Below are positions 1 to 64,000 of a stretch of DNA of 64,000 nucleotides, piece by piece (position 1 is the stretch's first letter; every line of letters begins with the position of its first letter). The stretch lies in assembly GCA_036785375.1 (NCBI GenBank), contig JAWMAR010000384.1, positions 310,001-374,000 of the forward strand, in the 5' to 3' direction. The notes under the pieces are model-generated. The model made no database searches, had not been told where the DNA came from, and was given only the letters and a program-made list of their open reading frames with translations. Both the position numbers and the translations under genes were made by a program. The DNA is from Leucoraja ocellata. Its lineage: Eukaryota.

Positions 1-403
1 CATGGTTGATGCCATTGTTCTAACCTTTCCCCATAATCATGATGATCTTGTTTGTAGACAGCTTGCCATCACACCAGTTTCAGTCACTTCCCTTGACTCC
101 AGTATTCATGACTGCAAACACTCTGAGGGAAGTACGCTGGTACTGTCATCCTAAATTGTGCATTCAACAGCGATCTCAGTTCCTCAGAGTAATGTCGGCA
201 ACTGTTGGTGATTTTCCATTGTTACGACCAAAAACCTCCAGGCCAATATGATACAAAGATAAGGCACGATGATGAATTAAGGTTTATGCTGCGATACAGC
301 TTAAACATTGATGCAAACATTTTGGAACAAATGACCTGAATCCAACTGTGTAATATTCACTTACAGATGTTCAGATGTGGGCTATTCAGCTGGTTGCACC
401 TTG

Positions 404-935
404 CATATTCTTGCCATCGAGGGAGTACAGAGAAGGTTCACCAGACTGATTCCTGGGATGGCAGGACTTTCATATGAAGAAAGACTGGATAGACTCGGCT
501 TGTACTCGCTAGAATTTAGAAGATTGAGGGGGGATCTTATAGAAACGTACAAAATTCTTAAGGAGTTGGGCGGGCTAGATGCAGGAAGATTGTTCCCGAT
601 GTTGGGGAAGTCCAGAACAAGAGGCCATAGTTTAAGGATAAGGGGGAAGTCTTTTAGGACCGAGATGAGAAAAATAAATTTCACACGGAGAGTGGTGAAT
701 CTGTGGAATTCTCTGCCACAGAAGGTAGTTGAGGCCAGTTCATTGGCTATATTTAAGAGGGAGTTAGATGTGGCCCTTGTGGCTAAAGGGATCAGGGGGT
801 ATGGAGAGAAGGCAGGTACAGGATACTGAGTTGGATGATCAGCCATGATCATATTGAATGGCGGTACAGGCTCGAAGGGCCGAATTGCCTACTCCTGCAC
901 CTATTTTCTATGTTTCTATGTATCTATGTTTCTAT
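404..935 (+). mobile_element. CR1-clade LINE (HER1-like), 5'-truncated 3' fragment
   Basis: ORF 377-829 carries the CR1 C-terminal motifs (EGVQRRFTRLIPG, LGLYSLEFRRLRGDLIETYKIL, TRGH, VVNLWNSLP) and a ctatgttt-repeat tail. Confidence 0.92.
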
Positions 936-1130
936 ATTATTCAGATGGTTCCTGGAAGATTAATTATCTTAACCCAGCTTGGATATATTACCCTTTAAAT
1001 CCATGCTTGAGGAAAATAATATCCACCATTCTGAGTTTTGAAACCTTCTATCATCCTGTTCCTTGGAAACAGAGTTCCACATGCCTGTCGCTTTTGTAAG
1101 GAAATCACCATTGGCATCACAAAAACGTAC

Positions 1131-1254
1131 CTTTGTATGTTGTTGACTGCATCGCCAAATCCAGGCGTATCAACTATCGTCAACTTTAATTTAACACCTT
1201 TCTCTTCAATGTCCACTGTGTGTTTTAAAATCTCCACTGTTTGATTGATCCTCT
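1131..1254 (-). CDS. SEPTIN5: Septin 5 exon, [41 protein letters not shown] (switch I, G3)
   Basis: 124 nt, ttcacag acceptor and AG|GTACG donor. DTPG motif; [20 protein letters not shown] is SEPT5-diagnostic. Downstream exons are outside the window. Confidence 0.97.
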
Positions 1255-1890
1255 CTGTGAAGTAAAGATGAGGAAAATGTGAGGGCAAATGTAACTAATA
1301 TATTGCAATCATCCTGCTCATCCACTGACTGATTAATGCATTGTCCAATTTTGAGGAATCAAAGATATCTGATTAGTTTGTGATCGTCATTAACACCATT
1401 GAAAATTATTATTATGAATGGAATAATAATTATGAATGGAAAAATTTGCGGAGGCCAGAAATATGAAAGAAAAACAGAAAATGAGAGAAATGTTAAGCAA
1501 GTCCTGCAGCATCTGTGGAATAATTGCATGAAAGGTCTTGCACTTGAAATGTTTCTCTTCCATAGTTGCGACATGACCAGCTGACCAATTTCAGTATTTT
1601 CTATTTTTATTACTGCACTCTCACCATCAGAGAAGTCATCAGAAAAAAATATTTGATCAATATTGATTTTAATAGTCTCATCTATCTTTGTCATTGCGAT
1701 TGGTTAGCATTGCTGGGTTCCCATAAGTGCCGACAGCCATTGATTGCATTTATGTGACCACAAGGACTCCCATTATTAATGCACTTTTTTTATTATCAAG
1801 AAAAAAATTATCTTTCCCCTAACCAGTTTTCAAGAGTTTTCATCCAATTTAGCTGAGAATGATGCACATCACAGTGTATCGATCAGATTG

Positions 1891-2076
1891 TGTAGGAATG
1901 AACTGCAGATGCTGGTTTCAACCAAAGATAGGCACAAAAAAACTGGAATAACTCAGCAGGACAGGCAGCATCTCTGGAGAAAAGGAATAGGTGACGTTTC
2001 GGGTCGAGACCCAAAATGTCACCCATTACTTTTCTCCAGAGATTCTGTCTGACCCACTAAGTTACTACAGTTTTTC
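1891..2076. mobile_element. Penelope-derived short fold-back element (family B)
   Basis: Inverted arms centred on gggtcgagaccc. Flanked by gtatc(g/a)atcagattg direct repeats at 1876-1890 and 2077-2091. Confidence 0.75.
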
Positions 2077-2972
2077 GTATCAATCAGATTGGCAGGCAGT
2101 GTATGGGGATATGCATGAAAGGGTTACTATTTCAGAGCAAAGAACTTCACATTCCTAGCAGTGCAGAATTATCCTTATGGAATCGAGGTTCAGTTTAAGC
2201 CGAGGACCAGTCGGACATTTAATGGTGCGTTATAGACAATAACTAACAATGTCTCAGCATTAGAAGCACCAAGTTTCACACTGCTCACAAGTGGATGTGA
2301 TTGCAGTTGCATTCTTTTTTCTTGCTCAATTCATCACTTTTAACTAAATCCCAGTATGTTTCAATCGCATGCAGAAGGACAAGATGTCTGATCTCACAAT
2401 GTCTTTGTTCCTATTATTCAACCTCTCGATTGGTTCCTCGTTCATGAGGATCTGAGGCACAAGTAGTGTAAGAACACGTTGAGTGGAGAAAGGTTTCTCA
2501 GGATAGGACTCAACATCATTATGGAGTTCTTACTCAGGTATTAGATAAAAAACAATGGCACTAATCAAATGATGTCATTATACATTTCATTACAAAGATT
2601 AAACGCTTTTGTTTGAAAAACATCCATTGGCAGCATGCCACTAAGTCCGACCACAAACCAGTTGACCAAAAGTATATAATATTAGCAACCTTAGCATTGT
2701 GGAGTAACAGCAACTGCTAGACCACTGTGACTTTTCCATGCAAATTGAATGGCAACATTTTCCGACAGCTGGACACTTGACTTCTGTTGGATGATGGATA
2801 AGGCAAAACATCAATGGTGGGTGAGTGTGAAGGTGGCTTGTGGTGCAAGGTATGTGGTTGTGTAGTGGTTGGTCAAAATAGAGAAGGATCATTTATCTCC
2901 ACCTCCATCACGTTCAACCCCTCCAAGAACATTAACTACATTAAATTTGTTGCCAAACCCCACGGCACTTAC

Positions 2973-3059
2973 CTTCAGCATTGAGAAGCTTCCTGTCTTT
3001 GTAAAGATCTGTAAGGAAGAGGCTCTTGACTAAAGTAGACTTCCCAAGCCCCGACTCTC
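2973..3059 (-). CDS. SEPTIN5: Septin 5 exon, [29 protein letters not shown] (P-loop/G1)
   Basis: 87 nt, tttctccccag acceptor and G|GTAAGT donor. GxxGxGKST motif; LYKDRKLL is SEPT5-type. Confidence 0.97.
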
Positions 3060-3689
3060 CTGGGGAGAAAGCAACAACTATTTTAAATAATGAGAATTAA
3101 TTTTGTTAAATAAGTGTTATCAATAGACAATAGGCAATAGGTGCAGGAGTAGGCTATTCAGCCCTTCGAGCCAGCACCACCATTCAATGTGATCATGGCT
3201 GATCATCCACAATCAGTATCCCGTTTCTGCCTTCTCCCCATATCCCCCGACTCCGCTATCTTTAAGAGCCCTATCAACAGCAAATATTTAATTCCAATCA
3301 CACACCAATCTTCCTCGGCAAAACTCATCATTCCCCATCATCCACTAGGTGACTTAGGAAATGATTCCCTTTGACAGGCAGAGTGAGGAAAGTAGTATAC
3401 ACAATAAGGGCATGATCAAAGTGCCTGGGGCTGGAATGAAAAAAATGAGTGTGCATATCGGAGCCACAGGAATTCAACAGCAAGGAGCAATGGGGCAAAT
3501 CACGGCATTGTTTAACTCGCGGGAGGATCACACAATTAGCAAATGAATTTCTGCAGAGCAGTGTCAGGTCCTTTAGTTAAATAATGTACTACTTACATGA
3601 AGGTAATATTCTCTACAGGGTAGAAGAACATTATAAAAAGTGCAGGTCTGGTAAAAAAGAGAAAATGCTGGAAATACATAGCAGTTCAG

Positions 3690-3972
3690 GTTTAGTCCAG
3701 CACAGTAGAGTTGCTGCCTTACAGCGCCAGAGACCCACATTCAATCCTGGCTACAGGTGCTGTCTGTACGGAGTGGGTATGTTTTCCCTGTGACTACATG
3801 GGTTTCCTGCCACACTCCAAAGACAAACAGGTTTGTAGGCTAATTTGTTTGCTAAAATTGTAAATTGGCCCTAGGGTGTGTGGGATAGTGTTCGTGTGCA
3901 AAGATTGTTGGTCAGCACGGACTCAGTGGGCCGAAGGGCCTGCTCCCAAGCTGCATTTCTAAACTAAACTAA
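3690..3972 (+). mobile_element. tRNA-derived V-SINE (HE1-like)
   Basis: gtagagttgctgccttacagcgccagagacc head, central domain and (taaac)n tail. Confidence 0.75.
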
Positions 3973-5112
3973 TAAATGTCAGGTCCCTTAGTTAAATGAT
4001 GCACTGCTGACATGAAGGTAATATTCTAAACAGGGTAGAGGAATATTATAAAAATGTACAGGTTTGTAGGTTAATTAGTTTCACTGAATAGTAAATTGTT
4101 CCTAGTGTGTAGGATAGTACTATTGTACAGAGTGATCTGATCGGCGCGGAAGGGCTTGTTTCCATGCTATATTCTAAAGTCTAAAGTAAAGTCTAAACAT
4201 AGAAACATGTAAAGTCAAGTAGCATCCTGTTGTATCGAGAAACTGGCAGGGTTAAGTTTAAGTTTAGTATTGTCACGTGTACGGAGATACAGTGAATAGC
4301 TTTGTTTTGCATGCTATCCAATCAAATCAGAAAACACAACACATAAATGCAATTAAGCCACACTCAAGTACAATCGATAGAGCGAAGTGAAAGATACAGA
4401 GTGCAGAATATAGTTCTCAGCATTGGAGCATTATAGTCCAGAGGCAAAGTCCAATGACAGCAATGGTAACGGTTCAGAGAAACTAACGACAGCAGCTTAA
4501 CTCGAACCTTAAGCAAAACTACTGGGTTAATTCATAGCCAAGCAGCATCTGCGGAAGCAAAGGGGATATGTCAATGTTTCAGGATATCAATGTCTGCATC
4601 AATTCTGGGGATGAAGAGGAAAAGATGGCCTGGATATAGTTGGGAGGGGTGGAACAGGAGCTGGTGGAATAGGTGGAACCAGATTTGGGGGGGGGGGGGG
4701 GGGGGGGGGGTGATGGTGTGTGGACAATGGCAAGATGGACCAATGTGGGGGAGGGGGATGAGATGGACAAGGTGAACAATGGGAGAGAGAACCTGGGTAG
4801 ACTGATGGGAATGGGAAAACCTTTCCACTACAAATGTAGATAGACCAGCACCATTGGTCTCGAGACCAAGCTTTCAAGTGCTCCAAAAGCTCAAGTGTCA
4901 ACAATTTATATTTTTCCTAACTTATCACACCTCCAAAACTAAGAAAAAGTCCAAACAACCTTCCAGGGTTTCTATTCCTCTCACTCAGGTCGACAGACAG
5001 ATATGCAGATCCAACTAAGCACATTTTACATGGTGCTGCTTAACCTGCTTGAACTACTCATTATGATTCTGAGCAATGGGTTTCAAGTATTGTTAGCAGG
5101 AAGTATTCTTAC

Positions 5113-5209
5113 CTGCTACCATTAGCGTGAAGTCAAAGCCCTTCTTCACTGATTTGCGATGGACCTGGTTGGGCAATGTGGCAAATCCCACATATTCTTT
5201 TTCCACATC
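5113..5209 (-). CDS. SEPTIN5: Septin 5 exon, [32 protein letters not shown](G) (polybasic region)
   Basis: 97 nt, tttcag acceptor and G|GTAAG donor. Near-identical to the SEPT4/5 polybasic segment. Confidence 0.97.
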
Positions 5210-6040
5210 CTGAAACAAATAAGTTGCTCATTTTAGAAAATCCCAAAGAGGTGATAATTGGAGATTACACAAGATGGACCAGGAAAAACGTACAAGAAAT
5301 GCATGCAATTCATGGACAGTAAACTGAAGCTTCCAAAATATTCTGACGATGGGTTGCAACCCAAAATGTCACCTGTCCATTCCCTCCACAGATGCTGCCT
5401 GAGCTGCAAAGTTCCACCAGCACTCAATGTTTTGCTCAAGATTCTAGTATTTACAGCTTCTTGTGTCTCCCAAAATATTTCCTTGTATTGGGTGTAACAG
5501 GTCACTTCCTGGTGAATTAATGCACTTAACTGCAAACAGCAGTCCGTAAATGGAGCAGTTTTTTGGTGTCAGTCGTCAACATTCCCAGTCAGGTACAGAA
5601 TGCCAAAAGTGTATCCCGACTAATATCTCACAAGGTTGTCTTTTACTACACCAGTAGAACACTCTCCGTTTCACAAAACTGCAGTATCTGTGACGGGTGT
5701 ACTCATAGTTTGGATTCGGCCACTGCAAATCCCAGTTGAAACCATCACGTTTTTGACAACCTGGATGCAATAGATTAGAGAATCTTCTTCTAATCTTGAC
5801 ATTCTCATTAAGCACAAGGTAGCTGACTTGAGACTGTAGCCCACAATGACAGACCACAGACTGTAGATCACTCCTTTCTGCCTAGCAAACCCCTGCCATA
5901 ACCGCAGTTGAGCATAAATTATTGCAACTATTAGCGTTAGAATTAGGAACCCAACACATCACAAATATTCTCTTGTCCCATCCATCCATACCAGCAACCT
6001 CTTTGCTTTCAAATGCATCGCTTCCAATCCATGTATCTAA

Positions 6041-6266
6041 TGCCCCTGTCCCACTTAGGAGACCTGAACGGAAACCTCTGGAGACTTTGCGCCCCACCCA
6101 AGGTTTCCGTGCAGTTCCCGGAGGTTGCAGGTGGTTGCCGGAGGTTGCAGGTAGTGGAAGCAGGTAGGGAGACTGACAAAAACCTCCGGGAACCGCACGG
6201 AAACCTTGGGTGGGGCGCAAAGTCTCCAGAGGTTTCCGTTCAAGTTTCCTAAGTGGGACAGGGGCA
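6041..6266. mobile_element. Palindromic MITE family 1 (PIF/Harbinger-like)
   Basis: Long TIRs TGCCCCTGTCCCACTTAGG, TAA on both flanks. Four copies in the window. Confidence 0.85.
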
Positions 6267-6508
6267 TAAGTCTCAATTATTGAGATTTGGCTACAGGTTT
6301 CTATTGCCAAAACAGATTAAAAACTGTGGCCGGAGGACAAATGCTGATACAACACCATCCACACCCAATCTGAGTACCTGCCCAGCAGGTTCTCTCTCTC
6401 TGCAATTCATCTAAATTCAAAACATGAAAACAATTGACTTTAAACTCAATGTCTCAAAAATAACTGTGCAAAGGGTATAATGGCAGCAACCCGGCAACAA
6501 TAAAAATA

Positions 6509-6541
<33 letters not shown>

Positions 6542-7831
6542 CAATACTTTATTAATCCCCCTATTCAGGGGAAATGTAGATGTCCTTGCATCTTCCTTCA
6601 TTCCTTCATTCAGTTTAGTTGACATAAACACAATGAATATAAAACTCCTGCTAATTGGGGCACAGAGAGGGAATTGGGAAAGTAGAGAGAACCTGGAGAG
6701 GAGAAAGTATTGTCCATGCAGATTATTGATGTTGCAGAGAACATTAGGAGAGAGACTAGAGAACAGAGAAAATGGGGAACTGGTGAGAGTGCGGGGTTAC
6801 AGAAAACAATCAGCATTGGAGAGCTTAAGATAGGTTGATTGTCAAGAGATCAACAAACAGAGGATTCTGACCATGGGGAGGACTGACAGCTGGAGGGAGC
6901 TTGGTACAGGAAGGTTTTGAGAACACCTGAAGCTTTAGCAGTAGAATGGATTGATGAAGTAGAGAGAACAGGGATGGGAGTAATGTTTGGGTTAGCAAAG
7001 ATTTTGTGTTGGAAAAGGGATTAGTTGACAGGAGGGAAAGAATTAAAGCATGCAAGATAGACCATGGGTGGATTGTGGGCATATTGGAAGCCAGGGGTGG
7101 AGTGGTCACAAGTAAGAACTTTGCAACTGAGAAGGGAAACAAACAATGCTGGAAAGACTCAGCAGGTCAGTTAGCATTTATGTGGAGGAAAATAAATAAC
7201 TTATCAGACCGATGGTCTTTCAAAAGGTTGCTTATTGGAGAACAAGCACAACATGACCTCAATCTTTAAGTCTGCCTACATTGCCGCTGTCATCGGTTGG
7301 ATCATCAGACTCAACCCAGGAAAGAGATTGAGAACGTTATGTCATGTTATCAGAGGAACAAGCTGATACTGAATGGCAACACGGTGAAAGTGTTAGTCGT
7401 TGATCGATAGAGGCAAGAGTGTGAACACAACCCCAGCCTCATTAATGGAGTTAGAGTACTGATAGTCGACAGTTTTATGTACCTTGGCATGGATATCAAC
7501 AGCTACCATCTCTTCCCGGAAATGCTACCATGTACTCTCATTCTTAGCTAATTTGGTTATTCCATTATTGCACTAGGTTTTTTTGTGTTAGTTCAGATTG
7601 CATTACCATCTCTGCACCATGTGTTGCATTCATCACTGAAATTATTATCACATCTATCAATATTGTGTGCACTGTTTACCCTGTGAGCTTAGGTGAACTA
7701 GGAATTTAATTGCACCCTGTTGTATATAACAATAAAATTATCTGATTCGGGATCTGTTTCTGAACCTACATGGAGGTGGATGGAAGCCCAGGATAGATTG
7801 TGTACCGATGTTAATTTTATTTTATGATAAT

Positions 7832-8120
7832 TAGTTCAGACATACAACATGGAAACAGGCGCTTTGGTCCACTGACACTACACCGACCAGCGATCACCCA
7901 CTAGTTCTACCCAACACACAGGGGGCAATTTACAGAAGCCAATTAACCTACAAACCTGCATGTCTTTAGAATACGGGGGGAAACCGGAGCAACCAGAGAA
8001 AACCCACACGGGCACAGGGAGAACATGCAAACTCCATACTGGCAGCACCCGTAGTCAGGATCAAACCTGAGTCTATGGTGCTGGTAGGCAGCAACTCTAC
8101 CACTGTGCAATGTGCCACCC
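7832..8120 (-). mobile_element. V-SINE (HE1-like)
   Basis: Colinear with the 50353-50662 copy. Confidence 0.75.
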
Positions 8121-9316
8121 CACTAGAAAATTACTAGCACAAGCCAACATTTATTGGAGACACAAGAGACTGCAGATGCTGTAATTTTGAGGGGATGCTG
8201 CCTGACCCATTGACATCGTCCAGCAGCTTGTTTATTGCTAACATCTATTGCCTTAAAGCACCACTACATAAAAGCACCTTCTCAAAATGCAATAGACTCT
8301 CTGCTGATGTTGGCGGGAAGGGAATTCCAAAATATAGAACCAAAGACAGGAAAGGAATAGTGATATATTTCCCAAGGCAGAAAATTGTGTTAAATCTAAT
8401 TGTTTAAGGGATGCAATGCAGCAGTGTACTGTCCTGGATATGGGCAACACAACTCAACCACTGGTTGAAATGACAAGGCATCAACCAGCAGCACAATAAG
8501 TAGGAATGTTAGATAAGTGAATTGACTACAATTATCAATTAAACCAGGAAACACCAGAACTTCCTTCCCCTGGTCATCTTTCTGTAAGTGATAAACATTG
8601 AGCACAGTGGAACCAACATGTGCAAATTCAGATAGGGAGCAGGAGAATGTACAGTACAGTGTCCCAGTACACCTCATATATCAGGGGTTACTTTGAGGAA
8701 CTCTCACAGTGATCAAGTAGGCCATTTTGTTGCTCTGTTTGGTTATTCTGCCATTTTACACTGCACCAACTCCCTTAAACATTAACATTTATTGTATTGA
8801 TGCTACTTGATGGAGGATCCTTGTGGGTACCTCTTGGACCTGCTGCTATTTTCTGCACTGACCCACAGGAATAATAGCATCCCCCTGCAGTTTAATGTCA
8901 TGCCCAAGAGAGATCTTAACAATGCATTATACAGGAACATACTAAAGTGGAAAATTCATGGCAAATTAAATTGCAGTGTTTTCGGGATTTTTTCCGGGTG
9001 CCTTGGGGAAGGATTCCCAACCAGCTGCTCTCAGAGGTTTCAATGGAGAGGATTGATATGGAGCCATTGTATTGAGCAGATTATCAGCAAATCATCAGCG
9101 CACACGAGTGACTACAAAATCCTGGCCATAGTGTCTGTTGGGCGACTCCTGTGTCCGTTATTCCATTGGGAATCTGTCTAATACGTGATCTTTGTTGGTT
9201 GGGTGGGTAGAGCAGTAGGTTTCAAGACTGGATAAATCATAAGGCAAAAAAAGGCATCTTGCGTGAATGGTGCAGTCAATTCCTCATTAATTAGAGGAAC
9301 CTCCATCACATATTTG

Positions 9317-9569
9317 GAGCGGCACAGTGGTAACTGGTACAGTTGCTGCCTTGTAGCGCCAGAGACCTGGGTTCAATCCTGACTGTCTGTACGGAGTTTG
9401 TACGTTCTCTCTGTGACAGCGTGGGGCTTCATCCCACATTCCATAGACGTGCAGGTTGGTAGGGTTAATTGGCTTCTGCAAATTTTCCTGAGTGTGTAGG
9501 ATAGAACTAATGTACAGTTGATTGCCGGTGGGCCAAAGGGCCTGTTTCTACACTGAATCTCTAAACTAA
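9317..9569 (+). mobile_element. V-SINE (HE1-like)
   Basis: A/B-box-like head (gcggcacagtgg ... gggttcaatcc) and ctaaacta tail. Confidence 0.75.
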
Positions 9570-10179
9570 CATGACAACCTTACTCCTCGTTCTTTTGCCC
9601 ATTTTCATTTGCCCTCCACGCTGACCCTTTTCCTCAACCCCTACTCTGCAACCATGACCTACCAACCCGCATGTTTGTGAATGTGGGAGGAATCCAGAGA
9701 ACCACAGGTGGTTACAGGGGCAATGTACAACTCCACATAGATAGCATCTGAGATCAGGTTTGAAATGGGTTGCTGGAGCTGTGAGACATCAGCTAAACTA
9801 ATTGTAGAATGGGTGTCTTAAGGAAACTGTGGCCAGAGTAATGAAAGAATCCCAGAGCTTTGAGCTAAGGCCAGAGGAAGACAGGATAACACTTATTAAC
9901 CACAGAACACTATTGACTCTACACCCACCCATAAGTTCAACTGCAGAAGCAGAGCAAAAGATAAACTGCAAAGGAATGTCAAACCTTTCGCAGGGATCTG
10001 CAGTTTCTCACCAGTGAAACTGCGTGTTGAACACAAAGAAACCAGTTTATGGGAGGGGCAGAACAATTATTGGGAGGGGGAAGTATGTAGAGTGTCTGAA
10101 ACATTGTACTGTATCCCGGATGGTCCTAATGTGAAGGAATCTTTAGTTTCACAGTGTCTGTTTCAAACCCCCAAAATTA

Positions 10180-10626
10180 TCAATGTCACAGGCTGGTGTC
10201 CCAGCAATCTCTCAGTAAGATTGTGCCGCTGAATGAAGGGATCCAGGAAATGTCAGTGAGAACAGTGTCACTGGCTTAAGGGACCATGCGATTCTCAATA
10301 ACAACACCCAGTGGCACTGATTTATGGGCAGCAGGGATCTCAGTAACAATACGAAGTATCACTGATGTAAGGGAGTCTGGATCCCAGTAACAATACCCAG
10401 TGTCACTGATTTAAGGGAGTCTGGATCGCAATAATAACACCCAGTGTGTCTGATTTAAGGGGACCTGTAATCTCAGTAACAACACCAAGTGTCACTAAGG
10501 GACTTGGGATTCTCACCAACAATGCTCCAATTGCACAACTTAAAGGTGCCTGTGGTTTTCAGTAACAGAGGGTGTCACTGATTTAAGGGTGCCTGAGATT
10601 CATAGTAACAGCTTCCAATGTCACTG
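10180..10626. repeat. Degenerate ~44-bp minisatellite, roughly 8-10 units
   Basis: Unit ~cagtaacaatacccagtgtcactgatttaagggagtctggatcc, with starts at 10341, 10385, 10429, 10474. Confidence 0.85.
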
Positions 10627-10911
10627 CATGAGTTTGAATCATAAACGGATGTCATGAACTGTCAGAGTAGCTGCAATCAAATAGAATAAATAGTGTTTTC
10701 ATTCCCACTGGATGAGTCACTGGGATTGTTTTGGCAGAGAGCACCAGTGAAGCCGTTTCCACCGACCCCCCCCCCCCCCCCCCCACCACCACCACCTCCC
10801 ACCTTCTCTCCCTCCACCCCGCCTTTCTCCTGCCAAGTTCAGCTACATTGTAAGCACCTTCCCTTTCCTCCTGTCCTGCCGCTGTGCCCTGCCCCCTCCA
10901 TGTCACTGTAC

Positions 10912-11001
10912 CTTCACCCGTGTGCGCTGACATCTTTCCGATCCACTCCGGGGAGAGAGGAGTCGCTCCACCAATCGCTTCTGGATGATGATGGTGTCCA
11001 T
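10912..11001 (-). CDS. SEPTIN5: Septin 5 alternative first coding exon, MDTIIIQKRLVERLLSPRSGSERCQRTRVK
   Basis: 90 nt, gacATGG start, phase-0 donor AAG|GTACAG. Resembles the alternative human SEPT5 N-terminus MDSLAAPQDRLVEQLLSPRTQAQRRLK. Too short to appear in the ORF track. Confidence 0.85.
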
Positions 11002-11640
11002 GTCGGAGATCAGATTTCAACTGGCCCGCAGGGTGACCTCCCCCCACTCCACCCCCCACCCCCCCCCCACCCCCACCAGCTGCAGACTCCGCCGAAACAC
11101 TCCTGCACTAATTGTAAATGAACTGGTACTAGGGAAAGGCTGGACTAAGGGGAAAAAATGACCTGGAATTTCCTGTTTTATGCGTTCATCTAGAGCGGGG
11201 GTGGGGTAACAACCACAGACTTCATCCAAACAGACTTCCTCAAAATCTGTGCTCCAAAGATTTTGAAATGTGGCACGGTGACGGAATGTGGTATCCCAGC
11301 ACTTATTTTTAAGTCTCCCTCATTAATCAAAAAAAAACAACTCAGGAGAAAAATGACTACCAACAATCACAATCGAGTCTCAGTGGCAGGAAATGTTTCA
11401 ACAGAAATCCGACTGATTGTGGAGCAAGAGAATCTCCACAAAGTCTCCCCTCCCCTTTAGCCTGACCTTTCCCATCTGCAGTACATCCCGGTAAGGTCCG
11501 ATCCAGCCGGGTGATTAACCCATTCAAAACATCCCAGCCCTGCACTGTGAGATTAACTCAATCAGCAGCAGCTTATCAAAATCTCCAAGCCGCCATGGCG
11601 GAAACGTGTGTTAATGTTAACCCTTTCACCACAAGTCTGT
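11002..11640 (-). promoter_or_regulatory. Putative internal promoter / 5' UTR of the alternative septin 5 first exon
   Basis: TE-free, GC-box-like tracts, palindrome CCGCCATGGCGG at 11590-11601, directly upstream of the ATG at 11001. Confidence 0.45.
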
Positions 11641-12067
11641 CTGTTTACAATTAGACATTGCCACAGAATGGGAGAGGAGGGTCGAAATTAAAACTCTCAT
11701 CAGCTTTCAATGGAAGATTTCAATGGACCATAAACGTACACATCTTCATTGAAGGCCATGAAATAAATATTTAAATTTATGAATTATTATTCAAAACCCT
11801 ATTATTCTCAAAATTCTTTGCATAGGTGAAATACATTGTTTGAATTGTCAGCAATGTTGTAATCTAGGTAAACATGGTAGCCAACTCACACACTGACAAC
11901 AATGCAATAATTAATAATGAAGCAGTGGCTAGAAATCGTAAGCTCAATACCCAGGGCCCATTCCTTTGGGGTAGGAGGGAGAAATTGTCTAATTTTCAGG
12001 CCAAGGATTCCTGATTCCTGAACCTTCAGCCCAGTTTTGTAACTGCATCAAGTTTTACTACCCCAGT

Positions 12068-13375
12068 GCTGGCGCCATTCATGGCAGCCTCGCCAACAGC
12101 ATGTCGTGTCTTTATCTTCTTTTGCTGTTTTGGTCTGTGTTGACTTATATGTTTTTAGTGTACCTTTAGTTTTTGTATTATGTCAAGTCAAGTCAAGTCA
12201 AGTCAAGTTTATTTGTCACATACACATACGAGATGTGCAGTGAAATGAAAGTGGCAATGCTCGCGGACTTTTGTGCAAAAGACAAACAACAAACCAACCA
12301 AACAAATTATAAACACAATCATAACACACATATTCTTTTACATAATAAATAATGGAAGGAAAAACGTTCAGTAGAGTTAGTCCCTGGTGAGATAGGCGTT
12401 TATAGTCCGAATTGCCTCTGGGAAGAAACTCCTTCTCAACCTCTCCGTTCTCACCGCATGGCAACGGAGGCGTTTGCCTGACCGTAGCAGCTGGAACAGT
12501 CCGTTGTAGGGGTGGAAGGGGTCTCTCATGATTTTATTTGCTCTGGAGTTGCACCTCCTGTTGTATAGTTCCTGCAGGGGGGCGAGTGAAGTTCACATAG
12601 TGCGTTCGGCCGAACGCACTACTCTCTGCAGGAACTATACAACAGGAGGTGGGGTGGGGGAAGCCTTTTTTTATCTCTTTCCTCAACGGAGATGCAACTT
12701 TTTCAACGTATCGCCAGCAGCACTGCGGCGCCAACATCGTGGAGCTGGTGGTCTCTTCGTTAGGGAACGAATGCGGGAGCGCTAACAGCTGGAGCTTCGA
12801 CCGCCCCGATCGCGGGAGCTTTGATAGCCGACTGCGGGTGCATCGATCGTCCCGACTGCAAAAGGTTTGATTGTTCCGACCACGGGGGGAAAGGAGAAAA
12901 GAAGGGACAAGTTATTTGCCTTCCATCACAGTGGGGAATGCGAGGTCGGCGATAAAAACAAGATGGATGTGCTGCCTGCACTGGTGAGGACCCGGAGGGA
13001 GTGCCGTGTGTGCAGAGATCTCGGTGTTTTGCGGGGACATGGCTCCATGAGGACATCCCGGAGTCTAGTGTGAGTGTGGACGGCTTTCTGACTGTTCAGG
13101 TGGACAGGGACTGCAGAGAGAGTGACAACGGTCGGTACAACTCTGGTCACATCACGGTGAAGGAGAATGTGTGTGGCCCGGACATTGAACTGATGGCTGT
13201 GGGTCTCCGCTTATGCTGTGGCCCTGGGGATTCTCACACTGAACTGTTGGCTGTTTAAGTCTATGTTTATTTTTTATGTGGTTATGCATCTTGTTGCTTT
13301 TTTGTATGACTGTTGGCTAATCAAGTTCCTTGTATGTTTACATACTTGGCTAATAAATTAATTACAATCGCAATT
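12068..13375 (+). mobile_element. Internally deleted Rex1/Babar-type element with an APE endonuclease remnant, interrupted by a second element
   Basis: 12950-13230 translates to NKMDVL..TWLHEDIPESSVSVDGF..DRD..GHITVKE..PDIELMAVGLR (APE N-terminus). 3' end at ggctaataaa. Confidence 0.65.
12183..12651 (-). mobile_element. Rex1/Babar LINE 3' fragment with (CTTGA)n tail
   Basis: Closely similar to 62750-63190 in reverse orientation (one internal segment missing). Confidence 0.88.
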
Positions 13376-14885
13376 AAGCATAAATGCAAAATTCACTGCC
13401 AGGACAGAACACTGAAAGTGTGTTTTCTTAACTGGAATGATTGCATCAAGGAGTAGGACTCAAGTAGATTGTCCAAATCGGGAGTGACCGTTCGAAGATA
13501 TGCGATGGCATTTTGGGCAGTATAGTTGACAACAACACATCACTCCCCAACATGTTTAATGCATTCCATCCTCGTTTTGAACAGAAGGCCAGTGGAATGA
13601 CATGGCCGCCCCAACAACCTCAGATGCACGTGTACTTATGGTCACTGTCGCAGATGTGAGATGGGCCTTCATGAGAGTGAACCCAACATCAAAGCAAAGA
13701 ACAAATGTCACAGAAGGAGTAGCCCATTCAACCTCTCATACCAACTTCATTAGTCAATACCATCTGACTGATGCTTTACCCCATGTCACTTTCCTTCACT
13801 TGTCCCATATCCCTTGACTTCTCGAATACCAAACCATTTTTTAGTCTCTGTCTGCAACATATTCAATGACTGAGCCTCCATACCGCACAGGCAGAGATTT
13901 CTAAAGACTCGCCATGTTCGGGGTGAAGACATTTGTTCTCACTTCGCTTTTGAGTATCCTTAGTCCTTATTTGGGGAGTGTGAAGAGCCATGGTTTTACA
14001 TACTACAACAATCACCCCATTATAGCCCATTAGAAGGTTTTACCTTACACGTTAAGACATCTAGTTGATTGGTGGGGATTGGCCAGTGCTGGACTAATCT
14101 TAGCCTCATGCAAGTCTGCATTCGCCTATTGAGGCTTGCGTTTCCGGTCAGGTCCATCTTTCCTCTGCACATCCTGGTGTATCATCTCACAACTGGCACA
14201 CCAATCGTGCATCAGCTGAACAATGTCCCTGCTGCTTGGTCAGCACTCTAAATAGACTTGCCTCAGGCAGAAGCCTCTCCATTATTTTCTGTAGCGCGCT
14301 CCATGGAAATGCTGACCAGATCTCACCATCTGTATTCCATTTAACTCAAGTATACAAGAATCTCAGCACAGTGAGTCAGCGAGAAGTGACTGAAATCGAG
14401 GGTAATCGCCAGCAAGAGAGGAAGGCATTGTGCATTGGAATTGATCCTCAACAGGTTGGACAAGGGGATGGGGTTTCAGCAGAGTTTTAGAGGAGGGAAA
14501 AGGGAAGCTGAAAAGGTTGGAGAGGTAAAACAGAGTACGTAGTCGAATCGATAGCTGACAGAGGCAGTGCGAAAACTTAGTGATGTTGAAGAAGCTGGAA
14601 TTGGCAGAATGTAAATCTTCACGGAGGATTGGCACTCAGAGAAGTGGAGACTGTGAGAGGAGAGGTCTTGAGACATTTAAATTCTTGGACAAGAAAATGA
14701 AAACTGAATGTTCACAGATCAGTGGAGAGAAGTAGCTAAGACACATGCCATGTTGCGTCAGCCACCAATCATCGACTTACACCCCAGTCCTGCCCTGACC
14801 TATTTCACTCTTCCAACATGTTGCAGAATCTTGGAACGTATGCGTATCAGCAAATTCAGGGGTGACAGCAAAGAGGGATCGGTAA

Positions 14886-15213
14886 AAGTCTTGTCCCACG
14901 AGCATGCGACTGCATGCGGCAAGCGAGACCGAACCAGAAGCGGGGGCCGCAAGGAGGTCGAGTGAGTGACATGAAGTTCGAGCGAAGTCCACGGGAAGTC
15001 CGTGCGTGACGTATGGCATTGAGGCGGCTGCAGGCCGTTGCCGCGCGGAATTTTTGAACACGGTCAGTTTTTCGGAGCCCCGCGCGATGTCGGGACCAGC
15101 TCCGCACAACGCCATACGGCTCCGGCGATCGAAGTGGGACCGTCCCCGCGAGGACCCACGGATCAAGTGACCACGTTAGGTCGCGCTTGTCACATGCTCG
15201 TGGGACAGGCCCT
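14886..15213. mobile_element. CpG-rich MITE family 2 (PIF/Harbinger-like)
   Basis: TIR AGGGCCTGTCCCACGAGCATG (left copy partly decayed), TAA at both flanks. Sister copy at 32074. Confidence 0.8.
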
Positions 15214-16512
15214 TAAGTGTTAGGATATGGAACGGAAATTGTGAGTGAGCAAAATTACAAGGGGAGAATGAGAAGCAGGCCACGAGATCACTGAAGTAAT
15301 CAACATTCCTTGGTATAATGGGGGTTTGAATAACAGAAAGGCTAAGGTATGTCTGGAGATGTCAGACAATATTCTCATTCTACACAGTCCCGCTCTCATG
15401 TAGAAAATTATGACCACTATTTCCATAATCCTAAATGAGACCTCAGTCTGAAAGGGGCTTAATGATGCACTTTGGGACAGAGCTTGTGGTCTCCAGTGCT
15501 GTTTAAGTTGGTGTTAGTTTGACCAGATAGCTACACATTCAGTTTTATGGCATTATACAAAAGATGGATGACTTGTTTTTGAAGCTGGGAGACTCCAGGT
15601 GTCTGGAATCACTCCCTAAGTGTCAAAATATTTCTCTGAAACGAAATGCATTTGTTTGAAAATTAATGAAAGGCTGCACTCACAAAGTAAGACCACCGCC
15701 TTGTTTCAGGCAAGCTTTGCGTTGGAAAGGTAGCCCGGATACATGGCAAACAAAATATCTCTGAAAGAAATTGAGGCGAATAGAAAAAATAAAAACACAA
15801 TCCAAAAATCCATCAACTAAGTTGAACTTGGCAAAGGAGACAGGCCACTGTAACTGGAGCTGTCCTGAGCACCGCTGTAGCTCCAACATGAAACAATGAA
15901 TTAGACTTGAGGACTTCATTTTGTGTTCATTTTTTAGGATCAGATCGGCCCAGACAAGTCTAGCATTTTATCCTCATCCCTAATATGGACTTTTTCCACC
16001 ACGCTCCTGTTTGTTCTCTCTAAACTTTTCCTACCCTGGAACCTTGCCCTGACTGTGGGCAGCAGTCCACAGGGAGTTTACTGTTTGCTATTGAAGAGTG
16101 GAGGTCAATGTTAAATAGTGGCAGACATTTATTAAAGGGGGCAACACCATTCATCCTAACCTTAACCCGAACTGGCTTGTGACTTTCTGTCAGAGAGTCA
16201 CTGGGTAGAGAGCAACAAACAACATCGACGGCTTCTCTACCTTATGGTTTCAGGCTGCACAGCCAATGTTGACAAATTCACTGCCTTCACAGTTGAGGGA
16301 ACAATGCATCATTGTTGTTGTTGAATAGTCCCTATCCTGCCCTATTTTGCACGTGGAGGAGATTCCTACACATTTTTGTTTCTTTTTTCATCCATTCCCA
16401 AGTGATCCCATACCAAAGTCGTGTCAATGCCCCTTTTATATCACATTTTCAACTTTCTTTTGAACGGAGCAATATAAAATTAACCCTTAAAATACAGACT
16501 TTCCTTTGAAAA

Positions 16513-16905
16513 GGTGTACCAATTTTATTTTAAATAATTTTGTAAGGATTTCAAAAATTTCAGTCCAAAATGTTTGGATTTTTATACAAAAAACAAATGA
16601 GTGCGCTATAGTAGCTTCTTGAGATAGACATTTATCACAAATAGGGGAGACGTTAGGAAAATGTTTGCTTATTTTGGTTTTTGAGTAATATAATCTATAT
16701 AAGATTTTAAATTGAATTAGAGTGTGTCTTACGTTAATCGAGCATTTATGCACAAACAAGTAAATGTTTATCCCACCTCTCTTTTGAAAATTTTATAGCT
16801 AGTTCTTGTTCCCAGTCTCTTCTAATTCCGTCGGTTGATGGTATTTCGATATTTAGAATGATGTTATATAAGTATGATATTAAATTAGCTGATTCGGCCT
16901 TTGTC
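16513..16905 (-). mobile_element. L1-clade LINE ORF2 C-terminal fragment (CCHC zinc-knuckle region)
   Basis: LIQFKILYRLYYS..CDKC..ATIAHSFVFC..FW motif of fish-type L1 ORF2. Confidence 0.8.
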
Positions 16906-16915
16906 TTCGTTGCTT

Positions 16916-17045
16916 CGTCTGAAGAAGGGTTTTGGCCCGAAACGTTGCCTATCTCCTTCGCTCCATAGATGCTGCTGCACCCGCTGAGTTTCTCCAGCAT
17001 TTTTGTGTACCTTCGATTTTCCAGCATCTGCAGTTCCTTCTTAAA
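16916..17045 (+). mobile_element. Penelope-derived short element (family A), single arm
   Basis: Starts at ctgaagaagggttttggcccgaaacgtt. Near-identical to copies at 20781, 43076, 53869, 60751. Confidence 0.78.
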
Positions 17046-17180
17046 AAACAATCTTTACTTGTGTAGCAGAATCTGCTGATTCCATGGTCCAATCCCAATC
17101 TAAAATCACCCCAATGCCTGAGCCACAATGTTAGAGGCTTCAAGTATGCCACACCTCCATAGAAAGGTGCCAAATTCATC

Positions 17181-17340
17181 TTTCCACCTTAACCAAACAT
17201 CGAACTGGCTGCTCCACCTTAATTTGATGCCAAATTAGCTGTTCCATCTTAATGAGTTGTGAAAATAGCCGTTCCACCTTAACTAGACAACAAACCAACT
17301 TTTGCACCTGACAAAGACACGAACTGGCTATTCCACTTTG
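17181..17340. repeat. 30-bp periodic array with a TTCCACCTTAA core and variable spacers
   Basis: Units start at 17181, 17211, 17241, 17271, 17301 and ~17330. Confidence 0.7.
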
Positions 17341-17837
17341 AACAAGCTCCAAATATTTAAGTGACTTCAAGCTGGTTTACACTTCACTTCCAAACCGGCT
17401 GTGATATCTCATCCACAGCACAAGCTATTTCACAGGGATAGTTCCCAGAGGTCAAGTATCATAACCTCAACCAGCCATTGCCCCCCAAAGAGTTATCAAT
17501 CCTTAAAACTCATACATTACCATCGAACAGATCTACCAGTGGGCCAACAGTATTAGGAACGAGTGCTGCCACTGGGACAATAAGTTCATTGGTGGATGCA
17601 CATTAGTTTAAGAGACACAAAGAGATGCAGGAGACTCACAGAACCACTGGAAACTCCATTATGAACATCTATTTTTACCAGTTAGGTGAAATGTTTCTTG
17701 TCCAGAGAATTTCAGTGATAGCGTCTTTTGGAAGGACCAAGCATTCTCTCCCATTTGATGAAAATCATATGATCATGATAATCTGTGGAGTTCGCTTTCA
17801 ATTTTGCTCTACGCTTGAGAGGCTCAGCAATCGTTCA

Positions 17838-18060
17838 TGCCCCTGTCCCACTTAGGAAACCTGAACGGAAACCTCTGGAGACTTTGCGCCCCACCCAAGG
17901 TTTCCGTGCAGTTCCCGGAGGTTCCCGAAGGTTTTTGTCAGTCTCCCTACCTGCAACCTCCGACAACCACCTGCAACCTCCGGGAACCGCACGGAAACCT
18001 TGGGTGGGGCGCAAAGTCTCCAGAGGTTTCCGTTCAGATTTCCTAAGTGGGACAGGGGCA
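17838..18060. mobile_element. Palindromic MITE family 1
   Basis: Same TIRs as 6041; TCA/TTA flanks. Confidence 0.85.
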
Positions 18061-20780
18061 TTACTCATCCATGCCTGATTCAAAAGATTTACCATTTGTT
18101 AATCTGGTATAAGTCTGTCATTTGGATTGGGCCACCCATTGGCAGAGGTGGTAGTTTTCCAAAAGGGACAGTTCATTTCGAATGCCCTTGCTATATCCAT
18201 ATTTTGCTGGTGGCTACGGGCAACACAGTAAAATGCGATCAAATTGTTAACATTAAAGTGTATTTAAATCAATAGTTGTGAAAAATTAAATCCCCAAAAC
18301 AGTGTAAGGAGAGCAAACGAGTGGCGTTGAAGATAAATCATATCATGCCCATTGGGCATTCGGGAGTGAAATTATCTCAAACATTTAATTTTAGCATCAC
18401 TCTGAAAATCAATGGTATTGCCAATCGACAATTGTAGTACAGATAACATAGAAATAGAACAATACGGCACAGGAACAGGCCCAATGACCCACAATGACTG
18501 TTGCGGATGTGATGCCAAGATACATTAATTTCAGCTGCCTGCACATGATTCATTTTCTTCAATTCCCTGCATATCAAAGTGCCTATCTAAAAGCCTCTTA
18601 AAAGCCTCTCTTGCATCTACTTCTACCACCACCCCCGGCAGCCATTCCAGGCACCCACTACTCTCTGTGTAATAAAATTGCCCTACACATCTCCTTTAAA
18701 CTTTACCCCATTTACCTAAAAGCTGTGTCCCCTAGTCTTTGACATTTTCACTCTTGGATAAAGGTTCTGGCTGCTTAACCCTATATATGCCTCCCACGCC
18801 AATACAGTGTCCTGGGCCTGAAGCATTAACTGTGTTCCTTTTTGCAGATGCTGCCTTGCCTCATGAATATCTTCTGTATTTCTGCAGAGTTTTTCTTTCA
18901 GATTTCCAGCATCCGCAGTTGTTCGATTTCCTTTATTTGCAGTACACACCTGGTTCTCTTCAATTATTAGTGCTAATATTTTTTACATAAAACTGCATTC
19001 ACAAACTGACAAGCAGCCAACATAAGATTGAATTGAAGACTTTATGATAAAGGAATTAATTGTTCATTCACACTGCGGTGTGAAAGTCCAAGCCTCTCAT
19101 TGCTGGTGACGTTTTCTTCCATCAGCCTATCTGAACAGGAGAGAGTTCACCTCCTAGGCTGGGCCCTGATCCTAGGCAGACTGCAACTTGGGAGCTTTGT
19201 CGGGCATCCTGTTACTATAAATACAGATTATTCAGCTTCTTTGTGTAGGGCCCCTGTGTACTACTTCTGAATGAGACTTTGCCACTGCCAAACTCATCTG
19301 GCTGGAGCCAAAGAAAACATTGCCAGCTGTGAGTTCAGCGGGGAAGAGGGGGAGAAGAAAATGAGAGTGAGCAAGAGCTATGAAAGCAAGAGGCACACGA
19401 GGAAATAGGAGAAGGAGAAAGAGGCAAAAGAAGAGCAAGGCAAAAGGAATGTAGAGAAGCAGAAGGACAATAAAGACAATGAGAGGCGTAAGAGAAAAGG
19501 TCAACTAGAAAGCACAGCATTAATCATGCAGTGAGTCATACAGCCCAGAAACAGGCATGGAGACACAAGAGACTGCAGATGCTGGAATCAAAGGTATCAA
19601 AGGTATTTTATTAGTCACATTCACATACACCCAGGTGTAGTGAAGTGAAATGCTTTTTGCCATTTTGCAGCACACAAAAAAAAAATACAGACATAACACC
19701 AATGAGAGTCTTAAACACATAGAACATCCCCCCACAATGGCTCCCACCATGAGGGAAGGCACAAATGCCAGTCCCCAACCCCATAGTCGGGCCTATTGAG
19801 GCCTCCACAGTTGCCTCTATGGAGGCCCGATGTTCCTGGCCGTTCTCGCCAGGTGATGTTGCTCCGGCGTCAGGAGAGTCCTCCCAGTAATCATGAGTAA
19901 AAAACGAATTACTCTATGGATCAGGAAGCACTGGGTGAGGGACATGGATAGATGGCCTTTCAGGTCCCAATCTGAAACATTGATTATTCCAATGCATAGA
20001 TGCTGCTTGACCCGCTGAGTTCATCCAGCAATTTGTTTTTAATCAAGATTCCAACATTTGCAGTCTCTTGTGTTTCCAAGCCTCTTTCTGTGATATATTT
20101 TGACTGTATGACTATTGTCACATTAACTATTTCCACATTAAAGATATGGCTTCATATAATAGCTAGGCCGCTGTTGTGTTGAAGGATACCTTGTGGAAGC
20201 AGTGTTGCTTGGCGATAAAAATCATTTTAAACAGGTCAGAGACTGAAAAGAGTTGGCAACTCAAAATTGGGCATCCATGAAGTGTTGTGCATCAGTAGCT
20301 GCAGCAAAAATCTACACGATCATAACTCAACCTCAAGTCCCAGTTAATTCCCCATCCGGCCATTACTATCAAGGTAGGAGGCCTAGTCTGATTCAACATT
20401 GAGGGGATTGAGTGTAGAAATGAGGAAGATAGTGGTGAAGCTGCACATGGAGCACTGTGTTCAGTTTTGATCACCCTGCAAAAGGAAAGATGCCATTGAG
20501 CTAGAAATAGAGCTGAGAAGATTTATGAAAATGGAAGAGGACAGGGTTCTTGGAGCAATGAAGAGTGTTTGGGGTTTGGGGAGGAAGGTAAGACCAAAGC
20601 CACGAGAGCAAGGCGGGATATAATGAGAATTTTAAATCAAGGCGTTCCTGAGCCAGAAGAAGCACGTTAGTTGTTGCTGTTGTGTTTTCGCTTCAAGGGA
20701 AATGTATTCAGCCAGTGTTGCAATGTGTCGTGAACTGGTGCCGATTTCGAACCAATTTGGCCTTATCAGTACATAACAAG

Positions 20781-20910
20781 TTTGAAGAAGGGGTTCGGCC
20801 TGAAACGTTGCCTATTTCCTTCGCTCCATAGATGCTGCTGCACCCGCTGAGTTTCTCCAGCATTTTTGTGTACCTTCGATTTTCCAGCATCTGTAGTTCC
20901 TTCTTAAACA
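20781..20910 (+). mobile_element. Penelope-derived short element (family A)
   Basis: tacataacaag repeated at 20770-20780 and 20917-20927. Confidence 0.75.
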
Positions 20911-22111
20911 CCTAAATACATAACAAGGTAGATACGACCCCAGTCTCTCTGAACAACCTGTCAAATCCAGTGTTCCTATCAATAATTAGCATTTCGGATC
21001 TTCAAAACAACGGTTAATTTTCTATTAGCAAAAAACAATTTAAACTTCGTCTGTCTACAACAACACATTATCAGGTTAACGGGACAATGTTCCAACTCAT
21101 CCCAGAACAAGGATTGAATCAGGGTGCATTTTCCAGTTGTTTCCACAAGAGGAGGCCACAGGATAATAGACCCTTTGATACACCCCTTCACAACATCCAC
21201 TTCCTTCCCTGCTGTTCTGCATCTCCTGAGTAGCACCAGGTTTCCATGTTAGTGGCTGCCACAAGGAGACCCCATTTGTTAGATTCATCTTCCACATTCT
21301 TCAACTAAAATGTTCCATGCACCAGCCTGCCTGATGATCACCAAATTGATTTTGTTACCCTGTTATAGGAAATGTTCACAAAATGCTGGCAGGCAGCATT
21401 CTGATCAACCTCTTCTGCATCCTCCCCAAAGAGACTTAAACAAGGCACAGCAAACACAAAAGAGTATCAAAGTCAAGGTATGTATAATGGTTCAACTTTC
21501 ACAACAAAAAGAGAGAATAACATTGTTGCAGGACCCCAGCATCTTTTACGAGGGTGATAAAATTTAGGACCCATTAAGAGGTTGTGTTTCAGCAGAAACT
21601 CAGCGGGTGCAGCAGCATCTGTGGAGCGAAGGAAATAGGCAACGTTTCGGGCCGAAACCCTCCTTCAACATGGATCATTTGCCATGAGTATCTGAATAAA
21701 CCAATTATTTTTAGCTGGAGCAGCAAGTCACTACTTTTACAAGGAAAAAGGAAATCATTCAATCCATTCAGAAGAAATTATATCTTATCATATTGTAGAC
21801 CACAGTATAATAATTTCCTGGGTGCCACAACAGATGAATTTTTGAGTCAGAGTAACACGATTAGCACAGAGACACAAGAGACTGCGGATGCTGGACTGTG
21901 CAGGACCACAGAGGGCCAGGCAGCATCCGCGGAGGGAAGTAGACTTTGCCTATTCATTTCCCTCCACAGATGCTGCAGGACCCACTAAATTGCCCCAGCA
22001 ATTCATTATTTCAACATGATTATTATGTTGTCTTTGATGCTTCATGAATGATTTTAGCAGCTTCAGTAGATGGCTTTGGCCACAAGGTGGTGCCTGTCAC
22101 CATTATCCCAG

Positions 22112-22269
22112 GATAGACACAAAAAGCTGGAGCAAATCAGCAGGACAGGCAACATCTCTGGAGAGAAGTAAAGGGTGGCATTTCGGGTCGAGACCCTTCT
22201 TCAGATCTGAAGTTACTCCAACTTTTTGTGTCTATCTTCAGTTTAAACCAGCATCTGCAGTTCCTTCTT
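22112..22269. mobile_element. Penelope-derived short fold-back element (family B)
   Basis: Perfect 13-bp TSD accattatcccag at 22099-22111 and 22270-22282. Confidence 0.8.
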
Positions 22270-22679
22270 ACCATTATCCCAGTGATGTTCTTCTGGGAAT
22301 GGTACTGGGAAGCACATTTCTGGATTCTGTATGCAGGAATGAGATATAACACAAGGATTGACATACTCATAGTAATTATATGCTTGAGTCGAGTGCTGCC
22401 AGATTCACAGGGAGATGCAGCTTCTCATCCCTATTCATATTAAAAAGGATTGAATGGGAAGAGATCTTGATTGGAAAATAATAATCTAAATATATGTCCT
22501 CCGTCAAACCATCTGGAAGGCATCTGCTCCTATTTTCCTCAAATATACCTGAAATCCTATTTGCAGATGTCGAAGAATATATTCATCAGATTCATTCTTT
22601 ATAACTACCAGAGGCAAAATAAATCTTGAAAAAAGACAAATGTAGAAACAATAAATCTATATGCACCATTTGCCCCATT

Positions 22680-23380
22680 GGGTCTGCTCTTCCATTCAAC
22701 ACAGTTTAGGCAGCATTCACTTCAATGCTTTGTTTTCTTCTACTCCTCGTATCGCTTTTGGATTAAGAAACATATCTCGATCATTCTCGAATATATTTTA
22801 TAGCTTGGAATTCTGTGGTAGAGAACTGTACAGGGTTGTCCCACCCTGTGTGAAATCTCTCCTGACCTCAGTTCAAAATGGCTTACTGCATTTCCTCAGG
22901 CTGTGGTTCCTAGTTCTGGGTCCCAAGCCCTCGGGGACATCCTCCCTATCTCTATCTTTCTGGTCTTGTTGGAAATGTTGAGCTTTCTATGGTGCACCCT
23001 CTCATTCGTCTAAACTCCAGTGAACACAGGCCTGACCAACCCAACCTCTCCGCAGACCTCAGTCCTGCCATCCCAGGACACCGTGCAGCAAACCTTTGTT
23101 GAACTTCCTCCGCTGCAAAAAAAGATTAAAAAATGCACACAAAAGGTCGCACCAAGGCCTTGTAATCCTTGTTCCTGCTTTCAAATCCTCTTGCAATGAA
23201 GGCCAATATACCATTTTCATTCCTAACTGCTTGCTGCACCTGAGCATTTGCTTTCAGTGACTTGTGCACAAAGACACCCAGGTTTCAGTACTCTTTCTCT
23301 TTTCTTAATCTATTGCTATTCAAATAATAATGTATTTCTAGCCTTAGGGCCAAAAGCTCACATTTATCCATATTAACAAT
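22680..23380 (-). mobile_element. Old degraded CR1 fragment
   Basis: Diverged similarity to the CR1 3' region (ttctgtggtagagaa, tcgtctaaactccagtgaa, catcccagga). Confidence 0.6.
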
Positions 23381-24265
23381 CAGAGAGTCCCAATCCACTT
23401 TGACTCTAGGCATCCTACACACTCCCCGTTCGTTCCCAGATACCTAGGACATTTCTTCACCTCAAGAGAGACTAGACAAGTTGCAAATGTATTCTTCGGA
23501 AATTAGAAGAATGGGAGATAAATCTTATTGAAACATTTAAGATCCAAAGGAAGCATGGCAGGATAGATGTCGATATTTTCACAATTGGGAGAATTTTGAT
23601 CAAGGGGACATAGTTCAAGGTAAAGGACCAATCATTTAGTTTGGTTTAGAGAAACAAGCTCTTCAGCTGACCGAGTGATCATTGATCATCAGTTCATACT
23701 AGTTATATGTTCAGACTGGTTCTATGTGGAGGCTAGCTCATTAGAAACCTTTAAAATTGAAGTAGATACATTTTTGATAGATTGTCCCAATGAGGGCCAT
23801 GGGAAACGGACATGGAAGAGGAAACAGGACTTGAGGTAGATCGGCTGAGATTGTATTGAGTAGCCATCAGAGTTGAGGGGCCAGGTGGCATATTCCTATT
23901 CATAGATTGTGTTTTTATATTCTTGTGTTGTTATTTACTTGTCACTTTCAGAGTTATCCAATTTGGACAATGTAGACCAGAATCTCTCTGATGTGCGTTC
24001 CCAACTCCCAGATACACTTGTTCTTGAAGAACCTCCAACTGCCTTCTCCAACAGACTAATACCTCAATTTCTAAGTATTAATTTACACCATAACACTACC
24101 GATTCTTTTGAGTGCATGTCTTCAATTGTGCCATGACATACAATAGCTTTTTTCTTTAGCAGGGCTTGAGATCAAGGATAACTTGCTCCCACTCCCATTA
24201 TATGGGTTCTGTGTTGGATAATGGGGCCAATATGTCCACTCATTCTTGCACAGATTTGGCAGTAA

Positions 24266-25370
24266 TGCCCCTGTCCCACTTAGGAAACCTGAACGGAAAC
24301 CTCTGGAGACTTTGCGCCCCACCCAAGGTTTCCGTGCGGTTCCCGGAGGTTGCAGGTGGTTGCCAGAGGTTGCAGGTAGTGGAAGCAGGTAGGGAGACTG
24401 ACAAAAACCTCCGGGAACCGCACGGGAACCGGTGGGCGGCGCGACTCTTGTCAGCAGCGGCCTCTGCAGCCCGTCTGCGTTTTATTATTTTCTGTCTATG
24501 TTTTTATGTAGTTTTTGTTATTTTTGTTGGGGTGTGTGTGTGGGGGGGGGGGGGGGGGGGGGGGGGGGGGTGGGGGTGGGGTGGGAGGGAGGGGGGGAAA
24601 CTTTTAAATCTCTCCCTGCACGGGAGACCCGACCTTTCTCGTCGGGTCTACGTTATCGTTGGGGCTGCAATGAGGAGCGGCCTCCAACAGGAAGAGACCG
24701 GGGACTCTGGTGCCGACGACTCACCTCACCGTCGCGGAGCTGGCCGAGTCCAGAGCGGGTGGAGCGGTGGAGGAGCGCTGCTGCTGCTGCTGCTGCGGCC
24801 CGACCGGAGAGTCGGAGGCTTCAACTGCAGGTCTGCGGACGGCAGCACCAGGAGCCCGCGGGTCCCTGGAGAGAGACCGCTTTTCAGGGCTCTCGCAATG
24901 GCGACTTCTCCCGCCCGAGTTGCGGGGTCGAAGAGCTCCTGGAGCGGGGCCTAACATCACCACCCCGCGCAGCTTGGAATGGCCGCAGGACTCTGCGAGC
25001 GCACGCCGGGGGCTCTAACACCAAGACCCGGTGTGCGACTTCGCACCACCCGGCGTGGCTTTAATGGCCGCGGGACAATTGCCATCGCCAGCCGGGGCTT
25101 TGGCTTTGACTCTGACATGGGGGGGGGGGGGAGAGTGCAGTGGAGAGATAAGTTTATTTGGCCTTCCATCACAGCGATGTGATGGATGTTTATGTAAGTT
25201 ATGTTGTGTCTTGGGTCTATGTGTTTGTAATGTATGGCTGCAGAAACGGCATTTCGTTTGGACCTCAAGGGGTCCAAATGACAATTAAATGTATCTTGTA
25301 TCTCTTGTATCTTGTATCTTGTAAAGTCTCCAGAGGTTTCTTTTCAGGTTTCCTAAGTGGGACAGGGGCA
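24266..25370. mobile_element. MITE family 1 copy interrupted by a ~890-bp insertion
   Basis: Both TIRs and TAA/TAA intact; sequence resumes at aaagtctccagagg after the insert. Confidence 0.85.
24431..25323 (+). mobile_element. CpG-rich non-coding non-LTR retroelement with a 3' stem-loop and (TCTTGTA)n tail
   Basis: 3' end tttggacc-tcaagg-ggtccaaa hairpin plus simple-repeat tail. The same 3' end occurs at 63588-63654. Confidence 0.7.
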
Positions 25371-25869
25371 TAAGTACCTAAAGGGGCAGGAAAATTGGTC
25401 GTTTGTGATGTGGTGCATGCCTTCCACTGCTTATGAGGGGCTTGTGTGCTCCTGATTGTTTCATGGTTCACACTGCCATGAAGGCAATGGAGGTCATGAT
25501 GGTGAATGGGATATCAATCGATGGAGCAACTGCTAACCAAATGGTGTCAGGTTGCTTCACAGTTGTTGAAGATGCATTGATCCAGAAAGCGGAGGGTGTT
25601 CCATCACACTACTGACATGCCTTCTGGATGATGGAATGGTGCAGGTATGTTAAGAATTGAATCACTTGCCACAGGATACCCAACGTGTCTAAGAGCCGCA
25701 GTATTTCTAGTCACTGATTCAGTTCAATTTCTGGTCAATGGTGACCCCTGGGATAATGATGGTGGGGTCTTGGCAGTAGCAGCCTTTGAAATGGGAGATA
25801 GTCAGATCGTATCATGTATAAGATGGTCATAGCCTCCCAATTTTGTGCATATTGATTTTGCTTGCCACC

Positions 25870-26570
25870 TACAAGTCAATGAATAATTGTGCTCTTAGCA
25901 TATTTAAGAAGGACTGCAAGGACAAACCTCAGAACTACAAGCCAATGAACCAAACATCAGTGGTGGGAATGCTACTGTAAGGGATTGTGAGACAGGATCT
26001 GTCTGCATTTGGAAAGGTAAGATTGATTAGAGATCGTCATCAGGGCTTTTTGTGAGGGATATCATATCTCGTCAATTTGTTTAAGATTTTTGAAGAGATG
26101 ACCAAGTGGGCTGACGAGGGCAGGACGATGGAAGCTGTCCACACGGACACAGCAAGGCCTTTGACATGGGCCAGCATTGAATCCAGGGTGAGCTAGTCAA
26201 GGCGGTACAGAACTGACAGGGTGGAAGGTTTCAGAAGGGTTTAATGGAGGGCTGTTCATCAGATATCTGGCCAATGACCAGTGGTGTACCATAGGCATTG
26301 GCGTTGGGTCCCCTGTGGCTGCCGTATATATTAACAAGTTGGAAGACAGAAGGTGGCATGTTTGGTGGGTAAATGGAACGAGCTGCCAGTGGGGCCAGCT
26401 GAGGCAGGACCTACAGTATAATAGCATTTAAAAGACATTTGGACGGATACATGGATAGGAAAGGTTTGGAGAAATATCGGCCGAATGGAAGCAAATGGGG
26501 GTCTTGGTCAGCATGGACAAATTGGGCCAAAGAGCCTATTTCCGTGCTGCAAGACTTTATAAGTCTAATG
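25870..26570 (+). mobile_element. Degraded CR1 RT-region and 3' fragments
   Basis: Remnants resembling CR1 motifs (NY.P..LTSVVG, QGF, KAFD) and the HER1/HE1 tail. Confidence 0.6.
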
Positions 26571-27629
26571 ACAATGTCATCAGGATATTTATGGATCGGG
26601 ACATAGAGGAAGAATGCTGTTCAATCTTCCATGTGCAGTCATATGCGCAGAAACAAGATGAGGAGAGAATTCAGAGGGCTGAAGGAAAGCTGGTTAGAGG
26701 TTGCAGAAAGGAAGTAAGCAAAGGGACTTCAGTCTTCATCCACCAAAACTAGGCTCATCCAGACTCTCTCCATGTGAGTAATTGAAGCAACATATGAAAA
26801 CAATAACGCGGACCAGTGGGACCCTGGATCTACTCTACAAGTCGAGTTGAATCAACATTAGTCTCTGCTGCAGGTCATTCACTGTGACCTTCAGTAGCAG
26901 CCTGACAACATTTATCATTCAGGTTCACCAATAAACCCTGTAAAAGACTGTAATTTTCTGATCAGGTAAGTAACCTGATTTACTGAATTCAATTTTACTG
27001 ACTTAATTTGTGAATACCACCCCCATCTCCCAAATCTGCTGCAGTAACCCCCATCTCCCAAAATACCACCCCCATCTCCCAAATCTGCTGCACTATATTA
27101 CTTCAGAGTGTTCATCTCCAAGGAAACATCTGATGAAATGAACTGTGCAACCCAGTTAATGTCATAAAAGCGACCAGGGGTTTCGCAAATTAAAGCATTC
27201 ACAAATTTGACACGAGTGGAGCCAGAACACAGGTGTAAACCCTAGTCAGAAATGTAGGTTTTAACCATTGTCTAAATGGAGGGCCGAGATTAGTGAGCTT
27301 TTGAAAGGGTTCCAGTGCCTTGGAAGTTGGCATCAAAAAGCATGACTGCCAATGGTGGGACAATAACAGCCTAGGCAGACAGAACACAAGTGTCTGGCTT
27401 TTTACTGCTTTTGCCTGGAAAAGGTATTGAACAAAAGTAGGGGAAGAGAGATTAAAATCATTTTGACTGAGTGGTTAATGGAAGGTAAATGGTGATATCT
27501 CAGCCCCAAGTTCGATGTTCAGACACCTGCTTCTGATGCCTGCATATACCTGGTTACATCAGCCAATTCATGACGCAGGACTAGATCCCTTCTGATCTTG
27601 CAACAGGAAAGAGCAATGAAGAAAGATGG

Positions 27630-28280
27630 TATATTACATGACTTACCCCACCCCCATAGCACTTTACAACCAGAGAGACTTCTGAAGCATATATCTGTTC
27701 AACCAACGAGCTGTAATGGGTAGATCATTTGTTTTTTTTCTGTTGCTGAGTCAGCAGGGAATCAGGCATTTGACCAACAAACCCACAGCAACCATCAAGC
27801 ACACAAATTCAATTTTCTTCTCCCCGCATTCCCAGCAAGTCGCGCCAGATTCTATCGCTCACTTGCACACTGGGGACAATTTTCAGTGGTCCATTCATCT
27901 ACCAACCCACATGTCATTTAGATGTGGGAGGAAATTGGAGGAAACCTACCTGGCAAAGGAGCTGTGAGGTAACAGTACTACTCTCTTCCCCACCATTTTG
28001 CTCCTTGGTTGGGGACAAATATTGGACAAATATTGGCCTTAAGGCTAGGAGGCCAGGAGGGTCCATTGCTCTTCTTCCATTCGTGTTATGGATTATTTTG
28101 TTTTGATAAGAGGGGTCGACAAGATCTGAGTTAAAGAGTCATCCAAAAGACGTCCTCTGACAATGCAGCAGGCCCACAGCACTGCAAAGGAGCAGTAATT
28201 TGTGTTTGTCTCAAAATATGTCTTGAACCCAAAACATGTCTAACTCAGAGAAAACTGCAGTGCCATCCAAGTCAAAGCTG
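27630..28280 (-). mobile_element. Ancient DeuSINE (SacSINE1/AmnSINE-like) remnant, interrupted
   Basis: aaatattggcc..tgctcttcttc..tcatccaaaagac..gacaatgcagca..cttgaaccca..actcagag follows the recalled reverse Deu-domain consensus. Confidence 0.55.
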
Positions 28281-28809
28281 GAAAATGAATTATACAGCTA
28301 GACATTTAGATGCCTCAGGTTAGACCGATACATATCTAACATACCAGATACTCCCAGAAACCACAAGCAAAATAATTTGTCTTTGCAATGGAAATGTCAT
28401 TAAAATTTGTTCAATTGGTGGAATAGATGAGGGATTTTCTGTGGAAAGTCCAATTGGTTCCAAGATATGAAGATATTAGAGGTTCCAGCAGTGATTCCAT
28501 CCAAGTGGGCATTAAACAAGTTTGATCAGGACTTGACTCCAAGTGCCTTTTATTTTCAACCAATGTCTAAGGTCAAGCACAAAAGGCATTTTGCTTTCTA
28601 TGTAAATGTTCATTGTTAAAACTGCAGCACCATGTGCAAGAGAAGTTAGTTCAAAATGGGATTGCACCTGTTTTTGTTAAATTACAGTATCATTGTGTTG
28701 AGTGGCAATGGCAAATCAATTCTCCGTAAAAGGAATTGCAAAATTGGACAAAACATGTCTGTAATGATGTTGACGTTATATATCCAGAAACACTCATTAA
28801 TATTGGGTT

Positions 28810-28896
28810 ACATAAAAATGCTGCTGCACCCGCTGAGTTTCTCCAGCATTTTTGTGTACCTTCGATTTTCCAGCATCTGCAGTTCCTTCTTGAACA
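28810..28896 (+). mobile_element. Penelope-derived short element (family A), truncated
   Basis: 15-bp TSD cattaa(t/c)attgggtt at 28795-28809 and 28897-28911. Confidence 0.75.
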
Positions 28897-29275
28897 CATT
28901 AACATTGGGTTTGTGTGGCTACAAATACAACTCAACACTGCTGCCAACAATGTGCAGCAACCACAGATGCATACTAGGATTGTCCATGACACCCAAACAA
29001 CCTTGGCACACACCATGGCTGCTAGGCAGGAGAACGGGCCTGCAGGGAAGAAATAACATGTTCCACATTTCATTCAAGGGGCATGGAAGTCTTGGGTAAT
29101 GTGATGCATGTCTGGAGCTATGCCCTGTATACCAAAGAGCCAGAACATCACAAGGACTGACAAAGGGAAAGCCTGGCAGGAAATGACTCCGATAGTCTCT
29201 TGTGGGAGTGAAGATCCCTGCTCAATCGAGGAAGACACAAGTCATTTGTCATCAAAGGAACTATCAGGGTGAGCT

Positions 29276-29356
29276 TCTCTCTCGCTTGCTCTCTCTCCGT
29301 CTCTCTCTCCCTCTCTGTCTCTCTCTGTCTCACACACACACACACACACACACACC
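29276..29356. repeat. Compound (CT)n(CA)n microsatellite
   Basis: Directly visible. Confidence 0.95.
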
Positions 29357-29986
29357 ACCTTCTTGTATACTAACCTACGCCCCATAATTGCCATTTTAAC
29401 CCCTTGAACATCTACACAGAGAACAAACTCCCAAAGGTTGGAAATTCATATCCCTTAGAGTGCAGAAAAAGTTTACACTGACAAGGCAGCTGCCGACATT
29501 TTTATGCCTTCTGTGATACAACTAGTGTGATTTTTAGTATCATGCATTTCAGGTCAAATAATACAAAGTCATTAGCTTGAGAGGGATGCTTTTCAAATAC
29601 AATGTATTACTTCACAGTAAGAAGCAGGTGAGCATGAAATATTTTGACTGATTCTGTAACTGCGATGCAATTCTAGCAAGGATTTGTCTGAACTCCAATG
29701 TGAGGTTAATTCTTCCCTTGAGAATCCTCTCCCATGCTCAGCCTGCTCTTATTATACTTGTACTGACAACCTCAGAAGGAGAAATACAACGAGGCTTAAG
29801 AATATGACCAAAGACACATGGTGCGATCAAGTACCTGCTCCATCTTATCCTATTTGATGCAGGGCTGAAAGTGATGGGAATGGATGAGACAGATTTAGTC
29901 AGTTGTAGGAAAAAGTCCTCTTCCTGATCACTGAGCAAAAAATCTGGGCTTTGAGCAATGTGTTCCATTGGCAGGGGTCAATGTTA

Positions 29987-30150
29987 NNNNNNNNNNNNNN
30001 NNNNNNNNNNNNNNNNNNNNNNNNNNNNNNNNNNNNNNNNNNNNNNNNNNNNNNNNNNNNNNNNNNNNNNNNNNNNNNNNNNNNNNNNNNNNNNNNNNNN
30101 NNNNNNNNNNNNNNNNNNNNNNNNNNNNNNNNNNNNNNNNNNNNNNNNNN
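29987..30150. other. Assembly gap (164 N)
   Basis: Run of N. Confidence 1.
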
Positions 30151-32073
30151 TGCACAGAATATCACATGTCAGCAATTATAAACATAGAAAAATGCTCCTT
30201 CACTGGTCTTCGGATATTTGGCACAATCTCATAACTAGGAATGAGCTCTTCACTGATGGACACATCTTTGCTTTCTGACCCGAGCTCTGACATTCCCTAA
30301 GTAGCCAGACTTGGCCCAATTGACACCTCAAGTAATGGGGTGCCATCAGTTGTAGTACAGGGGAAAGCTTTGATCAGAGGCTTTAGCAGTTACATTATAG
30401 AAAAAAGAATGCTTCCTATTACATGCAACACCCTGTGGATTTGGAAAGTGTTTGAGCAGCCATCTGCCAGTTCCTAGGCTTCTCCATCAACTCATATGGC
30501 ATTTATTTAAAACAAAACAGGAAAAGCAAGATCGTGATTTAGTGGGGGTTTTTTCTTACGGAGATTTTTCCACATTGGTCATTGTGTGAAGCTTTGACCC
30601 TCCTATTAGGTTGGAATGGGAAGAAACCTACATTACGTGAATAATGGTATCATTAAACATGCCTGATTTTATGAATATGCCAGGCCTACTAACATGGCTT
30701 ACAACCGGAAATCTTCAATCCAATTTTACAACCGGTACAATTTCATTCAGAAGAAATTACTGCAGTTAAAATAGATTTTAGAACACATAACACTTAAAAA
30801 CAGTGCTCACTTCATATCTTTATTGCCAACACATTATTCTAGCAGAAGATGTAGTGACGGGAACCGCCCAGTCGAGACCAAACACACACAGCTGAAGTCA
30901 ACAAGAAAGCAAAAATACACAGAGACATGCACTAATGCACATATGTGTGGTGTTAGTAGTGTGGGGCGGTGTGGGGGGGAGTGGGGATTACTAAATAGGG
31001 GCAGAAGCAATCACTCACTCATTCTGTGGGTTTATAATGATGAAGCTGGTAAAGACTGCAACATCTATCCATTTGCTGTCCTGCATCGATCAAATGGGGT
31101 CTTTGAACCTTTTTATATATTTTTCTTCAATGGGTCTTCCTTGAAATAATTTAAATGTGTGTAAAAATACACCTACCAGAGCAACTATTGGACGACCAGC
31201 CCTTTTATATTTAAACCTGTCACCCTTGGTACATCAACATTTCAACATGAACAATTTGTCTGGACAAATTTTCTGAATCCCTTTCGAAAAAGCAATCAGT
31301 CACTTCAAAGTCATTTCTTTTCCAAGGAAAACATGTTCAATCTTTCCACACAACTTAATTTCCCGACATCTGGAATCATCTCCTTGACTCCCTTTGTACT
31401 TATTCAAAGGTCATTTTAGGTTCATCACAATCAGAACCACATATATTCCCTCAGACGGTGCCTAATAATGTCTTGCATGCTGCATTCCTGGGGGTTTACT
31501 ATCAATTCTCAAAACATGAGAGCAAACTTATGAACTCACTTGTCTCACCGCAATTCTGCTCTGAATACCCTTCCATGTTCTTGCTCCGACCAAGGTTGCT
31601 TTCCACCCACCCCGCCTGAATCTTGTTATTAATGGAAATGGTGGCATCCTTCACAACATACACACAAAAGGTTCTTTCATTTACTTTCTGAAGTCGTTCT
31701 ATTGCCCTTTCGAATGCAGAGTTCATTTATTTTGTCTTGGGTGACAGCCATCTTTCAACAAACACCCTTTTATTTCCTTGTGGATTATGGGATCCTTCTG
31801 TGCAGAGCAAGGCTATCTGTGCTGAGTTACCTGGGCATTCATAGTTTCATCACTACTACATGGATGTGAGCAGGAAGTCAGAGCTGAGGTGAGAATACAT
31901 TGGACCATCAACCCAACACATTTCACTCTCTCATACTGTACATTGCATCAAACAAGGCCCCCCTCCCCACTTGCATCCCCCACACCCCATAAAGAAATCC
32001 CCAACCCCAGCAAACATAAACACCATGTCACCCCTTACATATCCATTGAATCCTGCAATATAACACTACCTTA

Positions 32074-32428
32074 AGGGCCTGTCCCATGGGCATGCGACTG
32101 CATGCGGCAAGCGCGACCAAACCGGAAGCAGGGGCCGCGCGGAGGTCGAGTGAGTGACGTGAAGCTCGAGCGAAGTCCGCGGGAGGTTCACGCGTGACGT
32201 ACGGCGTCGAGACGCTGCGCACGCCCGTCGAGGCGGCTGCGGGCCGGCAAGCCGTTGCCGCGCGGAATTTTTGAACACGGCCCGTTTTTCGGAGCCCCGC
32301 GCGATGTCGGGACCAGCTCGATGTCGGGACCAGCTCCGCACAACTCCATACGGCTCCGGCAATCGAAGTGGGACCGGCCCCGCGAGGCCGTGCAGCTCAA
32401 GCGACCACGTTAGGTCGCGCTCGCCGCA
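32074..32428. mobile_element. MITE family 2 copy, right TIR truncated
   Basis: TTA followed by AGGGCCTGTCCCA. Colinear with 14886-15213; internal duplication of cgatgtcgggaccagct. Confidence 0.8.
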
Positions 32429-33044
32429 CACACTTGCCCTACCAAGTCTCTGACTCACCCAACATGGTACCCAACATCACAGAAACTGCACCATCCTCTT
32501 CACCAATATTAAAACAGCGCACATACACTGAACACCCACCCCAACTCCCGCACACGATATATCACCTTCCTGATGTACCCTGCACAAACTACCTTGCACT
32601 GCATTGGCAACCCACTCTATGCACATTTCCTCTCACAAACTGCACCACACTCCACATCTCCCTCCATCAATCCACACCACTCCTGGTCTGTATCAACTAT
32701 ATTCTACCACCCTCAAGCCATATCAACCTACGCCATGTGTTACTCTCTTACAGACATCATATCGCATACTTTATGTTCCAACGTGCTCCGTCATTCTATC
32801 ACACATACCATATCACCCAATCTCTGACTACACCCAGTCCTTCATCCACATTCACACTGCATTAGACAACCTTGAATCTACTACCTCACCCTTACACCTC
32901 TTGCACAAGCACGTTCAAGAGATGCAGAAACACTGGACAGAACACATACGTATCACCTGATGTGCCAGGAATCTCAGTGTGAGAGTAGAGCGTTGGAGAA
33001 AGGATGAATCCTCTTCACTGCTTTCACCTGACAAGACTAACACT

Positions 33045-33690
33045 TGAGTTCAAGTTCAAGTTCAAGTGAGTTTATTGTCATGTGTCCCTGATAGGACAAT
33101 GAAATTCTTGCTTTGCTTCAGCACACAGAACATAGTAGGCATTAACTACAAAACCGATCAATGTGTCCATATACTATAATATAAATATATACACACATGA
33201 ATAAATAAAATGATAAAGTGCAAATAACAGACAATGAGTTATTAATAATCAGAGTTTTGTCCGAGCCAGTCCTGTTGGCTGTGGGGAAGTAGCTATTCCT
33301 GAACCTGGTTGTTGCAGTCTTTAGGCTCCTGTACCTTCTACCTGAAGGTAGCAGGGAGATGAGTGTGTGGCCAGGATGTTGTGGGTCTTTGATGATACTG
33401 CCAGCCTTTTTGAGGCAGCGACTGCGATAAATCCCCTCGATGGAAGGAAGGTCAGAGCCGATGATGGACTGGGCAGTGTTTACTACTTTTTGTAGTCTTT
33501 TCCTCTCCAGGGAGCTCAAATTGCCGAACCAAGCCACGATGCAACCGGTCAGCATGCTCTCTACTGTGCACCTGTAAAAGTTAGAGAGAGTCCTCCTTGA
33601 CAAACCGACTCTCCGTAATCTTCTCAGGAAGTGGAGGCGCTGATGAGCTTTCTTGGGGATTGCATTAGTGTTGTCGGACCAGGAAATGCT
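33045..33690 (-). mobile_element. Rex1/Babar LINE 3' fragment, (CTTGAA)n tail
   Basis: ORF 33142-33603: FYRCTVES.LT.CI.AWFG..LQKVV.TAQ.I.G..LPSGRRYRS..RFRNSYFP. Confidence 0.9.
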
Positions 33691-34378
33691 TTTCAGGCAG
33701 CCAAGCTCAAAGACTTCAACCCATCGTCTTTAAGTGTGTTTCTGCCAATCTGTGATCACAGTTCCTCTCGTTCTCCTTTGTTGACCCCTGCTGACAAATA
33801 AACACTTCATCTGCTGCAAACGGAGCTCTCTGCTCCCTTCCCCTTTGAAAGCTGGATTTAAAGTTCCTGTGAGCCCTTTTGTTCAGGCGGCAAGTCTAAG
33901 TGTTGGGTGCGGGCTAAAGCCCTTGCAACTGCCACTGAGGCTGCTGGCCACTACTGGCGCTGGTCTCCGGTGCCAGAGGACACCACCATCAGAGCCTGGC
34001 AGCTGCCAGGGCTACCAGCAGCCAAGATTCCCCCACTGCTGATCAGCTGATCCCCACCGCTGATTGGACTGGGATAACCACAGGCTGCAATAATATTTAG
34101 AGAAGTGTGTCAATTCCAGCCAGCCGGAGTGGGGCAGACACTGGCTCTTTCTTAAGGCTGCCAAACCTTCAGTTGTCACGTGTCTGAATGTTGGTACGGG
34201 ATCATACACCACAGACGCAGGGAGGCCTTTTGGCCCATTGTGATCCTGCCAGCCCTTTGAAAGTGCTATCCACAAGGTTCACAATATTTTTCTAATTTTT
34301 TGTTAACTGGGATCCAATATCTTTTTGAAAATCGGTGAAGCTGCTTTCTCCACCATTTCAGGAGGCACATTCCTGCTT

Positions 34379-34423
<45 letters not shown>

Positions 34424-35184
34424 TTTATTTATAAAGCACTTTTAGGCAACATCAGTTACCACAAAGTGCTGTACAATGGAAATCAACAAAAAGTTATCAC
34501 AAAACTAAAACCATTAAAACGACAGGACTATAAAAACAGTAAAAAATTAAAAGACATTAAAAGCACTAAAACAGGAACAAAGTCTCAGCCAGTGTCGAAA
34601 GCCAGTGAATAAAAGTGCGTTTTTAGGGAGGATTTAAAGATGGACAGTGAAGGGGCCTGTCTGATCTGCAGCGGCAAGGTGTTCCATTGTCCGGTGCAGC
34701 AACAGAAAAGGCTCTATCCCCTCTGAGCTTCCGCTTAGACCTTGGTACCTCAAGGAGCAGCTGATCCGCTGACCTGAGGCACCGGGTAGGAGCATATAGG
34801 TGGAGCAGCTCAGAGAGGTAAGGCGGGGCGAGGCCATTCAAAGATTTAAAAACAAATAAAAGATTTGTTTTAACCACTGCGCCTATTTGCTTATCTAATT
34901 TAAAATCACTGTCCATCATAAAACCCAGGTTTAAAACTGTTGGCTTTTCAAACACTGCAAGTGGACCCAAGTCAACAGAGGGAGGTTCACGGCAGCCATT
35001 AGGGCCGAACAAAATCACTTCCGTCTTTTTTTCGTTAAGTCCCAGAAAGTTTAAGGCCATCCAGGACTTAATGTCCTCAAGACAAGACAGAAGTGATTTT
35101 AGGGAATAATTATCTTCTTTCCTGAGTGGCATATACAACTGGCTATCATCCGCGTAAAAGTGAAAGGAGATGCCATGCCTTCTT
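34379..35184 (-). mobile_element. L2 LINE, 5'-truncated and internally deleted, (ATT)n tail
   Basis: RHGISFHFYADDSQLY RT motif, CLEDIKSWM.LNFL.LN..KTE, LAPPYLSELL..LRS..GDRAFSVAAP, typical L2 3' end tgtacagcacttt..aataaa. Confidence 0.9.
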
Positions 35185-35524
35185 AAAATTTAAAAATTAA
35201 ATAAAATTTAAAAATAAAAAAAAAAGAGCTGTATGTTTTATAAATTTTCTTCTCTCTGCACTTTCTGCCAATGTGAGGGAGGAATGATTTAATGGGAAAA
35301 TGAGGGGTGACATTTTTACCCAAAGGGTGGTATATGGAACAAGCTGCGGAGGAGGTAGTTGGGGCAAGTATTATCGTAAAACATTTAAGAGACATTTGGA
35401 CAGGTACATTTGGATAGGTTTAGAGGGACATGGGCTAAGTGTGGGCAGGTGGGACTAGTGTAGATGGGTCATGTTGGTTGGCTTGAGCAAGGTGGGCCAA
35501 AGGGCCTGTTTCCAGGGGTGTAAA

Positions 35525-35751
35525 TGCCCCTGTTCCCACTTAGGAAACCTGAACGGAAACCTCTCGAGACTTTGCGCCCCACCCAAGGTTTCCGTGCGGT
35601 TCCCGGAGGTTTTTGTCAGTCTCCCTACCTGCTTCCACTACCTGCAACCTCCGGCAACCACCTGCAACCTCCGGGAACCGCACGGAAACCTTGGGTGGGG
35701 CGCAAAGTCTCCAGAGGTTTCCGTTCAGGTTTCCTAAGTGGGACAGGTGCA
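35525..35751. mobile_element. Palindromic MITE family 1 inserted in a CR1/HE1 tail
   Basis: Same TIRs; host tail (gggcctgtttcc ... tatctctgtgactctatga) continues on both sides. Confidence 0.85.
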
Positions 35752-36049
35752 TATCTCTGTGACTCTATGACAATCATCACTAGGCCAACATCCCCAGTAT
35801 TGAGATGCTAATCACATGCAGTCAGCTCTGTGAGACAGGTCGCTCACATGCCCCACACCAGACTCCTCAAACAGACACCATATTCGAGCTCTGTTATGGG
35901 ATGAGGTTACCTGATAAACAGGAGACGAGGGTGAAGAATTTGCTCAAAGCCTCTTTTAAAAAAGTATGATATCCTAACTGTCGTTTGGAGGTTCCTGGCC
36001 CATGTTCCCCAAAATGGAGAAGGAGAGCATTTCATGTCAATAATGAAGT

Positions 36050-36410
36050 TAGAGCAAAATTAGGCCATGTGGTCCATCAAGTCTACTCCGTCATTCAATC
36101 ACGATGGATCTATCTTCTGCTCTCAACACTCTTCTCCTGCCGCCTCCCCATAACCCGTCACCCACACTAATTAAGAATCTATCAATCTCCACCTTAAAAA
36201 TATGCATTAATTTGAGCTCTACAGCCTTCTGTTGCAATGAATTCCACAGATTCACCATCCTCTGACTAAAGAAATTCCACCTCCTCTCCTTTCTAAAGGT
36301 AGGTTCTTTTATTCTGAGGCAATGGGCTTTGGTCCTAGACTCTCCCACTAGTGGAAACATCTTCTCCACATCCACACTATCCAGGCCTTTCACTATTCGG
36401 TAAGTTTGAA
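36050..36410 (-). mobile_element. CR1 3' fragment
   Basis: ORF 36091-36393: MFPLVGESRT..FFSQR.VNLWNSL. Confidence 0.8.
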
Positions 36411-38757
36411 GCTACCTTCAAGCTTCTGGCCGTGTAGGTTTGGGCTACCCAGTGGTGCAGGTAAGAGAGCTCTTGCTCCATAACATCAGAGCCACAGGTT
36501 CAGCCCTGACCCTGGATGTTACTTGTGTGTGTTTGCAAGTTCTGCCAGTAACCATCTGGATGTTCCTATCTTCGACTACATCGTTAAGGTGTGTGGCTTG
36601 GCAGATTAATTGGTCAGGCCCTTTGGCCCAACTTGCTCAAGCCAACCAACATCACCCATCTACACTAGTCCCACCTGCCCACACTTAGCCCATGTCCCTC
36701 TAAACCCATCTACATTTCTAGTGTCCAGGTGAGAGGTAGAAGTCACCAACCAACCTTAGCCATAACCTGCTTCTAGTAAAGGAGTGTTGCCAGTGTCGGG
36801 AACATTGACACCATCTATCCATTTAGCTAAAATACAGGAAGCCATTCAGCCCATCGAGTCAATGACGATTCACAGAGCAATCCCATTCCCCCATTCTTTA
36901 TCCCTGTAACCATATTTTCCCACATACATATCAATTCCATGTAGGGGGCAATTTATAGTGGCCAATTTACAAAACCAAGCTGCACATCTTTGGAACACAA
37001 GAGGAAACTAGGGGAAACCTACATGGTCACAGGGAGAGCATACAAGATCCACACAGTTATCACCTGTGGTCAGGTTCAAACCCGGGCCAGTGGTGCTGTG
37101 AAATATAATAGGAGTTCTCCTTATCATACCAATGTGTCAACCCCTTTGAGGCCGGCAGTGAATGAGTAGCTCAGGAGCTAAATGCCAGAGGAAACACCCA
37201 CTGTAGATAGGTAGAACTATAGTCCGTTCAGAGGCAGACCAGTCAGTCGCACAATGTAAGCAGAGGGTCCCTTTAACTAGCAAGAAAAAACACAAATGCA
37301 CAATGTGCTTATTGTTCAACGAGTGCTCTGTGCCAGTCATGTTGTTGAGCTTTGTGCTTCAATTTATGTTAGCAGCGGCATAAATGAACGTTGCTTGAAT
37401 AATCACATCTTTGATTATGTGTCAGACACTGGGGAAAGGCCAGCACACCAACGTCAATCCTGCGCACAGAATCAAGTTCAATTTTGCAACGGATGCAATT
37501 TCAGTATAACGAGTAACTCTACCAAAATCAACTAGGATATATGTTATACCTAACAAGAAAGTACAACACAGTCCAATTTCCTGGATTATATTTCAAACCC
37601 AGAGCAATAAGCACCTTGAATGACGCAGATTGTTCAAGTTCAAGTGAGTTTATTGTCATGTGTCCCTTATTACATTGAGTATATGCCGGCTTGATAACTC
37701 TTGACTCCCTTCTGGTACAGAAATTGGACATAAACTGGAAACTGTAAAGTAGGGGAACGCCGTCCACCTGCGTACCCCCCCATTTCCATCACTGGTATAG
37801 ATACATGATATGGGTGGTGCCGCTGGAGCCTCATGCTGTGTTCTCACTGCAGTCGCAGGATGTGTGGAAGTGCTGTTTATGGTTGGAAAGGGGAGGTATT
37901 GGGGTCTTGGTCTTGAAATGGGGGGAGGCGATGCTGTGGATGTGGGTGATCTTGACCCTCACTGGGCATATTATTCACTGGTGTGGGAGAGCTCAGTGTG
38001 AGGTGAACATTTCTAAAAATCACCTTTCTATTTTAGATTTCCAGTGTTGGCATTGATATAGTTAGCTCACATTTCTAGCATTTTTAGCTCTTTCCTTTCT
38101 TCTCATTCATCTCTCGCTATTTTCAGCTCCTACAGTTGTGACCAACTAGTCTCAGTCACCACCAAAGATCATCCACCACGATCATTTGCATCATTCACAT
38201 TTGCATATTCCACCCTATTACTGACAGTGCCCTTGTTCTCTCCATCCCTCCCCCTTCTCTACAATACAAAACATATTTGATTTCCAACTTTTCCTCATTC
38301 TGATGGAGGGTCATTGACCTAAAATGTTAACTAATTTCCTCCCTCCGCAGATGCTACCTTATTAACTGGGTACTTCCCCCATTATCTGATTTTATTTCAG
38401 TTTCCCGGAACTTGCACAATAGTGTTGTCCGTAAAAAATTACATATTTCATATTTACTTATTACATTGAGTATATCCTGGCGTTTGAACAAAATCACCTT
38501 CCCACTCATTTTAGGGAACAAAAGCTAATATAGCTGCTGCCTCCTAGCTCCAGAGCAATGGGTTCAATTTCCACCTTGCTGCTGCCTGTGTGGATTTTCA
38601 CCTATCCATCAATTCAATTTGTTATCATATTTAAAAATTCAATCCAATAATTTCCCGCACTCCACCCAACACACACCACCTGGCCTCTCACTTCAGCCTC
38701 CTATTCCACTCCAAATTAACTGTGATTCCATCCGTTACGACCACCTGGATAAGGGCA

Positions 38758-39171
38758 AGTTCAAGTTCAAGTGAGTTTATTGTCATGTGTCCCTGACAAT
38801 GAAATTCTTGCTTTGCTTCAGCACACAGAACATAGTAGGCATTTACTACAAAACAGATCAATGTGTCCATATACTATAATACAAATATATACACACATGA
38901 ATAAATAAACTGATAAAGTGCAAATAACAGATAATGGGTTATTAATAATCAGAGTTTTGTCCTAACCAGGTTTAATAGCCTGATGGCTGTGGGGAAGTAG
39001 ATATTCCTGAACCTGGTTGTTGCAGTCTTCAGGCTCCTGTACCTTCTACCTGAAGGTAGCAGGGAGATGAGTGTGTGGCCAGGATGGTGTGATCTCTGAT
39101 GATACTGCCAGCCTTTTTGAGGCGGCGACTGCGATAAATCCTCTCGATGGAAGGAAGGTCAGAGCCGATGA
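38758..39171 (-). mobile_element. Rex1/Babar LINE 3' fragment (same subfamily as 33045)
   Basis: High identity to 33050-33465. Confidence 0.88.
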
Positions 39172-41989
39172 TTCACTTCCACAGCTGAGAACACCCAGCT
39201 TCCAACCTTCCTGCTCACATGGAATATCATGTTAACTCAAAGGGGCCACGTGTAAATATTTCCCTCCCCAAATATTCCTTGCCCCATTCTCTCCCCACGA
39301 CAGTTAAATGGAAGATTCCCAGAGCAGATCACAGATTATATTGTGAAAGTGCTACAACTAAGAAATGATGGGACAGGGGTGGAGATGGCACTGAGTGCAA
39401 ACCCTGGAAAAATCTCTGAGCCCAACACATTCCTTCATTGTAAACGCAGAAGTGACAATCATGAACTCGAAGCAGACATTATGCAACTTGAACTAATTAT
39501 TCCAAGCAACACATCAGATAGATTCCATTGACGTTAGTGAAAATGCCCCAAAGCCGCTCCCAAGAACCAAACCAGTGAAATGTAGAAATTGTAACAGGGA
39601 AAATATATGCAGCTTAAATTAATTGTTTCAGCTACGTTAGTAAAAAGAATCCAAAGCAAGTACCCCTGACGTACAACCTTCTCCACACCCCCCCTAGCAT
39701 TTGAAACAGGTTTGTCAGCAGCTTCGACGAGTCACCTGCTGTTTTCACCATGCAATTTGTGTAAAATATTCTATCTTTAGACATTGACTTCTCTGCAAAA
39801 GCCTGTATCACACTTTGCTCTTTACGTGTCCCAAGCCTCACCCATGTTGCATTGCTGCAGGCCAGATTCCTCCTCGTTTCGCTGTTGGGTGTATCATTCC
39901 GTTCGGTAGCCGGGAAATTGCCTGTCTTTACCTGTGTGTATATAATTCTTGAGTCAGACAGCAATCCAGATGAAGTTGTCACAAGCATTTTGGACAGTGC
40001 TGAGAAGACCCTTCATAGTACATTACCCCTAGCCTTCTGTTAATATAACGGCGCTGCCTCATTGTCTTGTCCTGCATACAATCACAGGGACTTTTAGCCT
40101 AAACACCAAGATTAACACCAGGATAAGGGCAAGCCTTTGGTTCACCTGAATGGCTAAGGACACCCAGCTTTAAACCTTCTGACCCACATACAATATCATG
40201 TTAACTCATAGAGGGCTTGTGTAAACATTTCCCCCAAATTTTCCTAGCCCCATTCTCTCCCCATGATTAATAGAACTCTTTACCTTTGCACTGACATAAA
40301 CATCAAAAGTGGAGATCTAAGTCAAATTTGGCCTGGTAACATCTATTGAAATTACAAGAAGAGAATTAACAGCTAAGGATTCAGCAATCCAGCTCAACCA
40401 CTCTATTCTACTCTCCACCCACAAAACCACACAATCCTCTTACATTGAGTTTGAAGTCTATTCCCCTTTAAATTCTTCTCTGCTAATCTGCAAAATAAGA
40501 GGCCATAGTTCTACATTTGAATCCCCACTCTAACACTCTTTGCTGATTTTTTTGTTTTTCTTCCCTATTTAATTTCCGACTGTAAATCTGTGTCTATTCT
40601 ATCGAAGTCCTTCACAATTTAAAGACCTCAATTGTATCACTTTTTTCTTCCTTCTTTTCAAGAGAAAAGAGACCTACCCACTCGTGATAGTAACAACACA
40701 TTTATTGTAAATCTTTCTTGCACCCTATCCAGTGCCTCTCTAGATCATTGTTTAGAAACATCACAACCAGAATAGCACACTGCAATCCAAACGTGGTCCA
40801 ACCAAAGTTTAAGCGTTTTAATTCTGTTTCACTGTTGGAAATGTCGTTGGTTTGCTTTGGTTTGCATCTGATTCACCAATTACATAATTACTAGCCATAG
40901 GTTGCTGTTTCATTTACTGCTGCCTCACAGAAACTCAAGGCATTCAAAGATGTTGCACAATGACACAGTTTAAAGGACGGCCCCAAGTCCCAACCAACAA
41001 AGCAGTCAGCTTTTGCAAGTTCGAGGAAGCATCAGAGAAGTATGTGTCATCCACTCTGGTGCATGTAACAACAAACAGAGTGGTGTTTGAGGGGACCATT
41101 GTGGCACACTGGTACAAGCACTGTCTTACAGTATCAGAGACCCTGCTGTGGTCTCTGTCTGAAGAAGGGTCTCAACCCGAAACGTCACCCATTCCTTCTC
41201 TCCAGAGATGCTGCCCGTCCCGCTGAGTTACTCCAGCTTTTTGTGTCTAGCCAGTCGCCATTCCTAAACATCAATGAAGTTTGCATTTTCTCTCAATGAC
41301 CTCATGTGATTGCCCCGAGTACCCTGGGTCCTCACCCATTTCAAAGATGCTGGAGTTGGTTGGTCAATAGGTCAGAGTAAATTACCCCCTAAAGTGTATG
41401 TGAATAATAGAATCTGGGGATATTTGACAAGATTGTGTAGATAATTTAAAAAATAATAATATTAATGTGGGAGTATTGTAAATTGGTGAATGATGATCAG
41501 TGTGGACTTGTTCAACTTGAGGGCCTTTATATGTGTTGCGTCTCTCTCCCTATGACTCAGCAGAGAGAGTTTGGGTGGTTCTAGGCACAAAATGCTGGAG
41601 TAACTCAGCAGGTCAGGCAGCATCTCTGGAGAAAAGGAATAGGTGATGTTTCGGGTAGATATCCTTCATCAGACTAAGAGTAGAGTTAATATCACCAACA
41701 ATTTGAGTGTAGACTTTAGATTTTAGAGATACCGCACAGAAGCAGGCTCTTTGACCTACTGAGTCTGCGCCGACTAGTGAACACCCCATATACTAGCACT
41801 ACCCTACAAACAAGGGATGATTTACAATTACCAAAGCATTGTTTTTACCAGAACCCTTCTCCAAGCTGAAAGTAGAGGGGAGGTGAACGTATCCATTTTG
41901 TACATGGGGAGTGTGCACACTTCCAACAATTTCTATTCAGGTATTGCCTTTAATGGAGTGAAATATTCCATTGCACCTTTAGCAGCTAT

Positions 41990-43070
41990 TCTCTCTTGAA
42001 TGTTTACATGTGTACAGTGGAGAGCACATTGACTGGGAGCATCATGGCCTGGTTCGGCAACTTGAATGCCCATGAACAAAGAAGATTACAAAAAGTGATG
42101 GACGCTGCCCAGTCCATCACGGCTACTGGTCTCACTAACATTGAAGGGATCTACAGAAGGCGCTGCCTCAAAAGGTCAACCAGCATCATTAAAGACACAA
42201 ACCACCATGGCCATGTTCTCATTTCCCTCCTGTCATTGGGAAGAAGGTATAGGAGACTGAAAACTGTGACATCCAGGTTCTGGAGCAATCTTAGGAAAGA
42301 CATTCTTGCCATAGAGGGAGTATAGGGAAGGTTCACCAGACTGATTCCTGGGATGTCAGGGCTTTCATATGAAGAAAGACTGGATAGACTCGGCTTGTAC
42401 TCGCTTGAATTTAGATTGAGGGGTGATCTTATAGAAACTTACAAAATTCTTAAGGGGTTGGACAGGCTAGATGCAGGAAGATTATTCCCGATGTTGGGGG
42501 AAGTCCAGAACTAGGGGGTCACAGTTTAAGGATAAGAGGGAAGTCTTTTAGGAACAAGAGATGAGAAAATCATTTTTCACACAGAGAATGGTGAATCTGT
42601 GGAATTCTCTGCCACAGAAGGTAGTTGAGGCCAGTTCATTGGCTGTATTTAAGAGGGAGTTAGATGTGGCCCTTGTGGCTAAAGGGAACTGGGGGTATGG
42701 AGAGAAGGCAGGGATGGGATACCGAGTTGGATGATCAGCCATGATCATATCGAATGGCCGTGCAGACTCGAAGGGCCGAATGACCTACTCCTGCACCTAT
42801 TTTCAATGTTCCTATGTTTCTTCCCAACAACCAATGGGCTACTGAATACTACAGACACCCACTAAACCTCAAACTGCAAACTGTCTTGGTTGCTCTCAGG
42901 ACCTGAGGCTTTTTTGGTTTGCACTAATATTGGAGTGTATTTTTATTTATTGAACTTTGTTTTTGTTTGTTTTATGATGTTATCTATTAATTACTGTGTT
43001 TACAGATCTGTTAGCTTTATACTACTGCAAGCAATGATTTCATTGTTCTATTTCGGTACATCTGACAAAC
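41990..43070 (+). mobile_element. Older Rex1/Babar 3' fragment interrupted by CR1
   Basis: ORF 41996 (CTVES.LTG.I.AWFG..GRRYR). Sequence resumes after 42820. Confidence 0.75.
42290..42820 (+). mobile_element. CR1 (HER1-like) 3' fragment
   Basis: Closely similar to 404-935. Confidence 0.9.
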
Positions 43071-43075
43071 ACACT

Positions 43076-43253
43076 GTTTAAGAAGGAACTGCAGATGCTG
43101 GAAAATCGAAGGTACACAAAAATGCTGGAGAAACTCAGCGGGTGCAGCAGCATCTATGGAGCGAAGGAGATAGGCAACGTTTCGGGCCAAAACATTGCCC
43201 ATCTCCTTCGCTCCATAGATGCTGCTGCACCCGCTGAGTTTCTCCAGCATTTT
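43076..43253. mobile_element. Penelope-derived short fold-back element (family A)
   Basis: Inverted arms with apex at ggcaacgtttcgggccaaaacattgcc. Perfect 13-bp TSD tgacaaacacact at 43063-43075 and 43254-43266. Confidence 0.85.
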
Positions 43254-44158
43254 TGACAAACACACTTATCTCTTTACGCTCTTGCGACACAAACAGACAC
43301 TGTCAAAGCAGCACCTCGCAGAATAGCATCCTTCAGAAACATGCATGTTCCACTGCACACATCATACACTAGGAGTGTACGTTCTTTACACAGAGTATAG
43401 GCTGGGAATGTATATCTTCTGCTGGACACAGGGCATCCATTGGGAGTGTGTACATTCTCCACTCTACACAAGGGAGGTACACATCACACAACACATTTGC
43501 AACCAACCAGGTATGTCTGGAAGTGTGAACAAGTAGAGTAAGAAAACAACTCCCACAAAATGCAAAGTAGAAATTCCAGATAATCCTGTTTATCACGCTG
43601 AATGAAAAAAAAACATGAGTCATTTTCTTTACGTAGTATCTTTAAAACAAGGTATTGCTTCCGGGTGATGTGCAATTGTGTAGTCAGCAAAAGTTCCTAT
43701 ATTTGTATACATCCTTATGACATGCTCATTTTCATTTTGGCTCTGCGGGTTTCATAGAAAATAGAAAAGAGGTGCAGGAGGAGGCCATTCGGCCCTTCGA
43801 GCCTTACACATCCCAGCCTACACTGGTTGGTTGGAAGCTTATGTGTAGGAAGGTACTGCAGATGCTGGTTTACACCGAAGATAGACATGCAGCATCGCTG
43901 GAGAAAAGGAATATGTGACGTTTCTGGTCAAAGAGGGGCCTCGACCCAAAACGTCACCCATTCCTTTTCTCCAGAGATGCTGCCTGATCCGCATTTTGTG
44001 TTTATCTCAGGTTGTTATGTTAATTGGCGACTGCAAATCCCCTCCAATAGTGCAGCTGGGTGGGAAAATGGGGGTGAGGGATGGTTGAAATCTGCGGACG
44101 AATAAAATTAAATTGCTGCAGTCGAGATGATGCAACTGAGGCGCCCGTCAAGACCATC

Positions 44159-44573
44159 GGCTTGTACTCGCTAGAATTTAGAAGATTGAGGGGGGATCTT
44201 ATAGAAACTTACAAAATTCTTAAGGGGTTGGACAGGCTAGATGCAGGAAGATTGTTCCCAATGTTGGGGAAGTCCAGAACAAGGGGTCACAGTTTAAGGA
44301 TAAGGGGGAAATCTTTTAGGACCGAGATGAGGAAAACATATTTCACACAGAGAGTGGTGAATCTCTGGAATTCTCTGCCACAGAATGTAGTTGAGGCCAG
44401 TTTGTTGGTTATATTTAAGAGGGAGTTAGATGTGGCCCTTGTGGCTAAAGGGATCAGGGGGTATGGAGAGAAGGCAGGGATGGGATACTGAGTTGGATAA
44501 TCAGCCATGATCATATTGAATGGCGGTGCAGGCTCGAAGGGCCGAATGGCCTACTCCTGCACCTATTTTCTAT
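44159..44573 (+). mobile_element. CR1 (HER1-like) 3' fragment flanked by a ~148-bp direct repeat
   Basis: ORF 44081-44491 C-terminal CR1 motifs. Confidence 0.9.
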
Positions 44574-45499
44574 GTTGTTATGTTAAATGGCGACTGCAAA
44601 TCCCCTCCAATAGTGCAGCTGAGTGGGGAAATGGGGGTGAGGGTGGTTGAAATTTGATGGCGAATAAAATTAATTTGCTGCAGTCGAGATGATGCAACTG
44701 AGGCGCCCGTCGGCACCATCTAAGAGCGGTGCAGAATACGCCTCGGTAACTGCAAGCCGCCCCGCCCTGTCCAATGTGACCCGGGCTACAGGAGCTGTCA
44801 ATGGGACGCTGTGTCCTGCAGCATCCAGCTGCAACCATTTCACTTGTTCCTGGCACAATTTCATCTGCCTACATTGCAGCGTGGTGTCAGTCGAAGACAT
44901 CAGACCACACGGGCCACTCGGTTTGTTCCATCTGCGAGAGGCTGGGCTTTCGCAGTCAGGGGTGAAACAAACATCCGCTGTGCATCCACGGGGAGGTTTC
45001 CCTGCGGGTTCTGTCAGACTCCGCCCGGCAGCACGGCGCTGCAAATGCAACCCCGACATGTACTGATTTAAACCACTGATGTTTGTTTGCACAGACTGAA
45101 GCTCGGCAGCTGCGGGACTTCCAAAAAAGACCGCTCACGTTGTGTCTAACAATGATCTCCGAATCCAGTGGGAATTGTTCGGCATCGAACTGTGACATTG
45201 GCGGAGAGAACACACGGGGAAAGCGCCGCGTTATGTTTACGAGGGGATTCAGCAAGACAAGGAACAAACAAAGCCAGGATGTGGCAAAATCAAGCAGGCA
45301 GCTCCCACTGCCCTTCCCCCCAACACCCTCACGCCCTTTTCCCCTCTGCCACTGTCATTTTATCATTTGATTTCTCCCTGAATTTGCAGCTCTCCCCGTT
45401 TCCACCTTCCTTCAAACCTGTTTATTTTTTTCTTGAAAGGTAACCAATCTAAAATATTTTTATTTTTCCCTGCTGAGCAATTACAGTAAATTCGTGTTT

Positions 45500-46430
45500 T
45501 CCATAGAGTCATAGAGTGATGCAGTGTGGAAACAGACCTTTCAGCCCAACTCGTCCACACCGGCCAATAATGTCCCAGCTACACTAGTCCCACTTGCCTG
45601 CGCTTGGTCCCTCCAAACTTGTCCTATCCATGTACCTGTCTCTAATTGTTTCTTAAACGACGGGATAGTCCCAGCCTCAACTACCTTCTCCGGCAGCTTG
45701 TTCCATACACCCACCACCCTTTATGTGAAAAAGTTACCCCTCGGATTCCTATGAAATCTTTTCCCCTTCACCGTGAACCTATGTCCCCTGGTCCTCGATT
45801 CCCCTACTCTGGGGAAAAGGCCAGATCTATTCCTCTCATGATTTTGTATAAGATCTCCCCTCATCCTCCTGCGCTCCCTGGAATAGAGACCCAGCCTACT
45901 CAACCTCTCCCTATAGCTCACATTCTCTCGGCCTGGTAACACCCTCGTAAATCTTTTCTGAACCCTTTCTAGATTGACAATATCTTTCCTACAACATGGT
46001 GCCCAGAACTGAACACAATATTCTGAAAGCGGTCTCACCAACGTCTTATACAAATGCAACAACACCTCCCAACTCCTATACTCAATACTTTGACTGATGA
46101 TGGCCGAAATGCCAAAAGCCTTTTCTACTTTATCTACCTGTGACTCGACCCTCAAGGAACCATGCCCCTGTACTCCTGGATCTCACTGCTCTACAACACT
46201 ACCCAGAGGCCTACCATTTACTGTGTAGGTCCTTCCCTTGTTCGATGTCCCAAAATGCAATACCTCACACTTTTCTGTATTAAATTCCATCAACCATTCC
46301 TCCTCCCACCTGACCAATCGATCCAGATCCTGCTGCAATCTTTCACAACCATCTTCACTGTCTGCAAAGCCACTAAATTTTGTATCATCAGCTAATCTTG
46401 CCCTGTATGTTCTCATCCAAATCAATTGAT
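45500..46430 (-). mobile_element. CR1 LINE RT/3' fragment
   Basis: ADDTK, LQQDLDRL..W..EW.MEFN.EKC.VLHFG, LYKTLVRP.SEYCVQFW.P, LERVQKRFTR. Confidence 0.9.
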
Positions 46431-47419
46431 GTTTTCAGATTGCCAGCATCCAAAATATTTTGCTTTCTCCTAAGATTATGTATGCATTATCTCTCATCCC
46501 GAGCAGGGTTCAGATTCTTTCTCCTGTACCACAGCCAGTGAATAAAATGCTGCCTACTATACCCAGTGAACTTAGAAATATTCAAAAGGTTCCAGAGGGT
46601 TTCCTAAACTAGGTAAAATATAGACAGTGTAATAACTCATGAGCCTTGATTAAACCCGATTCATATTAACATGGACATTATAATTATCTGTAGTGTGCAA
46701 CAATATAATCTAGACCACCCCAAATCCAACTGCAGGATGAGCTTTTTCAGAGACAGCTACTTCCCCACTGTTATTAGACTACTGAAGGTCCTCTCATAAG
46801 GATTCAGTCCCAATATGCCAACCTACTTCATTGCAGCTCTTGCATTTCTTTTAGCTTCACTTTCTCTGTAACTGTAAGGCTGTATTCCTCACTTAGGCAT
46901 TTTTCTCTTTGCAGTGGCAATTGTACATGTATGACTTGATTGTACTCATGTTTAGTATGATTTAAGGAGATAGGATGCAAATACCAACTGCCTCTCTGAT
47001 GGCTTCACTTGTGGCTGTGGTTCTGTTCAATGCCTACATCCGAAGAAGCCTCGCGATATGAATCTGATCACTAAATGGTCATTACCATGTGTGAACATTA
47101 AATTAAAATGGGTGGCACAATTATGCAGCTGATAAAGTTGCTGTTTTATAGCTCCAGACATGGATTCAGTCCTGATCTCTAGTGCTGCTGCCTGTGTGGA
47201 GTTTGCATGTTCTTTCCATGACTGGATGGGATCACTCACATCCAAGTAGGTTAATTGGCATGTGGTGTGTAGGTGAGTGGAAGAATGAGGTGTTGATGAG
47301 AAAAAGGGTAGAACAACATCTGATTTATGTAGGATTAGTGGGCGCTTGGTGGGCCGAAGGGCCTGTTCTTTTGTATGACTGACTCTTTGAGAATGTGATA
47401 AATCTATATTTCCCTGTCA

Positions 47420-48400
47420 GCCCCATTCTCTCGACTTCTCCCCAGACCTCTCTTCTCCTCCGGACCTTCTCCAAAGCCAGCACATCTGTCTTCAGATATG
47501 GGGCCCAAAGCTACTCACAATATTCCAAACATGGCCCCACCAGCTCTTGATAAAGCCTCAGCATTACATCCTTGCTTTAAATTCCAGTGCTCTTGAAATA
47601 AATGCTAACATTGCAGTTTTCTCTCTTACTACTGATTCAACCTGTAAATTAACCATTTGGGAATCCTACGTCAGCACCCCCATGTCCCTTTGCACATCCG
47701 ATTTCTGAATTCTCCACCCATTTAAAAAGTAGTCTACGCCTTTATTCCTTCTACCAAAGTGCACGACTGCACACTTTGCTGTACTGGATGCCATTTGCCA
47801 CTTCTTTGCCCACTCTCCCAACCCATCCAAGTCCTTCTGCAGCCTCCCTGCTTTCTCAACACGACCTGCCCCTTCACCTTTCTTCGTATCGACCATAAAC
47901 TTGGCCACAAGGCCGTCAATTCCCTCTTGCAGATCGTTAACATATAATGTGAAAAGAAGCAGATCGAACACCAATTCCTGTGGAACACCGCTAGCCGCCA
48001 AACAGAAAAAGCCCCTTGTACTCCCACACTTTGCCTTCTGCCTATTAGCAAATCTTCTATCCATCCTAGAACCTTCCCTCTACCACAGGCTCTCCTACCT
48101 TGTTTAGAAGCCTCATGTGTGGCACTTCATCAAAGGCCTTCTGAAAATCCAAATCAACAATATCCACCGATTCTCTTTTGGCCATCCTGCTTGTTACCTC
48201 CTCATAAAACTCCAACAGATTTGTCAGGCAAGATCTGCCCTTAACAAAACCTTGCTGACCAGCCTATTTTATCATGCACTTCCAAGTATGCTGAAACCTC
48301 GTCCTTAATAATGGACTATAATTAAGGCCTATAATTTATTTTCTTTTGCCTCGCTCCCTTCTTAAACATTAGTGACTTTCCAGTCCTCTGGAACCATTCC
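47420..48400 (-). mobile_element. Degraded CR1 RT fragment
   Basis: SGVPQ..V...LLF.LY.NDL, LQKDLD.LGEWAKKWQM in ORF 47666-48064. Confidence 0.85.
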
Positions 48401-50352
48401 CGTTTTAGTGTGACACAGGCACTGTTAAAAAAACACCAACAATTAGCTACTATCTGAGGGCCTGAATACCAATAAATCATATGAGGGGGTTACAGAATAT
48501 TAGGAGGGAAATAAATTTAATACTGAAACTATTAGAGAAGTCTCTGTGGTGTTATTTTCTGGACTGCTTGCCAAATCTCAATAAATAGGTGAAATGTTGG
48601 CATAACAAAACATACTGATGAAGTTGGTGTTGCTAAGCAACCTGGCAGATCTACAGAGTCGGGTCTCAGCAATGAGATTGCATCCAGGGATGCCCAGCAA
48701 CTCCAACAAATGCCATCCCAATGCGCAGTACATCAATATCACATTAATGCTACCATGCAACTTGACCTCAAGAGTTGTTGATATGGGACACAGAACAGAA
48801 AAGGTAAACGTACAGAGTCTCTTGCCCGGAGTAGGGGAATTGAGAACCAGAGGACATAAGTTTAAGTTGAGGTGGGAAAGATTTAAAACAAATTTCAAAC
48901 AAACGGTGGTGGGTGTATGGAACAAGCTGCCGGAGGAGGGCAGGTACTATAGCAATATTCAAGAAACATTTGGACAGGTACACAGATAGGACAGGTTTAG
49001 AGAGACATGGGCCAAACACAGACAGGTGGGACTATTTTAGATGGTCGGTTTAGGCGTTGGGCCAAAGGGCTGTTTCCATGCTCTGTGACTCTATAGCCTC
49101 ATAGGAACAGGCCATTCAGCCCACAATGTCTCTGCCAAGCATGATGCCAAGACCAACTCTTATCAGTCTGCACAGAATCCACAACCCTCCATCGTTGCAT
49201 ATCCATGTGCCCACCCAAAGGCCTCCTAGATGTCATTATTGTATTTAGCTCCACCGCCCTCCCTGGCAATGCATTCCAGGCATCAGTCACCCACCGCATA
49301 AAAACTTGCACCACACTTTAAAACTTCACCCGTCACCTTTAAACTATGCTCTCTAGTATTTGATATTTCCATCTGGGTAAAAAGGTTCAGACTGACTGCA
49401 GCTCTGCTCTTCTGTTGTCCATTATAATCAGATATGCAGATTATCAGCAGTTCATCTTCAATGACTGGGCCAAATTACATGTGTCATTCTTATGTTCCAA
49501 TCATCGCCTTTTACTCTACCATCCTCACAATAACTTCTGCTCTTTCACAAAATCTTGCCACTTCTTTTTCTAATCTGCACAAAATGCTCATCATAACTGG
49601 ACTCCTCGCCAGATAATTCCACCGGACCCACAGTTTCTAACAGAAGAGGGAATTGGCAGGAGACAAGGCAAAATAAGCAGAATAATTACAGAGAGACTTT
49701 GATAATCCAGTTCCAATCATTCGGAAGTCCTGATGTGGCTCACTCCTTAATCTGGGATGTGAACAGAGGCTTGAGAGTGCAAGTGGGTGGGTGTCCAGAA
49801 TGCAGCCAGAGTCTGGACTATGTGTCGGACGTTCATCTGGAGTTGAAACTGGGGACCAGAACACCAGGGATGAGGAATGTGGGTCAATTTGTGGCTGGAA
49901 TTGCAGTCTCAAATGCTTGCACATTTCCCACTCCCTTGAAACTGACCAGATTTACTGGGTAATAAATTATACTATGCTGTAATAAATTTAAAAGTGAAAT
50001 AAAAGACTGTTTGGCTATGAAAGGAATAGCATCCCAAATCCCGGTAAATCTGCTGGTGCTGCACTACTAATGATCTGAGGGTGCGGATTATTAGAATTTT
50101 ATTGCACTCACTTGCCCAATGTTCAATGTCAGGAACAACATGGAAAATCATATCTAATATTTTCACACAATAGTAGAAATGGTAGACTTTTCCCAAAAGG
50201 ATGACTATGCTGGATTACAGAGCATTCAAGGCAGATTACAACAGAGTTGTGTTACAACAGGGGATCAAATTATATAGAACAATGGATTTGGTTGATCAAT
50301 TGAGTGGTCGAGTGGTCTTCTGTTCCAAATGTTAATTTGTAACTCCAATTTC

Positions 50353-50662
50353 AGTTTAGTTTAGTTTAGAGATGCAGCATGGAAACAGGCCCTTCGGCCC
50401 ACCAAGTCCGCACCGACCAGCGATCCCTGCACATTAACACTATCCAACACACACTAGGGGCAATTTACATTTTATACCAAGCCAATTAACCGGCAAACCT
50501 GCACGTCTTTGTAGTGTAGGAGGAAATCGAAGATCTCGGAGAAAACCCACGCGATCACGGGGAGAACGTACAAACTCCATACAGATGGCAGCCATAGTCG
50601 GGATCAAACCCGGTCTCTGGTGCTGTAAGGCAGCAACTCTACCGCTGCACCACTGTGCCACC
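50353..50662 (-). mobile_element. Near full-length tRNA-derived V-SINE (HE1-like)
   Basis: Head GGTGGCACAGTGGTGCAGCGGTAGAG (A box) and GGGTTTGATCC (B box), CR1-like tail, (CTAAA)n end. Confidence 0.85.
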
Positions 50663-52886
50663 TTCTCATTCTGATAGCCCCCCTTTGACACCACATTTGA
50701 TCATATATAGTATGATAAACCAATTGTTCTTCCTTTGGAATGGCAGAATCTGGGGGGTGTCCACAGGATCAAAATATCCAGGAGGTTTCAAAATTTGGCG
50801 TGTCCAGGGTTATATCACTTTTGAAAGTAAGCAAAATCCACCCAGTTTATCCAGCAAATAACAAATCATACCAATTTGAAGGATTGCATTTTTCGTCCTG
50901 ATATATGCTGGTTTCAGCTGCGGCAGCAGGAAGCGTGATAACACAACATTCCTCAATTAAAGAATAAAAAACATGGCAAGCCTCCCACTGAAAATAACTG
51001 GCCAACTTATGATAATATTGCTTAAGGATAGGGTTGGTTGGCTAAAAAGACCATCACTGCTGAATTGCCCCCAAGTTACTACCCAGAAGGTTAAAACAAA
51101 TGTCTAACGGATGTACCATTTTTTTCTTTATCAGTTTTTAAACTCGACCTGAAACCGACTCAATAAATCCGGTCTTGAACGTTTACCTGCAAATGAACTG
51201 GAAGGAATGCTCTTCAGAAGTTTAATTACACGAGTGTTAAAAACTGAGCTAAATTGCTCTAAGTTTGGAATTATTCCCATTGTTCTAAGAGTTAGTTTCC
51301 ACTATTGCATAAGAGATAGTTAATGGAAAATTAATGGGTGGGCTATCCATTTTGGCTGAGGATGTAATTTGCCATTGAAAAGCTTGTACTCTCAGTAGTA
51401 AATTTCAAATAGACATCAACATACTATTTTTGGAGCAGCCGGCTAATATCAAGGCACGCTGGCATTTACTGTTTTTCTTTGTCTCAGATCTTGTCAAATT
51501 TTAAACAACATCTTCTTAGAAAGGCCTGCAATGACTCAATTTCCATTTCCCTCTTCTGATAAGTAATCCTCTATCTCATTTAAACAGTAAATTGAATTCA
51601 GTCCCAATCCCTTTCAACCAAACATAATTTAAGCATCCTTCATTTTAGCAACATAGCTCATATCTGATTAAAGTCTCGGAGAGAAAAAATATCACAAATC
51701 AAAATGGGTAACCTGGGAGGAAATGGGTGGCTACAAATATTTGTCACATGACTGAACAACAATAACACCAAAAAAAGCACTGCTCAGATAATGAGTGGCA
51801 GTAAAATACGTTCAGCAGTTGAAGTCATACTGCTCCAATCTACATGAACACACCAGTGTGGCTTGGGCTACTCCACTGACAATAGGACAATTGAGCTGCA
51901 ATGTACGTATACAAATGGGCAGCAGCCGAACTAATTATGGAGTCATACAGCATAGAAACAGACCCTTCAGCCCACCAATTCATTGCTAATCCCATTCAAT
52001 TTTTCCCTACCTTCCCATCCAATCATCACAAATTCTATCATTCACCCGGGGCAATTGATAGCATCCAACTAACTGATCAAATCACATGTCTTTGGGAGGT
52101 GGAAGAAAACCAAAGCACCCGCAAGAGACCCACATGGTCACAGGGGGAGTGTGCAAACGCTACACTGATGGTAGCAATGGTCAGGAATCAATCTAGGTCA
52201 TGGGTGGTCTAAAGTAGCACCTTGACCAGGTGTGTCACGGTGCCAACCGCGTGGTAATACCTCAGTGATGAACGACCATGTGTGGTTAACATTAATAATG
52301 ACAGCTGGTCAAAATTTATGCAGACATCTGTTCATCTCAAAGGTTTAGCACCGATTTCTGCTTCCCATCTTTCCTTCCAGACACTTGGCCTCCTACCCAC
52401 CTCCTGATCCAGAGTGCAATCCCAGTATATTTTGTCTGTCAGTTGAAGAGATAGTGCCTGTGGCTAAAATGGGATACTGACTTTAGGTTGAATTGAGATT
52501 GAAGTCACTGTTTTGACTTGATGTGAGATCTTTAAGTTTGCTTCATTTTTTTCATTCTCTTTAAACAGCACTGGTGAGCTACCCTCCCCAGAAACGGTGA
52601 TATTTCTTTAAGGAGCTTCATTTGGTCCATTCTGCTGAGACTACCATTATTAATGACACTTTGCTCACAGTTTTTGACTGGTCAATCCTTTAATACCCAA
52701 AAGTTGATGTAAGGGGGTGAGCTCCCCTAAATATTTTTGCTTTGATTTTCAGTTTTATAAATCAAATGAACATATTTGTGTTTTTATAGTACTTCTGTCC
52801 ATTTGATTTATGGAAAGTTCAGATTCAGTGGTCACCCACAATTATTTTTTTTCCATTCCCAGTTTTTAATAGAAAATATTTGATAA

Positions 52887-53133
52887 ATAGATGAAAAGTT
52901 ATATTTTATAATTTACGAACTTATCTCCAAAGTTGTTGTAAATTTTTAGTAAATTATTCCATTCTTCTTTATTATACCTTTTTTTTTTTTAATTTCTCTT
53001 TCTTATTTTCTATCTATATAAAAAAAATACTAGAAGCAGAGTTAATATCAATTGATAATATTAGTAATGTAGGAATGATATACATGAAATGCTTTTAATA
53101 TGATATGTACCTGCCTCTAATAAAAAGATTATT

Positions 53134-53174
<41 letters not shown>
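52887..53174 (+). mobile_element. AT-rich retro-insertion (probable LINE 3' UTR) with AATAAA and (TA)n tail
   Basis: AATAAA at 53119-53124; 11-bp flanking repeat atatttgataa at 52876-52886 and 53175-53185. Confidence 0.55.
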
Positions 53175-53181
<7 letters not shown>

Positions 53182-53868
53182 ATAAGGCCTGTTGGTATTA
53201 GCATTGCAGATTCCCCCTTGACCACCCCCACTTGTTCATGTCCATTATTTGGTGACCTTTGAACCCTAGAATATGACGTCTTCCAGTCATTTCATAGATC
53301 ATAGAAAATCTATGGCCTTGACATGCCCTGATTTTGCCCCTGTAGTTGTTTTTTTTTAAAGGCTTGTTCTGTTATTTCAAACTGTTTTGAATGTTTAATG
53401 GCATTGCTTCTTTCAGGGGATGCACTTGACATGTTCTGTTACAATCGCCCTCTCCCAGATCTCCAAATGATTTATAATCAGATATATTTTCCTGGTTCTC
53501 TCTGTTGCTGGCTTAATACTTGTCACACCCCTCCAAATTCAGTCAGCACACGAGACGCATCCTTTGCTCCCTCAACTTTATTCCTACCTAACAGCAGTCC
53601 ATCCAACTTCACTTTGATGCCATTGTTAACTAATTGCATTGATAGTTATCGAGTCTGAAGCAGTGTTCAGCATCTCCTTCATCCTTTCCACCAAAAAAAA
53701 TTGTTCCTTTCAAAAATGTAAATGGTGCTAGATCCACCAAAATGAATTCCCTCTGTCCAGGGTCATCCATTTAACTACCTCCAATCAGATTTCATTCTTT
53801 CAGCAAACCTTAGCAAATCCTTAATGGCATTATACATGACCATGGGGGCCCTTTTTGCACTAAGATAA

Positions 53869-53976
53869 GAAACGTTGCCTATCTCCTTCGCTCCATAGAT
53901 GCTGCTGCACCCGCTGAGTTTCTCCAGCATTTTTGTGTACCTTCGATTTTCCAGCATCTGCTGTTCCTTCTTAAAC
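53869..53976 (+). mobile_element. Penelope-derived short element (family A), single arm
   Basis: Starts at gaaacgttgcc; same terminus as the other family A copies. Confidence 0.75.
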
Positions 53977-54499
53977 CCTTTTTGCACTTCCTGAATTACC
54001 TGATATTTTTGAGATAGCTAACCACGTAATCTCTGATGCATATCCATGCCAACCAAGTGGGTTTTAATCACCCAAGAAACTTAATGACCTGTCCCAGGCA
54101 GTTAAGGTTTACACCACTGAAAATAGTTGTATTGGTTTGATTCGAACTACCTTAATGTAATGTTAAGGAACAGCTGGGAACACTGGATAGATTCAAGCCT
54201 ATGCAACCCAATGGTTGCAGTTGTGTTCCAGGGCAAGATGTACCTCTAGCAAAGTTACAACACTGGAAATATGAAATATTGCCCAGGCATGTTCAGCCCC
54301 ACAATATTCAGCCCCGTCCATCCAATGCTAATCATGAGCAATGTGACAGTAGATGTCACCAACATTGCAATCTATTTCACCTGCATCACTCAGCGCTGGT
54401 CCTCATTACAGCCTTAATCTACTCGTGCAAAAAAGAGTAGCATTTCACTAAGTAAGGCCATGGGAAAATTAAAATAACAATCCCCTCTCCCATCATAGG

Positions 54500-55492
54500 T
54501 GAGGCCCTCACTCGTGTCTCCTCGATACCCTGCAGCTCTGCCCTTGCTCCCCCTCCCCCTAATCCGGAGTCCCTCTAGTCGTTTCCTTCCACCCCATCAG
54601 CCATCGCATACAACACATAATCCTCTGAAATTTCTGCCACCTCCACTGGGATCCCACCACTAGCCACATTTTCCCATCTCCACCCCTTTCCGCCTTCTGC
54701 AGAAACCATTCCCTCCACACCTCTATGGTTAACTCATCCCTTCCCAAGCAAACTACCCCCTCCCCAGGTGCCTTCCCCTGCAACCGCAGAAGATACAACA
54801 CCTGTTGCTATACCTCCTCCCTCGACTCTGTCCAGGGACCCCGACAGTCCTTTCAGGTTATGCAGAGGTTCACTTGCACCTCCTCCAACTACATCTACTG
54901 TATCTGTTGTTTAAGATGTGGACTCTTATACACCGCGATACCAAACGCAGACTGGCGATCGTTTCGCGAAACACCTTCGCTCAGCCTGGGTGAACCAACC
55001 TGATCTCCCTTTTGATGGACACTTTAATTCTCCTTCCCATTCCTGCAGGAGACCTTCCTGGCCTCGGTCTCCTCCATTGTCAGAGTGAGGCTAAACGTAA
55101 ATTGGAGGAACAGCATCTCATAATTCGCTTGGGCAGCTTACAGCCCAGTGGTATGAGTATTGATTTCACTCAATTCAGGTAGCCAAGGCATTCCCTCTCT
55201 CTCTCTATCCCTCCCCCTCCCAAGTCGCACTAGTCTCATTTTCACCCTACAAACAGCTCGCACAGCCCGTTTCCTTTATCATCATTACTTTTTTGCATCT
55301 TTCATTCATTGTTCTTTATCTTTTCACATCTATATCTCTCGTTTCCCTTATCCCTAACCAGCCTGAAGAAGGGTCTCGACTCGAAATGTCACCCATTCCC
55401 TCTCTCCAGAGATGATGCCAGCCCCACTGAGTTACTCCAGCTTTTTGTGTCCATCTTCAGATTAAACCAGCATCTACAGTTCCTTCTAACAC
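54500..55492 (+). mobile_element. Penelope-like element remnant: GIY-YIG endonuclease end, 3' UTR and pLTR
   Basis: PCNRRR.NTC..FTCTSSN.IYCI.C..CGLLY, then RLA.RF.EH and E..LI.RLG.LQP.G in shifted frames. Continues into the family-B short-element sequence from 55363. Confidence 0.88.
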
Positions 55493-57476
55493 TCTCAGTA
55501 CTTTGGCTGCAAGATCATGTATTATCCAGCGAGTGACTTGCCTTCTGATTCTCCAATGCTACTGAGAGCACTGCACCCATTTTGAAAATCTTGCATGGAT
55601 GCATTCGTCATCATCCAGAACATGCGAATGATCCAACATCCTAAATATTTCCTTCTTGGATCACCTGGTGCATAAATGTTCAAACCTTCTCTGACATCTA
55701 AACCAACCTACAACCTTTACAGCCTTTAGCAGCAGATGCAAAGGTACACAACTACTTGGAGTTCTCCCCCAATTCATGCATCTTCCTGGCTTGGGAATGT
55801 ATTACCATTCTGTTAATGTCAATATCGTGAGATTTCCTATCCAACTGAACTGTGACAGTGCCTTCGCCATAGTGGCTGCAGTGGCTTATGAAGTGCACAT
55901 GACTAGTTTTATAAGGACAATGGAATTAAGGATCGGTGTTAAAAGCTGACTCTGTTCTTGAAGCATCCTGTGAAGGAATAAATACATTTCTATGCAACTG
56001 ACTTCCACCCACAATTCACAAAGTTCCTACATTGTCTCCCTACTTTCAACAAATCTTGTCGCAGTAACTGGGGTTCCCTTTTTCTTGAATCTATAAACGA
56101 TGCATTTATTGTCTCTGTTCCACTACTCCATGTTGCTAACTGTGTCCTCAAGAACATCTATTATATTTACCAGACAAGCACATGCAATATATTATGTCAG
56201 TGCTGGAAAGGCTACGGTGAGTCAATGGTTAAGCTATTTATTGCAGAAGATCCCGCCTTTGACCTTCTCCAGTCACCAATGTGCTGTTCCATTTAAGATC
56301 TGTTCAGTGCTGACTATCTAGGAAACTGATCCTGAGAACCTACCAATGGTAATGCCATTGAATATCACAGGAAAGAGATCCAGCTCACTTGCCTGAAATG
56401 TGTTGCGATTGTAATTTGCCACCATTGCAGAAGCCTGGAAGAATTCATGAAAGAAAGTCATATTGGACAAATGAAGTACGATTGTATAGGGAACATAATG
56501 GGAAAGTGTAGTATACCTGTAATTTGAGAAAGCATTTGCAATATAAAGCCAGTCTATGGGTTTATGAGTGACATTCCAGCATGGACAATGGGTTGGTCAG
56601 AGCAAGAAAACATATTGCAATAATTACTGGGTCTTCTTCCAATAGCAGTTTAGGGTTGGCCAAAGGAATCAGCACTGACCCTCGATTATTCACAGTTTCA
56701 TAAATGACTCAAATGAAATACCAGAATGTAAATGTATGCTGATGATATGAAACTGGATGGGAAAGTTAGCTTCAAGAAGGGCACAGTCTCATCACAGATA
56801 ATGACTAGTTAATGATGTGGCCAAGATGATGGCAGATGGAACATAAAGGGGGGGGGGGGGGGGGGGGGATGTTAAATTGTGCATTCAGTTAGGAAAAATG
56901 GGAATGCTGTATTCTTAAATATTGTTGTCTTCATATTCTTTGTTTCTGTCCTGGTTGATGGCTGAACCACCCGGATTTGATATCATCCCCAAATTGAGTT
57001 TTAATTCCACAGTTTAATTTTTTAATACAAATTGTGAATATATGTGGGTTTTTTTTAAAATCATTTTCGTTCCAGGAGCTCACCTTTTGTCAATTTAAAA
57101 AGCAGATCTTTATCCCCTCTCTAATTTCTGTTTTGAGAATAAGTACCTATTCATGCTGCTGCGTCTTCAATGTCCTCATGTTTTTATTGATCTATTATGT
57201 GATTTTTTTCCATAGGCTGTTTGGAAATTAGGTATATTAAATCTATTGCATTAATTTCTGGATTCCATTCAAAGATTAAATCTATTTAAGTTATTTTTAA
57301 AATATTTTTTGGTAATGTTTCATTGTTTTTCACAAGAAAGAGGTGTGCTATCATGGTATTTTGCATCAACATCTAGAGACCAGAGCCATTGATCTGGAGA
57401 TGTGATCAAATCCTATGATACCTGCTGAGGAATTTAAATTCAAGTATTAAATGAATCAGATTATCCATAAATGACA

Positions 57477-57685
57477 GATAGACACAAAATGCTGGAGTAA
57501 CTCTGCAGGACAGGCAGCATCTCTGGAGAGAAGAAATGGGTGACGTTTCGGGCCGCGACCCTTCTTCAGACTGAAGAAGAGTCTCGACCCGAAAAGTCAC
57601 CCATTTATTTTCTCCAGAGATGCTGCCGGTCCCACTGAGTTACTCCATCATTTTGTGTCTATCTTCAACCAGCATCTGCAGTTCT
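57477..57685. mobile_element. Penelope-derived short fold-back element (family B)
   Basis: Arms invert about cttcttcag-a-ctgaagaag. Confidence 0.8.
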
Positions 57686-59642
57686 TTCCCATTCTTAAAT
57701 CACATTTGGTTCTCAGGAGGCCTTCATGTTGGGGAGATCTGCCATCCTTCTCCAGTTTGGCCTATTTGTCCTTCCAGATTCCAAGCAAACTGTGTCCAAA
57801 ATAGTAGGCACGTTACTCGGTAGAGGGGCAATTTGGTATGGGCGATAAAATGTTAGCCTGGTCAGCAAAATCCACATCCCATGATTAAATAAATAAAACA
57901 TTAATCTGACGGCTCAGTGGTTCACCAGATTGTTCTTGAACATAAACATACTGCTGTCCACCTTCCAAGTAACCATTCACTCTCACTCCATCCCTTCCCC
58001 TTCCTAGTTGGCCTGCTAATTCCACTGTTTGTATCCATTTGTTATTACCTACTCCACAGCCAACAATAGACCATTGTGGACTTGTTGGCCATTGGTGCCG
58101 GCTCTGGTTTGTTTTTTACCTTTTCACACCTTTAGTTCCCCTCTCCCCTGTCCATCAGTCTAAAGAGGGTTCTCGACCCGAAACATCACCTATTCCGTTT
58201 CTCCAGAGCTGCTGCCTGACCCGCTGAGTTACTCCAGATTATGTCTGCCTTCTGACGTCCTTGCTTAACAATTTTTTTAAACTATATATTACATTGTCTC
58301 TCCTGTCTCCTTCTGAGATTCTTTTAAAACATGTATTATCAATTTTACTGGATCAGGATTTGTACCTTGTATGAGTTCATTCAATACGCCTTTCTGTGTA
58401 TTTATACTTGTTATATAATTTCTCATCTTTCTCTTTATAATTTCTAATCTTGTCACCCGAAGTCTTATTCAAACAATTCCCTCTTTCTCTTTAATATTCA
58501 TACCCAAATAATAGTCACAGAGTCATTTATCACAGAAACATGTCCTTTGGCCCACCGGATCTAACCCAACTCAGTATACTAATCCCAATTTCACCAGAAA
58601 TTGGTCCATAGCCTTCCATGTGTGCCAATTCAAGTGCTATTCTAGATACTTCTTAAAGGGTGTGAGTGTGCCTGCCTCCAAAAAGCATGCATTGCATCCC
58701 TTCCCATTTCGTGATTATGTTTGCTTATCAGGTTTTCCATGGCAGAAATGGCACCACGCTAAATCAACATATAAAATGTTCAAATATCACCACTCCAACC
58801 TTCTCATCACCACCACAAATCCCATGGGAAATGTGGGTAAACCATAAACACCTTACCATGTCTTGTTGCAAATCTGGATTACCAATCACAAATATTTAAA
58901 TGGTAACCTCAAATGTGTTGGAAACTGGTATAACGAGATACATTGTGCCTGTCGGCGAACACTGGGGGCGGAGTAAGAGCGAGTGTGCACGACATAGGCC
59001 CCGAAGAACAAATACTCCCTGGTGTTTGGATGAGTGATTTCAAGCCAAATCCCTGTATGCACTAACCCTCTATGCTGTTATAGTAGGCACATTCGCACAT
59101 CAACATCCCTCTCATTGGGGAATGCAAGGTTATTCAGAGCGAACTACCTCAAACTGCGGCCAAATTAGGGGATTTCACAGCCAGACAGCGACCCTGCGGA
59201 ATGACAGAGGTGGCTTTACCCTGTGATGGTTTCCCACTGGATTCCTGCATACGGAACTCATCCCGTCCATTCCCCAGGCCTCATTCTTGACCGCAATCAG
59301 CTGCTGCTGGCCGCAAGTAGCTTGGCCTCATTTGCTTTGCAAATCTATGCACAACGTTGTTTATATGGGCTTGAGGGGGGGGGGGGGGGGGGGGGGAAGA
59401 GACACATGGGATGTGAATGTGGTACAGAGCGATGCCGGGTGAGAGTGGGAAACAGACCCGAAACAGGGATGCCGAGATCGACGTGAAAATTAAAATTCCA
59501 TAACGGGAACGCAAATACAATGTGAAAATTGCCCGTGAGGTTCCACCCTATTTGCATGTCGCTTTACACGGAGAATGGCCGGAGATTTCAGCCGGCTCGA
59601 TTATATTAAGGAAAGAAAAACAGGACACAGTCTGGAACTCAC

Positions 59643-59653
59643 CTCCTTCTCCT
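59643..59653 (-). CDS. SEPTIN5: Septin 5 11-nt microexon AGGAGAAGGAG, completing E-E-K-E
   Basis: ccag|AGGAGAAGGAG|gtgagt. Converts phase 1 of exon 1 to the phase 0 needed by the exon at 5209. Corresponds to human E-D-K-Q. Confidence 0.85.
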
Positions 59654-59871
59654 CTGGATGCCGCAGGAGCAGCGAGCGCATCGGGGGAAGCGGCGGCGGT
59701 CGTTGAAATACGGCAGGTTCAGTATCCCAGCGACGCCCATCGGCAGCGGGCAGAGAAAGGAGAGGCAGTGAATGGAAAGGTTCATTCAGTAACACAAGAG
59801 ACCTCTGGCAAGTGCTAATCGGGTTCGGGTTGTATGTGGGGTTTTTTTTCGCGGAGATCAATGCAACTTAC

Positions 59872-59914
59872 CCGATTTCAGCATTCGGCTTTTAAATCTG
59901 ACGTTGCTGACCAT
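59872..59914 (-). CDS. SEPTIN5: Septin 5 first coding exon (distal-promoter isoform), MVSNVRFKSRMLKS(E)
   Basis: ATG in gccacaATGG context, 43 nt, phase-1 donor G|GTAAGT. Peptide resembles the human SEPT5 N-terminus MSTGLRYKSKLATP(E). Lies in a CpG-rich region. Confidence 0.88.
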
Positions 59915-60750
59915 TGTGGCCGATTTAAATCCCTCCGACAGCGGGGAACGCGGAGCCTGATTCACCGAGAGAGCCAGGGTTGCACTGACACCGTGAAACT
60001 GGTACCCAACGCAAGCAAGTGGGCCAATGGCACGCAAGCAAGGGGACGCTCCGGACCAATTGCGTCCGGGAATCAGACGGGTAGCCAATCCGATGCATGC
60101 AGGTACATGATACCTGGCTCATGATACGTTCCCTCGTTCAGCCAATCGTTAGTGCCGGCCCCCAACTGCCAGCCAATCGTTGGTGCCGGCCCCCAACTGC
60201 CAGCCAATCGGCGGGCCCGCAAATGGCTGGGAGAAGAACCAATCAGGTGCAAGGGATGGGTGGTCCAATGGGAGACGGAGAGTGGGCACGGCCAGCCAAT
60301 CAGGCGAGAGTTCAGTCTGGGGAATTAAAAAGGGATACACAACGAGGGGGGATAAAAACAAAAAAACACAAACCCGATCTAGAGATAGCGAGAATATCGA
60401 GAATATCAGCGCAACACTCAACGTTTTGGGATCTATGACAGGAATTAGGCCGTGAAGAAAGACGGATGGGCCGGGAGTCAAAGCGGGAGACGGGCTGGCG
60501 GGCGGTCGGGCCAGGTGCCGGTCCCACACATCGCCCGATATCCCTCTGCACTGATCGCAGCGTCAAACAGCAATGGCGCGACCGGCTCTGGGCAGCGGGA
60601 GGAAGGGGACGGCAATGCATTTCATGTTTATCCTTCTGTTCAAATAGCTTGAGTGGCTATTCAAATAGCTTACACTCTTTTACGTCAAAAATGAGAAAGC
60701 TCCCGGCTGAGCCCCAGAAATGTCTAATCAGACACTCACAATAAGGGAAG

Positions 60751-60933
60751 GTACACAAAAATGCTGGAGAAACTCAGCGGGTGCAGCAGCATCTATGGAG
60801 CGAAGGAAATAGGCAACGTTTCGTCCCGAAACGTTGCCTATTTCCTTCGCTCCATAGATGCTGCTGCACCCGCTGAGTTTCTCCAGCCTTTTTGTGTACC
60901 TTCGATTTTCCAGCATCTGCAGTTCCTTCTTGA
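60751..60933. mobile_element. Penelope-derived short fold-back element (family A)
   Basis: Apex ggcaacgtttcgtcccgaaacgttgcc. Flanking repeat acactca(c/a)aataagggaag at 60732-60750 and 60934-60952. Confidence 0.85.
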
Positions 60934-61519
60934 ACACTCAAAATAAGGGAAGCTGTCGTTGGTCACAGTGAGGAAAACACCACACAACGTACTGCATACA
61001 CCCGGCTGAGGATCACACAGTGAAAACTGAAGGCGTTTGCTCAATGTCTCAGACCTATTTCAAACTGGTTTCTTTTATGTCCCAATTTATGTTTGACTAT
61101 TGGCCATTTGAAATAACCTTAGATTTTTACTCTCTCCTTTTTAAAATGTGACCTGTGTGAACGTAGATAGAATTGCATTCTATCTCTTGAGTAAATTGTC
61201 AATCCTGAAGTGGTCTTTCCCTTAAAATAAGTTAATGGCTTCCTTATTTTATGTTCTTAATCTTTGTTTTCTCCCCACTTGTTAAAACAAACCATAACAG
61301 TCTCCAGATGATTCACTTCCCTTATCCAGTGATGTCACGTCTCGCTTTCATCATCGCATGAAGGTCAGCGATATGAAATGAGCTGAATCAAAGCACAAGA
61401 AAGTGCATAACATATAACAAGAAATGAGTGTGTGGAAACTGCAACCACGTGGAGAGGTGGAAGCAAAGAGAGAGATGCAACCAGTCAGTAAGCTCTCTAC
61501 TGTACAACTGTAGACATTC

Positions 61520-63190
61520 CTTTTATGCTAGTTTCGAGATGGGCAACACCACCCCAGGTCTGCCGACTATCGACAATACCACCAGCGGGCTGGCTAATGA
61601 AGCGGAAGGGAGGAATGTGCACACATTCTCGCTGTCCGAGCACGATGTGAGGAGGGCTCTGACACGGGTGAATACGAGGAAAGCTGCAGGCCCCGATGGC
61701 ATCTCGGGGCGAGTACTCCAGTCCTGTGCTACGCAGCTAGCTCACTACAATATTCAACCTCTCCCTGGACAAGTCCGTGGTCCCTGCCTGCTTCAAAAAA
61801 TCCATCATTGTACTGGTACCAAAAAATGCCTCCCCAGCCTGTCTGAATGACTACGGTCCGGTGGCCCTTACCTCGGTAGTCATTAAATGCTTTGAGAGGC
61901 TGGTGAAGAAACACATCTGCGCTTTCCTACCTCACAACATGGACCCGTTACAGTTCGCATATCGTCCGAACAGATCCACGGACGATGCGGTCTCCCAGAT
62001 TTTGCACACCACTCTCTCTCATCTTGACAGCCAGAAGGTGGGCTACGTGAGGATGCTGTTCATAGACTTCAGTTCAGCCTTCAACACGATAGTCCCCACC
62101 AGACTGGCCGAGAAGCTACTGGAATTAGGGCTCAACACCCCCCTATGCGCCTGGGTCCTGGACTTTCTCACCGCCAGGCCCCAAGTAGTCAAGATGTGAG
62201 GGAATACATCAAAGTCCCTCACCCTGAGCACAGGATCGCCCCAGGGTTGCGTCCTCAGCCCCCTATTGTACTCCCTGTACACACATGACTGTGTGGCTTG
62301 GTTCAGCTCCAACTCAAAAATCAAGTTTGCTGATGACACTGTGGTGGTGGGCCTGATCTCAGACAACGATGAGGAGGTGGCTGATCTGGCATTCTGGTGA
62401 CAGGACAACAGCCTCATCTTGAACATCAAAAAAACTAAGGAGCTGATCGTGGACTTTAGGAGGGCACATCATCTGAGGACATACACACAATTGAGGATAA
62501 ATGGGGATTCTGTGGATAGGGTGAGCTGTTTTAAATATCTGGGAGTCCACATCCATGAGGATATGACATGGACATCACACGCCGCAGCACTCGTGAGTAA
62601 GGCAAGGCAGCACCTTTACCACCTCAGGCAATTGAGGAAATTCAGAGTGTCTCCGAGGATCTTCCAGTGCTTCTACTCAGCGGCTGTGGAAAGCATCTTG
62701 TTGGAAATATTACCATCTGGTTTGGGAATTGCTCTGCCCAGGACAAGAAGGCTCTGCAGAGAGTAGTGCGTTCGGCCGAATGCACCATGGGAACTTCACT
62801 CGCCCCCCTACAGGAACTATACATCAGGAGGTGCAACTCTAGAACCACTAAAATCATGGGAGACCCCTTCCACCCCTGCAGCGGACTGTTCCAGCTGCTA
62901 CGGTCAGGCAAACGCCTCCTTGCCATGCTGTGAGAACAGAGAGGTTGAGAAGGAGTTTCTTCCCAGAGGCCATTCGAACTGTAAACTCCTATCTCACCAG
63001 GGACTAACTTTACTGAACCTTTTTCCTTCCGCCCACCATATTTAATATGTAAAAGAATATGTGATTCTGTTTGGTTTGTTTGGTTGTTTGTTTGTTTGTC
63101 TTTTTGCACAAAGTCCGCGAGCATTGCCACTTTTCATTTCACTGCACATCTCGTATGTGTATGTGACGAATAAACTTGACTTGACTTGAC
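61520..63190 (+). mobile_element. Rex1/Babar LINE, 5'-truncated, RT with frameshifts and stops
   Basis: [61 protein letters not shown] motifs; (CTTGA)n tail. Confidence 0.93.
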
Positions 63191-63199
63191 ATGCCTAAT

Positions 63200-64000
63200 G
63201 ACATAGGAAAGTAGAGGCGTTGATGCGCTTTCAATGTGTTAACGTCAATGTGCTGGGCCCAGGATCTTGAAGATGTTGACTTTCTCCACCGCTCTCTCGT
63301 TGATGAAGACAGGTTCTCAGATTCCCTAGCTTTCCCTTACACATTATAACCAGTAGCTCCTTGGTCTTGCTAATTTTGAGAGCAAGATTGTCTGGTACCA
63401 TTCCAAAAACATTTAATTCTCTTTCCTGTACTCTGACTCATCATTATCTATTATTCTGTCTGAGAATATAAAGATGTTGTTGGAACTGTTGTGTGCCTGG
63501 CTACACAATCATGCATATAGAGATAGTGGAGCAGGGGACTGAGCACACAACCTTGTGGTGCTCCTCTGTTGATACCTATTGAGGTGGAACGGCATTTCGT
63601 TTGGACCTCCAGGGGTCCAAATGACAAATAAATTGATTCTGATTCTGATTCTGAAGTGCTGTTGTCAATTTGTACTGATATTAGCCCTCCAACAAGGAAA
63701 TCGAGGATCTGATTGCATGGTGTCGAACAGAGACCCTGTTCTCAGAGTCTCATGATGTTCAGAGGAGATGAAGGTGTTTAATGCCGAGCTATTGTTGGAG
63801 AAGTATATATTCTTATTATCCAAGTGGCCCAGTGTCAAGTGGAGAGCCAGTGAAATTGCATCCCCTGCTGATCTGTTGTGCTGGTAGGCGAATTGTAGTG
63901 GGTCCAAGTTCTTGTTAAGGCAGGTATTGATATGCGTCACAACCAACTTCTCAAAGCACTTTGTCATCACGGATGGCAGTGCTATCAATTCTTATTCATG
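63200..64000 (-). mobile_element. Older Rex1/Babar RT fragment, with a small 3'-end insertion at 63588-63654
   Basis: ORF 63665-63988: KCFEKLV..DPLQFAY..NRS..DAI. Confidence 0.8.

Follow-up and report, generated by a model that had tools for sequence, protein, structure and literature searches.

Short inverted stubs of a Neptune-type Penelope-like element in Leucoraja ocellata: twin priming as a better model than snap-back

Copies of a terminal unit in the window

The window is a stretch of 64,000 nt from Leucoraja ocellata (assembly GCA_036785375.1, contig JAWMAR010000384.1, positions 310,001-374,000, forward strand). A unit of about 132 nt, assigned to families A and B, is present at all 14 of the places (14/14) where a sequence-only reading had reported more than 12 copies. 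Six further, older matches to the unit lie at 5372, 7147, 8155, 19558, 19962 and 21869-22003. The 14 short copies, and one long copy of a Penelope-like element (PLE), are as follows (TSD, target site duplication):

1877..2091, family B inverted stub: minus arm 11-133 (with the tail), plus arm 11-95; apex within the helix II palindrome; 14-bp TSD with 1 mismatch, 1877-1890 and 2078-2091
16917..17045, plus strand, family A single stub: unit 1-129, starting at a G two bases 5' of the hammerhead core; no TSD found in the flanks
20770..20927, plus strand, family A single stub: unit ~0-131; 11-bp TSD, 20770-20780/20917-20927, with six extra bases on the 3' side
21594..21667, minus strand, family A single fragment: unit 4-77; no TSD
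22099..22282, family B asymmetric inverted stub: tail-less arm from 95 to the hammerhead edge, tail arm 70-130; perfect 13-bp TSD
28792..28911, plus strand, family A single stub: unit 53-131, without the hammerhead; TSD of 15-18 bp; 5' joint with 8 inserted bases
41152..41249, plus strand, family B single stub: edge to 93 (the tail-less terminus); no TSD
41582..41681, minus strand, family B single stub: edge to 93 (the tail-less terminus); no TSD
43063..43266, family A inverted stub: minus arm 13-131, plus arm 13-89; apex in a 15-nt palindrome, unit 13-27; perfect 13-bp TSD
43842..43992, family B inverted stub with an internal deletion: arms 72-133 and 6-67; no TSD
53849..53988, plus strand, family A single stub: unit 23-130; perfect 13-bp TSD; 5' joint with 7 inserted bases
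54497..55182, plus strand, PLE ORF remnant, 5'-truncated and frameshifted: linker zinc-finger region and GIY-YIG endonuclease end
55183..55359, plus strand, 3' UTR or upstream pseudo-LTR part: pyrimidine-rich, with YCA directly before the unit
55360..55492, plus strand, terminal unit of the long copy: unit 1-132; putative minimal hammerhead at 55360-55391
57476..57689, family B inverted stub: minus arm edge-96, plus arm edge-127; apex a TCAG-n-CTGA palindrome with a non-native centre base on the tail arm; no clear TSD in the flanks
58139..58244, plus strand, family B single copy: includes ~18 nt of UTR and ends at 88; no TSD
60732..60952, family A inverted stub: minus arm 13-98, plus arm 13-131; apex at unit 13-27; 19-bp TSD with 1 mismatch, microhomology counted in

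Many of these copies had been described as palindromic; inverted copies do exist, but they make up only six of the 14 short ones. Direct repeats of 11-19 bp with 0-2 mismatches, previously counted on six copies, are real and flank seven (1877/2078, 20770/20917, 22099/22270, 28792/28894, 43063/43254, 53849/53976 and 60732/60934); the flanks of the other seven short copies and of the long copy were searched, and direct repeats are absent there. By chance such repeats reach a score of at least 9 in 0.2% of 841 shuffled flank pairs. The single fixed terminus described earlier (gcagttccttc..aca) gives way to two, at positions ~93-98 and ~129-133 (about 96 and about 131), and the same two modes are found in single copies and in inverted arms.

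The parent element

The unit stands at both ends of a Neptune-type PLE, as its 3' end and as its 5' leader, and it continues into the ORF's beginning. In two of 20 loci (L171 and L178), unit position 131 runs on to an ATG at unit 167, which in alignment matches the N-terminus of a full RT-EN protein, and in the same two of 20 the pseudo-LTR is a partial tandem that overlaps the 5' leader. Within the window, the unit at 55360-55492 adjoins a broken GIY-YIG end (E 3e-20 against the full RT-EN protein P0037), which confirms the reported contiguity with a GIY-YIG remnant. An inverted, 5'-truncated copy with a tail at one end also occurs on long copies (L158, L161).

A profile search of the L149 ORF found RVT_1 above the cut-off (E 2.3e-7) and GIY-YIG below it (E 0.0025), and homologues carry both; RT followed by a C-terminal GIY-YIG in a single ORF is the arrangement of endonuclease-bearing (EN+) PLEs. 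Pfam searches gave no match for three window fragments and, for five others, a sub-threshold GIY-YIG in one (1/5). The linker before GIY-YIG has the form C-x4-C-x2-C in the L149 and L155/L162 frames, in agreement with CX2-5CxxC. This motif suggests the Neptune clade, and a Poseidon label was dropped on the same grounds; the CX2-5CxxC linker is also common to Nematis, according to PMC8557442.

The hammerhead motif

The motif CTGAAGA-A-GGGT-CTCG-ACCC-GAAA-CG-TC, earlier taken for a minimal hammerhead, holds up as a putatively self-cleaving one of the minimal type I class: it has CUGANGA, the GAAA-NUH core, helix II, an extra base after position 9, G10.1-C11.1 and a palindromic 15.2-16.2. A minimal-hammerhead descriptor finds 60 matches in 1 Mb versus 0-3 in each of five shuffles, and 4 in the window. 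Among the 60, the extra base is A in 56, the first pair is G-C in 49, and CG is found in 35 and its CpG-decay forms in 20. Changes are mostly one-sided (double changes in 2 of the 60 matches). Helix II has 4 bp and helix I just 2 bp, as in D. virilis. The motif's folding is not stronger than that of shuffles (z -0.5 to +1.2 for four short motif folds), and an Rfam search left the hammerhead families unmatched and returned only hairpin artefacts below the gathering score. Metazoan PLE hammerheads share the core, the extra base after 9, G10.1-C11.1 and the palindromic 15.2-16.2, but helix II at only 4 bp and helix I at only 2 bp set the present motif apart; dispersed single motifs and opposite-strand pairs were attributed in that work to truncated PLEs (PMC4209133). 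A few joints fall at position 31 (L189, L193/L223, L134 and L136).

Abundance and target site duplications

A random 1 Mb contains 472 insertions, of which 117 are inverted, and the repeat class amounts to ~48 kb per Mb in this genome. Segmental and haplotype duplicates were taken out before counting (666 reduced to 565 events, with 5 loci dropped from the palindrome set), and most counts refer to families A and B, apart from the older subfamilies C and D, the former inflated by one array. TSDs of sampled events vary in length from 9 to 26 bp, with 13-15 bp in 24/45, where a transposon with fixed 2-3 bp duplications had been the alternative. The earlier attribution to retrotransposition, and to a Penelope-like origin, is supported. 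A TSD is found in 36/47 palindromic events and in 23/43 assessable inverted A/B events of the random Mb, but in only 11/54 edge singles, and many single stubs are without one; these counts cover copies not linked to UTR, as the reference ended at -149.

The 5' wall

The 5' ends and apexes are non-random genome-wide, as had been supposed. Family A singles end at 14-28 in 1/72, at the cleavage position (29-32) in 1/73 and at -6..+6 in 33/63; the stop rate is 0.040/nt at -6..+6 versus 0.0006/nt upstream. A reverse transcriptase that stops at -6..+6 has already passed the whole hammerhead motif, so the earlier idea of stalling at the ribozyme hairpin fails, and the hammerhead marks the stop site, likely without causing the stop. 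Truncation at the cleavage site was rejected as the main cause, because joints rarely fall there (3/45 in inverted arms). Roughly one arm in two reads past the wall, and stops beyond it are rare. TSD-defined 5' joints spread from about -3 to +12, and a cap-derived G was not consistent among 30 TSD-defined joints of 54. Read from DNA alone, the transcript would start at about unit -1..+2. Each of the seven UTR variants leads into YCA-GTCT, which resembles an initiator.

The start site in D. virilis is ~120 nt upstream, with an intron that ends at the hammerhead (PMC2377424, PMC4209133), specifically at helix I (PMC4209133), and so the wall here could be splice-related. Twin priming (see below) would then stand, with the wall as a splice acceptor or lariat end, another processing cut, or a block at the upstream C-rich tract. 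A pyrimidine tract with CAG does end all UTR variants, some with CTAAC or CTGAC just upstream, and the family A tract would yield G-rich cDNA. However, edge copies share no exon-1 sequence among 100 upstream 12-mers, the candidate donor GT is missing from the two main family A variants, the putative branch points are only 3-7 nt from the AG, and the main family B variant has the same wall despite its lack of long C runs; the arms that pass the wall and then seldom stop also count against this reading, which we consider unlikely. None of the matches listed for contigs of presumed RNA runs had a GT..AG joint, a result uninformative on splicing or start sites.

Inverted copies and proposed twin priming

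Palindromic copies nearly always combine one of each kind of end: 46/47 palindromic events have one tail only and 0/47 have two. In the random Mb a short end is paired with a tail in 42/79 inverted A/B events, and in this same, older set two tails occur in 6/79 and two short ends in 10/79. The tail arm is the shorter by 29:10, and its start has a median of 31, close to the distance between the two sites. In asymmetric joints the tail-less arm is the one that reaches the edge, by 17:2 (p 0.0007, in a set mostly of family B, 14/17). The centre base divides 27:19 (p 0.30 against even, for loci picked by exact palindrome from two contigs); events with a non-native centre are not more homogenised (mean 2.1 vs 1.1 arm differences), and later flipping of the centre is therefore not favoured. 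The two arms share sub-variants: over 37 events 12 sites mismatch where 58.8 would be expected (the lowest of 5000 shuffles gave 35), a concordance that fits one RNA, sibling RNAs of one source or later conversion alike. Microhomology of the kind a primer would leave is seen at the two outer joints (means of 1.6 and 2.8 nt over 21 events).

The best model is that the stubs are twin-primed: probably, the RT-endonuclease of the element uses both nicked strands of the target as primers on a single RNA, where its two start sites are separated by ~35 nt, and runs off the 5' end of that RNA shortly before the hammerhead. Since the unit is both 5' leader and element 3' end, an RNA carries it twice. 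Copying begins at ~96 or ~131, as the genomic termini indicate and as an anole PLE does in vitro, and a staggered cut of ~13-15 nt would provide two primers, one per start site. The leading reverse transcriptase (from ~96) would meet the RNA end first, at about unit -1..+2 on the 5' copy, and its cDNA end would pair with the trailing cDNA (from ~131) at a 1-4-nt match or a short palindrome (TCAG-n-CTGA, helix II or the family A 15-nt palindrome), each strand then being completed on the other. A lone surviving cDNA would give a single stub with a microhomology joint, and priming on the 3' unit copy would give long, ORF-bearing copies. In the twin priming of L1, two primers from both target strands are extended and joined by microhomology, which yields an inversion with a TSD, and the two cDNAs span different parts of the RNA. 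Here, unlike L1, the cDNAs overlap almost fully and have two fixed internal starts.

An extended version, put forward tentatively although it could well hold, is a concerted double priming in which a dimeric RT-endonuclease would act as tandem polymerases on one RNA and the leader would jump to the trailer cDNA at the capped 5' end. It would account at once for the inverted pseudo-LTR, the tail on one side and the TSD, would replace the published self-priming model, and would make strong-stop-like leader copies the main product, at about 5% of the genome. The stubs amount to insertion records by the hundred thousand, against which several predictions can be counted (the one-tail rule, the centre-base parity, the 17:2 bias and the wall).

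Twin priming might instead take place on two RNAs joined as a hammerhead or palindrome dimer, with the cDNAs meeting at the pairing site. Minimal hammerheads have been proposed to work as dimers (PMC4209133), the palindrome at 13-27 lets a pair of family A leaders co-fold (-24.8 kcal/mol), and the centre-base result fits equally well. Yet the arms are nearly always of the same sub-variant although several were active, and two RNAs provide no reason for the one-tail rule or the lag of the tail arm, which makes this improbable.

Somewhat less probable again is the snap-back proposed in the sequence-only reading, in which one cDNA (or antisense RNA) is halted by the ribozyme hairpin, doubles back at a palindrome and serves as its own template, as in the self-priming model of PMC3846280. 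Apexes do lie in palindromes (11/49 family A inverted arms at unit 13, and 2,323 and 1,496 exact palindromic joints genome-wide), the arms share variants, and folding back could still form the apex in some events. However, it cannot give the second arm a tail from a tail-less first arm, the configuration of 19/46 palindromes, and it predicts the opposite of the 17:2 bias. Stops at the 3' foot of helix II are almost absent, folding is weak, and a second-arm end at the ~96 start site is left unexplained. As a sole mechanism, fold-back is largely refuted.

Relation to known elements

The inverted layout with a one-sided tail is already known for EN+ PLEs, from Pen2a_Av of Adineta (PMC3846280) and from PMC8557442. 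Pen2a_Av and the present element both have a head-to-head inverted 5'-truncated copy, a 30-40-nt tail at one end, variable TSDs, a palindrome at the joint and a pLTR that overlaps the ORF start. In contrast to Pen2a_Av, the arms here are often <135 nt and ORF-free, with hundreds of copies per Mb and a sharp 5' wall, and the polarity tests contradict the self-priming by which PMC3846280 explains the joints.

Poseidon_Ac of Anolis carolinensis has two internal RT start sites in vitro, both strands are cut and extended, a dimer is predicted and cleavage is not needed (PMC11167929); RT starts in AC-rich sequence shortly 3' of the hammerhead define the tail, as here. Poseidon_Ac belongs to a different clade (Penelope/Poseidon elements lack the linker zinc finger), and its ATG is in stem II, whereas here it is at unit 167. 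Joined double products and a 5' wall do not appear in the accessible part of PMC11167929, which stops before the second-strand steps, and the stubs bear on this PLE route to inverted ends and a one-sided tail. A literature search outside subscription papers found neither twin priming described for PLEs nor stubs of this kind from cartilaginous fish; a Repbase or Dfam entry for the family may already exist.

Lineage of the stubs

The stubs are neither a separate family nor a MITE, and were likely built anew at each target by the Neptune-type PLE. A non-autonomous family of its own (SINE-, retrozyme- or MITE-like), propagated as a ready-made hairpin, is very improbable. The very high copy number, the carriage of some stubs within a larger 1.2-1.7 kb repeat and one haplotype found in 9/114 stub arms vs 0/28 long copies might point to it, but inverted, single and long copies all have the three commonest haplotypes, the joints and the ends of the arms vary between copies, the ends are not mutual inverted repeats, the TSDs are 9-26 bp and variable, and the window copies include no tandem arrays. 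The haplotypes comprise 7 sites in 57 inverted arms, 57 single stubs and 28 long copies, a small sample; shared as they are with long ORF-linked copies, they speak against both the self-propagating class of mini-elements and the separate lineage of short copies that had been envisaged. The unequal ends (the tail) and the long, variable TSDs are unlike those of MITEs, and the predicted risk of misannotation is upheld, as this repeat class is prone to mislabelling as MITEs or, given the Rfam hairpin matches, as microRNA hairpins. Non-LTR retrozymes (bioRxiv 10.64898/2026.07.22.740005) are likewise PLE pLTR-derived, hammerhead-bearing and non-coding, but they are head-to-tail tandem repeats, whereas the sampled A/B events and window copies are single or head-to-head, with long TSDs. 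A few tandem joints are present in other sequence runs.

Distribution in the window and genome

All 14 copies of the unit that the sequence-only reading had assigned to families A and B were found in the window, six as head-to-head inverted and eight as single insertions. The long flanking direct repeats claimed for them are also present (11-19 bp, in 7 of the 14), and so is the contiguity with a GIY-YIG remnant: immediately 5' of the unit at 55360-55492 is a UTR rich in pyrimidines, and before that the frameshifted end of an endonuclease, which aligns with a full RT/GIY-YIG protein at E 3e-20. Older copies, absent from that list, belong to subfamily D, and two of them are inverted:

5372-5470, subfamily D copy
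7147-7193, subfamily D copy
8155-8239, subfamily D copy
19558-19589, subfamily D copy
19962-20078, subfamily D copy
21869-22003, subfamily D copy

Generality was sampled in the 100 largest contigs, by 100 stretches of 10 kb all cut at one preset coordinate. These contain 609 unit arms (47.6 kb) in 472 events, 117 of them inverted; families A and B alone provide 194 single and 79 inverted events. The four subfamilies are of unequal age, with divergence from consensus in the random stretches of about 7% for A and about 12% for B, and a single exact family A 38-mer occurs 72,520 times. These short insertions (stubs) are real and genome-wide. Scaled to 3.44 Gb, the number of events would be around one million, an order-of-magnitude estimate, since the assembly contains duplicates. 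Many 7-kb stretches of the source assembly have a second copy, 96-99% identical, on another contig or at another place (for example, loci L165/L166, L148/L151 and L156/L157); these are segmental or haplotype duplicates, and they inflate the counts.

Identity of the unit

Position 1 of the unit is the G of GTCTGAAGA, 2 bases 5' of the hammerhead core; hammerhead cleavage is predicted between 30 and 31, and 3' ends are classed as short (84-106) or tail (at least 120). RT-EN frames adjoin the ends of both A and B units. At locus L149, RVT_1 scores above cut-off and GIY-YIG weakly, and among the named close homologues the best is a shark protein (73%), which points to a cartilaginous fish as the likely host. 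A C-x4-C-x2-C linker lies 5' of the endonuclease domain, a mark of Neptune/Nematis according to PMC8557442. At 2 of the 20 loci having the ORF N-terminus, the sequence runs from an upstream UTR through the unit and beyond 131 as far as an ATG at 167, whose frame aligns with a full-length homologue from residue 43 on (E 3e-13). The unit is therefore the 5' leader of the element, recurring at its 3' end as a pseudo-LTR. In the leader of L171/L178, a 13-codon upstream ORF (unit 53-93) precedes the main ATG at 167, and terminates close to the short RT start site. Head-to-head inversions can also be large, with arms of kilobase length, as at L149 (1-2600) and L227; the stubs are therefore the short end of a continuum of inversions.

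3' ends and target duplications

The 3' ends are bimodal, at ~93-98 and ~129-133, at the same positions in singles and inverted arms. The long terminus is the already known PLE tail, which has been attributed to two internal RT start sites (PMC11167929). A palindromic set of 47 non-duplicate events was fetched via the apex, 27 at the 13-27 palindrome and 20 at the edge palindrome (TCAG-n-CTGA, at the 5' boundary of the hammerhead motif). Exactly one tail is present in 46 of the 47 and two tails in none, and 36 have a target-site duplication (TSD). The rule is looser in the older random set of 79 inverted A/B events, with 42 short-plus-tail, 6 two-tailed, 10 with two short ends and 21 with a degraded end. 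TSDs in the random set flank 23/43 short-plus-tail events versus 11/54 edge singles (null 0.2%). Tabulating TSD length, as had been proposed, bore out retrotransposition-like flanks: 24 of 45 are 13-15 bp, with no fixed 2-3 bp duplication. Where the TSD core is clean (21 events), the insertion shares a few bases with the target at both outer joints.

Formation of the inversions

Snap-back, the folding of one cDNA on itself, was compared with twin priming, in which both target strands prime cDNA on the RNA, by three tests: centre base, arm polarity and arm concordance. A single base at the centre of each palindromic apex is unpaired; under fold-back its native form should stay with the template arm, necessarily the longer. 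The tail is on the native-centre arm in 27 palindromic events and on the other in 19 (p 0.30 versus even). Asymmetric joints combine a tail-less arm at the edge with a tail arm starting inside in 17 cases versus 2 of the reverse (p 0.0007), a bias against both fold-back, which predicts the reverse, and later flipping of the apex, which predicts parity. The snap-back proposed earlier thus fails on the 19 events and on the asymmetric joints alike. Flipping would also need conversion, yet at the 13-27 apex the 19-type events are not more homogenised (2.1 versus 1.1 differences). Private variant sites common to both arms number only 10. Overall the tail arm is the shorter one 29:10, with 12 ties (n=51), and 21:8 when neither arm starts beyond 55; short arms that might have been missed turned up in 8/215 cases versus a null of 10/207, no excess. 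The asymmetric joints show 1-4 nt of microhomology with the GAC terminus of the edge arm, window copy 22112 being an example. In the 37 of 47 events past the identity filter, the arms differ at 12 sub-variant sites versus 58.8 expected. From the three tests, therefore, the inversion is likely the product of two cDNAs from one template lineage, of which the cDNA from ~96 would lead and that from ~131 would trail. Tail-arm starts range over 15-75 (median 31), near the spacing between the two RT start sites. Apexes track subfamily-specific DNA palindromes (position 13 in family A, the edge and helix II in family B) and not a fixed ribozyme position.

The hammerhead motif and 5' ends

The motif has the minimal-hammerhead features of PMC4209133, the feature set used, and is a predicted ribozyme. 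The descriptor gives 60 matches per Mb versus 0-3 in shuffles; folding is weak, with helix II at about -5 kcal/mol. In duplicate loci L193 and L223, leader and ORF start reach back to the predicted cleavage site at unit 31 and are joined there, and the L189 apex is exactly at 31; cleaved RNA may be the source of a minor copy class.

Among 74 family A singles (random plus pattern-sampled), 5' stops number one each at 33-45, 29-32 and 14-28, eight at 7-13, 33/63 at -6 to +6 and 1/30 at -59 to -7; 29 continue beyond -60. Reverse transcriptase moving 5' meets the hairpin from 22-31, where stops are at background, so stalling at the ribozyme hairpin is not upheld. The wall is on the far side of the motif and halts about half of the arms. 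Family B ends pile up at the edge in the same way, and contigs of independent sequencing runs have loose ends at unit 0-2 with unrelated sequence upstream. Such half-stopping is expected if cDNAs arise on both unit copies: those on the 5' unit copy of the RNA would run off, and those on the 3' unit copy would go on.

YCA precedes GTCT in all seven otherwise divergent UTR variants, a boundary compatible with the initiator consensus. Shared exon-like sequence upstream of edge copies was sought, and none was found. Because the boundary also fits a splice acceptor, and because a cap-derived G, looked for at the family A single 5' joints, is not conspicuous, we can only infer that the wall is the RNA start site. 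Initiator-like sequence is noted in a rotifer pLTR (PMC3846280), and the D. virilis start lies 46 nt before an intron whose end is the hammerhead (PMC2377424).

Relation to known elements

An inverted truncated copy with one-sided tail, TSD and junction palindrome is a layout known from PMC3846280 and PMC8557442, and PMC4209133 notes pairs of hammerheads on opposite strands that come from truncated PLEs. Searches of mostly open-access literature listed no paper on a 5' wall or on PLE twin priming; new here are the centre-base, arm-polarity and concordance counts. The interest of the stubs rests on a testable mechanism. The suggestion that they form an independent class is not supported, as long copies, single stubs and inverted arms all carry the three most frequent 7-site haplotypes in similar shares; one minor haplotype is missing from 28 long copies, not significant at this sample size. 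The stubs fall outside the definition of MITEs, and outside that of non-LTR retrozymes in bioRxiv 10.64898/2026.07.22.740005. A genuine MITE-like family in the same window, in contrast, has symmetric ends and 3-bp flanks (TAA/TTA), with long symmetric arms and a central spacer:

6037-6270, MITE-like copy
17837-18061, MITE-like copy
35534-35743, MITE-like copy
24327-24430, MITE-like core

This family, presumably Harbinger-like, gives a false MIR820 match in Rfam. Nested Penelope stubs also form a block with its own internal inverted repeat (1.2-1.7 kb, 92-94% identical), in 3 of the 100 random stretches:

L088 2362-3542, nested-stub block
L100 6057-7891, nested-stub block
L111 7950-10000, nested-stub block

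A larger repeat can carry stubs along as its passengers. Head-to-tail joints, from unit end to unit start with short spacers, were seen in 4/4 independent runs (X2, X5, X20, X21; query L152:5973-6107), and may be retrozyme-like tandems or neighbouring insertions. On the minus strand of the window, 33145-33729 and 34626-35189 hold stop-free frames that by eye resemble non-LTR reverse-transcriptase remnants of other families.
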